Of a DNA stretch of 64,000 nucleotides, positions 1 through 64,000 are shown in pieces; positions within the stretch are counted from its first letter, which is position 1, and the number at the start of each line of letters is the position of its first letter. A program made the translations under genes and the position numbers. Source of the DNA: Rhynchopus sp. YZ270_cl-10 (taxonomy: Eukaryota); assembly GCA_964035575.1 (NCBI GenBank), contig OZ037836.1, positions 372,001-436,000 on the forward strand, in the 5' to 3' direction. Under the pieces are notes generated by a model, which made no database searches, was not told the DNA's origin, and saw only the letters and a program-made list of their open reading frames with translations.

Positions 1-974
1 GAGAGAAAGTTCTTCCCAATTTGCGTCACATTGTTCCACCTAGAAATACCCAGTGGGGTTAATGAGCTGCAGTTGGAGAGAAAGTCGTCCCCAACCCGCG
101 TCACATTCCTCCACCCAGACAAGTTAAGTGTTCGCAATGCGATGCAGTTGGAGAGAAAGTTCCTCCCAATTTGCGTCACATTGTTCCACCAAGAAATATC
201 CAGTGTGGTCAATGCGCTGCAGTTGGAGAGAAAGTAGTCATCAACCCGCGTCACATTGTGCCACCCAGAAACATGAAGTGCGGTCAATGAGATGCAGTAG
301 TAGAGAAAGTAGTCACCAACCCGCATCACATTGTTCCACCAAGAAATATCCAGTGTGGTCAGTGAGCTGCAGTTGGAGAGAAAGGACTCATCAACCCGAG
401 TCACATTGTTCCACCCAGATAAGTCAAGTGTTCGCAATCCGGTGCAGTTGGAGAGAAAGAAGGACTCAATGTGCGTGACGTTGCTCCACCCAGATAAATC
501 AGCAGTGTGCAATGGCCAGTACCCTTGCAGGAAACTCTCGCGTATTTTAGTTACACCTGACACACCACTGAGATCAAGTTCTTTGAACGTGCCACGTACT
601 TTCGAACGTGCCAAGAATTGATTTGGGATCTCAGTAACAACCTCCGCCTGCAGAAACAAATGAATCAGCTTGGGATCTTCCAGACCTTTGAATCTCTCTG
701 GCGTCAGCTCTCTCTCACCCAAGTCACGAAGAGCTGCAATGGCGTCGTCATTCCGAGACTTCGTCTTTTTCGTCAGCACAACTGTGTCCCCAGCACTCAG
801 CTGCGTGACGTAGTCTCCTTCGGCCAGCAGCTTCCCTCCGAAGCTCATGTCAAAGCCGTCTTCGCACAACTCTGCTGCAGACGCCACCTTCCGCCGTATG
901 TCCGCAGTTGTATCATCCACACCCACCTCGATTGTGTACTTCTCTCCGTCAAATCTCTCCACACATATTTCCAT
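1..974 (-). CDS. UBL-LRR family protein, copy 1 (3' end runs off the window)
   Basis: ATG at 974 (MEICVERFDGEKYTVEVG...); nearly identical to copy 2 over the UBL and first LRRs; 72-nt LRR periodicity continues to position 1. Confidence 0.85.
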   Translation of the reverse strand, partial: MEICVERFDGEKYTIEVGVDDTTADIRRKVASAAELCEDGFDMSFGGKLLAEGDYVTQLSAGDTVVLTKKTKSRNDDAIAALRDLGERELTPERFKGLEDPKLIHLFLQAEVVTEIPNQFLARSKVRGTFKELDLSGVSGVTKIRESFLQGYWPLHTADLSGWSNVTHIESFFLSNCTGLRTLDLSGWNNVTRVDESFLSNCSSLTTLDISWWNNVMRVGDYFLYYCISLTALHVSGWHNVTRVDDYFLSNCSALTTLDISWWNNVTQIGRNFLSNCIALRTLNLSGWRNVTRVGDDFLSNCSSLTPLGISRWNNVTQIGKNFL

Positions 975-1549
975 GGTTTCGTGTCTCTCTGTTTTGTGCA
1001 GGTATTTTGGGTGGGGCAAGAAGAAACAACAACAATCAGGTAGAGGATACGTAGGACAATGCCTTGGCATTTATGTAGGATAATATTGTAACGACTTTGT
1101 GGATGTGGCCGTATTTTTGCATGACAGACTTCCAGATTGAACTGGGAAGCAGAAACCCCAAACCCTCCCAGACCCAACGGTCTAACTAACGTTGCATTAC
1201 AGTGTGTGGGGGAGAAGTGAGGAACACGAGAACGTCTCGTGGTGCGCCAACACCGGGTGAAGTGGTACGGGAGTGCTATTTACGATGCCTCCGTTTTGGT
1301 TCGCTCGTATTAGTGTACGCGATTTTCTTTCCTTACTTCAAAAACTCTCTCTTTTTTTCCTGGAAGAAAACAGTTTTCGATAAAAAGCTCCTGCGTCGGT
1401 TTTCTCTTTCACAGGATGCAAAAATATAACAAAACAAAGTGTGCGTAAAAAAACATCACCTGTTTCCTTTATTGAGGAGGTGACGTGATGTACAATTCAT
1501 TCTCTGAACAGCGTAACGAGCAGCTGGCCTCTCGAAAGATGCACATGCC

Positions 1550-2809
1550 TCACATGCACACACATTTGCACTTGGTATCGTCCATCATGAGGCGACCGCT
1601 AGTTACATATTCTGACACAACTCTGCTCGATCCTGTGACGTTGATGCTGCTTGTAGGTATGTTGCATCCTTTTAGGGTGCCTGTCCCAACGTGCGACACA
1701 CTCGTCCACCCAGACAAGTCAAGTGTGGTCAATGCGCTGCAGTTGGACAGGCACGAACGTCCAATCTGCGAAACATTGCTCCACCCAGACAAGTCCAGTG
1801 TCGTTAACGAGGTGCAGCCGCCGAGGAAGTAGTCCTCAACCTGCGTCACATTGCTCCACCCAGATAAGTCCAGTGTTTGCAATGCGCTGCACTCGGAGAG
1901 GAAACAGATCCCAATCCGCGTCACATTGTTCCACCTAGAAATACCCAGTGTGGTCAATGAGCTGCAGTTGGAGAGAAAGTAGTCATCAACCCGCGTCGCA
2001 TTCCTCCACCCAGACAAGTTAAGTGTTTGCAATGCGATGCAGTTGGAGAGAAAGTTCCTCCCAATTTGCGTCACATTGTTCCACCCAGAAATATCCAGTG
2101 TGGTCAATGCGCTGCAGTTGGAGAGAAAGTAGTCATCAACCCGCGTCACATTGTGCCACCCAGAATTGTTCCACCAAGAAATATCCAGTGTCGTCAATGA
2201 GGTGCAGTTGGAGAGAAAGGACTCATCAACCCGAGTCACATTGTTCCACCCAGATAAGTCAAGTGTTCGCAATCCGGTGCAGTTGGAGAGAAAGAAGGAC
2301 TCAATGTGCGTGACGTTGCTCCACCCAGATAAATCAGCAGTGTGCAATGGCCAGTACCCTTGCAGGAAGCTCTCGCGTATTTTAGTTACACCTGACACAC
2401 CACTGAGATCAAGTTCTTTGAACGTGCCAAGTACTTTCGAACGTGCCAAGAATTTATTTGGGATCTCAGTAACAACCTCCGCCTGCAGAAACAAATGAAT
2501 CAGCTTGGGATCTTCCAGACCCTTGAACCTCTCTCGCGTCAGCCTTGTCTCACCCAAGTCACGAAGAGCTGCAATGGCGTCGTCCTTCTGCGACTTCGTC
2601 TTTTTCGTCAGCACAACTGTGTCCCCAGCACTCAGCTGCGTGATGTAGTCTCCTTCGGCCAGCAGCTTCCCTCCGAAGCTCATGTCAAAGCCGTCTTCGC
2701 ACAACTCTGCTGCAGACGCCACCTTCCGCCGTATGTCCGCAGTTGTATCATCCACACCCACCTCGACTGTGTACTTCTCTCCGTCAAATCTCTCCACACA
2801 TATTTCCAT
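1550..2809 (-). CDS. UBL-LRR-CaaX protein, copy 2 (419 aa, ~10 LRRs)
   Basis: Family start MEICV at 2809 (the ORF track extends upstream from a non-ATG codon); UBL-like N-terminus, LxTLDLSGWNNVTxVxxxFLxxC repeats, ends DDTKCKCVCM. Confidence 0.9.
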   Translation of the reverse strand: MEICVERFDGEKYTVEVGVDDTTADIRRKVASAAELCEDGFDMSFGGKLLAEGDYITQLSAGDTVVLTKKTKSQKDDAIAALRDLGETRLTRERFKGLEDPKLIHLFLQAEVVTEIPNKFLARSKVLGTFKELDLSGVSGVTKIRESFLQGYWPLHTADLSGWSNVTHIESFFLSNCTGLRTLDLSGWNNVTRVDESFLSNCTSLTTLDISWWNNSGWHNVTRVDDYFLSNCSALTTLDISGWNNVTQIGRNFLSNCIALQTLNLSGWRNATRVDDYFLSNCSSLTTLGISRWNNVTRIGICFLSECSALQTLDLSGWSNVTQVEDYFLGGCTSLTTLDLSGWSNVSQIGRSCLSNCSALTTLDLSGWTSVSHVGTGTLKGCNIPTSSINVTGSSRVVSEYVTSGRLMMDDTKCKCVCM

Positions 2810-3294
2810 GGTTTCGTGTCTCTCTGTTTTGTGCAGGTATTTTGGGTGGGGCAAGAAGAATCAACAAACAATCAGGTAGAGGATACGTAGGACAATGCCT
2901 TGGCATTTATGTAGGATAATATTGTAACGACTTTGTGGATGTGGCCGTATTTTTGCATGACAGACTTCCAGATTGAACTGGAAAGCAGAAACCCCAAACC
3001 CTCCCAGACCAAACGGTCTAACTAACGTTGTATTACTACAGTGTGGGAGAAGTGGGGAACACGAGAGTCGTCTCGTGGTGCGCCAACACCGGGTGAAGTG
3101 GTACGGGAGTGCTATTTACGATGCCTCCGTTTTGGTTCGCTTGTCTTAGTGTACGCGAGGATGCAAAAATATAACAAAACAAAGTGTGCGTGAAAAAACA
3201 TCACCAGTTTCTTTTATTGAGGAGGTGACGTGATGTACAATTCATTCTCTGAACAGCGTAACGAGCAGCTGGCCTCTCGAAAAATGCACATGCC

Positions 3295-4374
3295 TCACAT
3301 GCACACACATTTGCACTTGGTATCGTCCATCATGAGGCGACCGCTAGTCACATAGTCTGATAGAACTCTGCTCGATCCTGCAGTGTTGATGCTGCTTGTA
3401 GGTATGTTGCATCCTTTTAGGGTGCCTGTCCCAACGTGCGACACACTCGTCCACCCAGATAAGTCAAGTGTGGTCAATGCGCTGCAGTTGGACAGGCACG
3501 AACGTCCAATCTGCGAAACATTGCTCCACCCAGACAAGTCCAGTGTCGTTAACGAGGTGCAGCCGCCGAGGAAGTAGTCCTCAACCTGCGTCACATTGCT
3601 CCACCCAGATAAGTCCAGTGTTTGCAATGCGCTGCAGTTGGAGAGAAAGGAGTGCCCAACCTGCGTCACGTTCTTCCACCCAGAAATGTCCAATGCGGTC
3701 AATGAGGTGCAGTTGGCGAGGAAGCAGTACTTGATCAGCGTCACCTTGCTCCCATATAAGTCAAGTCTGGTCAATGCCCTGCAGTTGGCGAGGAAGTAGC
3801 TGCCAATGTGCGTCACATTGCTCCACCCAGAAAAGTCAACGGTTTGCAATGCGCTGCAGCTGTTCAGCAAGAAGGACTCAATAAGCGTCACATTGCTCCA
3901 CCCAGATAAATCAGCAGTGCGCAATGAGTTGCAGTTGGCAAGAACGCCACTGCAAAGCCTAGTCACACCTGACACACCACTGAGATCAAGTTCTTCGAAC
4001 GCGCTATGTGCCAAGAATCTCGAGGGTAGCTCAGTAACAACCTCCGCCTGCAGAAACAAATGAAACAGATTGGGATCTTCCAGACGTCTGAACCTCTCTG
4101 TGGTCAGGCTTGTCTCACCCAAGTCACGAAGAGCTGCAATGGCGTCGTCCTTCTGCGATTTCGTCTTCTTCGCCAGCACAACTGTGTCCCCAGCACTCAG
4201 CTGCGTGATGTAGTCTCCTTCGGCCAGCAGCTTCCCTCCGAAGCTCATGTCAAAGCCGTCTTCGCACAACTCTGCTGCAGTCGCCACCTTCCGCCGTATG
4301 TCCGCAGTTGTATCATCCACACCCACCTCGACTGTGTACTTCTCTCCGTCAAAGCTCTCCACACATATTTCCAT
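3295..4374 (-). CDS. UBL-LRR-CaaX protein, copy 3 (359 aa, ~8 LRRs)
   Basis: MEICVESFDGEKY at 4374; ends DDTKCKCVCM. Confidence 0.9.
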   Translation of the reverse strand: MEICVESFDGEKYTVEVGVDDTTADIRRKVATAAELCEDGFDMSFGGKLLAEGDYITQLSAGDTVVLAKKTKSQKDDAIAALRDLGETSLTTERFRRLEDPNLFHLFLQAEVVTELPSRFLAHSAFEELDLSGVSGVTRLCSGVLANCNSLRTADLSGWSNVTLIESFLLNSCSALQTVDFSGWSNVTHIGSYFLANCRALTRLDLYGSKVTLIKYCFLANCTSLTALDISGWKNVTQVGHSFLSNCSALQTLDLSGWSNVTQVEDYFLGGCTSLTTLDLSGWSNVSQIGRSCLSNCSALTTLDLSGWTSVSHVGTGTLKGCNIPTSSINTAGSSRVLSDYVTSGRLMMDDTKCKCVCM

Positions 4375-5181
4375 GGTTTCGTGTCTCTCTGTTTCAGGTG
4401 TTTTGGGTGGGGCAAGAAGAAACACACCACTTGCAGAACGGGAGTGGAAGGAGACAAGAAGAAGGCAGACATGTTGCCACTGAGACGATAGATAAACGCC
4501 ACAACCCCTACAAAGATACTCCGCAAGCCATGCATAGTGGGGCAAGACAAAGCAACCAAGAGAGGAAGAGGACAACTTGCAAGTGTGCAGAAGAGTGTTT
4601 GGAAGCTAAGGGTACAAAGGCACTGCGTGAATTGCACCCACGTAGGGGCGAACAACTTTCGTGACCACACAAGACCCACGGGAGCGCCATTAAGAAGAGT
4701 TGACCGTTTTTTGTGTATTTTTTGTTGAAAACCTGCTTGCTGTAGTGACACCTGAGGATAAGCACCATTCTGCCAAGCTGCTTTTGTTGCCACAGTTGTG
4801 CAATATCCATTTACACTTATTTTTTCATTTGCGCTTTGTTCTTGATAAAGTGGCCCCCAAATAGGGGGATGCGTTCAATGAAATCATTTGCGTAGAAAAG
4901 TTTCGAGGCTGTAGGTTTTATTATTTCCTCGCAATACAAAGCCCTCTCCTGACAGTGCACCTGAATGAAATAAGTTTCCCAAATAATAGCGGTTTTCCCA
5001 AATATCCTTTTCTGGGTCCAGTACATAAACCCCCCCCTCTGGGTCCAGTACATAAACCCCCCCCCCACCTAAAAGGTACCCTTTTGTCATTATGGCAGTA
5101 CCTACCGGCCCCTTTCCCACCTCCCTTCTTACCCTTCTTCCAGTCCTTACCTTTATCCCCTCCCACCAGCACACCACGTCG

Positions 5182-5345
5182 TCATTGTACGTGTCTCTGT
5201 CGTTTGCGGGCTTGCTCGGGGGATTTGTCTCTGCTGCGTGTCAGACGTGATTCAACTACAAGCTTGCTCAGCTTCTTGCTACTCCTTACTGCGTCTGACA
5301 CAACACTACTGCAGCCGGAAAGGTAAATACTGGCAAAGGCGAGAT
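5182..5345 (-). pseudogene. Orphan 3' fragment of LRR subfamily B (basic tail ...SPEQARKRQRHVQ)
   Basis: ASIYLSGCSSVVSDAVRSSKKLSKLVVESR... aligns with the C-terminus of the 30674-31396 LRR segment; the 3' flank (5085-5180) matches 30586-30670; no upstream LRRs or UBL. Confidence 0.75.
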
Positions 5346-5679
5346 TGCGGAAGAGGCAGAACGTTTGACCCCACACGGAAGCACCCGGACTGCAAAGCAG
5401 AGCAAGGAAGGGGAAGCTCCGACAGTGAGCCGGAGAAGGCTGACGAAGAACGTCGGCAGGCTAGAAGAATGTCGACTGTCGTACAGCGAGGAGCAACATA
5501 CGCAAGTGGAATGGGTTCACACGCAAAGAATGGACATCTTTCATAAATACCACAGCAAGAGCTGGAAAGACATAGGACAATATCGTAGGAGGAAGGACGG
5601 CACCACTCTATGCAGACGTACCCAAGACAGTGTAAAGGGGATGGGGGACAGTGTGTGTGGTGTGCAAGAGATAATAAAC

Positions 5680-5960
5680 AGTTACAAAGGGGAGAGAGGT
5701 CTTTTGTTTTGTTTTAAAAATCTTGAACTGTATTAGTGTGGACACCCGAGGATGTGCTCCACTATGTGTTCCTTTTGAACGTGGCCACCATCCTTTGGTT
5801 CACTTGCCCTGCTGAGGCAGAGTGGCTGTTCCTCAGTTTTGTATTTTCATGACTTTTCAGTTTCTCTATCCTCTGCGATATGACGCGCAAACACGCCGTT
5901 TTCAATTTGATTCGCAGACCGATACTGACTCACGAAGTTGCTGTGTCAAAAAACACCTTC
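5680..5960. repeat. Dispersed intergenic module (other copies ~39390-39790, 44690-45110, 51210-51600; partial 59470-59500, 62020-62140)
   Basis: Shared text ...tattagtgtggacacccgaggatgtgctcc...gcgcaaacacgccgttttcaatttgattcgcagaccgatactgactcacgaagttgctgtg. Confidence 0.85.
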
Positions 5961-6664
5961 CTCTCCACTGTATTTAGCACGAAGCCTGTCACAATGCAAG
6001 CAGTGCAATGCAACAAACGGTCGAGATATGATCAAGCGTAACGTATATATTTCCTAACATATGCCACAAGTGTTATGTCCCCGAAAAAATGCTCGAGAGA
6101 CTCGATACTCTTTGCTTGTTGCTCAAAAGGCTAAGAACGGGAAGAGGAAAAATTAAGGTTGTTTGTTGTTCGCTTCCACACCACTTCTGTTTCAGAATCA
6201 AGTCTTTTTGGCTGTCCTTACAAGCGCCTGCCAAAACGCTCGCCTCGTGGGTGTGGACTTTATTTTTCTCGACTTGATAACGGTAAATACGCAGATTTAC
6301 GGTTTGAATGTGTTTGCCTGAAGTACAGAAAATGTTGTGGAGCACAAAGGGGGAAAGAGAGGGGGAAAACAAGCGGGGGAGATGGATACGCAGAACGTGC
6401 GACTTTTCACGAGGGTTTCGAGCATTTTGTCAAATACTACGTGTTTACTAAAACAAAAAGACATTCGAATCATATTAACTTAGTATAAAACAACAACATG
6501 CTTGGTTGTATCAGTGTACGCACGCGAAAATGCAAAGAACTGTGCATAAAAAAGAAACATCTCCAGTATCATATTTTTGGTAGGGGCAAAGTGCAACGTG
6601 CAATGTAAAAGTCGTTCCCTGAACATCGCAATGAGCGCCTAGCCTCTCGAAAGATGCACATGCC

Positions 6665-7663
6665 TCACATACACACACATTGCTGTTGCATACTGCGCTT
6701 CATATCGCCAATGAGGTTACGGCTCTGTACATAATCTGACACAACACTGCTCGATCCGGTGATGTTGATGCTGCTTGTGGGTATTGTGCATTCTATTAGG
6801 AAGTTAGTCTCAATCCGCTGAACAGTCGTCAACCCAGATAAGTCAAGTGTTTTCAATGCGATGCAGTTGTCGAGGAAGTTCTTCCCAATTTGCGTCACAT
6901 TGTTCCACCCAGAAATATTCAGTGTGGTCAACGATCTGCAGTTGGAGAGAAAGAAATTATCAACCCGCGTCACATTACTCCACCCGGACAAGTCAAGGAT
7001 TTCCAATGCGGTGCAGTATTCGAGGAAGTAGTCTCCTATTTGCCTCACATTGTGCCACCCAGACAAGTCAAGGGTTCGCAATGCGTGGCATTTGGAGAGG
7101 AAACAGCTCCCAACATGCTTCATATTGCCCCACCCAGAAATAGAGTTGCAGTAGATGAGGAACGCGCTCCCAGTGCGTGCCACATTGCTCCACCCAGATA
7201 AATCAGCTGTGCGCAATGACATGCAGCCGCGCAGGAAAGCTCGATTTATTGCAGTCACACCTGGCACACCACTGAGATCAAGTGCTTCGAACGTGGCACC
7301 TTCCAAGAAGTGATCGGGGATCTCAGTAACAACCTCCGCCTGCAGAAACAAATGAATCAGCTTGGGATCTCTCAGACCTTTGAACTTCCATGTCGTCAGC
7401 CTTGTCTCACCCAAGTCACGAAGAGCTGCAATGGCGTCGTCCTTCTGCGACTTCGTCTTCGTCAGCACAACTGTGTCCCCAGCACTCAGCTGCGTGATGT
7501 AGTCTCCTTCGGCCAGCAGCTTCCCTCCGAAGCTCATGTCAAAGCCGTCTTCGCACAACTCTGCTGCAGTCGCCACCTTCCGCCGTATGTCCGCAGTTGT
7601 ATCATCCACACCCACCTCGACTGTGTACTTCTCTCCGTCAAAGCTCTTCACACATATTTCCAT
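6665..7663 (-). CDS. UBL-LRR-CaaX protein, copy 4 (332 aa, ~7 LRRs, one shortened)
   Basis: MEICVKSFDGEKY at 7663; ends MKRSMQQQCVCM. Confidence 0.9.
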   Translation of the reverse strand: MEICVKSFDGEKYTVEVGVDDTTADIRRKVATAAELCEDGFDMSFGGKLLAEGDYITQLSAGDTVVLTKTKSQKDDAIAALRDLGETRLTTWKFKGLRDPKLIHLFLQAEVVTEIPDHFLEGATFEALDLSGVPGVTAINRAFLRGCMSLRTADLSGWSNVARTGSAFLIYCNSISGWGNMKHVGSCFLSKCHALRTLDLSGWHNVRQIGDYFLEYCTALEILDLSGWSNVTRVDNFFLSNCRSLTTLNISGWNNVTQIGKNFLDNCIALKTLDLSGLTTVQRIETNFLIECTIPTSSINITGSSSVVSDYVQSRNLIGDMKRSMQQQCVCM

Positions 7664-8006
7664 GGTTTCGTCTCTCTCTGTTTTGTGCAAGGTGCTTTGG
7701 GTGGGGCAAGAAGAAACAACAACAAACAGGTCGAGGGGCATTTATGTAGGATAATATTGTAACGACTTTGTGGATGTGGCCATATGTTTGCATGACAGAC
7801 TTCCAGATTGAACTGGAAAGCAGAAACCCCAAACCCTCCCAGACCCAACGGTCTAACTAACGTTGCATTACAGTGTGTGGGGGAGAAGTGAGGAACACGA
7901 GAACGTCTCGTGGTGCGCCAACACCGGGTGAAGTGGTACGGGAGTGCTATTTACGATGCCTCTGTTTTGGTTCGCTTGTATTAGTGTGGATGCAAAACGC
8001 GAGGAT

Positions 8007-9172
8007 CAGTGTATTCTTTGGGCCGGTTGGGGGGGGGGTCAGTTTTCCCAGCTGGGTTGTGAGGTGTTTCCTCGGCGTGGTGTAAAAAGCTATATTTTTA
8101 CACCGTACCCAAAAAATTTTTCGCCTGCGGCGCCATTTATATTGTTTTTTTTTTTTTGCTCCGCAAAAAAAAAAACATACAAGTTCACTATGTTCAGGGT
8201 TCTAGGTCCAAAAAAAAAAAGGGGAAACGGAAAATGTGTTTTAAAAAAAAATTTCCGCGCTGCGCGCGGAAAATTCCTACCCCACAACAGCCCCAAAAAA
8301 TTGATGCTACCCATACGTAATGTCAAGTCGAGGACATCCTTCGCATAATGGAGAGGGATAACCCGATTCCCAACGAACTGCCGGACAATCTCCTAGGGGT
8401 GATCATCCAAGAATGTGTGGCACGAAAGAATCGTGCACCCGAACCTCACCTATGGTGATGATGATGATGATCTGTGACAGTCGACTAGAAAAGCGACACA
8501 AAGATGCACTTTGTATTCTTTGTTCAGGAGCAGGGGACCTATCTAGGTTCGCCCAAGTTCCTGGCGAAGCCACGGTACGCAACATTTATAAAAATGTTGA
8601 CATAAAATGGCACGGTCGCTAGTAATTCTCATCAGTTTCCGTAAATTTTACTTACGTATTTTGCTAAAACGAAAGTTTCTGGCGAAGCCACGGTACGCAA
8701 CATTTCCAAAAAATACGCTTAAAATTGCACTTTTTTTACAGCCAAACTATGTCATGGGAAGGGTTGTTGTAAGCTTGCGCCGCAGGCGCACGGTACGCTA
8801 CTTTTTTTCTTTCGCCATGATGCATGCTTCCTTTTCCTTCTGAATGCGAGCATTTTTGTAGGGGAAATTGAGATTTTTTTGGGTAGCAAAAAATTCTGTT
8901 GTGAGTGAATGTAGGAGGGACCCACGGTTTCTGGGATTATTTTTTGGGGGGCACCTGGGTACTACCCCCCAAAAAAATGAAATCCCCCCCAAAAAAAAAA
9001 AAACCGGATTTAACGGAAAATGTGTTACACATTTTCCGTATACTATACCTAGGACCCTGCTATGTTCCAATGTCTTCCCTGGTTGTGCTGAAAAAAAAAT
9101 TGGGCAAAATAAATAAATTTAACAAACTGACCCCCCCCAAACTTAAAATCTGGATTCCTGGATAAGACACTG
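8007..9172. mobile_element. Non-autonomous hAT-like DNA transposon (1166 bp)
   Basis: Termini CAGTGT...ACACTG; 8-bp TSD gcgaggat at 7999-8006 and 9173-9180; empty site at 3155-3162 in the paralogous intergenic region; subterminal inverted motifs ttggggggggggtcagttt / aaactgaccccccccaa. Confidence 0.85.
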
Positions 9173-9324
9173 GCGAGGATGCAAAAAAACAAAAAACAAA
9201 ACAAAGTGTGCGTAAAAAAACATCACCAGTTTCTTTACCAGTTTCTTTTATTGAGGAGGTGACGTGATGTACAATTCATTCAACAGCGTAATGAGCAGCT
9301 GGCCTCTCGAAAGATGCACATGCC

Positions 9325-10290
9325 TCACATGCACACACATTTGCACTTGGTATCGTCCATCATGAAGCGACCGCTAGTCACATAGTCTGACACAACACTG
9401 CTCGATCCTGTGACGTTGATGCTGCTTGTAGGTATGTTGCATCTTTTTAGGAAGTCTGTCCCAACGTGCGACACACTCGTCCACCCAGACAAGTCAAGTG
9501 TGGTCAATGCGCTGCAGTTGTAGAGAAAGAACTCACCAACCCGCGTCACGTTGTTCCACCCAGAAATGTCCAATGCGGTCAATGAGGTGCTGTCCAATGC
9601 GGTCAATGAGGTGCAGTTGGCGAGGAAGCAGTGCTTGATCAGCGTCACCTTGCTCCCAGATAAGTCAAGTCTGGTCAATGCCCTGCAGCCCTGGAGGAAG
9701 TAGCTGCCAATGTACGTGACATTGCTCCACCCAGATAAGTCAACGGTTTGCAATGCGCTGCAGCTGTTCAGCAAGAAGGACTCAATATGCGTCACATTGC
9801 TCCACCCAGATAAATCAGCAGTGTGCAATGCGTTGCAGTTGGCAAGAACGCCACTGCAAAGCCTAGTGACGCCTGGCACACCACTGAGATCAAGTTCTGA
9901 GAACCTGCCACATTGTAAGAAGTGATTGGGGATCTCGGTAACAACCTCCGCCTGCAGAAACAAATGAACCAGATTGGGATCTGTCAGACCTTCGAACCTC
10001 TCTGACGTCAGCTCTCTCTCACCCAAGTCACGAAGAGCTGCAATGGCGTCGTCCTTCGGCGACTTCGTCTTCACCAGCGTCTTTTTCGTCAGCACAACTG
10101 TGTCCCCAGCACTCAGCTGCGTGATGTAGTCTCCTTCGGCCAGCAGCTTCCCTCCGAAGCTCATGTCAAAGCCGTCTTCGCGCAACTCTGCTGCAGACGC
10201 CACCTTCCGCCGTATGTCCGCAGTTGTATCATCCACACCCACCTCGACTGTGTACTTCTCTCCGTCAAATCTCTCCACACATATTTCCAT
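9325..10290 (-). CDS. UBL-LRR-CaaX protein, copy 5 (321 aa, ~6 LRRs)
   Basis: ATG at 10290; internal in-frame 24-nt duplication (TSLTALD-STSLTALD); ends DDTKCKCVCM. Confidence 0.9.
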   Translation of the reverse strand: MEICVERFDGEKYTVEVGVDDTTADIRRKVASAAELREDGFDMSFGGKLLAEGDYITQLSAGDTVVLTKKTLVKTKSPKDDAIAALRDLGERELTSERFEGLTDPNLVHLFLQAEVVTEIPNHFLQCGRFSELDLSGVPGVTRLCSGVLANCNALHTADLSGWSNVTHIESFLLNSCSALQTVDLSGWSNVTYIGSYFLQGCRALTRLDLSGSKVTLIKHCFLANCTSLTALDSTSLTALDISGWNNVTRVGEFFLYNCSALTTLDLSGWTSVSHVGTDFLKRCNIPTSSINVTGSSSVVSDYVTSGRFMMDDTKCKCVCM

Positions 10291-10634
10291 GGTTTTGTGT
10301 CTCTCTGTTTTGTGCAAGGTGTATTCAATTGGGGGTAAGAGTACGCAAGAGACAACAAACAGTTAGGGAGAGGTCTTTTGCTATTTTATTTCCCAACCCA
10401 ACAACAACAATATAGCGTGAAGACAATAAATAAAATCAAAGCAGAATAAATTTAGGTTTTGTGAGGCACTCAACGAGTGTGCCGGCTCTGTGGCGTCACG
10501 GAGCCACCAACACTCCCCAGTCATTTTTCCTGCGCTTCCAGGAAAACTCGCGTTTGCGACCAGGCTATAAACGAAAAAATTTAATTCACAGCAAACAGGT
10601 GTGAGGGAGAAGAAAAGAAAGTGAACAAAAACGA

Positions 10635-10833
10635 AAAATTATTACGCGTCCACTCGACGTTTGGATAAAGAAAACTAGAGATGAAAGGGGGTTTGGGGGG
10701 AAGAGTTTAATTCTTGAACGCATCCCCACACTCAGTCACACACACAGGAAAAAGGTTTACGAAATACTTGTAAATTTTGGGTAATTTGGTGTTTTGCTTC
10801 CCAAAAGCTCCTTTTTGTAGTTCCGACGGACCG

Positions 10834-10864
<31 letters not shown>

Positions 10865-11125
10865 GAAAAACACCAAACGCTGTTCACAATAATGAACGAA
10901 AAATTGACAATTTTCCTGATGAAGATGTAATGTATGTGCGAGAGATGGGGAGCACGGGAGGGAAAAAACGACTCGTGGATACTGAAAAATTTCACTAGAA
11001 ATGCGCGCATGTCTTATAAAAATTATTACGCGTCCACTCGACGTTTGGATAAAGAAAACTAGAGATGAAAGGGGGTTTGGGGGGAAGAGTTTAATTCTTG
11101 AACGCATCCCCACACTCAGTCACAC
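10635..11125. repeat. ~105-bp direct repeat pair (10635-10742, 11020-11125); third copy at ~40288-40390
   Basis: aaaattattacgcgtccactcgacgtttggataaagaaaactagagatgaaagggggtttggggggaagag... repeated. Confidence 0.85.
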
Positions 11126-12329
11126 CCAGGACCCTTGGGACCCTCAAGGGACGCCACGCGATTGGTCTCCCAGCGGAATTGGATGGTCGCCCTACGTCGG
11201 TAGTATGTACGCAGCACCGCTCGCCTCCTGGATGTCTCTCAGCTCCGCATCCACAAAACCAGACTTGTGTGTGTACACTGTTCTGGTACCAGTAGGTGTA
11301 CACGTGTATTGCAGGGATCACCATCGTAAACATGTACTTCGCATATCACGTGCCTTCCAGCTAAGGGGAGGTCCTCGAAAGAGTCGGCGATATTCGCGTG
11401 CAGGATGACGCCCCTGGAAAGTACTGAAAGAAAGCGGACTTTTGTGGAGCTATTGCCGCTGGTGCCGATGATGTACACGGCGGCAGAACTGCGGCCCTCA
11501 CATCTGGGTGGGAAGGTGTAGGAAACCGGGCAGTTCATGTTAGACAGTCGGAGTGATCAACCCTGTCATCATGCGAGTCAGTGTGTGGCAGTCAACCCCA
11601 TTCTCGAGATCTGTGAAGTAGTTCCCGCTGTAGGGGGTAAGGTAGTGCGCGACGCGTAACGACGGCGTCATCTCGATATACTCACGTGTACTTATTTGAG
11701 CGGATGTGGCACCACGAGACATAAAGGATCCCTTCTTAACGGGACTTTCGCCCCTCTCGCCTCGGGGGACTGTCTGCTCGTGCAGGTGGTGCAACTGTGT
11801 CATCAGGTGAGTCCGATTGATGGTGTGAGCGAAACGAGGTGTTCTTGTGGATGGTGCCTGTGTATCAGGAGAGAGCTAAACGGATATCGGTCACGGGTGT
11901 GCGAGTGGCGCAAACGTTCCAGGTGAGATACGATGATGGTGTAAGCGCACGTAGTGTTGTTGTGGCTGGTGCCTGTGTCTGGATATGTGCCCCTCTCGGA
12001 GGACTTGCTGTTTGTATAACAGCAGAAAAGACGCTGCAGACGGTTGAAAGGGGGTTTTGCGGAGCACAGGAGGCAACGCTTTCTCCCTTGCACTGGCGGA
12101 TATCGGGAAAGGCATCGTGCGTGAGCGGTCGCTTCCGTCCTACGGCATCGTGTGCTGTACAGAAAGTGTCACTCAAAGCTTTCCTTTTCAAGGTAGACAC
12201 AAAAATACACATAACCATTAATTAAATCCTCATTTAATGTGACACATAATCTTTGGGAATGACTAACCTTATTTGTGCCTAATGTTTCAACTGAGTTAAT
12301 TTGCGTGTGTCAAATTTAGTAATTTTACA

Positions 12330-14400
12330 GTACTGTTTGTATGACATCGGAAAACGACTTGCACCCCTCTCGGAGGACTTCTGTTTGCATAACACGGGAA
12401 ATCGGCTTGTGCCCTTCTTGGAGAAACTTCTGTTTGTATAAATTCGGAAAACGGCTTAAGCCCCTCTCGGAGGACTTTGTGTTTGTGCATCATGGGAATC
12501 CGGCTGGTGCCTCTCTTGGAGGAAACTTCTGTTTGTTTAGACTCAGAAAACTGCTTGTGCCCCTCTCGGAGGACTTCCTGCTTGTATACCAGGAGAAATG
12601 GTCTTGTGTCCCTCTCGGAGGACCTGTTTGTATAATATCAGAAAACTGCTTTTACCCTTCTCGGAGGACTTCCTGTATGTACCAGGGGACATTGTCTTGT
12701 GCCCCTCTCGGAGGACCAAACGTTCGTATAACGTCAGAAAACGGCGTGTACCCCTCTCGGAGGTCTTCCTGTTTGTATACCAGGGAAATCGTATTGTACC
12801 CTTCTCGGAGGACTAACTGTTTATATAGCGTAAGAAAACTGCTATTACCCCTCTCGGAGGACTACCTGTTTGTATAACATGCAAGAACGGCTGGTGTCTC
12901 TTTCGGAGGACTTTCTATTTGTATAATATCAGAAAATCGGTGTGTACCCCTCTCGGAGGATATCCAGTATGTGTACCAGGGAAAACGTGCTGTACCCCTC
13001 TCATGTATGTATAACGTCATAAAACTGCTTTTACCCCTCTCGTAGGACTTCTTGTATGTATCCGGGGACATCGGCTTGTGCACCCCTCGGAGGACTTTCT
13101 GTTCGTATAACGCCAGAAAACGGTGTGTACCCCTCTCGGAGGCCTTCCTGTTAGTATACCAGGGAAAATGTGCTGTAACTGTTTGAATCACGTCAGAAAA
13201 CTGCTTGACTTCCTGTTCGTATAACGCCAGAAAACGGTGTGTACCCCTCTCGGATGCCTTCCTGTTTGTATACCAGGGAAAATGTGTTGTAACTGTTTGA
13301 ATCACGTCATAAAACTGCTTTTACCCCTCTCAGAGGACTTCCTGTATGTACCAGGGGATCGGGTTGTGCACCCCTTGGAGGACTTCCTGTTCGTATAACG
13401 TCAGAAAACGGTGTGTACCCCTCTCGGAGGCCTTCCTGTTTGTATACCAGGGAAAATGTGCTGTAACTGTTTGAATCACGTCAGAAAACTGCTGGACTTC
13501 CTGTTCGTATAACGCCAGAAAACGGTGTGTACCCCTCTCGGAGGCCTTCCTGTTTGTATACCAGGGTAATCGTGCTGTAACTGTTGAATCACGTCAGAAA
13601 ACTGCTTGTGCCCCTCTCGGAGGGCTTCCTGTTCGTATAACGACAGAAAACGGTGTGTACCCCTCTCGGAGGCCTTCCTGTTTGTATACCAGGGAAAATG
13701 TGTTGTTACTGTTTGAATCACGTCATAAAACTGCTTTTACCCCTCTCAGAGGACTTCCTGTATGTACCAGGGGATCGGGTTGTGCACCCCTTGGAGGACT
13801 TCCTGTTCGTATAACGTCAGAAAACGGTGTGTACCCCTCTCGGAGGCCTTCCTGTTTGTATACCAGGGTAATCGTGCTGTAACTGTTGAATCACGTCAGA
13901 AAACTGCTTGTGCCCCTCTCGGAGGACTTTCTGCTCGTATAAACGCGGAAAACGGCGTGTGCCTCTCTTGGTGACTTCTATTTGTATAGCATCAAAAATC
14001 GGCTTGTGCCCCTCGAAGGACTTTCTGCTCGTATAAACATCGGGAAAACTGCTTGTACCCCTCTCGGAGGATTTTCTGTTTGTATAAATAATCATAAAAT
14101 GGCGTGCACCCCTCTCGGAGGACTGTCTATTTGTATAGCAATCAGCAAATCGGCTTGTACCCCTCTCGAAAGACTTCTGCTCGCATAAATATTGGGAAAA
14201 CGGCTTGTGCCTCTCTCGGAGGACTTCCTGTTTGCATAAATATCATGAACGTCTTGTGCCCCTCTCGGAAGACTTTCTACTCGTATAAACGCGCAAAACG
14301 GCTTGTGCCTCTCTTGGTGGGCGTCCTGTTTGTGTAACATGGGGAATCGTCTTGTACCCCTCTGGGAAGGCTTACGGCTCGTATAACGTCGGAACGACGG
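12330..14400. repeat. Degenerate ~44-bp tandem satellite with hairpin core CCTC-TCG-GAGG and higher-order repeats
   Basis: Dozens of units like gtacccctctcggaggacttcctgtttgtataacgtcagaaaacgg; near-identical multimers at 13090-13920; an isolated unit at ~11985-12030. Confidence 0.9.
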
Positions 14401-14946
14401 CTTGGCCCCTTCTTTTGTATTGAAGGCGAATCCCTCGGTCTGCTCCCATTTTTGACACATGGTATATAACATCCTGCTGAAGTAGGGATCGCATCCTCTT
14501 CGGAAAAAGTGTAGTATTCTGTACGGTTCTGCGTCGTAAGAGGGGCAGCATTGGTGGGAACGAGGCTCGTTGCCCCCATTTTAATTTCGCTGAGGAGCGT
14601 CCAGAGTCGGGCAGCCTTCTCAAAGGAGCTTGGGAGGACAAGACCAATTTTTTGCGGGGTTTTTGTAATTTTTGAAGATGAAGCCTCCCCCGGTGAACTC
14701 TACTTCACATTCTCCAAGGGAAATAACACATTCAGCTCCATGAGAAGAGCGAGAAGAAAAGACCGCTATCACCATTGAATGCACCTCGTAGTACTTCGTT
14801 GTGCCAGCTTCTCGGATGACTAAGCGTTCGTACAACCTCAGAAAACGGCTAGATTTTATCAGTATGTAGGTCGTACCAACGACATAATGTTGCCCTTCCA
14901 TATCCCTCAGAGTGGGTGCTTCTCGTGTACTTCATTTGTTTTTATT

Positions 14947-15794
<848 letters not shown>

Positions 15795-16890
15795 AGAGCA
15801 ACCACAGCTCCACATGACAAACACAAAAGTGTCCAGTCACGTGGGGCATGCATGCACTGAGGAGATAATGATCCAACAATTTACAAGAAAGATTACTTAA
15901 CCTACTGCTGGAAATTGCCAGGTCGTAGTAACACACAAAGTGTGCCTCCGTTCGGGAAGACCGGATATTCTAGAGACCAAAAAGGCCTCAAGAACAAGAA
16001 TATCTTCCGGTAGTCAAGGTATAACCGAATGAACGGCCCAAGACCCCCGTGGAGAAGTTAAATGTGTAATGCTATCAGGTAGAAACTGCGAACACTGTCT
16101 TACCCTCCTCAATGCATGGTGGAAGATGTCTTTACAACAAATATCCTGTACCCAGGTACCAGGTTCCCAGACCCACGTAGTACCACGTCGCAGTACTACG
16201 CAAAATTTACCACCAGACCCTGTCTTCGTGCACCTTAAGTACAACGCCGCAGACAGGCCAAACATGCGTTGGACTCAGAGGAATGCCTGCTGTGCAGTGT
16301 ATCAAACATGAGAACCAACTCCCAGCAACAAGGGGCGCCTTTTGGCGGGCGTTGTTGAGGGTGTTTGGGGTGCAAAGTTTTCCACAATTTTGATGCGCGG
16401 GTACAGAAGTGTTATCTTGTTCTTTCATCTCTAGGAAATGTAAATGTCAATCGCGTTTAACTACCACTAGGGCTTGTTCAGTGAACCCACGAGGGGTCGA
16501 AGGGGGTTGGTTATCCCGTATCTATCAAAGGTTGTGTCGATTGCTAAAAAGAGTGCCTCACGCTACACAAACCACCACCCGCGATTGACTTAGATGTTAT
16601 AACAAAGAGAATTCAGAACAAAACAACACCCTGCCCCATACACACTAAATTGTCATGCTTCGAGAGCATGCCTGGGCCAAAATTACTATGACGAAAAGGC
16701 AACAAGACCACCCACAAGGAGTGTGAATTGTGCACTGGTTTTCTGGGGGAACAAACAATATTTTCTTGTGTCTAGTCCTCCGGAAGCAGAGGACAGACTT
16801 TCCGGAAGGTTTCCAAAGTCGAATTTCTTGCACTAGCTATGCTCCCTGGTTAATGGCTATAGCAGTGACTGACAAAGTGTTCCCACCCCC
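15795..16890. repeat. ~1.1-kb dispersed repeat; inverted copy at 21901-23060
   Basis: agagcaaccacagctccacatg...gacaaagtgttcccaccccc is the reverse complement of 21901-23060; the second copy carries an extra ~75 bp near 22250-22322. Confidence 0.9.
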
Positions 16891-17775
16891 CTTTCCACCA
16901 CCATAATAACCGAACTCTGCTTATCAAACCACAATCTGAATCTGCTTCCGTCGCATGCGCTGGTGGATTCGATCTGTTTTGGTGTGTGTAATGGAATGTA
17001 TGGGTGAGGGTTGGGGTATTAGGTATAGAAACTTGCGCACCCATTAATTTTTTACCGAATGAAAATGAAATCTGCAATGAGTGTCTGCTGCATATCATTT
17101 AGTGGGGCTGGCCTCTGGCCAGAGGCGTGCAAGCCTGACCGTGTTCGCGATATACTAAGTCTTGCATAATCATAAAGTTATCATACCTTGTGTCTTCAGT
17201 CTCTGCCCTTAGGTTTCTAGACAGCTCAAGAATGGCCTCTTTTGTGTTTGTCAAGTGGCTGTCTGGTCACTTTTCAGTGACTGGCGGGTTGGCTGTCACG
17301 ACTTTTTCCTTGACAAAATCCATTTTTTTCAATGACATTTTTTTGTCAATGAAAAAATGGATTTGTCACGAAATCGAATTTTTTTTTGTCAATGAAAAAA
17401 GTCATTTGTCACTAAATTGAATTTTGTGTGTCAATGAAAAAATCGGCTTGTCACGAAATCGAACTTTTTTTGTCACGAAATCGAATCTTTCAAAAAAATT
17501 CCGTGACAAAGTACCGTGACAAATCGGTGTCACGGGTATTTTCGAGGCCGAAATCGAACTTTTCTCTAATAAAAATGATCATCCAGATGTGGTGAAACGC
17601 AATAAACTCCATAACCCCTACAAAGATACTCCGCAAGCCATGCATAGTGGGGAAAGAGTGTGCAGAAGAGTGTTTGGAAGCTAAGGGTACAAAGTCACTG
17701 CGTGAATTGAAACGCTACCCACGTCATACGCTATTCATTTGCTATGAGCAGCTGGACTCGAAAGATGCACATGCC

Positions 17776-18712
17776 TCACATGCACACACATTTGCACTTC
17801 ATATCGCCAATGAGGCTACGGCTCTTCACATATTCTGACACAACACTGCTCGATCCTGTAACGTTGATGCTGCTTGTAGGTATTTTGCATCCTTCCAGGA
17901 AGCCTTTCTTTACCTGCGTCACACTCGCCACCCAGACATCTCAAGGGTTTTCAATGAGCTGCAGTTGGAGAGGAACGAGTATACAATCAGCGTCACGTTC
18001 TTCCACCCAGACAAGTCCAGTGTGGTCAAGGCGCTGCAGTTGTAAAGGAAGTAGCTCCCAACGTGCATCACGTCGCTCCAGCCAGATAAGTTTAGTGTCG
18101 TCAGTGCCTTGCAGTTGGAGAGGAAGTGGTTCCCAACCCGCGTCACATTGCTCCACCCAGACAAGTCAACGGTTCGCAATGTGATACAGTAGGAGAGAAA
18201 GTAGTTTCCTACGGGCATCACATTGCTCCAGATAAATCAACAGTGCGCAATGAGGTGCAGTTGCGGAAGAAGCCGTCGTCTATTTCAGTCACACCTGACA
18301 CACCACTGAGATCAAGTTCTGAGAACGTGGCATCTGAAAAGAATTGATTTGGGATCTCAGTAATTACTTCCGCCTGCAGAAACAAATGAATCAGATTGGG
18401 ATCTGTCAGACGTTTGAACCTCTCTGGCGTCAGCTTTGTCTCACCCAAGTCACGAAGAGCTGCAATGGCGTCGTCCTTCTGCGACAGCGTCTTCGAATTT
18501 GTCTTCTTCGTCAGCACAACTGTGTCCCCAGCACTCAGCTGCGTGATGTGGTCTCCTTCGGCCAGCAGCTTCCCTCCGAAGCTCATGTCAAAGCCGTCTT
18601 CGCACAACTCTGCTGCAGACGCCACCTTCCGCCGTATGTCCGCAGTTGTATCATCCACACCCACCTCGACTGTGTACTTCTCTCCGTCAAAGCTCTCCAC
18701 ACATATTTCCAT
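17776..18712 (-). pseudogene. UBL-LRR-CaaX copy 6, frameshifted
   Basis: ATG at 18712; 4-nt loss near 18228 (ctcca-gataa) and 1-nt loss near 17927; remnant tail ...LIGDMKCKCVCM with TGA at 17776. Confidence 0.85.
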
Positions 18713-19280
18713 GGTTTTGTGTCTCTCTGTTTCAGGTGTTTTGGGTGGGGCAAGAAGAAACACACCACTTGCAGAACGGGAGTGGAAGGAGACAAGAAGA
18801 AGGCAGACATGTTGCCACTGAGACGATAGATAAACGCCACAACCCCTACAAAGATACTCCGCAAGCCATGCATAGTGGGGCAAGACAAAGCAACCAAGAG
18901 AGGAAGAGGACAACTTGCAAGTGTGCAGAAGAGTGTTTGGAAGCTAAGGGTACAAAGGCACTGCGTGAATTGCACCCACGTAGGGGCGAACAACCTTCGT
19001 GACCACACAAGACCCACGGGAGCGCCCAGAAAAACCTGCATCCTGAAGTACGGGGGAGGTGGAGCACAAAAGGGGGGAGGGAAAACGGTAAAACTCATGA
19101 CAACCGAAGAGCGCGTCATTCATTTCCAGACGTCTTGAATACTCGTACCAAAAAAAAAAACGCAAAAACATATTGACGGAAACAGTACACAAAAGTGGAA
19201 GTATAACACAAATATCAAAAAGTCGTTTTTGTTCTGAACAGTGTAATGAGCAGCTGGCCTCTCGAAAGATGCATGGTGCA

Positions 19281-20378
19281 TCACATGCACACACATTTGA
19301 GCTGGGACCCTTCGCGGCTAGGCGGCTTCGTATCCCCCATAAGGCGACTGCTCTGCATGTACTCTGACACAGCAATGCTCGATCCTGCAGTGTTGATGCT
19401 GCTTGTAGGTATGTTGCATCCTTTTAGGGTGCCTGTCCCAATGTCCTTCGCATTCGTCCACCCAGACAAGTCAAGTGTGGTCAATGCGCTGCAGTTGGAC
19501 AGGCACGAACGTCCAATCTGCGTAACATTGCTCCACCCAGACAAGTCCAGTGTCGTTAACGAGGTGCAGCCGCCGAGGAAGGAGTGCCCAACCTGCGTCA
19601 CATTGCTCCACCCAGATAAGTCAACGGTTCGCAATGCGCTGCAGTCGGAGAGAAAGGAGTGCCCAACCTGCGTCACGTTCTTCCACCCAGAAATGTCCAG
19701 TGCGGTCAATGAGGTGCAGTTGGAGAGAAAGTTGTAGTCGATCAGCGTCACCTTGCCCCCAGATAAGTCAAGTCTGGTCAATGCCCTGCAGCCCTGGAGG
19801 AAGTAGCTGCCAATGTGCGTCACATTGTTCCACCCAGATAAGTCAACGGTTTGCAATGCGCTGCAGCTGTTCAGCAAGAAGGACTCAATATGCGTCACAT
19901 TGCTCCACCCAGATAAATCAGCAGTGCGCAATGAGTTGCAGTTGGCAAGAACGCCACTGCAAAGCCTAGTGACGCCTGGCACACCACTGAGATCAAGTTC
20001 CTTGAACCTGCTCTGTGCCAAGAATCTCGAGGGTAGCTCAGCAACAACCTCCGCCTGCAGAAACAAATGAATCAGCTTGGGATCTGTCAGATCTTTGAAC
20101 CTCTCTTTTGTGAGCCTTGTCTCACCCAAGTCACGAAGAGCTGCAATGGCGTCGTCCTTCTGCGACTTCGTCTTCGTCAGCACAACTGTGTCCCCAGCAC
20201 TCAGCTGCGTGATGTCGTCTCCTTCGGCCAGCAGCTTCCCTCCGAAGCTCACGTCAAAGCCGTCTTCGCACAACTCTGCTGCAGACGCCACCTTCCGCCG
20301 TATGTCCGCAGTTGTATCATCCACACCCACATCGACTGTGTACTTCTCTCCGTCAAAGCTCTTCACACATATTTCCAT
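19281..20378 (-). CDS. UBL-LRR-CaaX protein, copy 7 (365 aa, ~8 LRRs)
   Basis: ATG at 20378; ends KPPSREGSQLKCVCM. Confidence 0.9.
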   Translation of the reverse strand: MEICVKSFDGEKYTVDVGVDDTTADIRRKVASAAELCEDGFDVSFGGKLLAEGDDITQLSAGDTVVLTKTKSQKDDAIAALRDLGETRLTKERFKDLTDPKLIHLFLQAEVVAELPSRFLAQSRFKELDLSGVPGVTRLCSGVLANCNSLRTADLSGWSNVTHIESFLLNSCSALQTVDLSGWNNVTHIGSYFLQGCRALTRLDLSGGKVTLIDYNFLSNCTSLTALDISGWKNVTQVGHSFLSDCSALRTVDLSGWSNVTQVGHSFLGGCTSLTTLDLSGWSNVTQIGRSCLSNCSALTTLDLSGWTNAKDIGTGTLKGCNIPTSSINTAGSSIAVSEYMQSSRLMGDTKPPSREGSQLKCVCM

Positions 20379-21231
20379 GGTTTTGTGTCTCTCTGTTTCA
20401 GGTGTTTTGGGTGGGGCAAGAAGAAACACACCACTTGCAGAACGGGAGTGGAAGGAGACAAGAAGAAGGCAGACATGTTGCCACTGAGACGATAGAGGTG
20501 TAAGACAAAGGGGACACCTCTGTGTGCAGAACTGTATGCTGCAAGGCTGTGATGGGATGGGAGGGATGTCTCTCTCTCTGTGGGGGTAAGTGTCAAAAGT
20601 GATAGAAGTTTCACAACATCTTTTTTCTTCATGCATTCAGTTCATTTGGGAATCACTCACCAAACATTCTACCCCCACCGGAATTATTATGTGACTTTCC
20701 CTCCCAGGCTCCCTTTTGGGCCAAAACTACAGAAAAATAAAGAGTTGTGAAGATGCCTATCACAAAACCTTTAACCCCAAAACTAACATGCACCGTAACA
20801 ATGTGGCCTATTGGGAGAAAATCGGGCAGTTGGATAATTACTACGGTACACACAAAGTACGGCAACGGTGCACCATATTGTAGTGCCTGAGAGGCAGGAG
20901 TGCAGATTCTGTACACTGTGGTGCAGAAAGGGGGTTGCAAAAAATGCTCGAGAGACTCGTTCCTCTTTGCTTGTTGCTCAAAAGACTATAAACGGGGGGG
21001 AAAAAAGTAAAAGTTGTTTGTTGTTCGCTTCCACTTTTTTTTTTTCCTTCGACTTGATTTACGATATGGTTGTGTTTGCCTGAAGTACAGAAAGTGTCGT
21101 GGAGCACAGGGGGGAAAAGAGGGGGAAACAAGCGGGGAGCGGGATACGCAGACGCGCGACTTTTCACGAGGGTCTCGAGCATTTTGTCAAATACTACGTG
21201 TTTACTAAAAAAAAAAAAAAAAAAAAAAAAG

Positions 21232-23439
21232 GGGGAATAGTCAGTTATACCCTACCCTTTTTTTGAAATGGTCAGAGATACCCGAAAATAAGTTCAGATA
21301 TACCCGAAAACCAGAAATAGGGCATAACTGACTATATCTGAACTTATTTTCGGGTATTTGAACTTATTTTCGGGTATATCTGAACTTTTTTCGGGTATCT
21401 CTGAACTTATTTGGGGTACCCACTTATTTGGGGGTACCCCCTTTGATTTTTTGCCCAGTGGGTGAGTGACCCACCATGAGGGAATGCGACAGCAGAGACA
21501 GTATTGAAGCAGCATGGTATGATTTTCACCCCTCTACCCCACACACAGTTACTTTTAGTGGGGGTAAATACCCGCAAACCCGCAAACCCTTATACATGGT
21601 CCCTCGCTTCGCTTGGGAACCATTAGTGCAGCAGGAAACTCTCTGTAGCGTGAAAAAAGGCTACCTTATTTCGCGGAAATACATAGTTATTACCACTTTT
21701 TTCATTAACCCCACCCTTCCCGACTACTGCGTTTGTACACCATACTTAATCACACCCCACATTTACACTCATCACAGGATCGTGAAATCTGAACTGCATC
21801 CGTGATTTACGATGAGCGCCGCTCTCCGACATTCAACAACTCAAAATACAAGGCTTCACCCAAATCAATCTATTCTAGATTTGTTTGTGGACGAAGACCT
21901 GGGGGTGGGAACACTTTGTCAGTCACTGCTATAGCCATTAACCCAGGGAGCATAGCTAGTGCAAGAAATTCGACTTTGGAAACCTTCCGGAAAGTCTGTC
22001 CTCTGCTTACGGAGGACGAGGCACAAGAAAATATTGCGTTCCCCCAGAAAACCAGTGCACATTTCACACTCCTTGTGGGTGGTCTTGTTGCCTTTTTTGT
22101 CAAGTAATTTTGGCCCAGGCATGCTCTCGAAGCATGACAATTTAGTGTGTATGGGTCAGGGTGTTGTTTTGTTCTGAATTCTCTTTGTTATAACATCTAA
22201 GTCAATCGCGGGTGGTGGTTTGTGTAGCGTGAGGCACTCTTTTTAGCAAACTTCCTGCGGCTGCTAAAGTGTTATTTCTTCGGATTTAACAACGTACAGC
22301 GTAACATAGTGGTTTCGCCTGGTCGACACAACCTTTGATAGATACGGGATAACCAACCCCCTTCGACCCCTCGTGGGTTCACTGAACAAGCCCTAGTGGT
22401 AGTTAAACGCGATTGACATTTACATTCCTAGAGATGAAAGAACAAGATAACACTTCTGTACCCGCGCATCAAAATTGTGGAAAACTTTGCACCCCAAACA
22501 CCCTCAACAACGCCCGCCAAAAGGCGCCCCTTGTTGCTGGGAGTTGGTTCTCATGATACCTGCACAGCGGGCATTCCTCTGAGTCCAACGCATGTTTGGC
22601 CTGTCTGCGGCGTTGTACTTCAGGTGCACGAAGACAGGGTCTGGTGGTAAATTTTGCGTAGTACTGCGACGTGGTACTGCGTGGGTCTGGGAACCTGGGT
22701 ACCTGGGTACAGGAAATTTGTTGTGGAAGACAATCAACCACCATGTATTGAGGAGGGTAAGACAGTGTTCGCAGTTTCTACCTGATAGCATTACAACATT
22801 TAACTTCTCCACGGGGGTCTTGGGCCGTTCACTCGGTTCTACCTTGACTACCGGAAGATATTCTTGAGGCCTTTCTGGTCTCTAGAATATCCGGTCTTCC
22901 CGAACGGAGGCACACTTTGTGTGTTACTACGACCTGGCAATTTCCAGCAGTAGGTTAAGTAATCTTTCTTGTAAATTGTTGGAACATTATCTCCTCAGTG
23001 CATGAATGCCCCACGTGACTGGACACTTTTGTGTTTGTCATGTGGAGCTGTGGTTGCTCTTTCACGACTTTTTTCCTGTTCCTGGGTACCTGTTCCTGGA
23101 CCTGGGTACCTGGGTACCTGGGTACCTGGGTACCTGGGTACCTGGGTACCTGGGTATCTGGGTATCTGGGTATACCCGAAAACCAACTTTTTTGGGGTAC
23201 CCGAAAAAAGTTGGCGATATGGTCAGACATGCCCGAAAATAAGTTGAGAAATGGTCAGAGATACCCGAAATACCCGAAAATAAGTTCAGATATTGGTCAG
23301 TTATGCCCTATTTTTGAAAATGGGGCATCTCTGACCAATATCTGAACTTATTTTCGGGTATCTCTGACCAATATCTGAACTTATTTTCGGGTATCTCTGA
23401 CCATTTCAAAAAAAGGGTAGGGCATAACTGACTATTCCC

Positions 23440-23440
<1 letters not shown>
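21232..23440. mobile_element. Non-autonomous long-TIR (MULE/foldback-like) element inserted in a poly(A) tract, carrying the 1.1-kb repeat as cargo
   Basis: TIR ggggaatagtcagttat(a/g)ccctaccctttttttgaaatggtcagagatacccgaaaataagttcagata at both ends; A-runs on both flanks; the right flank matches the element-free region at 19150-19260. Confidence 0.8.
23078..23172. repeat. (CCTGGGTAC)n 9-bp minisatellite inside the TIR element
   Basis: About 10 tandem units, some degenerate. Confidence 0.85.
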
Positions 23441-23471
<31 letters not shown>

Positions 23472-23588
23472 GCAAAAACATATTGGCGGAAACAGTGCAC
23501 AAAAGAGGAAGTATAATACAAATCAAAAAGTCGCTTTTGTTCTGAACAGCGTAATGAGCAGCTGGCCTCTCGAAAGATGCACAGTGCC

Positions 23589-24605
23589 TCACATGCACAC
23601 ACATTTGTGCCTGGTATAGTCCATGAGGCTACGGCTCTGCACATATTCTGACACAACACTGCTCGATCCTGCAACGTTGATGCTGCTTGTAGGTATTTTG
23701 CATCCTTTTAGGAAGCCTTTCTCAATGTCCTTCGCATTCGTCCACCCAGACAAGTTAAGTGTTTTCAATGCGCTGCAGTTGAAGAGGAAGTAGTGCCCTA
23801 CTTGCGTCACGTTGCTCCACCCAGACAAGTCCAGTGTGGTCAATGACTTGCAGTTGTAAAGGAAGCAGTTCCCAACCTGCGTCACATTGCTCCACCCAGA
23901 TAAGTTCAGAGTTCGCAATGCGATGCAGTGGTGGAGGAAGTTCTTCCCAACGTGCGTCACGTTATGCCACCCAGACAAGTCTAGGGAGGTCAAGGCCAGG
24001 CAGGACTCGAGGAAGTAGTCTCCTATGTGCCTCACATTGTTCCACCCAGATAAGTCAACGGTTCGCAATGCAGTGCAGGAGGAGAGAAAGCTAGTCTCAA
24101 AACGTGTGACATTGCTCCACCCAGATAAATCAGCAGTGTGCAAGGATTTGCAGAGTTCAAGGAAACCGGAGGCTATTTTACTCACACCTGGCACACCACT
24201 GAGATCAAGTGCTTCAAACGTGGCACGGAACAAGAAGCAATGGGGAATTTCAGTAACAACTTCCGCCTGCAGAAACAAATGAATCAGCTTGGCATTTGTC
24301 AGATATTTGAACCTCTCTGGCGCCAGCCTTGTCTGACCCAAGTCACGAAGAATTGAAATCGCGTCGTCCTTCTGCGACTTCGTATTCGACAGCGTCTTAT
24401 TCAACAGCACAACTGTGTCCCCAGCACTCAGCTGCGTGATGTAGTCTCCTTCGGCCAGCAGCTTCCCTCCGAAGCTCATGTCAAAGCCGTCTTCGCGCAA
24501 CTCTGCTGCAGTCGCCACCTTCCGCCGTATGTCCGCAGTTGTATCATCCACACCCACCTCGACTGTGTACTTTTCTCCGTCAAAGCTCTCCACACATATT
24601 TCCAT
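23589..24605 (-). CDS. UBL-LRR-CaaX protein, copy 8 (338 aa, ~7 LRRs)
   Basis: ATG at 24605; ends DYTRHKCVCM. Confidence 0.9.
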   Translation of the reverse strand: MEICVESFDGEKYTVEVGVDDTTADIRRKVATAAELREDGFDMSFGGKLLAEGDYITQLSAGDTVVLLNKTLSNTKSQKDDAISILRDLGQTRLAPERFKYLTNAKLIHLFLQAEVVTEIPHCFLFRATFEALDLSGVPGVSKIASGFLELCKSLHTADLSGWSNVTRFETSFLSSCTALRTVDLSGWNNVRHIGDYFLESCLALTSLDLSGWHNVTHVGKNFLHHCIALRTLNLSGWSNVTQVGNCFLYNCKSLTTLDLSGWSNVTQVGHYFLFNCSALKTLNLSGWTNAKDIEKGFLKGCKIPTSSINVAGSSSVVSEYVQSRSLMDYTRHKCVCM

Positions 24606-25175
24606 GGTTTTGTGTCTCTCTGTTTCAGGTGTTTTGGGTGGGGCAAGAAGAAGCAACAAAACAGGTACAGGATACGTGGACAACACCTCCACATCGGCCT
24701 CATGCGGGAGGTGGGGAAGGCCCTCTTGACGTGGGACACTCTGACAGGTTAATGACTTTGTGGATGGCTGCTGGATCTTGATAACACACGCCGTTCATCA
24801 TGGGTTTTGGTATGTAGGAAGGACAGAACATAAAAAGGAATCTCCAAAAAAACCCCCCCCACTGATCAGTTTTTATGTACTTTAAGAAAAACAGTTAAAC
24901 AGCAACAATCATCGGCATCACTCTATGACGTATGGACAGCACCTGAACAGTACCTTCCATATATACTGTACGTTGCTTCCTTCATTGACCACCACACACA
25001 CAACGAACACAACACCACTGCTACGCTTCTTATTTAACCCTTCGGGCTTTTACTGCGGGGACAATCTGTACTCGCTCCCTATGGCAGTAGTGCATCTCGC
25101 TTTTTCTCGACGATGTTCAACAAGGAGAAGTTGTGTTCCTCTCTCTCTGACCCTCTCTGAGTTACCCCCTCCCTC

Positions 25176-25235
25176 CACAGCAGAGAATAAGCTAGGGGGG
25201 CCGGGGACCGGGGACCGGGCTTATTCTCTGCTGTG
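25176..25235. mobile_element. 60-bp micro-MITE (hAT-type 8-bp TSD)
   Basis: TIR cacagcagagaataagc / gcttattctctgctgtg; TSD cctccctc at 25168-25175 and 25236-25243; related element at 49837-49934. Confidence 0.8.
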
Positions 25236-25285
25236 CCTCCCTCCTTCCCTCCTTTCTATTCACTGTTTTTAGGATGACGTCTTTT

Positions 25286-26812
25286 TCAACACATGAAGCT
25301 AGCTTGGGTGTCGCAGTTTATGCCACGCCGAACCCCTGGGTCGAAACAGAACGGTGCGTCGAGGCTGAGGACGGGGCGTGCACAAGGCACCGCATCGCGC
25401 ACTGCGGACAGCATATACGCAGTGCGGAAGACGCTAGAGGTGAACTTCCCTACAAATGCGTGCGCCTGCGAGAGGACGTGAAGCTCTGCAAGGAAGCGCT
25501 GCCCCACCTGCGGTGCGTCCATGCCCACAGCACGCTCGATCACACACTTTGTCCCATTCGCGTCGCGAAACACATGCGCAGGGAACGGAGACGTCACGAC
25601 CGGGACCTCGACACCAAGACGCAGCAACGCAGTTCCGCCATCCACACGGATCGCTTCGTCGTCCGTCACGATGAACACTGTGCGAAAGCGATACCGTGAC
25701 ATCATCTCCTTTATGTACGGCACATAGGCCTCGAGGGGGCTGCAGCTGCGCACAGCACCGCTGTCGTCCCACCCTGCGGAGTCTGAACAGCTGTCACCCC
25801 GCCTGATCTGCACTGCGAGGAAGGGCGCACGCTCTGGTGTGTCCAGCCTGGTGTGCGCAAGCAACGCTGCCACTTCCCTCTCAACCGCAGCATGCTGTGG
25901 TGTCATCAACGTCGAGAGCGCTTCTGCTGCAAGCCAGAACGGTGCAGGGGTAGCCAGGTCCGCACGTTGTGCCACCTTCGCATGCGCTTCGGCCAGCGTT
26001 ACAGCATAAGACCTGCGTTTGCACCGCTTGCGTGCCCCCATGGTCGTGCACTTCCGTCTCCAGACCTGCATAGGTAGGGGTCCAGCGCTCTCTGTGCAGT
26101 CCTGGTGCACAGAGGGGATAGTATCGTGGTGGAAGTATGTCGACAGTGTGGCACCACGCCCAGACCATATGCCACGGAGCTCCTGCAGTGCGTACGATGT
26201 GTTGGCAGAGAGTGCCACTGCAGATGCCTTGACGATGCCTGCCAGCAGCGCGCCGAAGCCGTACTCTGGCACCCCAGCGCAGTGTGCTGTGTGGAGGGCG
26301 TGGGGTGTGCGTAGCGTGCGTAGAGCGGCTCGAAGTGTGGAACCGTTGTACGACGTGCTTGAACGTTGCAGTGCGTCTGCCGGCGGAAGCAAATGCCTGA
26401 GTGTGTCGAAGTTGAGTGCCTCCGTGCCTGGCTTGGGTGCGTAGCAGAAAGAGTCTGGTGAAACCTCCACTGCGCTCTGTGGGGAGGGTGCGTGCAGAGT
26501 AATGGTGCACAGCGGGTGTGAGGTGTTGGGAAGGGTGCTCTCTGTGTAGGTGGTGCTAGTGTTGTCAGTCGTGTTGGTGCTATTCATGGCGTCGGTGGTG
26601 TTGGTCTGTGTCTGTATCTTGGTGTGCACTTCGGTGATGCTGTTGTCGGTGGTTGTGTCCATGTGTGCGTCCGTGTTGTGCGCCGTTGTGGTGCTCGTGT
26701 CGGAGGTGGAGGGCATTGTGGGGGTGGTGCGAGTAGTGGTCCTCGTGGTGGCAAGCAGCCTGCACAGCCCTGCCAGAGTCATCAGGCATATGACGAAGGT
26801 GCAGGGCTTCAT
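25286..26812 (-). CDS. Putative GT23 (FUT8/NodZ-like) fucosyltransferase, type II membrane protein with Thr-rich stem
   Basis: N-terminal hydrophobic anchor; three GDP-fucose motifs in order: AVQIRRGD, VFIVTDD, AELHVLSQAHAFVGKFTSSVFRTAY. Confidence 0.75.
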   Translation of the reverse strand: MKPCTFVICLMTLAGLCRLLATTRTTTRTTPTMPSTSDTSTTTAHNTDAHMDTTTDNSITEVHTKIQTQTNTTDAMNSTNTTDNTSTTYTESTLPNTSHPLCTITLHAPSPQSAVEVSPDSFCYAPKPGTEALNFDTLRHLLPPADALQRSSTSYNGSTLRAALRTLRTPHALHTAHCAGVPEYGFGALLAGIVKASAVALSANTSYALQELRGIWSGRGATLSTYFHHDTIPSVHQDCTESAGPLPMQVWRRKCTTMGARKRCKRRSYAVTLAEAHAKVAQRADLATPAPFWLAAEALSTLMTPQHAAVEREVAALLAHTRLDTPERAPFLAVQIRRGDSCSDSAGWDDSGAVRSCSPLEAYVPYIKEMMSRYRFRTVFIVTDDEAIRVDGGTALLRLGVEVPVVTSPFPAHVFRDANGTKCVIERAVGMDAPQVGQRFLAELHVLSQAHAFVGKFTSSVFRTAYMLSAVRDAVPCARPVLSLDAPFCFDPGVRRGINCDTQASFMC

Positions 26813-27249
26813 TGGAGTGAAGCATGCATGTGGCGTGTTGTGGAAAATAAGGTTTTTATTTTTTTGTGTAACTCTCTGTGCAATAATGCACAGAGGGGAG
26901 AGGTCTGTGGAAAAAATGGAGATGGATAAAATTAGCTATTTTTTATCGACCAGAAAAGTCGTTTTCTTGATGAGTGTTTTCTGAGTGTGCACGAGTGCAC
27001 ACTCAGAAATCACGAATTCAAAAAAAAAAAAAGAGAAAACGACTTTTCTGAGGTGAAAACGCAGTTTTGTTGAAATTTTTCAACTTTGAGACACTTTTTG
27101 CACACAGAATTTTCATGTGTTGCCACAGAGCTGTTGAGGGACGACTCCGGTTCTGGACGACCCACACCGGGTGAGGGTGAACACGCAGCAGTAAGAGCTG
27201 CTGAGGGACTACGTCAACGAACTCGCTCACCCGTGCGGACCTCGACAGC

Positions 27250-27537
27250 TTAGTGAAGAAGGGCATCCTGCACGTGTCGGTGGGCAGGCCGTACCTCACC
27301 CTCCCCACCTTCAAGATTGGTAAGAAGAACGGTCTGGCGCGCCTTCTGGTCGATGGGAGGGAGTTTGACAAGAGGTCAAAGCCAGTGCTCCCTCCGCTCA
27401 CCCCACAGCTCTCCGACCTCGAGCGTTTCGTGCTCCAGCACAAGTTCTGCTGTGTAGACTTTCTGGCATATTTCTTCCAGATCCCTGTCGGACCCGCTAT
27501 GCAAACCAAGCTGGGGATAAGGACCAGAGAGGAATAA
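27250..27537 (+). mobile_element. Reverse transcriptase fragment of LTR/DIRS-class (VIPER/TATE-like) retroelement
   Basis: FKIGKKNGLARLLVD ... CVDFLAYFFQIPV ... QTKLG resemble RT motifs 1-3 (PKKxGxxRxxxD; DxxxAYxQIP); truncated before YxDD. Confidence 0.6.
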
Positions 27538-28392
27538 GGGGGTCGAGAACGGCGTGGACCGTAAGCTGACGAACGAGTCGTGGCGAGACAATTCGACGGA
27601 CAGGTACGTGGCAGGTACCTCGGCTCGAGACTACGGTGGTGTCGTCGCTGTGCAGGTACTGCAAGTGTCAGGCATGGCGAAGTGTTAGTGAATGTCGAGG
27701 GGGGGTGATCTGGGGGACCACCAGTGGCCAAAGAGAGATAAAGTAGATCTTTTGTTTAGTAGGTGCACACTGTCATATGAAGGCAAAAAGAAAGAAAAGT
27801 TTATAAGATGACCCTAAGCCTCTCGTGCTTATGTCACGTTATCTTCTTTTTCCCGAAGTACAGAAACGAGGTGAGTGCACAATACAGCAGGGGGAGGGGA
27901 ATATACAAAAAAGCCTCAGACGTTTGAATCATTTACCACCACAACGTATTTTTGTTCTAACAAAAGAACAACAGCTGATCCGTAGCCTCTCTGTGCACTT
28001 TAGCCACTTTTTCATCACAATCGTTATAGCACAACAAGAATTTCACAAACCACCTACAAAAAAAGCTCTTGTAATTCCCATGGCATGCCCTTGGGCACAT
28101 AACCAGAAAACGGGTGGGAAGCTTACAATGCCCGATTGATCCACTGCACAAATAGGTCCAAAAGGGTGCGCAAAAAAAAGGGAAGAAAGAATGCCACTTC
28201 TGTGTGAAAGAAAACAAGAGTTGCCCAATTGTAATATTTGACCACAAGGCAAACGAATAATGAACACAGAACAACATAACTAATCCCCCAGACCTGACAT
28301 CGGTGCCATACACATGGAAGACAGGTTTTTACCTTGCGCGGGTAATACACCCCACTAAAGCGATCGTAAAAGCTACCCTGAAACCCTTCCCC

Positions 28393-29235
28393 CTAGCCCT
28401 TTTGTGTGTTCGCTTTTCTGCTTACATCCAGTCGTAACGTCTCTGGTACGAACCACGCAAGCGTTTTTTCTGTACGCACCCACGAAGGCCTCCGCCGTGT
28501 ATAACGTGCCCTGCCGAATTCATACGGCCTTACACACCCCCTTGGCAGTGTAAATGCAAACGTCGCAATTTTATTCATTACCGCACGCGCCGCAAGCACA
28601 ACCTTCACCTCAGTGGCGCGCACACTGACGACATGCTCCCCAGCACCAAACACACCGTCCACATGCGTCTTCAGATGCGAAACACAGTCTTTACCACCAA
28701 ACACCAAGCACCCCCCTGCCCACTCTGTAAACCGCACGCGAAGCGCGACCCCCCCTGCCGCCAGGTCCTCTCTGCTTGCGTTCCGACCCTCGGGAGATTC
28801 AAGGTCGACCCCTAGCCAGGGGTGTGTACCGATCGATTCCATCACAAACTGCACGCAAGCTTCGGTTGGATGAATGCGTTGTTTTGGGTCCAACGCGGCG
28901 AGACCATCCTGCAGTGCGCTATGTGCCGTAGTGTCTACATCCTGCAGGGGCGGAGGACGTTGCACAGTGTTAGCGATGGAGGCAAGAGAGTCTTGAAGCG
29001 ACGCTATGACGGACGCATCCTTTTGCTCGTCTGTGGCTGTTGAGGCAACGAAGGCAGCAATCCCTGCAGCCACGTCGTCGTGCGTACGGCGGACCTCCTG
29101 AAGTAGGGTGCTGATGGTGTGTGTGTCAGAAGGTGTGCTGTGTGCGCGTGCTCGTAGCGTGCCCAGGGCAACCAATGTAACAGAAACAGCAAACACCACT
29201 GTAACAGCAACAGCTACGACGATGTGCTGTCGCAT
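28393..29235 (-). CDS. Hypothetical protein with N-terminal membrane anchor and short coiled stem (280 aa)
   Basis: ATG-initiated, GC-rich ORF on the coding strand; hydrophobic IVVAVAVTVVFAVSVTLVALG; CA-rich leader like neighbouring genes. Confidence 0.6.
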   Translation of the reverse strand: MRQHIVVAVAVTVVFAVSVTLVALGTLRARAHSTPSDTHTISTLLQEVRRTHDDVAAGIAAFVASTATDEQKDASVIASLQDSLASIANTVQRPPPLQDVDTTAHSALQDGLAALDPKQRIHPTEACVQFVMESIGTHPWLGVDLESPEGRNASREDLAAGGVALRVRFTEWAGGCLVFGGKDCVSHLKTHVDGVFGAGEHVVSVRATEVKVVLAARAVMNKIATFAFTLPRGCVRPYEFGRARYTRRRPSWVRTEKTLAWFVPETLRLDVSRKANTQKG

Positions 29236-29342
29236 GTTTTTGTGTTGTGTGTAGGGCTTTTCGCTAGGATTTGGTAAAAAAGACCTAGCGGCAACCCTGG
29301 TTTTGTGTCACGCCTGTAAAAGAGGGTTCAAAAGATAGGTAG

Positions 29343-30295
29343 AAAATCTTAATGTACACACTTTGTTGATTCTAAAAACGGGGTGGGGAAAAAATCGCGA
29401 ATAGAAAAAATGGGTGAGATATTGAAAAGTTGGACGCTTCCTCACCCAGATCACATTTTTTTTTTTGAAAAAATATAAAAGATCCTCTCGAAATAGTTCG
29501 AGATTGAACTGAGAGAAAAATAAGAAGAAAAACCCCAAACCCTCCCAGACCAAACGGTCTAACCTGTTGTATTGACATAGTGTGGGGGAGAAGTGAGGAG
29601 CACGAGAATCGTCTTCGCGTATACTAAAAGATTTCCTAAGATATGTCACAAGTGTCATGTCCCCGAAAAAAAATTTAACCGGGAGTCCAATGAAAATCAC
29701 GTTTTGGTAGAAAAGTTCGAGAAAGTAGGTTTTACTATTTCATTCAAAACTTCACACATAACGCTTTTGGTTTTTTTGGGAGACACAACCCCGTTATTTT
29801 TTTTGCTATGATAAGGTTGTGGAAAAAGGGTCCTTATTTGCATTTTTGGGGTCCGCCCGTGCAGTGGGGGGTCGATGTTAAAAATTTTCAGAAAAGTGCC
29901 GGACATATACACATCAAAATGGGTCCGGACATATACACGGGAGGGTCGGTACAAAATCTTAATGTACACACTTTGTTGATTCTAAAAACGGGGTGGGGGA
30001 AAAATCGCGAATAGAAAAAATGGGTGAGATATTGAAAAGTTGGAACGCTTCCTCACCCAGATCACACCTTTGCGGGGGTTTTTTTTTTGAAAAAATATAA
30101 AAGATCCTCTCGAAATTGTTCAAGATTGAACTGAGAGAAAATAAGAAGAAAAACCCCAAACCCTCCCAGACCAAACGGTCTAACCTGTTGTATTGACATA
30201 GTGTGGGGGAGAAGTGAGGAGCACAAGAATCGTCTTCGCGTATACTAAAAGATTTCCTAAGATATATCACAAGTGTCATGTCCCCGAAAAAAAAA
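29343..30295. repeat. ~330-bp direct duplication (29343-29672 and 29953-30295) of an intergenic module also seen at ~52345-52510 and, in part, upstream of copies 1, 2 and 4
   Basis: Shared aaaatcttaatgtacacac...gattgaactgagag...aaaccccaaaccctcccagaccaaacggtctaa...gtcatgtccccg. Confidence 0.85.
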
Positions 30296-31683
30296 ACCTC
30301 CACTCTCATTTTGTAAAGCTGGCTGTGTCTGGTTTGTTTTCGTGATGTGGTCTTTCAATGCTTGAAAGGGTAATGGCTGACGACACTGAGGACCTCCTTG
30401 GCCCAGAGCTGTCACGAAGTCAAGCACGGCCTGGCTGTACACTGGCGGCCTGAACACAGGTCCGCTTCTAATCTAGGCAGACGTTATCCCCATCCTCCTG
30501 TCCCTCAACCCCTTTCCCTGCTTTATGCCTCCTATGTTGTTGTGTCTTTCTTTGTTTTGTAAAGTTTGTGCAGACGAGTAGAGTAGGCAGTACCTACCAT
30601 CACCATCCCAACCTCCCTTCTTACCCTTCTTCCCGTCCTTCCCGTTATCCCCTTCCACCAGCACATCACGTCGTCATTGTGCATGTCTCTGTCATTTGCG
30701 GGCTTGATCGGGGGATTCGTCTCTGCTGCGTTTCGGACGTGCTTCAACCACAAGATGCCTCAGCTCCTCGCTATTCCTCACTTCGTTGGACACAACACTG
30801 CTGCAGCCGGAGAGGTAAATACTCGCCAACGAAGTGCAGCTGTTAGCAAAACCCGAACCTGGGGTTTCTACGTGCTCTACCTTGTTGAGTGGCGAGAGAT
30901 CCAGGGTGGTTAAAGTCTTGCAGCCGTGAAGAAAGTATCTGCCAATCTGCGTAACGTTCTTGAGTGGTGTCAGATCCAGGGTGGTTAAAGAGCAGCAGCC
31001 GTGAAGAAAGAAACTCTCAATCTCCGTAACGTTGTTGAGTGGCGAGAGATCCAGGGTGGTTAAAGAGTTGCAGCCGTGAAGAAAGCAATGGTCAATCCTC
31101 GTAACGTTCTTGAGTGGTGTCAGATCCAGGGTGGTTAAAGTCTTGCAGCCGTGAAGAAAGGATCTGCCAATCTCCGTAACGTTCTTGAGTGGTGTCAGAT
31201 CCAGGGTGGTTAAAGAGTTGCAGTCGGAAAGAAAGCAACTGTCAATCCTCGTAACGTTCTTGAGTGGTGTCAGATCCAGGGTGGTTAAAGTCTTGCAGCC
31301 GTGAAGAAAGAATCTGCCAATCTCCGTAACGTTGTTGAGTGGCGAGAGATCCAGGGTGGTTAAAGAGTTGCAGCCGTAAAGGAAAGTGACTGCCAATCAC
31401 CGTCACATTGCTCAACCCAGAGAGGTCAATACTTGTCAACGAGGTGCACTCCTTGAGGAACCCGTCTCCAATCTGTGTCACAATGGACACAGCACTGAGA
31501 TCAAGGCGCATTAACGATCCCTCCATCAAGAACCCATCAGGAACGACAGTCGTAACCTCCGCCTGCAGAAGCAAACACGCCACCTCAGGATCCTGCACCT
31601 CCTTCAACCTCTCTGGAGTCAGGTCTGTCTCACCCAACGCATGAAGTGCTGCTATGGCTTCGTACTTCAGCGTTTTTGTGAGG

Positions 31684-34220
31684 TGGGGGCCCGTTTTCGA
31701 TGCATGCACCCCTATCCGAGATAGGTGATACAATACATCGTGGGGGTGATATTACATAAGTCCATCACCGCCCCTGCTGTGCCCATCCTTCTGCTTCGTC
31801 TGCTTCTTCTTGAAGAAGCCTCCCAGCGTCGTCTGTCGCCCCTTCGAGGTGTCGTGGTGGCGGCGGCAGCAGTGCTCCAGCGTACTCTTCTCTTGCACAC
31901 AGTTCCCGCACCTCGAGAGTCTATGCTTAGTGCATGCTTCGTGTCGGATCGGTAACCCGTCGTCGTTGGAGTGGTGCGCAAAGCAGCAATGCATCAGGTC
32001 TGCCTGGGCGTTCTTCGAGCAGGCATCACACTTCGTCTTCCGGTGCAGCACACATATCGCAAACTGGAAGATCGGAACCGCTACTTCAGGTGCCTTCACG
32101 GGTGCATCCCCTGGACGCACGTGCTCATGGTGCCGGTAGCGAGCATGCGCAGATGTCTCCTGTTCAGCCCGCTGGATGAATGGTAGTGCCCTCCTGCCTC
32201 TAACTTCTGTGGAGGGGTACGCCGTCTCAGCAGAATACTCCCCCATCCATGTACCTCTCGCTCTATCGCCACCACGGAGCTCCACCTCAGACATGCCTTC
32301 GGAGCTGCGTTGCAGACGGTACGCCACACCAGCATCGTATAGCGCACGCAATGCCTTCAACGTTTCTTCTCCGCCGGCAAAGATAGGACGGCGGTCGATG
32401 CCTGTGATGGCGTTCGCCCCAAACGAAGCGAGAACATGCGTTACCTTCACCTTCCCCGGATGGAGAGAGCTCTCCGAAAAGGTTCTGAGTGAAGCCAACA
32501 TATGCCCAAAGGTGGTCGTCTTCGCCATTTCTCTGTGGGCCAGCGCTACTGGCACCACGTCGTCATCATCGTCGTCTTCCCCACTCCCGTCGTCTTCCCC
32601 CCCATTGTTGTCTTCTTCCCCAGTCCCGGCCCTCGGCTGCTTCAGCTTCGGCGCTATTCTGCCGGTCTTGTCCCCAGGTCGGATGTCCATCCCTGTGGCA
32701 ACCTCGAAGTCGATGAGCAGCTCCATGTGGGAGACTTCACGTCCAGCTTCGTCGCTCCATTGTAAACCACCCAGCCAGGAGGCAAACGCCAGCAGCAGAG
32801 CACGTCCATACGGCCACCTCCTTTTCAGGGGGGTGTAGTCCACCAAACTGTTCGCGTGTTGCGTCGTCGTGTCCAACTCCGGTGCCCACGTCCACGGGTA
32901 TCGGTCTTCTTGCAGTCGCGGGTTCGCCGCTTCCGGTCTGCTCCACTTGGAGCGTGCGATGAGGATGCGCACCATCATCTTCTGCAGGTCTGCAACACGG
33001 GCGCATTCCAAAGGTGTGTCCGGTGTGCACATGCCGCAGATAGCGAGACAGTTTGGCCAGGTCGTTCTGTCAATGTCCAACAGCAAGGGGTACTCCGCAC
33101 GAATGCTACTCCATGCTTCACATTCCCACCACAAGTGTTTGTGATTTTCGTCCACCCCCGCTTCGCAGTGAACGCAGATGGCCGAGTCCCGTATGCGCGC
33201 TCTCGCAAGTCGCACCCCCGTTATCGCACCGTCAGCTACAATGTGTCGCAGCGTCCCCGCCTCGTAATCCGTCAAACTTTTGCTTCGGGTGAGAGCAAGG
33301 GTTTTCTCCTTATCCACCCCCGCTTCAATACCCTTCAGGTTAGCTCTGCCTTTGCCATTGACCTTCGCAGTCGTCTTCGTACGGGAGAGTCGAATGAAGA
33401 ACATCCGTTCTCGCACAAAGTGGCCCAGTCTACCCAAGCTTACCGTCTTCACATCAACGATGCTCCCATCGTGCGTTTTCACCTTTGTCGTGTCTATCCA
33501 CGACCACGCAAGGCGGCTGAGGGCTCGCGCAATCAACCCGATGGGTCCTCCAGTCTTCGCCTGCTTCGCTTTCGCACGTAACCTGCACTTTTCGACCAGC
33601 GAACAGATCTCATCCGATTTGCGTATCATCGCCGCCCACGTCATGATCCTTCTGTAGTCGAATGCCACCGAGGGGTCGAGCAGATGGCCTTTCTCGAAGA
33701 CATTCAGCATGACCGGTACGCTTCGCCGATTCATCTTGTTCACGCCGTGGACCCCTTTCTCCACTGCAGTTGCAAGACTGTTCACGTATTTCCCAGGTGG
33801 GTCCTGCACCGTGATACCGTACACAGATTTCGACATCACTGCAGCTTGCATGATGCCTGCTTTCTCACCTTGAGTCAGCGGGAGGCATCCCACCTTACCT
33901 GCTAGCGGTCCGCATGCGTCGATGGTGCCTTCCAGTTTCGTCGGGAGCGTGGGCGTCCCAGCCTGTCGTGCCTGCACCGTCGCCCCCAGGCACTCCGACT
34001 TCTCGACGCGAGTAAGATCCGCGCCGTTCATCTGCACAGTTTCCTCTTCATCAGGACGGTTGCTCTGCCACGTGCTCTTCCCCGCGTGGACGCGTTGTCC
34101 CGTCAAGTCTGCAAAGTGTCCGGTGAAGGCGACACCCGCTCGCAGCTGGTCGAGGGTCTTCGTCAGGAGGTTGGTGTCGTCAGCGTACGCCAGCCCCTGC
34201 GTGCCCGTTTCCTTCTCCAC
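31684..34220 (-). mobile_element. 5'-truncated non-LTR retrotransposon (RT C-terminal half, CCHC zinc knuckle, Cys/His-rich C-terminus)
   Basis: 19-bp TSD cttcagcgtttttgtgagg at 31665-31683 and 34221-34239; AYADD, GQRVHAGKS, CLG RT motifs; CVHC..E...HLWWEC zf-RVT-like motif; uninterrupted frame to 31752; no poly(A) tail. Confidence 0.9.
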
Positions 34221-34436
34221 CTTCAGCGTTTTTGTGAGGATGATTGTGTCACCAGCACTCAGCTGCGTCATGTCCGCTCCTTCCCCCAGCGCTTCGTCTC
34301 CGAAACTCATGCAAAAACTGTCTTCAGGCAACCCCATTGCAGACGCCATCTTCCGCCGCAAGCCCTCCACTGTGCCATCTGCACCCACCTCGACTGTGTG
34401 CTGATTTGCTTTGAAATCCTCGAAGTGCACGTCCAT
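31752..34436 (-). CDS. Chimeric ORF: host UBL domain fused in frame to truncated retrotransposon protein (894 aa)
   Basis: MDVHF...SAGDTIILTKTLK|VEKETGTQGLAYADD...; open frame seen directly, expression unknown. Confidence 0.5.
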   Translation of the reverse strand: MDVHFEDFKANQHTVEVGADGTVEGLRRKMASAMGLPEDSFCMSFGDEALGEGADMTQLSAGDTIILTKTLKVEKETGTQGLAYADDTNLLTKTLDQLRAGVAFTGHFADLTGQRVHAGKSTWQSNRPDEEETVQMNGADLTRVEKSECLGATVQARQAGTPTLPTKLEGTIDACGPLAGKVGCLPLTQGEKAGIMQAAVMSKSVYGITVQDPPGKYVNSLATAVEKGVHGVNKMNRRSVPVMLNVFEKGHLLDPSVAFDYRRIMTWAAMIRKSDEICSLVEKCRLRAKAKQAKTGGPIGLIARALSRLAWSWIDTTKVKTHDGSIVDVKTVSLGRLGHFVRERMFFIRLSRTKTTAKVNGKGRANLKGIEAGVDKEKTLALTRSKSLTDYEAGTLRHIVADGAITGVRLARARIRDSAICVHCEAGVDENHKHLWWECEAWSSIRAEYPLLLDIDRTTWPNCLAICGMCTPDTPLECARVADLQKMMVRILIARSKWSRPEAANPRLQEDRYPWTWAPELDTTTQHANSLVDYTPLKRRWPYGRALLLAFASWLGGLQWSDEAGREVSHMELLIDFEVATGMDIRPGDKTGRIAPKLKQPRAGTGEEDNNGGEDDGSGEDDDDDDVVPVALAHREMAKTTTFGHMLASLRTFSESSLHPGKVKVTHVLASFGANAITGIDRRPIFAGGEETLKALRALYDAGVAYRLQRSSEGMSEVELRGGDRARGTWMGEYSAETAYPSTEVRGRRALPFIQRAEQETSAHARYRHHEHVRPGDAPVKAPEVAVPIFQFAICVLHRKTKCDACSKNAQADLMHCCFAHHSNDDGLPIRHEACTKHRLSRCGNCVQEKSTLEHCCRRHHDTSKGRQTTLGGFFKKKQTKQKDGHSRGGDGLM

Positions 34437-35619
34437 TTGTTTGTTGTGGTTTTGTAATCACTAGTCTGTGTATGGTGGTGGTGGGGTGGAGGACAAGACA
34501 AGAAATACCCCGTTTTACAGGGTTCACTCGAAAATGTCGTTATTTCTGCAGTTCCTCCGTTCGCACCGCGGGTCTGGCTGGGGTCCTCTTCCCCGTGGGT
34601 GAGGCTATGTGGAGCTAATCCCTGCGCCGCTGATCTGCGAGAACGAAATGAACATTGCTGCAAGGACTGTGCTGTGTATGCACACCAATGCGAGGTTTGC
34701 ATCTGATATGCCCTCCACCCTCTGCACCCTCTGCACCACCAAGGCAGGAAGCAAGGAAGAGGAGAAATGGATATGATCGTCAACTAGAGAGACACATCGG
34801 CCTCGTAGTTCCTCATTTCCGCTTTTGGAGTTCACCTCACTCAAAAACAAAAAGCAATAGAGATTGGGATGGTTCCCAAGGGATGGGGGTGCGATTCTTT
34901 TGTTTTGTTTCCTTTTATATTTTTTGATAGCTATTTTCCCCCGCGAGCCAAAATCCCTCTTTCGCGGTGCCTCGATCGGAAATATCACTTTATTTGTTTT
35001 TTTTTTTCCCCTTTTTTTTGAAAAAAATATTCTTGTCTGAATAAACACCCGAGTGGACGTGTTTAGACGCTATTTTTCATGTCAGTTGATATCCCCCATA
35101 TTCGTCACAAAAGGATGACCTGTCTCACCATCCATTGATAAAATCGGTACGTACGTCATAAAATCGTGAAACGGAAAAGTGGCGAGAGAGATTCTAAATA
35201 TTTGAACACTTGACCCCAGGACCACACACACAAAAAGAAGAACTCAACCTCACTTCCGCTACGGTCTCTTGATTTGAAAAAAAAATAAAAATGAAAACTC
35301 ACGCACCATATGGGTTGATTTTGTTCTTTTCCCTGTCGTAGGTGCACAACTGCACGACACTAAGCACATTCGTTCCGGTATGTCGACAATCTTTGTTTCT
35401 ATCCATTTACGTATACAAAGGTACACTCATCACATACATCACTACGTCGTCTCTTGAAGGAAATATTTGCGCATGCAAAAGCCCACAACATGCAGGCATG
35501 ATGCGTCATCATTGAATTGCAATAAAATAAAAAGTAAAAACAAAACCACAACAACAACAACAACAACCAGGGAAGGAAGAAAATAGAATAAACAAAACAA
35601 AACAAAACACACTACGGTT

Positions 35620-36925
35620 CTATGCAGCCTGGTCGTACATCTTCCTCATGACCGGGTGGCAGGTCCTCTCCAGCTTCCTCTGGGAGGACTGGAACTCCTC
35701 CTTGGTGGCCTCAGTGCCGCAGAGCTCGAGGGCACCGTTGCAGGCGTCCATGACCTTCTTCTTGTCGTCGTCGCCGACAAGCCCGCCGGTTCTGTCGTCC
35801 ATGAGGGTGGTGACCATCTGGTAGGCGTAGGTCTCGAGCTCGTGTCTGGCGTCGACACGCTCGCGTGCCTGCTTGTCGGCCTCAGCGAACTTCTCTGCGT
35901 CGTTGCACATGTCGTCAATCTCCTTCTGGGACAGACGGCCCTTGTCGTTGGTGATGGTGACCTGCGACTTCTTCCCGGTCGACTTGTCCTCGGCAGACAC
36001 GTCCATGATGCCGTTCGCGTCGACGTCAAAGGTCACCTCAATCTGGGGCACGCCACGCGGGGCCGGCGGGATCCCGGTCAGGTCGAAGGTGCCGAGCTGG
36101 TGGCAGTCCTTCGTCATCGCCCGCTCCCCCTCGAACACACAGATGTTCACCACAGGCTGGTTGTCCGCACACGTCGAGAACTCCTGGCTCTTCTTCGTCG
36201 GGATCGTCGTGTTCCTCTTGATCAGCGGTGTCATCACACCCCCGTCCGTCTCAATCCCCACAGTCAGGGGGGTCACGTCCAGCAGCAGGATCTGCTCCGT
36301 CTGCGTGCTCTTTCCTCCGGTCAGCACGAAGGCCTGCACCGCAGCGCCAAAGGCAACAGCCTCGTCGGGGTTGATCGACTTGTTCAGGTCCTTTCCGCCG
36401 AAGAAGTCCGACACCATCGCCTGGATCTTCGGGATACGGGTCGATCCTCCGACCAGCACAACCTCCGTGATGGCCCGCTTCTCAATCTTCGAGTCGTTCA
36501 GCACAGACTCCACAGGGCGCAGGCACGACTTGAACAGGTCCGCGCACAGCTCCTCGAACTTCGCACGTGTGATCGACGAGTAGAAGTCCGTCCCCTCAAA
36601 CAGCGAGTCGATCTCAATGCTGGTCTGTGCCGCCGACGACAGCGCACGCTTGGCACGCTCACAGGCAGTGCGCAGACGGCGCAGCGCACGCTGGTTCGTC
36701 GTCAGGTCCTTCTTGTGCTTCTTCTTGAACTCCTCCACGAAGTGGTTCACCATCCGGTTGTCGAAGTCCTCGCCTCCCAAGTGGGTGTCTCCCGCAGTCG
36801 CCTTCACCTCGAAGATCCCCCCGTCAATCGCCAGAAGCGTCACATCGAAGGTACCGCCACCCAGGTCGAAGATCAGGATGTTCTTCTGCCCCGCGCTCGC
36901 GTTGTCGAGTCCGTAGGCAATCGCC

Positions 36926-36957
<32 letters not shown>

Positions 36958-37464
36958 GTCCATCCCCGAGATCGCCCCTGCGTCCTTCGTCGCCTGACGC
37001 TGCGAGTCGTTGAAGTACGCAGGCACAGTCACAACGCTCTTCTTCACCTCCTTCCCAAGGAACTGCTCCGCCGTCTCCTTCATCTTCACAAGGATCATCG
37101 CAGAGATCTCCTCAGGCCTGAACGTCTTCGTCGTCCCCATGAACGACACCTCAATCAGCGGCTTCCCGTCCTCCTTCGCCACAACCTTGAACGGCCAGTG
37201 CTTCATGTCGCTCTGCACAGACGAGTCCTCCAGCTTGCGCCCGATCAGACGCTTCGCGTCGAACACCGTGTTCGTCGGGTTCATCGCCACCTGGTTCTTC
37301 GCCGCATCTCCGATCAGACGCTCGCTGTCTGCGAACGCCACGTACGACGGCGTCGTCCGGTTCCCCTGGTTGTTCGCAATGATCTCCACACGCTCGTTCT
37401 GCCACACTCCCACACACGAGTAGGTCGTTCCCAAGTCAATACCGATGGCTCCGTCGTAGGACAT
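35620..37464 (-). CDS. HSP70: Atypical cytosolic-type HSP70, copy 1 (614 aa)
   Basis: [32 protein letters not shown] signatures; ends MYDQAA without GGMP/EEVD. Confidence 0.97.
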
Positions 37465-37869
37465 TGTAGTGTTGTTTTGTGGTCTTTGGTTTTTGATAGA
37501 AAAAATAAGGTAAAAAGTGATGAGCTGTTTGTTGTGTGTGTTGTGTGTTGTGTGTGGGTGTTGGGGTGGGTAAGTGGTTGTGGGTATTGGGTGGTCAGAG
37601 GGTGGACACTTGGTTGGTGGACGGGAGGGTGTCAGTGTGGATGGTGTTGTGGGACGTGTCTTTGGTGTTGTGCGTGTGGGGGGAGATCTGCACAGATCGA
37701 GAAGGTGGACAAGTGTCTCAAAGTACTACAACATGTAAAACAGCTGTTTTTATTCCGCTTTTCTGTTCAGTTTCCTTTGGGGGGTGTGGGGAAGTAAAGA
37801 GAAAAATGCGAGGGCTGAAAAAGATGTTCTTGGCAAGTAAAGTAACGAGCAGCTAGTCTAAAAAAATGC

Positions 37870-39307
37870 CTCCTACACATTCGTCCTGAATACTGCGCTT
37901 GACATCACCGAGCAGGTTACGGCTCTTCACATATTCTGACACAACACTGCTCGATCCGGTGACGTTGATGCTGCTTGTAGGTATTTTGCATCCTTTTAGG
38001 AAGCCTTTCCCAATGCTGCACACTCGTCCACCCAGATATGTTAAGTGTCTTCAACGCTATATTAAACTTGAAAAACGTGATCCACCCCCGCAAAAAGAAA
38101 AACCAGCAAAAGGGAAGGATGGCACCACGGTGTGCCAGAGAGTGGCTTGATCCCATTTGCTGACTTATATCCAACAAAGAAGCGACACCTAAGTGAACAG
38201 GGGCCGTATACCACCGCTGGTGGCCTAGGTTAGTATATAAGCCAGTTCAAGGTCCGCACTCTGGCAGCGTCAAAAGAAATAAACAACAATAAAACCACCA
38301 GTCATTCCAACCCTCCAGGACCCTCCAGTATCATGTGCCCGGGTTTGCAAAAGAGCAATGCAACCATCCCACGCGTGGCCTTCGTTCACTCAAAAAAGAG
38401 ATTATATCCGGGGACGCCAGGGCAAAAATGCCGGGGGGCTGCCACCTCACGTTTTTGTCCCCTTAAGTGTCTTCAACGCTCTGCATTTGGCGAGGAAGTA
38501 GTACTCAACCTGCGTCACATTGCCCCACCCAGATAAGTCAAGGGTTTGTAATGCACTGCAGCTGTAGAGGAACCTGTGCTCAACTTGCATTACATTGTTC
38601 CACCCTGACAAGTCAAGTGTCGTCAATGAGGTGCAGTTGCAGAGGAAGCAGTTCTCGATGTGCGTCACATTGTTCCACCCAGACATGTCAAGTGTGGTCA
38701 ATGAGGTGCAGTTGGCGAGGAAACCATGTCCAACCTTTCTCAGGTTGTTCCATCCAGATACGTCAACGGTTGTCAACGTCCAGCAGTCGTAGAGGAAGTA
38801 GTCCTCAACCTGCGTCACATTGCTCCACCCAGATAAATCAACAGTGTGCAATGAGCTGAAGTCTTCCAGAAAGGCGAGGAAAAGCTCCCTGATTACAGTC
38901 ACACCTGACACACCACTGAGAGCAATTTCTTTGAACGTGCCACATCTCAGGCAGTCGGAGGGTATCTCAGGAACAACTTCTGCCCGCAGAAACAAATGAA
39001 ATAGCTTGGGATCTTCCAGACGTTCGAACCTCCCTGCAGTGATGTCGGTATCACCCAAGTCACGAAGAGCTGCAATGGCGTCGTCCTTCTGCGACTTCGT
39101 CTTCGTCAGCACAACTGTGTCCCCAGCACTCAGCTGCGTCGTGTCGTCTCCTTCGGCCAGCAGCTTCCCTCCGAGGCTCATGTCAAAGCCGTCTTCGCAC
39201 AACTCTGCTGCAGACGCCACCTTCCGCCGTATGTCCGCAGTTGTATCATCCACATCCACCTCGACTGTGTACTTCTCTCCGTCAAAGCTCTTCACACATA
39301 TTTCCAT
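37870..39307 (-). pseudogene. UBL-LRR copy 9, disrupted by a 404-bp insertion; distal part frameshifted and CaaX decayed
   Basis: ATG at 39307; frame leaves the family sequence at 38462; remainder at 37870-38058 resembles the copy 12 tail (VKSRNLLGDVKRSIQDECV). Confidence 0.85.
38059..38462. mobile_element. SINE-like non-coding insertion (404 bp)
   Basis: Perfect 18-bp TSD ttaagtgtcttcaacgct at 38041-38058 and 38463-38480; no TIRs and no convincing ORF. Confidence 0.8.
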
Positions 39308-40854
39308 GGTTTTGTGTCTCTCTGTTTTATGCAAGGTGTATTCAATTGGGGGTAAATTGCACCCACGTAGGGGCGAACAACCTTCGTGGAGAGAGGTCTT
39401 TTGTTTTGAATTTTTGAAAGCTTCGTTGTATTAGTGTGGACACCCGAGGATGTGCTCCACTATGTGTTCCTTTTGAACTGGGCCACCATCGTTTTCGTTG
39501 GCTTTATGTAAGTTTTGTATTTTCATGACATTTCAGTTTCTCTATCCTCTGCGATATGAAGCGCAAACACGCCGTTTTCAATTTGATTCGCAGACCGATA
39601 CTGACTCACGAAGTTGCTGTGTCAAAAAACACTTTCCTCTGCGAGGCGGGATACCACAGCGACAACGTCTATCACTCATGCGCCTATGAGTCGCTCAATG
39701 GCGTCATGGCTTTTATCATGACTACAGGGGTCCAACCCTGCACATTGCTCTCACAACACAAAATACAAATATGCACACAAATGAAGAGATGAAAGATATC
39801 TTACAATAAGACAACAAACACCGGTGGGGTAAAAACTAAGGTGCGTTTTGGGACTTCAAAATTCTTAGGAGGGTTTTTACCCCACCGATATTTCTACACC
39901 TGGACAAGAGAAATTTGGTAACAACATGGGGGAGGGAAATCACACACCCCACACAGCTCCTTTGATCTTTATCAAAGCTTTTTGATAAAAAGTAATGAAC
40001 ACAAAAAATCAGCGCGTGTGGAAATAATACAGACCGAAATGATTGGGCTCTTTCGGATTGAATGATTTGAATAGTGTGTGTGTGTGTGTTCGGAAATATA
40101 TACTGTCTCTTTTCTAGCTTGTTTAATTTTCATTGTTTTCCTTTCATTGCCCTTTGCTTGTGCTCCCCGACTCCAATTCAATCAATACTCACAGAGGGGG
40201 CCAAAAATACAATTAGCGTTTCTCGTTTTTCAAAAAAAACCTTACAAACCGTACGCGTACCGCTTCGTATGTTTGTATACAAAAGAAAAAATTATTACAC
40301 ATCCACTCGACGTTTGGATAAAGAAAACTAGAGATGAAAGGGGGTTTGGGGGGAAGAGCTTAATTCTTGAACGCATCCCCACACTAAGTTACACTTTTAT
40401 TTTTTGAAAAACACCAAACTCGTGGATACTGAAAAATTTCACTAGAAATGCACGCATGTCTTATACAAAAGGGAAAGGACGTCACTCCCTTCCTTTTTTC
40501 AGTTTTCTAATCCGGGGCGGGTTGGAGTAGAGCCACACTTCACCGACAGGTCGAGGTGTGTGCGTTTCACCACAACCACTCCTTTGTGTATTTATTGCTT
40601 TTATTGCTTCATTGGTAGCGGGGGTGGGGGTAAAACATAAAAAGGACAATGCGGTTGATAGTGCAAATGGCTCTGCACTCCGCAAATAAAAAGGAAAAGT
40701 AGGAGTGCGGATTCAATTTCTGAAAAAATGTGAAAAGAAAAAAGAACAATCTCAACGCACACACTCAGTTGATTAAAAAGGGGGGTAGAAAAATCGTGCA
40801 CCGAAAACATGTGGGATTTCCTAAGATCTAAAAGAACTGCCCTGTCTCGGGTAC

Positions 40855-42106
40855 TCACATGCACACACATTTGCACTCGTCATCGTATACGAGGCTACCG
40901 CCATAGGCATGCACACATTCTGACACAACACTGCTCGATCCTGTAACGTTGATGCTACGTATTTTGCATCCTTTTAGGAAGTCTGGCCCAATGCGCCGAA
41001 CAGTCGTCAACCCAGATAAGTCAAGTGTTTGCAATGCGCTGCAGTTGGAGAGAAAGTAGTCTCCCAGTTGCGTCACATTGTTCCACCCAGAAATATCCAG
41101 TGTGGTCAATGAGGTGCACCTGGAGAGAAAGTACTCACCAACCCGCGTCACATTGTTCCACCCAGAAATATCTAGTGTGCTCAATGACCTGCACCTGGAG
41201 AGAAAGAACTCACCAACCCGCGTCACGTTGTTCCACCCAGACAAGTCAAGGCTTTGCAATGCAGTGCAGTAGGAGAGAAACGCTGGCTCAATGCGTGCCA
41301 CATTGTTCCACCCAGACAAGTTAAGTGTTCGCAATCCGGTGCAGTTGGCGAGGAAGGAGTGCCCTATGTGGGTCACATTGTTCCAACCAGAAATATCAAG
41401 TGTGGTCAATGAGGGGCAGTCGGAGAAAGCCCACATCCAACCGCATCACATTGTTCCACCCAGATAAGTCAAGTGATTTCAACGCGCTGCATTTGGAGAG
41501 GAAGTACTTATCAACCTGAGTCACATTGCTCCACCCAGACAAGTCAAGTGTTCGCAATGAGGTGCAGGAGGAGAGAAAGAACGCTTCAACATGCGTGACA
41601 TTGCTCCACCCAGATAAATCAGCAGTGCGCAGTGAGCGGCAGAGTTCGAGAAAGGAGCAACCTACTTGCGTCACACCTGGCACACCACTGAGATCAAGTT
41701 CTGAGAACGTGCCACTTTGCAAGAAGTAATGGTGAATATAAGTAACAACCTCTGCCTGCAGAAACAAATGAATCAGCTTGGGATGTCTCAGACGTTCAAA
41801 CCTCTCTTCCGTCAGCTCTCTCTCACCCAAGTCACGAAGAGCTGCAATGGCGTCGTCCTTCTGCGACAGCGTCTGCGAATTCGTCTTCACCAGCGTCTTC
41901 TTCGTCAGCACAACTGTGTCCCCAGCACTCAGCTGCGTGATGTCGTCTCCTTCAGCCAGAACCTTCCCTCCGAAGCTCATGTCAAAGCCGTCTTCGCACA
42001 ACTCTGCTGCAGACGCCACCTTCCGCCGTATGTCCGCAGTTGTATCATCCACACCCACCTCGACTGTGTACTTCTCTCCGTCAAAGCTCTTCACACATAT
42101 TTCCAT
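40855..42106 (-). pseudogene. UBL-LRR-CaaX copy 10, single frameshift near 41430
   Basis: ORFs 41396-42106 and 40855-41436 together give a full gene ending YDDECKCVCM; a sequencing error cannot be excluded. Confidence 0.75.
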
Positions 42107-42274
42107 GGTTTTGTGTCTCTCTGTTTTGTGCAAGGTGTTTTGGGGTAAGAAGAAGAATCAAGCACAGGACACGTTGCTTTTTGAATGTTTCCCCCACCCC
42201 CACCTCACACATTTTTGCAAATGAAACACATCCCCTTCTCCCTTCCCCATCTATTGTCCGTTGCATCGCACAGT

Positions 42275-42395
42275 ACCTTCCTCCGAAGCTCATGTCAAAG
42301 CCGTCTTCGCGCAACTCTGCTGCAGACGCCACCTTCCGCCGTATGTCCGCAGTTGTGTCATCCACACCCACATCGACTGTGTACTTCTCTCCGTC
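42275..42395 (-). pseudogene. Isolated UBL-domain fragment
   Basis: DGEKYTVDVGVDDTTADIRRKVASAAELREDGFDMSFGG with non-family sequence on both sides. Confidence 0.8.
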
Positions 42396-42461
42396 TCAAC
42401 TCCTAATGCATATCTCACGTGCGGATACCACCTTGTATCGATTTTAGTCAAGGCTGTTAAC

Positions 42462-43838
42462 ATACCGCGATTGGAAATATTATGGATCGAATTAAGTACC
42501 AAATGTCCCGAAAAAACTTCAAACGTACCATAATTAATTCGGTCCAACAATAACCCGAACCAAATATTAATTCGATTCATATCGTTCTGGGCAAAAAAGT
42601 ACTTGTCAAAAAAATAAGATTCGCCCTTTCCTCGGGGGACAAATACAAAAAAAATTGCCCCCCAAAACATTATGGACCGAATTAAGTACCAAATGAAACT
42701 CAAAAACCTCAAACGTACCATAATTAATTCGGTCCATAATACCCTCATAGTATAAATTATGTTATTGTTACAAATAAATTATTTCGGCGATTTTTATTTT
42801 TTTTATAACATTTTTGCATTTTGTTACTTTTTTCATTTTTTGGATTTTATTTTTTTGTAACATTTTGTTACGCCCCAGGCGTAACAAAAATGTTACTGGG
42901 GGGGCTAATAAAGCATACAGCGCGGAAACCCATGGTGTAAAAATCTAGCTTTTTACACAGAGTCACTCTACGAACCCTTTTTTGCGGAGCAAAAAAGGGA
43001 AAATGGCGCCGCAGGCAAAAAAAAAATTGAGGTACAGCCTGGATGGTGTGGTCAGCAACCCAGTTCCCTATGGTACTCCCGTGCTTCAACCATGGGCTTT
43101 TTATTTTTTCGTTGTGGTGTGTTCCGGGGTATGGGATTTTACACATCTTCACACATCTTCACAACTCTTCACAACTTTTCACAAATTTTCACAACATAAT
43201 TTTGGCCATATTTTTGTGAAGAATTGTGAAGAGTTGTGAATAGTTGTGAAAAGTTGTGAAGAGTTGTGAATTGAAATGAAAATTTGGATGAAAAAAACAC
43301 AGACGTTGTGAATATTTGTGAAGAGTTGTGAACAGTTGTGAAGAGTTGTGAATTGGAGAAAAAAAGGGGGGGTTTTCCCAATTCACAACTCTTCACAACT
43401 CTTCACATCTCTTCACAACTGTTCACAACTCTTCACAAATATTCACAACGTCTGTGTTTTTTTCATCCAAATTTTCATTTCAATTCACAACTCTTCACAA
43501 CTTTTCACAACTATTCACAACTCTTCACAATTCTTCACAAAAATATGGCCAAAATTATGTTGTGAAAATTTGTGAAAATTTGTGAAAAGTTGTGAAGAGT
43601 TGTGAAGATGTGTGAAGATGTGTAAAATCCCATACCCCGGAACACACCACGTTGTAACATTTGTTACTTTTTGCCCAACTGCAAAAAAACGAATAAAACA
43701 TTTTATTAAATTGTTACAAAAAAAATGTTACTTTTGGGTCATTTTTTTATTAATTTATTTTTGAAAAAACATTATTTTTACTATGAGGGTATTTTGTTTC
43801 TTTATTTATTCGGTCCATAATATTTCCAAACGCGGTAT
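42462..43838. mobile_element. AT-rich non-autonomous TIR element with nested insertion(s)
   Basis: ataccgcg(a/t)ttggaaatattatgga(t/c)cgaat at 42462 is mirrored at 43808-43838; internal repeats of ttatggaccgaattaa. Confidence 0.65.
43114..43650. mobile_element. Foldback element: near-perfect 537-bp palindrome built of 10-bp (cttcacaact) repeats
   Basis: gtggtgtgttccggggtatgggattttacacatc... mirrored up to 43650; short spacer at ~43358-43378; gtt on both flanks (possible 3-bp TSD). Confidence 0.85.
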
Positions 43839-45440
43839 AGGTACCCTTTCACTGCATTGTGTGCGCAGTACGACTACACTAAAAGCAAAGATGTGATCCA
43901 AGGCGTCCAAACAGCAGCTGTCATGATTAGACAAATGGCCAAATGCCAAGCCACGTGGCACAGCACTACGTAGCTACACGTGCCCAGTCCACGCACAGTC
44001 TTCAATTTTATGCATTCTCTCTAGCAACGTCCCTTCACAGCACCACCACCACCGCTGTCCCCCTTTGGAAGCCCCGTAAGATTCTCCGAAGCAATATTTA
44101 GTTCCTTCCGTACCAAGCTCTCTCCTTGAGGGACCACCACCACACGGGAGAGAACGCTGCAACGGCAATTATTTTGTGACAAACTGTTCTAAATCCTGGG
44201 CGGTGCGCTCCAGACGTCTCATCAGCCTTTCATACCCGCCATCCGGAGACAGCAACGACACTACTGGGTCCGTCGCAAAATCTCCAGGCCCTGGGAGGGG
44301 ACACATTGGGATCACAACGTCCGCCTCCCCTCGCGACATGTCAAGTGGGGTTACTGTGAGACCACCAAAAGAGATGGGATAGAATGCTCCGCCGTTCAGG
44401 CTTCGTTCTAGCACCGCTGTTATGTGGAATGGTTTTGTTTGTATTCGCCTTTCTGCTTTTCCGAGAAACGTCGTCTCCGTCTTCCTCATCCTCATCCCCA
44501 CTCCTTTCATCGATAAAAACCTCTGCCAGCCCTTCAGCCCCATTATACTGTGGATCTTCCCTACTGAAGCGATGTCCCCTAACGTACCCCTTTTGGACCC
44601 AACAGAAGGCACGGTACTGCGTGAATTGCACCCACGTAGGGGAGAACAACCTTCGTGACCACACAAGACCCACAGTGAGAGGTTGAAACAAGTTACAAAG
44701 GGGAGAGAGGTCTTTTGTTTTGAATTTTTGAAAGCTTAGTTGTATTAGTGTGGACACCCGAGGATGTGCTCCACTATGTGTTCCTTTTGAACTGGGCCAA
44801 TATCGTTTTCGTTGGCTTTATGTAAGTTTTGTATTTTCATGACTTTTCAGTTTCTCTATCCTCTGCGATATGAAGCGCAAACACGCCGTTTTCAATTTGA
44901 TTCGCAGACCGATACTGACTCACGAAGTTGCTGTGTCAAAAAACACCTTCCTCTGCGAGGCGGGATACCACAGCGACAACGTCTGTCACTCATGCGCCTA
45001 TGAGTCGCTCAATGGCGTCATGGCTTTTATCATGACTACAGGGGTCCAACCCTGCACATTGTTCTCACAACACAAAATACAAATATGCACACAAATGAAG
45101 AGATGAAGGTGTGTGCGTTTCACCACAACCTCTCCCTTTTGTCTTTATTGTTTTTATTGCTTTATTGTTTGCGGGGTGGGGGAAAAACATAAAAAGGAAA
45201 GTGAAGTTAAAGACGTTCAAGTTGATAGTGCAAAACGCTTCTGGGACGCAGGCACTGAAACTCCGCGAATAAAAAGGAAAAGTAGGAGTGCGATTTCAAT
45301 TTCTGCAAAAATGTGAAAAGAAAAGAGAACAAACTCAACGCACACACTCTGTTGATTCTAAAAACGGGGGTAAACAAATCGCGCATGGAAAACATGTGAG
45401 GCTTCCTAAGATATGTCACAACTGCTCTGTCCCAGACGAC

Positions 45441-46973
45441 TCACATGCACACACATTTGCACTTGGTATCGTCCACGAGGCTACCGCTATAGTCATGCAC
45501 ATATTCTGACACAACACTGCTTGATCCTGTAACGTTGATGCTGCTTGTACGTATGTTGCATCCTTTTAGGAAGCCTTTCTCAATGTGCTGCACACTCGTC
45601 CACCCAGATACGTTAAGTGTTTTCAATGCGCTGCAGTTAGAGAGAAAGTAGTCCCCCAACTGTGTCACATTGTTCCACCCAGAAATATCCAGTGTGGTCA
45701 ATGAGGCGCAGTTGGAAAAAAAGTTTCTGTCAATGTGAGTAACACTTCTCCATCCAGACAAGTCAAGGCTTCGCAATGAGGTGCAGTTGGAGAAGAAAGA
45801 CTTCCCAACCCGCGTCACATTGTTCCACCCAGAAAGGTCAAGTGTGGTCAATGAGGTGCAGTTGTGGAGGAAGCCCTCATCAACCTGCGTCACATCGTTC
45901 CACCCAGACAACTCAAGTGTTCGTAATGCGATGCAGGAGGAGAGAAAGTAGTCGCCCAGTTGCGTCACATTGTTCCACCCAGAAATATCTAGTGTGGTCA
46001 ATGAGGTGCAGCCGGAGAGAAAGAACTCATCAACCCGCGTCACATTGTTCCACCCAGAGAAGTCAAGGACTTGCAATGCAGTGCAGGAGGAGAGAAACAA
46101 TCGCTCAATGTGTGCCACGTTGTTCCACCCAGACAAGTCAAGTGTTCGCAATCCGGTGCAGTTGGAGAGAAAGTCGTGCCCTACGTGCGTCGCATTGTTC
46201 CACCCAGAAATATCCAGTGTGGTCAATGAGGTGCACTTGGAGAGAAAGTACTCATCAACCCGCGTCACATTCCTCCACCCAGAGAAGTCGAGAGTTCGTA
46301 ATGAGGTGCAGGAGGAGAGAAAGGCGCTCCCTACGTGCGTCACATTGTTCCACCCGGAAATATCTAGTGTGGTCAATGAGGTGCAGTTGTAGAGGAAGTT
46401 GTTGTCAACCCGCGTCACATTGTTCCACCCAGACAAGTCAAGTGTTCGCAAGGCGCTCATCCCGTCGAGGAAGAAGGACTCAACATGCGTGACATTGCTC
46501 CACCCAGATAAATCAGCAGTGTGCAATGCGTTGCAGAGTTTGAGAAAGAATGCACCTACTGCAGTCACACCTGGCACACCACTGAGATCAAGTTCTGAGA
46601 ACGTACCACCTTGTAAGAAGAAATGGGGTATCTCAGTAACAACCTCTGCCTGCAGAAACAAATGAACCAGCTTGGGATCTGTCAGATCCTCGAACTCATC
46701 TGACGTCAGCCTTGTCACACCCAAGTCACGAAGAGCTGCAATGGCGTCGTCCTTCTGCGACTTCGTCTTCGTCAGCACAACTGTGTCCCCAGCACTCAGC
46801 TGCGTCGCGTCGTCTCCTTCGGCCAGCAGCTTCTCTCCGAAGCTCATGTCAAAGCCGTCTTCGCGCAACTCTGCTGCAGTCGCCACCTTCCGCCGTATGT
46901 CCGCAGTTGTATCATCCACACCCACCTCGACTGTGTACTTCTCTCCGTCAAAGCTCTTCACACATATTTCCAT
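45441..46973 (-). CDS. UBL-LRR-CaaX protein, copy 11 (510 aa, ~14 LRRs, longest)
   Basis: ATG at 46973; ends DDTKCKCVCM. Confidence 0.92.
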   Translation of the reverse strand: MEICVKSFDGEKYTVEVGVDDTTADIRRKVATAAELREDGFDMSFGEKLLAEGDDATQLSAGDTVVLTKTKSQKDDAIAALRDLGVTRLTSDEFEDLTDPKLVHLFLQAEVVTEIPHFFLQGGTFSELDLSGVPGVTAVGAFFLKLCNALHTADLSGWSNVTHVESFFLDGMSALRTLDLSGWNNVTRVDNNFLYNCTSLTTLDISGWNNVTHVGSAFLSSCTSLRTLDFSGWRNVTRVDEYFLSKCTSLTTLDISGWNNATHVGHDFLSNCTGLRTLDLSGWNNVAHIERLFLSSCTALQVLDFSGWNNVTRVDEFFLSGCTSLTTLDISGWNNVTQLGDYFLSSCIALRTLELSGWNDVTQVDEGFLHNCTSLTTLDLSGWNNVTRVGKSFFSNCTSLRSLDLSGWRSVTHIDRNFFSNCASLTTLDISGWNNVTQLGDYFLSNCSALKTLNVSGWTSVQHIEKGFLKGCNIRTSSINVTGSSSVVSEYVHDYSGSLVDDTKCKCVCM

Positions 46974-47795
46974 GGTTTTGTGTCTCTCTGTTTTGTGCAA
47001 GGTGTTTTGGGGTAAGAAGAAGAATCAAGCACAGGACACGTTCATCAGTCACGTCGCTCGAAACTCCTGCTGATGCCCTTGCAACGTGAAGTGTGTTGCG
47101 TACTGGCTGTGTGTGTGTGGTGTGCAAGAAACAACAAAAGGGAACAGGTTTTTGTTACACTGCAGAGCTCATGAACAGACGTTACAGAGTTGTAGTCGCA
47201 AGGCGCACCCGTGAGACGCAGTTAGATACACTCGTTCTCAGCCACTCACTTACGAAGGGAACTGCGGTTAGCGCTTCGTGGGGACAATGTTATGTCGCGG
47301 GAGCTTCGCGAATGTCGGCCATGTCAGTACCGTGCCGTGACATAATTACTGAAATAATTAAACGGTAACTAAACGGTGTGCAAGCCACTCAACTGCTAAA
47401 GGGGATATTATATTTGTTTTGATCCATAGAAGTGAATTAGAAGTGATATTCTATTATTTCAGTCACGAATGTCACACAAAAAGCAACTGCGAAAAGGGGT
47501 GGGGCGTGAGCGGGGCGGGTCTCTTTTGGTTTCGGGGGGAAACAACAAAACATGCATCACATCGGCGACCTTGATAGCAGTATCGATACTGGCAAAAAAA
47601 AAGAAAAGCAAATACACATGATAACAACAGTGCGGGACAAATTCAAAAAACAAACAAAGGGGGGGCGCGGGCACAAGTCAGCGACTGTCAGCAGCTGACC
47701 ACATGATGTCTTCTCTTCTGATATTCGTACGTTAGGGGATCTCCTTTTTTTGTGTTCCTTGTTCCTTTTCATATCATTGTTGGCAGTGCGGAAAC

Positions 47796-49101
47796 TCATG
47801 CAGCCTGGTCGTACATCTTCCTCATGACCGGGTGGCAGGTCCTCTCCAGCTTCCTCTGGGAGGACTGGAACTCCTCCTTGGTGGCCTCAGTGCCGCAGAG
47901 CTCGAGGGCACCGTTGCAGGCGTCCATGACCTTCTTCTTGTCGTCGTCGCCGACAAGCCCGCCGGTTCTGTCGTCCATGAGGGTGGTGACCATCTGGTAG
48001 GCGTAGGTCTCGAGCTCGTGTCTGGCGTCGACACGCTCGCGTGCCTGCTTGTCGGCCTCAGCGAACTTCTCTGCGTCGTTGCACATGTCGTCAATCTCCT
48101 TCTGGGACAGACGGCCCTTGTCGTTGGTGATGGTGACCTGCGACTTCTTCCCGGTCGACTTGTCCTCGGCAGACACGTCCATGATGCCGTTCGCGTCGAC
48201 GTCAAAGGTCACCTCAATCTGGGGCACGCCACGCGGGGCCGGCGGGATCCCGGTCAGGTCGAAGGTGCCGAGCTGGTGGCAGTCCTTCGTCATCGCCCGC
48301 TCCCCCTCGAACACACAGATGTTCACCACAGGCTGGTTGTCCGCACACGTCGAGAACTCCTGGCTCTTCTTCGTCGGGATCGTCGTGTTCCTCTTGATCA
48401 GCGGTGTCATCACACCCCCGTCCGTCTCAATCCCCACAGTCAGGGGGGTCACGTCCAGCAGCAGGATCTGCTCCGTCTGCGTGCTCTTTCCTCCGGTCAG
48501 CACGAAGGCCTGCACCGCAGCGCCAAAGGCAACAGCCTCGTCGGGGTTGATCGACTTGTTCAGGTCCTTTCCGCCGAAGAAGTCCGACACCATCGCCTGG
48601 ATCTTCGGGATACGGGTCGATCCTCCGACCAGCACAACCTCCGTGATGGCCCGCTTCTCAATCTTCGAGTCGTTCAGCACAGACTCCACAGGGCGCAGGC
48701 ACGACTTGAACAGGTCCGCGCACAGCTCCTCGAACTTCGCACGTGTGATCGACGAGTAGAAGTCCGTCCCCTCAAACAGCGAGTCGATCTCAATGCTGGT
48801 CTGTGCCGCCGACGACAGCGCACGCTTGGCACGCTCACAGGCAGTGCGCAGACGGCGCAGCGCACGCTGGTTCGTCGTCAGGTCCTTCTTGTGCTTCTTC
48901 TTGAACTCCTCCACGAAGTGGTTCACCATCCGGTTGTCGAAGTCCTCGCCTCCCAAGTGGGTGTCTCCCGCAGTCGCCTTCACCTCGAAGATCCCCCCGT
49001 CAATCGCCAGAAGCGTCACATCGAAGGTACCGCCACCCAGGTCGAAGATCAGGATGTTCTTCTGCCCCGCGCTCGCGTTGTCGAGTCCGTAGGCAATCGC
49101 C

Positions 49102-49133
<32 letters not shown>

Positions 49134-49640
49134 GTCCATCCCCGAGATCGCCCCTGCGTCCTTCGTCGCCTGACGCTGCGAGTCGTTGAAGTACGCAGGC
49201 ACAGTCACAACGCTCTTCTTCACCTCCTTCCCAAGGAACTGCTCCGCCGTCTCCTTCATCTTCACAAGGATCATCGCAGAGATCTCCTCAGGCCTGAACG
49301 TCTTCGTCGTCCCCATGAACGACACCTCAATCAGCGGCTTCCCGTCCTCCTTCGCCACAACCTTGAACGGCCAGTGCTTCATGTCGCTCTGCACAGACGA
49401 GTCCTCCAGCTTGCGCCCGATCAGACGCTTCGCGTCGAACACCGTGTTCGTCGGGTTCATCGCCACCTGGTTCTTCGCCGCATCTCCGATCAGACGCTCG
49501 CTGTCTGCGAACGCCACGTACGACGGGGTCGTCCTGTTCCCCTGGTTGTTCGCAATGATCTCCACACGCTCGTTCTGCCACACTCCCACACACGAGTAGG
49601 TCGTTCCCAAGTCAATACCGATGGCTCCGTCGTAGGACAT
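47796..49640 (-). CDS. HSP70: Atypical HSP70, copy 2 (614 aa)
   Basis: Protein identical to copy 1; ATG at 49640; TGA stop and a different 3' flank. Confidence 0.97.
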
Positions 49641-49836
49641 TGTAGTGTTGTTTTGTGGTCTTTGGTTTTTGATAGAAAAAATAAGGTAAAAAGTGATGAG
49701 CTGTTTGTTGTGTGTGTTGTGTGTTGTGTGTGGGTGTTGGAGTGGGTAAGTGGTTGTGGGTATTGGGTGGTCTAGTACTAAAAAGTGCAAAACAGCTGCT
49801 TTTACTCCGCTTTTGTGTTCATTTTACTTTGGGGGG

Positions 49837-49934
49837 CACAGCAGAGAATAAGACTCGGGGACCCGGTACCTTGACCAGGACCGGGACTAGGACTCAGGGA
49901 CCGGGACCGGGTACCCGGCATATTCTCTGCTGTG
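49837..49934. mobile_element. 98-bp micro-MITE, same family as 25176-25235
   Basis: TIR cacagcagagaata / tattctctgctgtg, internal gggacc repeats; empty site in the homologous HSP70 upstream region at ~37777-37795. Confidence 0.75.
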
Positions 49935-50026
49935 TGGCGGGGTGGGGGGAAGTTCAGCGGAAAATCAAAAAGTCGTTGTTTGGATAAAGTAACGAGCAGC
50001 TAGCCTCTCAAAAGATGCACAATGCC

Positions 50027-50887
50027 TCACATGCACACACATCCGTCCTGAATACTGCGCTTCACATCGCCCAGGAGGTTACGGCTCTTCACATATTCTG
50101 ACACAACACTGCTCGATCCTTCAACGTTGATGCTGCTTGTAGGTATTTTGCATCCTTTTAGGAAGCCTTTCCCAATGTGCTGCACATTCCTCCACCCAGA
50201 CAAGTCAAGGGTTTGCAATGCGCTGCAGTTGAGGACGAAGCACTCCTCAACGTGCATCAGATTGCTCCACCCAGATAAGTCAAGGGTGCGCAATACGGGG
50301 CAGTGGGCGATGAAGTAGTGCTCAATGTGCGTCACATTGTTCCACCCAGACAAGTCAACAGTTTGCAATGCGTTGCAGTAGTGGAGGAAGCCGGGACCAA
50401 TCCGTGTCACATTGTTCCACCCAGATAAATCAGCAGTGCGCAATAACTTGCAACCGAGAAGGAAGTTTTGTCGTACTTCAGTCACACCTGGTACATCACT
50501 CAGATTAAGAGCTTCGAATGTGACACGTGACAAGAAGAAAGAGCGGGTCTCAGTAACAACCTCCGCCTGCAGAAACAAACGGATCAGCTTGGGATCTCTC
50601 AGAAATCTTAGCCTCTCTGACGTCAGGATTGTCTCACCCAAGTCACGAAGAGCTGCAATGGTGTTGTACTTCTGTGAGTTATTCGTCAGCACAACTGTGT
50701 CCCCAGCACTCAGCTGCGTGATGTCGTCTCCTTCGGCCAGAACCTTCCCACCGAAGCTCATGTCAAAGCCGTCTTCGCACAACTCTGCTGCAGACGCCAC
50801 CTTCCGCCGTATGTCCGTAGTTGTATCATCCACACCCACCTCGACTGTGTACTTCTCTCCGTCAAAGCTCTTCACACATATTTCCAT
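50027..50887 (-). CDS. UBL-LRR-CaaX protein, copy 12 (286 aa, ~5 LRRs, shortest)
   Basis: ATG at 50887; ends VKRSIQDGCVCM. Confidence 0.9.
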   Translation of the reverse strand: MEICVKSFDGEKYTVEVGVDDTTTDIRRKVASAAELCEDGFDMSFGGKVLAEGDDITQLSAGDTVVLTNNSQKYNTIAALRDLGETILTSERLRFLRDPKLIRLFLQAEVVTETRSFFLSRVTFEALNLSDVPGVTEVRQNFLLGCKLLRTADLSGWNNVTRIGPGFLHYCNALQTVDLSGWNNVTHIEHYFIAHCPVLRTLDLSGWSNLMHVEECFVLNCSALQTLDLSGWRNVQHIGKGFLKGCKIPTSSINVEGSSSVVSEYVKSRNLLGDVKRSIQDGCVCM

Positions 50888-52520
50888 GGTTTTGTGGTTT
50901 TGTGAAGGTGTTTTCAATTGGGGGTAAGAGGACGCAAGAGACAACAAACAGTTAGGGAGAGGTCTTATGCTAATAAAAATGATCATCCAGATGTGGTGAA
51001 ACGCCATAAACTCCACAACCCCTACAAAGATACTCCGCAAGCCATGCATAGTGGGGCAAGACAAAGCAACCAAAAGAGGAAGAGGACAACTTGCAAGTGT
51101 GCAGAAGAGTGTTTGGAAGCTAAGGGTACAAAGGCACTGCGTGAATTGCACCCACGTAGGGGCGAACAACCTTCGCGACCACACAAGACCCACAGTGAGA
51201 GGTCTTGAAACAAGTTACAAAGGGGAGAGAGGTCTTTTGTTTTGTTTGAAAGCTTCGTTGTATTAGTGTGGACACCCGAGGATGTGCTCCACCATGTGTT
51301 CCTTTTGAACTTGGTAACTATCGTTTTTGTTGGCTTTTATGTAAGTTTTGTATTTTCATGACCTTTCAGTTTCTCTATCCTCTGCGATATGAAGCGCAAA
51401 CACGCCGTTTTCAATTTGATTCGCAGACCGATACTGACTCACGAAGTTGCTGTGTCAAAAAACACCTTCCTCTGCGAGGCGGGATGCCACAGCGACAACG
51501 TCTATCACTCATGCGCCTATGAGTCGCTCAATGGCGTCATGGCTTTTATCATGACTACAGGGGTCCAACCCTGCACATTGCTCTCACAACACAAAATACA
51601 AATGCGGGATAGCATCTATCACTCATGTGCCTGTGAGTCGAGGGTTCACCCGTGCCCAGCAGACGTTGAGTATTGCTTATAAATATTATCACAAAATATG
51701 GAAAAAATACAAACTGCCTTGCCTAAAGTACAGAAATGAGGTGAGTGCACAATAAAGGAGGAGGGTGGTAAATTTGTTTCAATAACTTTCAAATCAAAGA
51801 AGAGAAAGCTCAAGGACGTCAATAGATGCATTCAAATGTTTGTTAACCTTTTGCAAAACTGTGACAAGAAAAATGCCCGAGAGATTTGTTTCTCTTTGCT
51901 TGTTGCTCAAAAGACTGGGGGGGGGGGGGGGGAAATACTGGTTGTTTGTTGTTCGCTTCCACACCGCTTATTGCCCCCCACCTTTGTTTCAGAATCAAGT
52001 CTTTTGGCTGCGCCTGCAAAACGCTCGTCTCGTGGATGTGGACTGTTTTGTTTTTATATTGATGTGTTTGCCGGCAAAACAAACTCGCGAACGAAAAAAG
52101 AGATTTTTATGTGAAGTGTGCAGTAAGGGGGGGAGAATAAAACATGACGAAAAAACCTCCACTATCATTTCGCAAGCTTTCATTCTCCTCACATTGTATT
52201 TCCCAACCCCACAACCACGATAAAGCGTGAAGACAATAAATAAAAGAAAGAAGTAATTTTAGGTTTTGTGGGTTCTTCTTCTGACGGTTGAACAACTTAT
52301 TTTATCTTTATAATAATATTACCATCTTTATTGCAAAAGATAACAATTCCTCTCGAAATAGCTCCAGATTGAACTGAGAGAAAGAAGAAACCCCAAACCC
52401 TCCCAGACCAAACGGTCTAACATGTTGTATTGATATAGTGTGGGGGATAAGTGAGGAGCACAAGAATCGTCTTCGCGTATACTAAAAGATTTTCTCATAT
52501 ATGTCACACAACAAGGGGCC

Positions 52521-53531
52521 TCACATGCACACACATTTGCACTTGGTATCGTCCACGAGGCTCCCGCCATAGTCATGCACACATTCTGACACAACACTGC
52601 TCGATCCTGTAACGTTGATGTTGCTTGTACGTATTTTGCATGCATACAGGAAGCTTGGCCCAATGTGCTGAACGGTCGTCCACCCAGATAAGTCAAGTGT
52701 TTTCAATGCGCTGCATTTGGAGAGGAAACACTTATCCATCTCCCTCACATTGTTCCACCCAGATAAGTCAAGGGTTCGCAATGCAGTGCATTTGCAGAGA
52801 AAGCGGTACCCTATATGCGTCACATTGTTCCACCCAGAAATATCCAGTGTGGTCAATGAGGTGCAGTCGTAGAGAAAGTTGTTGCCAACCCGCGTCACAT
52901 TGTGCCACCCAGAGATATCCAGTGTGGTCAATGAGGTGCAGTTGTAGAGAAAGTAGTCCCCAACCCGCGTCACATTGCTCCACCCAGACAAGTCAAGTGT
53001 TTTCAATGCGGTGCAGTTGGAGAGAAATTCGTACCCGATTTGCGTCACATTGTTCCACCCAGAAATATCCAGTGTGGTCAATGAGGTGCACTTGGAGAGA
53101 AAGTTGGACCCACCTACCGCAGTCACACCTGGCACACCACTGAGATCAAGTTCTGAGAACGTGCCACCTTGTAAGAAGTAATGGGGTATCTCAGTAACAA
53201 CCTCCGCCTGCAGAAACAAATGAATCAGCTTGGGATCTGTCAGACCTCTGAACCTCTCTGACGTCAGCTCTCTCTCACCAAAGTCACGAAGAGCTGCAAT
53301 GGCGTCGTCCTTCTGCGACTTCGTCTTCGTCAGCACAACTGTGTCCCCAGCACTCAGCTTCGTCGCGTCGTCTCCTGCGGCCAGCAGCTTCCCTCCGAAG
53401 CTCATGTCAAAGCCGTCTTCGCGCAACTCTGCTGCAGTCGCCACCTTCCGCCGTATGTCCGCAGTTGTATCATCCACACCCACCTCGACTGTGTACTTCT
53501 CTCCGTCAAAGCTCTCCACACATATTTCCAT
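52521..53531 (-). CDS. UBL-LRR-CaaX protein, copy 13 (336 aa, ~7 LRRs)
   Basis: ATG-initiated ORF; ends DDTKCKCVCM. Confidence 0.92.
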   Translation of the reverse strand: MEICVESFDGEKYTVEVGVDDTTADIRRKVATAAELREDGFDMSFGGKLLAAGDDATKLSAGDTVVLTKTKSQKDDAIAALRDFGERELTSERFRGLTDPKLIHLFLQAEVVTEIPHYFLQGGTFSELDLSGVPGVTAVGGSNFLSKCTSLTTLDISGWNNVTQIGYEFLSNCTALKTLDLSGWSNVTRVGDYFLYNCTSLTTLDISGWHNVTRVGNNFLYDCTSLTTLDISGWNNVTHIGYRFLCKCTALRTLDLSGWNNVREMDKCFLSKCSALKTLDLSGWTTVQHIGPSFLYACKIRTSNINVTGSSSVVSECVHDYGGSLVDDTKCKCVCM

Positions 53532-55008
53532 GATTTTGTGCTTCTCTATTTTGTTTCAGGTGTTTTCAATTGGGTGGTGGTTGTGAGTGGTGACAGGGGT
53601 GGAGACAAGACGTGTGTAAAAACAACTGAACGCATTATTTCTTAAGTCCTAGCACTATTCACACAGAGGGCAAATGTCTCGCCTTCTCAACAAACCTGCA
53701 GCCCTTCCAACGTCAGACAGATTCGCTAAATGGTGTTGATAATGAAAGTGGTTTTAAGAATGCCAGACAAGCATTTAAATAGGCCTATGCAACGCTCAGA
53801 AGCAGACAAGAATGTTACTGTACAAGCAGACACAAAAAAGTAACATTTTGCTATTCCGGCGTAATTTATTCAGCAAAATACCTGCGACACGATTAATAAA
53901 AACAAAAACATCACATTGAAACCAACCCATGAGCGAACATCTGCGAGAACAGAAGGAGATGAGGCATGATGATGACATCTTCATCACAACGAACATACGT
54001 GTCATCTTCCAAGACGAACCGAAACAAAGTTGAGTTAAATACACTAACTAAGTAACGAAGCCCTCACGTGAACAGTGCCCCAAACGTGCAGTTCTACGTC
54101 CATTTCAAGGTATGCATCTGACAAACAAACGTAACTACCCATACGCACAAAGGACACTACATAGATGGAAAAGATTATAAGATGCACCTAAGCCTCTCGT
54201 GCTTAGTCACCTTGAGATAGACGTCAATAAAATAGTGACAGAGACCATCACTAAACTCGCAAGAGGGGTGGAAACAGAAAACAAAAGTGCTAGAGGTGTC
54301 TCGCCTTGCTCACATCTCAAAAAGGAAGTAAAGAGTATTACCATGTCCATTCAATGAATTGAAAGTACAGGTGTGGGGATCAAAAATGTTCCCTTCTTTG
54401 AAATAAACGAAAAAGAAGTCTTGACAGTGTTGACGACGCTCGAGACCCACACGCTGCGTGTCATCGTCACCACATCCAAGACAAGAAACGAACAAAATAA
54501 ACAGTTCTAAAATAACACACGTGTGTGGCCCGCACCCCTGTTGCCACGTTTCTGCAAGGGGGCACTTATGCCACACAACACACGCTGCAACACTGACACA
54601 CAAGTTTCTTGTGACAGTGGCTCTGTGTACCTGGTGGTAAATAAAGCGCGTCATGATTGTGCACTTAGAACGGGTAGGGGACTCCGCCCAACAGCCACCA
54701 TGTGGTCATGGTGACATCGGGCGAACAACTTGGGTAAGCAGGCGTACAAGGACGCTTGAAGGCGGGAGTGTCATTTTGCTTGTGACAACATGACGACAAT
54801 AAAACAGTGAAGTTTAAAAAGAATGCACTCACGAAATCAATTAAGTTTTATGAGATAAGGGGAGACATGATGCGGGATGGGGTTTTAGGATGGGTGAAGG
54901 TGGTTAAGTTATTCTTCTGCAAAATGCCTACTTTGAAGCCAACAAAAACAAAAACAACAAAAACAACAATAAAAAAGCATCTGGCACTTCGCAAAGCTGT
55001 GACACTGT

Positions 55009-58000
55009 TCACCAGGTGGGCTGCTCGTATCTGTCCTCAAGACACACAGCTTCACCTTCAATGTCCTGAGGCAGCAGTCCAGTGCTGTAGAAGCTTTCGC
55101 TCTGCGTTGGTGTGCCCTTCTGTGCCTGCCTGCAGAAGAACACCGCCACCGCCACAGCAAGCAGCAGGCACGTGCCCAGTGCTGCGATCACCACCAGTGC
55201 TGCTGTGCTCAGCAGCGGTGCGTCCGCCTCCTCCACCGGCACAGGTGTGGGCAGCAGCGCACCCGCAGGCAGCGAGGTGTGCGGCACAGGCTGCGCTGAA
55301 GGCGATGATGATGCAGCTGCGGGTGATGTGGGTGCAGGTGTCTCAGTGGCAGACGTCAGCGGTGCTTTTGGTGCTTCTGTCGCAGGTGACCCTGTTGCTG
55401 GCAGTGGTGCAGACGTTGGATTCTTTGTGTCTGGTGCAGGAGTAACAGGTGCTTGCGTCTCAGGTGCAGGCGTCGGCGGCGATTCAGTCACAGGTGCGTG
55501 AGTAACAGGTGCACTCGTCTCAGGTGCATTGGTATCGGGTGCATTCGTCAGTGGCACTTCAGTCTCAGGTGCACCTGTCAGTGGGGATTCCGTCAAGGGT
55601 ATACCCGAAAGCGGCGATTCTGTGAGGGGAGCGTGAGTCAGAGGTGCGTGAGTCAGAGGTGCGTGAGTCAGTGGGGCTTCTGTTTCGCCTGCTTCTATCT
55701 GCGGCACTTGCGTCACTGGTGTATTGGTCAGAGGCGACTGTGTCCCAAGTGTTTCTGTCTGCGGTGCTTGTGTCACTGTCGGGTCAGGCACCGACGATGG
55801 CAGGGCTGTCTCCGGCACTGGTGTGTAGATGGCTGGGATGTCTGTCGGCACAACACCGTTGCAGCTCCACCCAAACACAAAGCGTAAGTGAACACCTGGT
55901 ACAAACCAGCCACTGTTGTTCGCTGTGATGTGGAAGAGGCCGCTGTTCGCGAAGTCTGCAGTCATGTTTGATGACGGGACGCTCCAGTCACTCGTAAGCG
56001 GCTGCCCTGTTGCGCTGTACACCTCTTTGCCTGTGCTGTCCACCATTGTCACACGTGCCCAGTCTTCAAAAAAGTTGAGCCACGCTGCCACCGACAGCAC
56101 ACCGTAACACTGCACAGTCCAGGAGAAAGTGTTCACGCCTGGTACCGAATATGCGCTCGTCCCATAGAATGACCCAAGTGACCTGCTGTACGTGCCACTG
56201 TCGGCCAGGGTGAGACTATGTGTCGCATTCGTGCCTGGTGCAGGTGGAATCACAGGTGCCTCCTCACACGTCCAGTTCAAGCTAAACGATCCTGTTGTGG
56301 AGTACGTCATGTACTGCCAGCTGGCAAAACGCACCACCATGTTCCCATCAGCAGGGTAGCTCGCTCGGTAGCGTCTCGCGTCTGTCAGAGTGTCAAGGTT
56401 GTAACCGTAGCTGTTCTCCAGCGTGAGGACTTGGCCCATCGAGTCAAGATCAAGGTTGAACTCGGTGTGCAGTGTGCCCGTGCATGAGAGGTACCAACAC
56501 GCCGTCGGAAGTTCCTCATCCCCACTAGCCTGAAAGGCAAACGACCCGTTGGCACTGTCCCCCACATCTGAGCACAGCGCAATGGGCACAGCGGTGGGCG
56601 GCACCCTCGTCTCTGGAACAGCAGTTCTCGGTGCGTAAGGCAGCTCAGGGCTTGCCGCGTCACACGCCCAAGACATGAGGAGAACGTCGTCGTGCCACTT
56701 TGTGCTGTGCACAACATGCATCTGAAAGACACCCCCAGCAGGATACGTCCTGCTTGTGTTGATCATCGAACCCCCCGTCCCGTTCGCAAAGAACACCTCC
56801 CGGCCAGTTCCGTCCAAAAAGGTCACATTCGTCCAACTCGTGGGACGTACCTCCAACGACACAGCAAGCGTCCCGAGACACTGCACAGCAAAGCAGTGTG
56901 ATGCAATTGCAGATAAGACCCGGCGGTAGGTGCCGACAGGTGCCAGGGTCAGGCACTCTGCACTGTCGATGCCTGGTGCAGGTGGTGGCACTGGCGCTGC
57001 TTCGCACGTCCAGTCAAAGGTGAAGTTCCAGTTCTTTGGGTACTCCGTCACGGAGGACAGTGTCAACATGCCGTTAGCAGGGTAGCTCGTCACCAGGTGT
57101 CGTGGTAATATTGCGGAACCCTCGATCTCCATTAGCTCGTACCCGTCCGCGTTGTGTAGCGTCAGCACCGGCCTACCGTATCCCACATCAAGGGACACAT
57201 TGATGTGCACAGTCCCCTTGCACTGCACTGTCCAGCACTGCGACACTTCAAACGTGCTGTGCAGCGGAGCCTCCAATGCAACACACGGTGCTGTTGGTAC
57301 AGGCGTCTCAGGTGCACCTGTCAGAGGTGCTGATGTCCCACCGCCAATTGCAGGAAGTACAGGCACAGCAGCGTTGCACCCCCACGCAAGAGCAAAGTAC
57401 GCACTATGAAAGCGGGTGGGATACACGGAGAGCACGACGTGCACGAACATGTTCCCGTCGCTTGCATAACGCCCGCCAGTCCCGGCTGTGTCGCTGATAT
57501 GTTCCAGTGCGGTACCGTCACTTCCCTCAACTGTGATGTTGAGACTTGAAGGCCAATCCGTAAGCACGTCCATGTCCAGCTCAACGACACCTCTGCACGG
57601 GATGGCCAGACAGCGGACTCTCTCACCTGCCGACAACGGCATGTTGTACGTCCCGACAGCGCCCAGTGTGAGACACGTCGCACTGTCGACGCCAGGTGCG
57701 GGCAGGGTGACTGCACCTGTGTCGCATGTGTAATCTATCTCGAAGGCAGCGTCACTAGCATAGTGCTCGTAAGTGTAGCGCAACGTCATGTCCCCGTCTG
57801 CGGGATAGCTTGCGACGTAGCTGTACGCCTCACCCGTGGAGTAGGAGGAAGGGTCAGGGCTCTGCAGCGCTGCCAGCTGGTACCCCGCAGAGTTCTCGAG
57901 ACTCAGCACAGCGCCGTACCCGCGTTTCATTGTGAACTTCACGTGCAACGAGCCTTTGCACGTCAACTCCCAACACGAGTTGCCCAAGGTGGCGCCGTTA

Positions 58001-58161
58001 GTATACACAAACGGAGACGGCGGCAGTGCTGTGCAAGGCGCAATCGGTGTCTGTGTGTCTGGCTGAGACGTGGGTGGTGCCATAGTTGGCGGGTCTGACG
58101 GGAGCACAACTGTTGCGGACACGGCACACACCAGAAGCGAGGTGCACAGTGGCAGTAGCAT
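55009..58161 (-). CDS. Type I surface membrane protein: signal peptide, three tandem pairs of Cys-bounded beta (CUB-like) domains, T-x-A-P mucin stalk, TM helix, short tail (1050 aa)
   Basis: Thrice-repeated CWxxxCxGxxH / SYPAxG / PAPG units; THAP/TEAP/TNAP repeats; hydrophobic AALVVIAALGTCLLLAVAVAVFFC. Confidence 0.8.
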   Translation of the reverse strand: MLLPLCTSLLVCAVSATVVLPSDPPTMAPPTSQPDTQTPIAPCTALPPSPFVYTNGATLGNSCWELTCKGSLHVKFTMKRGYGAVLSLENSAGYQLAALQSPDPSSYSTGEAYSYVASYPADGDMTLRYTYEHYASDAAFEIDYTCDTGAVTLPAPGVDSATCLTLGAVGTYNMPLSAGERVRCLAIPCRGVVELDMDVLTDWPSSLNITVEGSDGTALEHISDTAGTGGRYASDGNMFVHVVLSVYPTRFHSAYFALAWGCNAAVPVLPAIGGGTSAPLTGAPETPVPTAPCVALEAPLHSTFEVSQCWTVQCKGTVHINVSLDVGYGRPVLTLHNADGYELMEIEGSAILPRHLVTSYPANGMLTLSSVTEYPKNWNFTFDWTCEAAPVPPPAPGIDSAECLTLAPVGTYRRVLSAIASHCFAVQCLGTLAVSLEVRPTSWTNVTFLDGTGREVFFANGTGGSMINTSRTYPAGGVFQMHVVHSTKWHDDVLLMSWACDAASPELPYAPRTAVPETRVPPTAVPIALCSDVGDSANGSFAFQASGDEELPTACWYLSCTGTLHTEFNLDLDSMGQVLTLENSYGYNLDTLTDARRYRASYPADGNMVVRFASWQYMTYSTTGSFSLNWTCEEAPVIPPAPGTNATHSLTLADSGTYSRSLGSFYGTSAYSVPGVNTFSWTVQCYGVLSVAAWLNFFEDWARVTMVDSTGKEVYSATGQPLTSDWSVPSSNMTADFANSGLFHITANNSGWFVPGVHLRFVFGWSCNGVVPTDIPAIYTPVPETALPSSVPDPTVTQAPQTETLGTQSPLTNTPVTQVPQIEAGETEAPLTHAPLTHAPLTHAPLTESPLSGIPLTESPLTGAPETEVPLTNAPDTNAPETSAPVTHAPVTESPPTPAPETQAPVTPAPDTKNPTSAPLPATGSPATEAPKAPLTSATETPAPTSPAAASSSPSAQPVPHTSLPAGALLPTPVPVEEADAPLLSTAALVVIAALGTCLLLAVAVAVFFCRQAQKGTPTQSESFYSTGLLPQDIEGEAVCLEDRYEQPTW

Positions 58162-59703
58162 TTGTCAGTGTGGTTGTTGTTACTTTCGAGAGGTGGAAGT
58201 ACCTGGGTGGTGGTTGTGAGTGGTGATAGGGGTGGAAAAACGACATGAAAAACAACTGAACGCAGGGCACGTGTCATATTACTGTCATCGTTCTTAAGAA
58301 TCTTGGTGCGGTTTGCACGCCTCCTTAATGTCTCGCCTTCTCAACACCCTGCAGCCCTTCCAAGACTGTGAGACACGACCCCCGGCAGAATACACATCGT
58401 GTGCAGAAGAGGACGGAGGCGGCCTATCGTGGGCTGATGCACACGTTGGTTGTGGTGCAGGAGGAGCTGTGCCGAACGGGAGCACGCGCGAAGGTGCGGA
58501 TCTGCGAGACGGGGTGCGAGTCGAGCCGTTGCTGGCACAGCAGCAGGCGGCTGCACGATAAGCTGAGGAATAAGGCAGTGACAGTGGAGGTGGCGCACTT
58601 CATTTTCACAGTCCAACTACCATACCGGCTACCGGAGGTCGACTGTGGCGGTGATGCAGACCGCAATGCGAAGCAAGTGGAGGGGGGCTTCGAGGTGTAC
58701 CTCTGGAGCAACTGCGCCATCCATGCACCAAGCTATCTTGAACAGAAATCCACGTCAGCTGTGGGATGTGCATGTTAACTTCTACCATCGCTTCGCGTCG
58801 GAAATTCTCAAAGTCGTCTTCAGGCAGCGCACTGCAGACACCACTCTCACCCGTCTCGTCTCACTTGGGTCAACCACAGACAGCTTCAAGACATCTGTGT
58901 CATAGGAAAGCTGCACATTCGGAACCTTCTTTGTATTGCCACGGTTGCGATGGTATGCGGTCCTTGAATAGGGTTAGGAGGCCGCCAGGGAGCATGAGGT
59001 AACACGAGGCAACCTCAAAAATACAATTGGAAGAAGAAGAGCGAAGCAGGTTCACGAGTTGAAGTGACCAATGCATAAATCTAGATTGCAGATTCAAAAG
59101 TATCGGAGAACAAGTAAATCGAAGAAAAAAGGGAGCGTGCGAGGAGAGAAAAGAGAGTGGAGAGGGGAGAGTGGGGGGAAGCTGACTTCTGTCTTTTTGA
59201 GCCAAGTGCAAAAACAACATTGTTTCTGGCATGTCGCCGGAAGCAACAGTGTTGCATCAAAACAAAAAAGAACAAAACAAAACACAAAGATGGCAAGCCT
59301 CCCAAACCGCTTGAAACCAAAACTGAAAAAGGGAAAAAAGGAAAAAGGCAAAAGGTAAGGGGCGGGTAAAAACAGACACGCACAGCACCTGAACATATGA
59401 TAAAAACAAGTAAGTGATAACAGTGATTATCTTTCTTTTGTTTTCTTTTTTAATGAAAACTTAGTTGTCTCAGTGTAGACACCCGAGGATGTGTTCCACT
59501 GGACAAAACGCTTTTCCGTAACTGTTGATTATCTTCTTTTTCTTGTTTCTGTTTCTTTCCGATCGTTTTCGTAATATCTACACGTTGATTTTTGAATTGC
59601 AATAAAATCAAAAGTAAAAACCAAACCACCAACAACCACAATAACCAGATAAAGAAGAAAAAGAAAACATAAGAAACAAAACAAAACAAAACACACTACG
59701 GTT

Positions 59704-61009
59704 CTATGCAGCCTGGTCGTACATCTTCCTCATGACCGGGTGGCAGGTCCTCTCCAGCTTCCTCTGGGAGGACTGGAACTCCTCCTTGGTGGCCTCAGTG
59801 CCGCAGAGCTCGAGGGCACCGTTGCAGGCGTCCATGACCTTCTTCTTGTCGTCGTCGCCGACAAGCCCGCCGGTTCTGTCGTCCATGAGGGTGGTGACCA
59901 TCTGGTAGGCGTAGGTCTCGAGCTCGTGTCTGGCGTCGACACGCTCGCGTGCCTGCTTGTCGGCCTCAGCGAACTTCTCTGCGTCGTTGCACATGTCGTC
60001 AATCTCCTTCTGGGACAGACGGCCCTTGTCGTTGGTGATGGTGACCTGCGACTTCTTCCCGGTCGACTTGTCCTCGGCAGACACGTCCATGATGCCGTTC
60101 GCGTCGACGTCAAAGGTCACCTCAATCTGGGGCACGCCACGCGGGGCCGGCGGGATCCCGGTCAGGTCGAAGGTGCCGAGCTGGTGGCAGTCCTTCGTCA
60201 TCGCCCGCTCCCCCTCGAACACACAGATGTTCACCACAGGCTGGTTGTCCGCACACGTCGAGAACTCCTGGCTCTTCTTCGTCGGGATCGTCGTGTTCCT
60301 CTTGATCAGCGGTGTCATCACACCCCCGTCCGTCTCAATCCCCACAGTCAGGGGGGTCACGTCCAGCAGCAGGATCTGCTCCGTCTGCGTGCTCTTTCCT
60401 CCGGTCAGCACGAAGGCCTGCACCGCAGCGCCAAAGGCAACAGCCTCGTCGGGGTTGATCGACTTGTTCAGGTCCTTTCCGCCGAAGAAGTCCGACACCA
60501 TCGCCTGGATCTTCGGGATACGGGTCGATCCTCCGACCAGCACAACCTCCGTGATGGCCCGCTTCTCAATCTTCGAGTCGTTCAGCACAGACTCCACAGG
60601 GCGCAGGCACGACTTGAACAGGTCCGCGCACAGCTCCTCGAACTTCGCACGTGTGATCGACGAGTAGAAGTCCGTCCCCTCAAACAGCGAGTCGATCTCA
60701 ATGCTGGTCTGTGCCGCCGACGACAGCGCACGCTTGGCACGCTCACAGGCAGTGCGCAGACGGCGCAGCGCACGCTGGTTCGTCGTCAGGTCCTTCTTGT
60801 GCTTCTTCTTGAACTCCTCCACGAAGTGGTTCACCATCCGGTTGTCGAAGTCCTCGCCTCCCAAGTGGGTGTCTCCCGCAGTCGCCTTCACCTCGAAGAT
60901 CCCCCCGTCAATCGCCAGAAGCGTCACATCGAAGGTACCGCCACCCAGGTCGAAGATCAGGATGTTCTTCTGCCCCGCGCTCGCGTTGTCGAGTCCGTAG
61001 GCAATCGCC

Positions 61010-61041
<32 letters not shown>

Positions 61042-61548
61042 GTCCATCCCCGAGATCGCCCCTGCGTCCTTCGTCGCCTGACGCTGCGAGTCGTTGAAGT
61101 ACGCAGGCACAGTCACAACGCTCTTCTTCACCTCCTTCCCAAGGAACTGCTCCGCCGTCTCCTTCATCTTCACAAGGATCATCGCAGAGATCTCCTCAGG
61201 CCTGAACGTCTTCGTCGTCCCCATGAACGACACCTCAATCAGCGGCTTCCCGTCCTCCTTCGCCACAACCTTGAACGGCCAGTGCTTCATGTCGCTCTGC
61301 ACAGACGAGTCCTCCAGCTTGCGCCCGATCAGACGCTTCGCGTCGAACACCGTGTTCGTCGGGTTCATCGCCACCTGGTTCTTCGCCGCATCTCCGATCA
61401 GACGCTCGCTGTCTGCGAACGCCACGTACGACGGCGTCGTCCGGTTCCCCTGGTTGTTCGCAATGATCTCCACACGCTCGTTCTGCCACACTCCCACACA
61501 CGAGTAGGTCGTTCCCAAGTCAATACCGATGGCTCCGTCGTAGGACAT
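59704..61548 (-). CDS. HSP70: Atypical HSP70, copy 3 (614 aa)
   Basis: Protein identical to copy 1; ATG at 61548; TAG stop and 3' flank similar to copy 1. Confidence 0.97.
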
Positions 61549-62273
61549 TGTAGTGTTGTTTTGTGGTCTTTGGTTTTTGATAGAAAAAATAAGGTAAAAA
61601 GTGATGAGCTGTTTGTTGTGTGTGTTGTGTGTTGTGTGTGGGTGTTGGGGTGGGTAAGTGGTTGTGGGTATTGGGTGGTCAGAGGGTGGACACTTGGTTG
61701 GTGGACGGGAGAGTGTCAGTGTGGATGGTGTTGTGCGTTGGGGGGGGGGGATCTGCACAGATCGAGAATACGTGAAGAACACACGGGCAGAAGGAGACAA
61801 GAAGAAGGCAGACATGGTGCCACTGAGACGATAGAGGTGTAAGACAAAGGGGACACCTCTGTGTGCAGAACTGTATGCTGCAAGGCTGTGATGGGACGGG
61901 AGGGATGTCTCTCTCTCTGTGGGGGTGGACAAGTGGCTCAAAAGTACTAAAAAGTGCAAAATGGCATTTTTTATTCAGATTTTTAAATTTTTTGGCTTAT
62001 TATTTGGAAGAAATATTCGCCAGTTTTGTATTTTCATAACTTTTCAGTTTCTCTATCCTCAGCGATATGAAGCGCAAACACGCCGTTTTCAATTTAATTC
62101 GCCGACCGATACTGACTCACGAAGTTGCTGTGTTAAAAACTCCTTCCCGCAAACCCACAAACCCACAAACGAGAAGGGAGCAACCATTTGGCTAGCTGGT
62201 GTGGTTGATAGCAATATTGGTGTTAGTAATGTTCTGCTCGTATTTCTAAAAAATAAAACGTGTTCCCGTTTTT

Positions 62274-64000
62274 TTATCGTGGGTAGTATCTAGATCCAGT
62301 TCCAGGTGATTCCAGGTTTCTCAGATTTGTCTGGCTGTTGATCAGCTGGAGCTTTTGTAGATTATCCAACACGAAGGAGAGTGCCTCAACGCGGTCCTTG
62401 TCATTTATTTTTGACTCAGTCCCAGCGGCGGTGACCGTATTCGCCTTCTTCGTGAAGACACGCTTGCTGAGAGGCGTGGTGCACGTTAGGTCCTTCGCCA
62501 GCGACAAGCAGAACATGATGTCCTCACCCTGCTTTGTGGCGAGCTGCCACTTCTTCTTTTCCTTCCCATCTGCCAAGCTATCGGGCTGATACGCTGTCTC
62601 CAACTCTGAAAGGGCCTGTGGGTCGGCCACGCGTAGGGGGTGCGGTGTGAAGAAGGCATTGCGGCACTTGTCGACGTCGTACAGGATAGCCTGCTCCAAG
62701 TGGGCGCTCATGCAAAAGGGTTCCTTCGGGGGGTACTTCCTGTGGGCCCAGCGTGCAGGGGAGCCCGCGGGGCACTTTGCTTCGCTTAAGATGGGAAGCC
62801 ATTTTTCCACCAGGCCCCACACGCCAGGAACTGTAATTTTGTCGCCCCACTTCAGCTTCCACGTCAGCTGCCACTTCGGCTTCGGCTTCAGCTTCAACTT
62901 CGGCTTCAGCTTCAGCTCTGGCTTCAGCTTCAGCTTCAGCTTCAGCTCTGGCTTCAGCTTCAACTTCGGCTTCGGCTTCAGCTCCGGCTTCAGCTCTGGC
63001 TTCAGCTCTGGCTTCAGCTCTGGCTTCAGCTCTGGCTTCAGCTCTGGCTTCAGCTCTGGCTTCAGCTCTGGCTTCAGCTCTGGCTTCAGCTCTGGCTTCA
63101 GCTCTGGCTTCAGCTTCAACTTCGGCTTCGGCTTCAGCTTCAGCTCTCGCTTCAGCTCAGGCGTGCACTCTGCGAACTCCTCAACGTTGTCATCAACCTG
63201 AAGCGCGTAGCGCACCCCCATGGGCCAGCACACTTCCTCGACGAAAGCCTTCATCACCTCACGGACCATGGGGATGCCGCGGCCACCCCACGGCAGCCGC
63301 ACGAGCACGTGGCGCGCAGGTGGACGCGGAGGATGCAGTGCAGACTGTGGAGACTTCCGAATCTGCCCAATACGTGTTCTAAACGCATCAACCTCGCCAG
63401 GCTCGCAGAAGACGATGACGGGGTACGGACACAACCCGTCGTCGCACCAGAGGTTCGGTTTGAAGTTCTCGTGGCGGCGATGCAGCACGGAGGGCACGCA
63501 CACAACAACTTTGTCCTCAAATTGCGCCGTGGCCTTGGTGAGAAACTGATTCATCGTTGAGGGAACATAAAACTTGAAATGATCACGCTGCCAGATGTGC
63601 GAAGTCTCCACCAGAGGCACGCCGTCGCATGTACGGCAGTCGTTCACAACCTTCTCGCCGAACTTGTTCCCAGCGGAATCAACAGCAGGTGTCAGTTCCT
63701 TCTTCTCAAGTCCCTCACCCATGCACGGAACGTCATCACGAACACTCTCTGCGATCGCGCCCACCTGGGTGATGTCCGAGTCTGGGATGCCAAGACAATT
63801 CTCCCGGGTAACACTGGTGTCAGAGTGCATATGGTTCGGTGCCTGGCCCCTGGCGAGCTCAAGTAATTTTTTTTGATTTCGGGTCATTTTGCGGGGCTTC
63901 GTTCCCACGTCAAGACCTCTGAAACTCTCTGGTGTCATGTCGGTATCACCCAAGTCACGAAGAGCTGCAATGGCGTCGTCCTTCTGCGACTTCGTCTTCG
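62274..64000 (-). CDS. Family linker fused to a GREB1/TAGT/JGT-like GT-A glycosyltransferase domain with a (KPEL/KLKP)n insert; 5' end beyond the window
   Basis: Frame open to the edge: KTKSQKDDAIAALRDLGDTDMTPESFRGL then unrelated sequence; motifs VCVPS..HR, IVFCEPGE, LVRLP..GRGIPMVR, ALQVDDNV, QAILYD, GEDIMFC in the TAGT order. Confidence 0.65.
   Translation of the reverse strand, partial: KTKSQKDDAIAALRDLGDTDMTPESFRGLDVGTKPRKMTRNQKKLLELARGQAPNHMHSDTSVTRENCLGIPDSDITQVGAIAESVRDDVPCMGEGLEKKELTPAVDSAGNKFGEKVVNDCRTCDGVPLVETSHIWQRDHFKFYVPSTMNQFLTKATAQFEDKVVVCVPSVLHRRHENFKPNLWCDDGLCPYPVIVFCEPGEVDAFRTRIGQIRKSPQSALHPPRPPARHVLVRLPWGGRGIPMVREVMKAFVEEVCWPMGVRYALQVDDNVEEFAECTPELKRELKLKPKPKLKLKPELKPELKPELKPELKPELKPELKPELKPELKPELKPELKPELKPKPKLKLKPELKLKLKLKPELKLKPKLKLKPKPKWQLTWKLKWGDKITVPGVWGLVEKWLPILSEAKCPAGSPARWAHRKYPPKEPFCMSAHLEQAILYDVDKCRNAFFTPHPLRVADPQALSELETAYQPDSLADGKEKKKWQLATKQGEDIMFCLSLAKDLTCTTPLSKRVFTKKANTVTAAGTESKINDKDRVEALSFVLDNLQKLQLINSQTNLRNLESPGTGSRYYPR

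What the first reader, a model, noticed from the sequence alone, without database searches (positions are those of the whole stretch)
1..53531. Candidate diversified intracellular receptor system: ubiquitin-like + variable LRR + farnesylation box array
Seen: about 13 paralogues with an almost invariant UBL-like domain (no terminal GG, so probably not conjugated), 5-14 interchangeable 72-nt LRR modules, an invariant CVCM terminus, no signal peptide, and frequent pseudogenes. Established: CaaX boxes ending in M are farnesyltransferase substrates; integral UBL domains engage proteasome receptors, p97 or E3 complexes; Entamoeba has CaaX-ended BspA-like LRR proteins. Inference: a birth-and-death repertoire of membrane-tethered cytosolic recognition proteins that couples variable binding to the ubiquitin-proteasome system, possibly for defence against or control of endosymbionts, viruses or prey. 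I do not recognise this tri-domain architecture as a described family.
Basis: partly seen in the sequence, partly recalled or inferred. Interest (0 to 1): 0.85.

Follow-up and report, generated by a model that had tools for sequence, protein, structure and literature searches.

The report
Diversifying LRR binders with swappable addresses
A marine single-celled predator (a diplonemid) carries a large gene family whose repeats diversify fast at four positions each and whose tails are predicted to send the proteins to membranes or the nucleus, likely a repertoire of intracellular binders against microbes or viruses.

Summary
The array is real: 13 ubiquitin-like (UBL) + LRR paralogues, 10 intact and ending in CVCM, plus a broken 14th of another class. 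The repeat is 75 nt (25 aa), not 72. The UBL is predicted beta-grasp (Z 12.8 to ubiquitin); the repeats are BspA/TpLRR type (Z 20.9). The host groups with Diplonema. Relatives: 304 hits; the 120 listed lie on 32 contigs, apparently one assembly.

New here: repeat positions 17/18/21/22 diversify (omega about 4) on a purified scaffold; neighbours swap module blocks; the cassette carries different tails (several CaaX boxes, a bipartite NLS-like tail, an acidic tail); some relatives add B-box/coiled-coil.

Expression is untested.

Verdict: an undescribed variant of protist BspA families, likely variable intracellular binders in a biotic conflict; ligand and downstream step unknown.

The parts
1..974 (-). 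CVCM-class gene, cut by window edge (8 repeats visible)
   Evidence: N-terminus equals P0016, 410 aa, ends CVCM
1550..2809 (-). Intact CVCM-class gene, 419 aa, 10 repeats; chimera of 974-like and 4374-like blocks
   Evidence: Pfam LRR_5 and ubiquitin
3295..4374 (-). Intact CVCM-class gene, 359 aa, 8 repeats
5182..5330 (-). Orphan tail fragment of the NLS class
6665..7663 (-). Intact CVCM-class gene, 332 aa, 6 repeats plus a partial one
9325..10290 (-). Intact CVCM-class gene, 321 aa, 6 repeats plus a partial one
17776..18712 (-). CVCM-class gene, frameshifted in the second repeat (about 18225)
   Evidence: lesion not checked against reads
19281..20378 (-). Intact CVCM-class gene, 365 aa, 8 repeats
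23589..24605 (-). Intact CVCM-class gene, 338 aa, 7 repeats
30674..34436 (-). NLS-class member (divergent UBL, PL-type repeats, KRSR...K-stop-QR tail), broken by an insertion, a frameshift near 31380 and a stop in the tail
   Evidence: intact relatives P0073, P0092
31684..34220 (-). 5'-truncated retroelement at the UBL/helical-cap junction, 19-nt target-site duplication
   Evidence: its ORF ends like P0356, which has an RT domain
37904..39307 (-). CVCM-class gene broken by a 404-nt insertion (38059-38462, 18-nt duplication), a frameshift and loss of the tail
40855..42106 (-). CVCM-class gene, frameshifted near 41430
   Evidence: contigs of runs X2 and X4 span 41234-41549 with no difference
42267..42416 (-). 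Degenerate UBL fragment with a stop
45441..46973 (-). Intact CVCM-class gene, 510 aa, 14 repeats
50027..50887 (-). Intact CVCM-class gene, 286 aa, 5 repeats
52521..53531 (-). Intact CVCM-class gene, 336 aa, 7 repeats (P0001, the modelled copy): UBL 1-69, three helices 73-108, TpLRR, cap helix 312-324, low-confidence tail
63909..63998 (-). Start of the helical cap joined in frame to an unrelated ORF; any UBL would lie beyond the window

Best explanation
This is part of a large diplonemid gene family with a predicted ubiquitin-fold domain, 25-residue BspA-type repeats that diversify at four positions each, and exchangeable tails predicted to target membranes or the nucleus; it likely works as a repertoire of intracellular binders of foreign proteins. 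Shown: architecture, tandem birth-and-death, block exchange between neighbours, purifying selection on the repeat scaffold, diversifying selection at positions 17/18/21/22, and retention of CaaX ends. Inferred: positions 17/18/21/22 stack into one binding strip along the solenoid, and repeat number and order set its specificity. Inferred from CaaX and NLS rules: farnesylation (with an upstream Cys or basic residues as second signal) holds the main class on cytosolic membrane faces, while other classes go to the nucleus. Most speculative: targets come from endosymbionts, viruses or engulfed prey, and the acidic UBL docks a shared partner through a surface other than the Ile44 patch, so it is not a proteasome shuttle.
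For: Fold: pLDDT 92; UBL Z 12.8, rmsd 1.2 over 69 residues; the six best LRR matches are TpLRR-type bacterial proteins, top Z 20.9, rmsd 2.6 over 191. Selection: the four most variable positions in 265 repeats from non-window proteins are 17/18/21/22; in 69 window modules they give omega 3.96 (p 1e-6) against 0.17 for the core; 0 of 200 neutral-plus-conversion simulations reach the observed ratio (1.90; max 1.32, or 1.63 for the top four sites). Tail: 77 of 79 proteins with the CVCM-type cap pattern end in C-x-x-x across 19 tail lengths; CSVS, CSCS, CVLQ, CAIS ends occur in other subfamilies. Tails among 117: CVCM-type 74, CSVS/CSCS 6, NLS-like 15, acidic 4, other 18. UBL fold conserved beyond neutral family-wide. 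B-box/coiled-coil relatives. Diplonemids host secretion-rich cytoplasmic endosymbionts (10.1101/719211, passages).
Against: No expression evidence could be obtained. No ligand, prenylation or localisation was tested. UBL omega is not below 1 (2.07, p 0.15; 1.12, p 0.69) and its silent sites are unusually uniform, which could mean constrained silent sites and so inflated omega elsewhere. Fast horizontal evolution of repeats is reported as universal (PMC5120217, abstract), so positive selection alone does not mean immunity. No signalling or catalytic domain in the window genes. An Entamoeba CaaX-BspA protein is reported on the cell surface (PMC2843621, passages). Many relatives are truncated or interrupted.
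Confidence: 0.5

Rival explanations
1. One reading: membrane-tethered substrate receptors whose UBL delivers bound targets to the proteasome, p97 or an E3, like FBXL2 (F-box-LRR-CaaX).
For: Ubiquitin is the closest fold; layout parallels FBXL2 (PDB 6o60 among LRR hits); B-box/coiled-coil relatives resemble RING-less TRIMs.
Against: Ile44, Arg42 and Val70 equivalents are replaced and the domain is acidic; no F-box, UBA or RING in Pfam scans; the three helices align with internalin-type LRR caps (rows 22, 33, 34).
Confidence: 0.17
2. Surface adhesins or prey/host sensors like Entamoeba CaaX-BspA proteins, exported without a signal peptide; or effectors delivered into prey or host cells that use the target's prenylation and nuclear import.
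For: Entamoeba CaaX-BspA reported on the surface (PMC2843621, PMC5349171, passages); TpLRR structural neighbours are cell-surface proteins; CaaX or NLS plus a repeat domain is a known effector layout (recalled: Legionella AnkB).
Against: No hydrophobic segment; prenyl anchors face the cytosol (established); NLS-like and CaaX tails alternate on one cassette, simplest for an intracellular protein.
Confidence: 0.13
3. Self/non-self or intragenomic conflict system (mating or allorecognition, toxin-antidote, or restriction of the cell's own retroelements) rather than defence against microbes.
For: Same selection signature expected; nuclear class; retroelements repeatedly sit in these genes.
Against: No linked toxin or partner gene in the window; dispersal over 32 contigs is unlike a single recognition locus.
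Confidence: 0.1
4. Largely silent, recombination-driven expansion with relaxed selection; most copies do nothing.
For: UBL, linker and C-cap omega near 1; many broken copies; D. papillatum has an untranscribed repeated ORF array (PMC10161547, passage).
Against: Repeat positions not fixed by my search pattern (11, 12, 23) have omega 0.14-0.23; in-frame tails of 19 lengths; UBL columns conserved beyond neutral.
Confidence: 0.1

Closest known systems
Entamoeba CaaX-ended BspA-like proteins; Trichomonas TvBspA family (911 members, none with CaaX) (PMC2843621, PMC5349171, passages)
   Same: TpLRR/LRR_5 repeats, large lineage-specific protist expansion, pseudogenes; CaaX without signal peptide in Entamoeba
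   Different: N-terminal UBL ('ubiquitin' has 0 occurrences in PMC2843621); regular 25-aa SGW-type repeat; NLS-like and B-box classes; free-living euglenozoan host
FBXL2/FBXL20 (F-box-LRR-CaaX; PDB 6o60 seen; function recalled), Ralstonia GALA (abstract PMC2244805), Legionella AnkB (recalled)
   Same: Constant N-terminal module + repeat binder + prenylation box
   Different: No F-box; UBL instead; TpLRR class; large diversifying family rather than a few genes
UBL + DUF285/BspA-repeat clusters of the ESM Atlas
   Same: Ubiquitin-family domain joined to BspA-like repeats, in two clusters of 50 and 55 members
   Different: Feature scores 0.81-0.84 (leads only); DUF285 not LRR_5; tails and hosts unknown; homology not shown
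MUB/UBL3 membrane-anchored ubiquitin folds and Arabidopsis At2g30105 UBL-LRR (both recalled, no call)
   Same: UBL + CaaX, or UBL + LRR
   Different: Neither has all three parts or forms a variable repertoire
Plant NLR and agnathan VLR repertoires (recalled)
   Same: Modular LRRs, hypervariable positions on a conserved scaffold, tandem birth-and-death
   Different: No NB-ARC/NACHT; variable sites lie after the second short strand, while the LxxLxL strand positions 3/5/7 are conserved (omega 0.42); no somatic assembly shown

Membership tests
BspA/TpLRR proteins | LRR_5 (PF13306) above gathering score | tested here: met
   82-141 bits vs 27.7 in 4 of 4 window genes
BspA/TpLRR proteins | TpLRR solenoid fold | tested here: met
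   6mlx Z 20.9, rmsd 2.6, 191 aligned; canonical LRRs Z 14.9 or less; predicted model
BspA/TpLRR proteins | Cell-surface exposure | not testable with these tools
   No hydrophobic segment; needs localisation
Ubiquitin-like modifiers (type I) | C-terminal di-glycine after the beta-grasp | tested here: not met
   UBL runs into TKTK and the helical cap
Proteasome shuttle UBL proteins (Rad23/Dsk2 type) | Beta-grasp domain | tested here: met
   Z 12.8 ubiquitin, 12.2 Dsk2 UBL
Proteasome shuttle UBL proteins (Rad23/Dsk2 type) | Leu8/Ile44/Val70-type hydrophobic patch | tested here: not met
   Position 44 S69 G13 R4 H3 T2 of 92; 42 mostly D; 70-equivalent mostly T; 8 mostly F; numbering from the alignment
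Proteasome shuttle UBL proteins (Rad23/Dsk2 type) | UBA or other ubiquitin-binding domain | tested here: not met
   None in Pfam at E up to 1
F-box/LRR substrate receptors (FBXL2 type) | F-box motif | tested here: not met
   No Pfam hit on the helical segment alone or whole proteins; segment not folded alone
CaaX prenylation substrates | Cys at -4 in a soluble protein with a flexible tail | tested here: met
   11 of 11 window tails; 77 of 79 with the cap pattern; tail pLDDT under 50
CaaX prenylation substrates | Actual farnesylation and membrane binding | not testable with these tools
   Needs labelling; Cys at a2 is unusual
TRIM proteins | B-box + coiled coil | tested here: inconclusive
   Absent from window genes; in relatives P0362 passes the B-box cutoff (24.5 vs 24.1), P0297 and P0307 score below it; coiled coil judged by eye
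TRIM proteins | RING domain | tested here: not met
   No RING hit in 3 of 3 B-box relatives
Variable immune-receptor repertoires (NLR/VLR-like, by function) | Site-specific diversifying selection on a conserved LRR scaffold | tested here: met
Variable immune-receptor repertoires (NLR/VLR-like, by function) | Recognition of foreign ligands and a defence output | not testable with these tools
   No ligand or expression data

The most novel reading that the evidence does not exclude
A germline-encoded, recombining immune-receptor repertoire in a free-living protist: one UBL-TpLRR cassette shuffles its binding strip by module exchange and is posted to membranes, nucleus or cytosol by exchangeable tails, with TRIM-like members as assembly platforms, to police endosymbionts and viruses through a non-canonical ubiquitin-fold interaction.
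Probability: 0.25. Interest if true: 0.85.

Novelty: new variant of a known kind. Interest (0 to 1): 0.62.

Why it matters
How single-celled eukaryotes recognise intracellular bacteria and viruses is largely open, and diplonemids are abundant marine predators with cytoplasmic endosymbionts. This family gives concrete candidates: four variable positions per repeat, natural chimeras, and tails that predict different compartments. If the binder reading holds, it is an independent origin of an LRR receptor repertoire, built from a repeat class known mainly from surface proteins. If not, it is still a clean case of concerted evolution (UBL) and diversification (LRR) inside one gene.

Tried and rejected
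Expression: no RNA holder listed, which is no evidence either way; the four runs laid cover intergenic DNA at even depth and look genomic. Whether the weak holders (organisms C-F) carry the family stays open. No whole genome is held, so copy number comes from protein searches only. Viral or prokaryotic origin of the N-terminus: one IMG/VR match was a phage tail-region gene sharing a short peptide, rejected; none in metagenome contigs, GTDB genomes or phages; these word-based scans find close relatives only. Longer fused forms: none by the word search, but the profile search found B-box forms of 604-784 aa, so one search was insensitive. UBL-RT and UBL-OTU 'fusions' (P0356, P0360) are read as mobile-element insertions, not architectures (inference). 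72-nt period rejected. 'UBL invariant because of strong constraint' rejected for the window. First null simulation was over-diverged and was rerun (tree pS 0.19-0.25 vs 0.15 observed). Direction of evolution (B-box gain or loss, first tail) is unresolved: 18 of 37 branches open. Curvature of the model could not be measured (no coordinates); the paper I recall on flipped TpLRR curvature is not held. No complex was predicted: no defensible partner was available. Three look-ups of earlier findings returned nothing. Hsp70 as a functional partner was rejected: only the 2-kb Hsp70 cassette is triplicated.
Full report
OBSERVATION. Thirteen paralogue starts lie on the minus strand between 974 and 53531. 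Nine are complete in the window and end in CVCM; the one at 974 runs off the edge and matches a 410-aa CVCM protein (P0016). Three are broken: 18712 and 42106 by frameshifts, 39307 by a 404-nt insertion with an 18-nt duplication plus further damage. The 42106 lesion is spanned without differences by contigs of two runs, which may be the source data. The repeat period is 75 nt; intact genes hold 5-14 repeats. A 14th member of a different class (30674-34436) is split by a 2.5-kb retroelement with a 19-nt duplication.

HOST. The Hsp70 cluster that represents the window's copy (P0130, 99% identical) falls in a 100/99 clade with Diplonema papillatum and unnamed sequences, apart from kinetoplastids and euglenids (35 rows chosen from 120). 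So the host is a diplonemid; the species was not sought. Same-strand intronless genes with an AG 16 nt upstream of the ATG in 12 of 13 starts fit trans-splicing (inference).

STRUCTURE. AlphaFold2 on a 62-sequence alignment gives mean pLDDT 92: strands and helix of a beta-grasp (1-69), three helices (73-108), the solenoid, a cap helix (312-324) and a low-confidence tail. The N-terminus matches ubiquitin best (Z 12.8, rmsd 1.2). The repeats match TpLRR-type proteins (6mlx Z 20.9, rmsd 2.6; five more at Z 15.9-19.8) better than canonical LRRs (Z 14.9 or less); Pfam LRR_5 passes its cutoff. The three helices align with internalin-type caps in several rows, and no F-box was found.

FAMILY. A search with P0001 gave 304 hits; the 120 listed are all unnamed, on 32 contig lengths by my count, 49 on the window's own. 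A profile search of the N-terminus gave 529 hits, 150 listed, many of them polyubiquitins; the family-like ones extend below 50% identity. About 200 family-like sequences were held, fragments included. Of 20 looked up, 19 are unnamed ENA records, 9 of them on contig lengths already seen, so one assembly is likely but not proven. Outside it: a related UBL without LRR in a Rhynchopus euleeides transcriptome (P0374, 41% over 66 columns) and a UBL + cap fragment on a 976-nt contig (P0361). Tails among 117 listed proteins: CVCM-type 74, CSVS/CSCS 6, NLS-like (KRSR, then a spacer, then mostly a second basic cluster) 15, acidic 4, other or truncated 18; tails track subfamilies and need 8 changes on a 55-row tree. 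The NLS label rests on the recalled bipartite consensus. Three relatives add two B-box-like fingers and a probable coiled coil before the UBL.

EVOLUTION OF THE REPEATS. Gene 2809 joins a 974-like front to a 4374-like end: unequal crossover. In 265 unique repeats from CVCM proteins outside the window (11 window proteins dropped) the most variable positions are 17, 18, 21, 22 (3.1-3.7 bits). In the 69 regular 25-aa window modules (first, last, 24-aa and irregular modules dropped; broken genes kept) these give per-site ratios 2.3-3.2 and a joint omega of 3.96 (p 1e-6); the core gives 0.17. My pattern fixes some core positions, but unfixed ones (11, 12, 23) give 0.14-0.23. Neutral variable sites with gene conversion never reached the observed ratio in 200 runs. 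Caveats: one tree for recombining modules, my own codon model, possible constraint on silent sites, and fast repeat evolution being general (PMC5120217, abstract). Exposed positions of the LxxLxL strand (3, 5, 7) are conserved (omega 0.42). I recall that TpLRR solenoids have flipped curvature, which would put the variable sites on the concave face; this was not checked.

THE UBL. On a spanning tree of 13 copies the UBL shows 6 silent and 32 replacement changes; silent divergence is 0.011 against 0.10 in the helices and 0.17 in the repeats. Omega is not different from 1. Its uniformity therefore reflects recent homogenisation, not shown constraint. Family-wide it is constrained: 19 of 57 columns have at most two states among 92 sequences, against at most 10 in 60 neutral simulations at matched identity (some columns were used as anchors). 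The Ile44 patch used by proteasome receptors (established knowledge) is gone and the domain is acidic.

THE TAIL. 77 of 79 proteins with the CVCM-type cap pattern end in C-x-x-x over 19 tail lengths (24-52 aa), so indels stay in frame. The CVCM codons are near-identical in 11 window copies, so homogenisation contributes; different boxes in other subfamilies (CSVS, CSCS, CVLQ, CAIS) argue for selection on prenylation. 29 of 80 have a second Cys at -6 and most have net basic tails.

MECHANISM. Most likely (0.5): variable intracellular binders, each posted by its tail, in a conflict with endosymbionts, viruses or prey; the UBL docks an unknown shared partner or acts as a structural or decoy unit. 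Diplonemid endosymbionts encode secretion systems and LRR proteins (10.1101/719211, passages), a plausible pressure; whether this host has symbionts is unknown. Rivals: ubiquitin-system receptor (0.17), surface or delivered protein (0.13), self/non-self or intragenomic conflict (0.10), mostly silent expansion (0.10).

KNOWN AND NEW. It belongs to the BspA/TpLRR class and resembles Entamoeba CaaX-BspA proteins (PMC2843621, PMC5349171, PMC8017271; passages). Searches for UBL + LRR + CaaX + protist, BspA + ubiquitin-like + protist + expansion and D. papillatum + genome + leucine-rich repeat returned 0 papers. DUF285 + ubiquitin returned 10 (listing; passages of two read; neither describes this architecture). 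The D. papillatum genome paper has no LRR, BspA or ubiquitin in its main text and no BspA in 7 supplements. The library lacks most subscription papers, and preprint supplements were closed. The Atlas shows UBL + DUF285 clusters, so the two-domain pairing is probably not unique.

VERDICT. Real feature; new variant of a known kind; interest 0.62.

Noticed in passing
window 35620-37464, 47796-49640, 59704-61548 (-): Three near-identical Hsp70 genes (0-2 nt differences) lacking the C-terminal EEVD, on a long branch, interleaved with the array as a 2-kb cassette.
   Followed up: partly
window 31684-34220 and 38059-38462; P0356, P0360, P0293, P0298, P0075, P0246, P0271, P0294: Mobile elements recur at the same spots in different paralogues (UBL/cap junction, cap, repeat position 4-5), suggesting site-preferring retroposons. 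The 2.5-kb insertion starts GT and, with its duplication, ends AG, so it could be spliced; diplonemid introns with direct repeats are recalled.
   Followed up: partly
window 15795-16540 and 22323-23060: 750-nt inverted repeat (96%) bracketing two family genes, next to an 860-nt (TTG)n tract at 14936-15794; possibly a composite transposon.
   Followed up: no
window 62274-63998 (-): Family cap start fused in frame to a 574-aa ORF with (PELK)n repeats and a weak TET-associated glycosyltransferase hit (E 0.12).
   Followed up: partly
P0297, P0307, P0362 (other contigs): B-box-B-box-coiled-coil-UBL-TpLRR proteins, RING-less TRIM-like; P0307 ends in FG-rich repeats, P0362 in a hydrophobic segment.
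   Followed up: partly
window 55009-58161 (-): 1050-aa protein with signal-like start, repeated cysteine-containing domains, a Pro/Thr stalk and a transmembrane segment; no Pfam hit.
   Followed up: no
window 25286-26935 and 28393-29307 (-): Type II membrane-like ORFs; the first has a weak FUT8 glycosyltransferase hit (E 0.1).
   Followed up: no
window 12333-14410 and 43141-43628: 49/97-nt and 10-nt satellite tracts between family genes.
   Followed up: no

Follow-up and report, generated by a model that had tools for sequence, protein, structure and literature searches.

Few eukaryotic enzymes of the TAGT glycosyltransferase family are known to us, namely JGT and GREB1. JGT is described as transferring glucose from UDP-glucose onto hmU in double-stranded DNA (PMC10057400) and is placed in the TAGT/GREB1 family (PMC7968844). 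In GREB1, according to the latter source, a TAGT-related glycosyltransferase domain is fused to other domains, and the protein O-GlcNAcylates protein (PMC7968844). The phage T6/T2 beta-glucosyl-HMC-alpha-glucosyltransferase (PF20691, GT-A fold) is reported, for T6, to act on phage cytosine that is already glucosylated (PMC13216743). A further phage type is represented by the TAGT of Nonlabens (Persicivirga) phage P12024L (YP_006560426.1), which adjoins a PF12851 oxygenase and has relatives in IMG/VR (e.g., L212). These P12024L-type TAGTs are stand-alone phage proteins of about 250 aa. As regards genomic setting, the integrated domains of plant NLRs provide an analogy: there, a single gene of a rapidly evolving LRR cluster has acquired a foreign domain.

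Here we describe an open reading frame (ORF) that lies at the edge of a 64,000-nucleotide stretch of Rhynchopus sp. YZ270_cl-10 DNA, the whole of which is referred to as the window. The ORF joins a truncated linker of a ubiquitin-like (UBL)-LRR gene family, a decayed fragment of a truncated haemoglobin and a complete, divergent domain predicted to be a TAGT glycosyltransferase (Table 1). In the account that we prefer, and in which belief and doubt are about evenly balanced, this mosaic is likely the product of ectopic recombination within an unstable array of genes and is likely expressed from the 5' end of the UBL-LRR family, with a UBL presumed upstream of the linker.

Table 1. Positions of the parts of the mosaic ORF and of an interrupted gene in the same window
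Feature	Position	Strand	Description
Mosaic ORF	62274..63998	minus	574 codons without stop; 5'-open at window edge, stop at 62274
Truncated UBL-LRR linker	63912..64000	minus	first ~30 residues (KTKSQKDDAIAALRDLGDTDMTPESFRGL), cut before the conserved DPKLIHLFLQAEV part
Segment without multicopy match	63795..63911	minus	39 codons; weak, uncertain resemblance to globin E-helix region
Degenerate group-1 truncated haemoglobin fragment	63639..63794	minus	H helix of one domain, then A-B helices of the next
GT-A N-terminal half (predicted)	63159..63518	minus	PS..R strand, FCEPGE strand, LP..GI..VR helix, QVDDN metal-binding motif (predicted)
12-bp tandem repeat, read (KPEL)n/(KL)n	62847..63157	minus	in frame, directly after DDN motif; splits GT domain
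GT-A C-terminal half (predicted)	62340..62846	minus	QAILYD strand, GED motif and helix, AAG where family has GG
C-terminal 21 codons and stop	62274..62339	minus	overlaps short multicopy repeat; GC3 0.38
Interrupted UBL-LRR gene	30695-34457	minus	linker split by 5'-truncated non-LTR retrotransposon (YADD motif)

Frame, array and breakpoint

A preliminary description of this locus had placed a linker and a series of glycosyltransferase motifs in one frame. All are present, in the order given: the linker (KSQKDDAIAALRDLGDT...FRGL) is followed by VCVPS (63489-63503), FCEPGE (63393-63410), LVRLP (63291-63305), GRGIPMVR (63261-63284), QVDDNV (63183-63200), QAILYD (62676-62693) and GEDIMFC (62508-62528). 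The claim that the linker runs in frame into the glycosyltransferase is correct as to the shared frame; it overlooked that 131 codons intervene, a globin-derived piece among them. This spacer contains no stop in the ORF frame, as against 4 and 8 in the other two frames; a stop-free spacer was reached by 51 of 20000 shuffles, a figure that overstates the case because the globin piece is derived from coding sequence. Linker, globin piece and glycosyltransferase domain are each read in their native frame, and GC3 amounts to 0.71-0.73 in the two halves of the domain, compared with a GC of 0.57-0.61. A spacer open in one frame only, three native frames and the high GC3 together favor selection on the frame as a whole. 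Downstream of the ORF lies a short multicopy non-coding element (62020-62147) that is also found upstream of several UBL-LRR genes.

The window harbours a tandem array whose genes combine a ubiquitin-like N-terminus with a conserved linker and BspA-type LRRs, most copies ending in CVCM. The ubiquitin profile of Pfam matches the copy at 45444-46973 with E 4.6e-4, below the cut-off. We counted 13 occurrences of a 23-nt linker motif in the window, where none is expected, and in all 12 of the other copies a UBL precedes the linker in frame; judging from these paralogs, the UBL of the mosaic ORF would lie beyond the window edge at 64000. The last ~90 nt of the window resemble the 12 other copies, with a mean identity of 0.57-0.99 per 10 nt, down to a breakpoint at position ~63912, beyond which identity drops to only 0.02-0.29 per 10 nt. 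The linker is thus retained for its first ~30 residues only, and the ORF lacks both the LRRs and the C-terminal CaaX-like CVCM. Self-BLAST found no LRR sequence after the linker, in agreement with the earlier proposal that the LRRs have been replaced in this copy. If an LRR gene had merely been interrupted by an insertion, its remainder should follow the junction; none was found there, and this possibility was rejected. In five public sequence runs (X1-X5), the summed contig depth over 63912-64000 is several hundred times that over the glycosyltransferase domain, hinting that the UBL-LRR family may be very large in this genome; linker contig depth is not a copy number.

A second unusual member of the array helps to judge what an in-frame join means here. 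Another UBL, at 31755-34457, continues in frame into a truncated non-LTR reverse transcriptase, the two forming a frame of 901 codons. The retrotransposon is flanked by a 19-bp target-site duplication and the rest of the LRR gene, which ends in a basic tail and not in CVCM, continues after the insert. This fusion is a plain insertion, and in-frame fusions thus arise by accident in this array; joining in frame to a UBL is, on its own, no evidence of a designed platform. The suggestion that UBL and linker form a portable platform, reminiscent of integrated decoys, found no direct support, given that the linker is cut after ~30 residues, that the ORF includes a globin fragment and that the UBL-reverse transcriptase join is an insertion. 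The analogy with plant NLRs is also limited: in these an intact receptor has gained the domain, whereas in the ORF the LRRs are gone, and an immune role of the array would be hypothetical. Among the literature matches listed, nothing relevant to a diplonemid UBL-LRR expansion was seen.

Other sequences are interspersed in the window. Three near-identical copies of a cytosolic HSP70 (35623-37725, 47799-49823 and 59704-61974, minus strand, ~614 aa) lie among the UBL-LRR genes. Cytosolic HSP70s usually end in an EEVD tail, which is missing from all three. The HSP70 sequences and the placement of the genes on one strand would suit a euglenozoan, probably a diplonemid. A TTG/CAA trinucleotide is repeated ~300 times at 14900-15800, and an ORF at 25289-26935 (minus) weakly resembles FUT8-type fucosyltransferases (Pfam E 0.1). 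A predicted surface protein of 1051 aa (55009-58164, minus), with no match in Pfam, comprises recurring Cys-containing domains, a stalk rich in Thr and Pro, and a hydrophobic segment at the C-terminus.

The junction at 63912 is real DNA. The stretch is present in five of seven listed public runs, from two studies, one of which runs may itself be the source of the window. Single contigs cover 63083-63966 (X1, X2), 63480-63966 (X3), 63677-63975 (X4) and 63728-63966 (X5). Those of X2, X3, X4 and X5 cross the junction without a difference, and X1 bridges it too; an assembly chimera at this position was rejected on these grounds. The bridging contigs, of unrecorded kind, speak for a DNA junction and are silent on expression, and they end inside the multicopy linker, short of the UBL. 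The depth of the junction contig is about half that of the contig carrying the glycosyltransferase (223.6 vs 375.4 in X4, 67.4 vs 144.9 in X5). This may reflect a further copy that has a different 5' end, or only breaks of the assembly graph at the globin repeat.

The first of these options touches on a reading that we consider unlikely, in which the glycosyltransferase is a free-standing gene translated from a downstream ATG and the linker is the in-frame stub of a broken UBL-LRR gene. Five in-frame Met codons precede the core of the domain (e.g., ATG at 63722 or 63554), the linker is cut in mid-motif, and the case at 31755-34457 illustrates a chance in-frame join; the halved depth in X4 and X5 would add a weak hint of a second copy. 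However, linker and enzyme are connected by the stop-free spacer, contig depth does not measure copy number, the contig breaks coincide with the multicopy globin piece, and X1-X3 hold the junction and the glycosyltransferase in a single contig.

The haemoglobin-derived piece

The segment at 63639-63794 is of globin origin. It is matched at roughly 85-90% by many short contigs of high depth in runs X2-X5 and so belongs to a family that is multicopy elsewhere in the genome. When the piece was compared with plasmids by tblastn, two of the three matches were group-1 truncated haemoglobins (E 0.7). Bacterial globins align with it at 18 of 22 residues over 63729-63794 (H helix) and at 9 of 18 over 63633-63686 (B helix), and single BLASTP comparisons gave E values of 2e-11 and 2e-8. 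All the compared globins (L097, L098 and L099) score above the cut-off of Pfam Bac_globin. Two of them, L097 and L098, were retrieved with a pattern built on the globin idea, so that L099, from the plasmid search, is the independent one.

The match to group-1 truncated haemoglobins covers the H and A-B helices. The piece is a fragment of a globin: it produces no Pfam globin match, and relative to a group-1 truncated haemoglobin it is permuted and misses the F-G helices with the proximal His. It would consequently be unable to work as a globin. The order of helices, H and then A-B, suggests a donor with tandem globin domains, which would imply that the genome holds a multicopy, probably tandem-domain, family of group-1 truncated haemoglobins. 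Our literature search found no description of a truncated haemoglobin in Diplonema. The decay of the piece points to opportunistic shuffling.

The predicted glycosyltransferase domain

The identification of the C-terminal part as a TAGT/GREB1-like GT-A domain, made in the preliminary description from motifs, is supported by several weak tests that agree, none of them formally significant. We regard the part as probably a divergent member of the family that includes GREB1, JGT and the phage base glycosyltransferases. The Pfam TAGT profile (PF20691) scores 12.7 bits with the ORF (E 0.12) and 12.1 bits with the N-terminal half (E 0.18), short of the 27.5-bit cut-off, and no other glycosyltransferase family in Pfam matches at E<=10. 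Pfam matches to MRP-S25 and SspN were below cut-off and were set aside. In the ESM atlas, TAGT clusters come first for the N-terminal half (0.92; 26 of 30 matches); 167-169 features are shared, marginally fewer than the 170 usual for true members. For the C-terminal half, a cluster with 23% TAGT appears at rank 13; the two atlas results count as one source.

Profiles made from phage proteins behaved unevenly. Among 909 frames compared with a broad HMM of 47 phage TAGTs, the ORF came out on top (E 0.089), matching in two collinear stretches. The sequences of this HMM were gathered from three subfamilies, 30 of them at random from two large sets and part with patterns that included the ORF sequence, so that this test leans towards its answer. 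A P12024L-type HMM retrieved the ORF at E 0.98, and it was missed by HMMs of a second subfamily and of 120 T6/phiJL001-type TAGTs. The profile-to-sequence score of the N-terminal half was reached by none of 2000 shuffles and none of 81 control windows; that of the C-terminal half was reached by 12 of 2000 shuffles and exceeded by one of 74 control windows. An earlier block test (2/1000 and 16/1000) is less reliable, as its blocks were chosen with the motifs known. The N-terminal half is 28-31% identical to the closest phage TAGTs, and pairwise BLASTP of the ORF against four TAGTs gave no match. As to the T6/T2 enzyme (PMC13216743), to whose Pfam family the predicted domain is weakly matched, R and DD align; neither pairwise BLAST nor the subfamily HMM connects the two.

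At the level of single residues, 12 columns are at least 80% conserved among the 47 TAGTs. Seven are identical in the ORF (R, R, D, D, E, D, G) and two are conservative; two glycines have become L and A, respectively, and an Arg is left unaligned. These counts are taken from the broad-HMM search alignment, hmmalign having aligned only the central part (3/12). The ORF contains, in order, P[ST]..R, an R on the helix that precedes the DxD strand and DD[DN], as well as a C-terminal ED motif (GEDIMFCL aligns to nEDtdlsL). The G after the ED helix and the terminal GG, read as L and AG, are not preserved. With P12024L-type TAGTs the ORF shares motif order and spacing (IP[TS]..R, VEP.E, LP.{4}GI..VR..IK, Q[LV]DD[DN], ED). 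The phage proteins differ from the ORF in retaining GG, and they are devoid of UBL, globin piece and repeat.

The repeat, absent from the earlier account, interrupts the domain by ~100 residues. The TAGT of phage phiRSL1 carries an insertion at the same place, after the DDN motif. The contigs of X1, X2, X4 and X5 have 63 letters where the window has 219 and are thus 156 nt shorter; whether a real variant or an assembly effect, the difference keeps the frame. An intron removing the repeat need not be invoked since the repeat is in frame.

Structural models bear on the fold with qualifications of their own. A single-sequence AlphaFold model (pLDDT 39) displays the order of strands and helices, and its VIA and BFVD matches are meaningless. 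With 30 TAGT rows as a guide, a second model attained pLDDT 79; it matches TarS, TarP and UGGT at E 0.016-0.08, a partly circular result as the model is biased by its alignment. In Foldseek, the top PDB rows for this TAGT-guided model are mostly GT-A enzymes, and none attains E<=0.001.

Searches for relatives of the domain returned little. Residues 135-574 gave 14 matches to unrelated families, apparently through the KPEL repeat, and residues 135-282 matched none of 48 candidates. No relatives were found in viral contigs, metagenome contigs, phage records, PDB sequences, PHROGs or NCBIfam. Mycobacteriophages Cooper and Nigel yielded no PF20691 match, and in a genome sample six of seven TAGT-search matches were below cut-off and looked like ordinary GT2 proteins.

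One could envision the entire ORF as a chimera of recent origin and without function, a product of recombination in which stops have simply not yet accumulated. The decayed globin piece, the 12-bp repeat expanding inside the domain, the lost glycines and the C-terminus running into a repeat would all fit such an origin, as would the failure to find a close homologue in viral and metagenome contigs and among the 48 candidate proteins. D. papillatum is, moreover, reported to have many scattered gene fragments (PMC10161547). Yet the globin piece is ~10-15% of bases away from its multicopy relatives with the frame still intact, the predicted metal-binding and catalytic acidic residues are kept, and the GC3 bias resembles that of coding genes. 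We consider this possibility improbable and retain the view of a mosaic gene with a predicted enzyme.

Possible function and origin

The mosaic gene appears to us real, and the predicted enzyme likely. The ORF likely encodes a nucleotide-sugar-dependent transferase, with hydroxymethyl-pyrimidine DNA as the most likely substrate. In GT-A enzymes, a DxD-type motif holds a divalent metal and the nucleotide-sugar. By this chemistry, the DDN motif would bind Mn2+ or Mg2+ together with a nucleotide-sugar (UDP-glucose or UDP-GlcNAc being the likeliest), and the aspartate of the GED motif would activate a hydroxyl acceptor. Judging by the family, hydroxymethyl-pyrimidines of DNA would be the likeliest acceptor, in line with JGT and the phage TAGTs; protein Ser/Thr, as for GREB1, would be the alternative. 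Behind the DDN strand, the KPEL repeat would form a protruding loop. Animal GREB1 differs in its size (1949 aa) and in its Zn-binding and inactive SF2 helicase domains, both absent from the ORF. No TET/JBP gene is found among the window ORFs listed.

Recombination would have placed the glycosyltransferase behind the 5' end of the UBL-LRR family. UBL and linker would then act as a borrowed N-terminal tag rather than as an evolved sensing platform, and the globin piece, having lost its haem-binding core, would likely be a passive spacer. A JGT paralogue is plausible as the donor, D. papillatum being reported to encode all base-J proteins; a viral donor of the domain is possible.

The predicted domain would belong to the same family as kinetoplastid JGT, and the host lineage is likely related. 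We know of no UBL-linker or globin piece in JGT. It is nonetheless tempting to ask whether the ORF could be the organism's own base-J glucosyltransferase, a JGT orthologue with an oddly acquired N-terminus. The family assignment and the low, single-copy-like depth of the glycosyltransferase contigs would be compatible with this, D. papillatum is said to encode counterparts of all base-J proteins (PMC10161547), and both J enzymes have been traced to the euglenid-diplonemid-kinetoplastid ancestor (bioRxiv 10.64898/2026.07.29.740908). The seven supplementary files of PMC10161547 that were searched contain no JGT entry, a search that may not extend to section 8 of Additional file 1. On the other hand, no relative at E<=1 turned up among the 48 candidates (proteins of 315-1005 aa), a weak argument as the search needs shared 5-mers, and a conserved housekeeping enzyme would be unlikely to bear a repeat insertion and recent chimeric parts. 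We regard this identity as very unlikely and return to the mosaic gene with a donated domain.

The architecture would be new, the enzyme family already known; a UBL/TAGT fusion of this kind was not described in the literature searched, key papers lying outside that search. A bolder proposal, and in our estimate a decidedly unlikely one, would make the UBL and linker an exchangeable N-terminal module and see in the ORF a new branch of the TAGTs, expressed and active in glycosylating DNA or protein. Such an enzyme, arisen within a protist LRR array, would be either a second writer of a base-J-like mark or an effector of defence, in analogy with the domains integrated into plant immune receptors. 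Should the ORF be silent or its frame accidental, the locus would be only a well-documented piece of genome debris. As it stands, it illustrates how parts of three unrelated families can be combined into one new gene within a tandem array. With its acidic motifs intact and no close relative in the searches run, the divergent TAGT could be a new DNA-base or protein glycosyltransferase, and the predicted enzyme would be amenable to direct assay.
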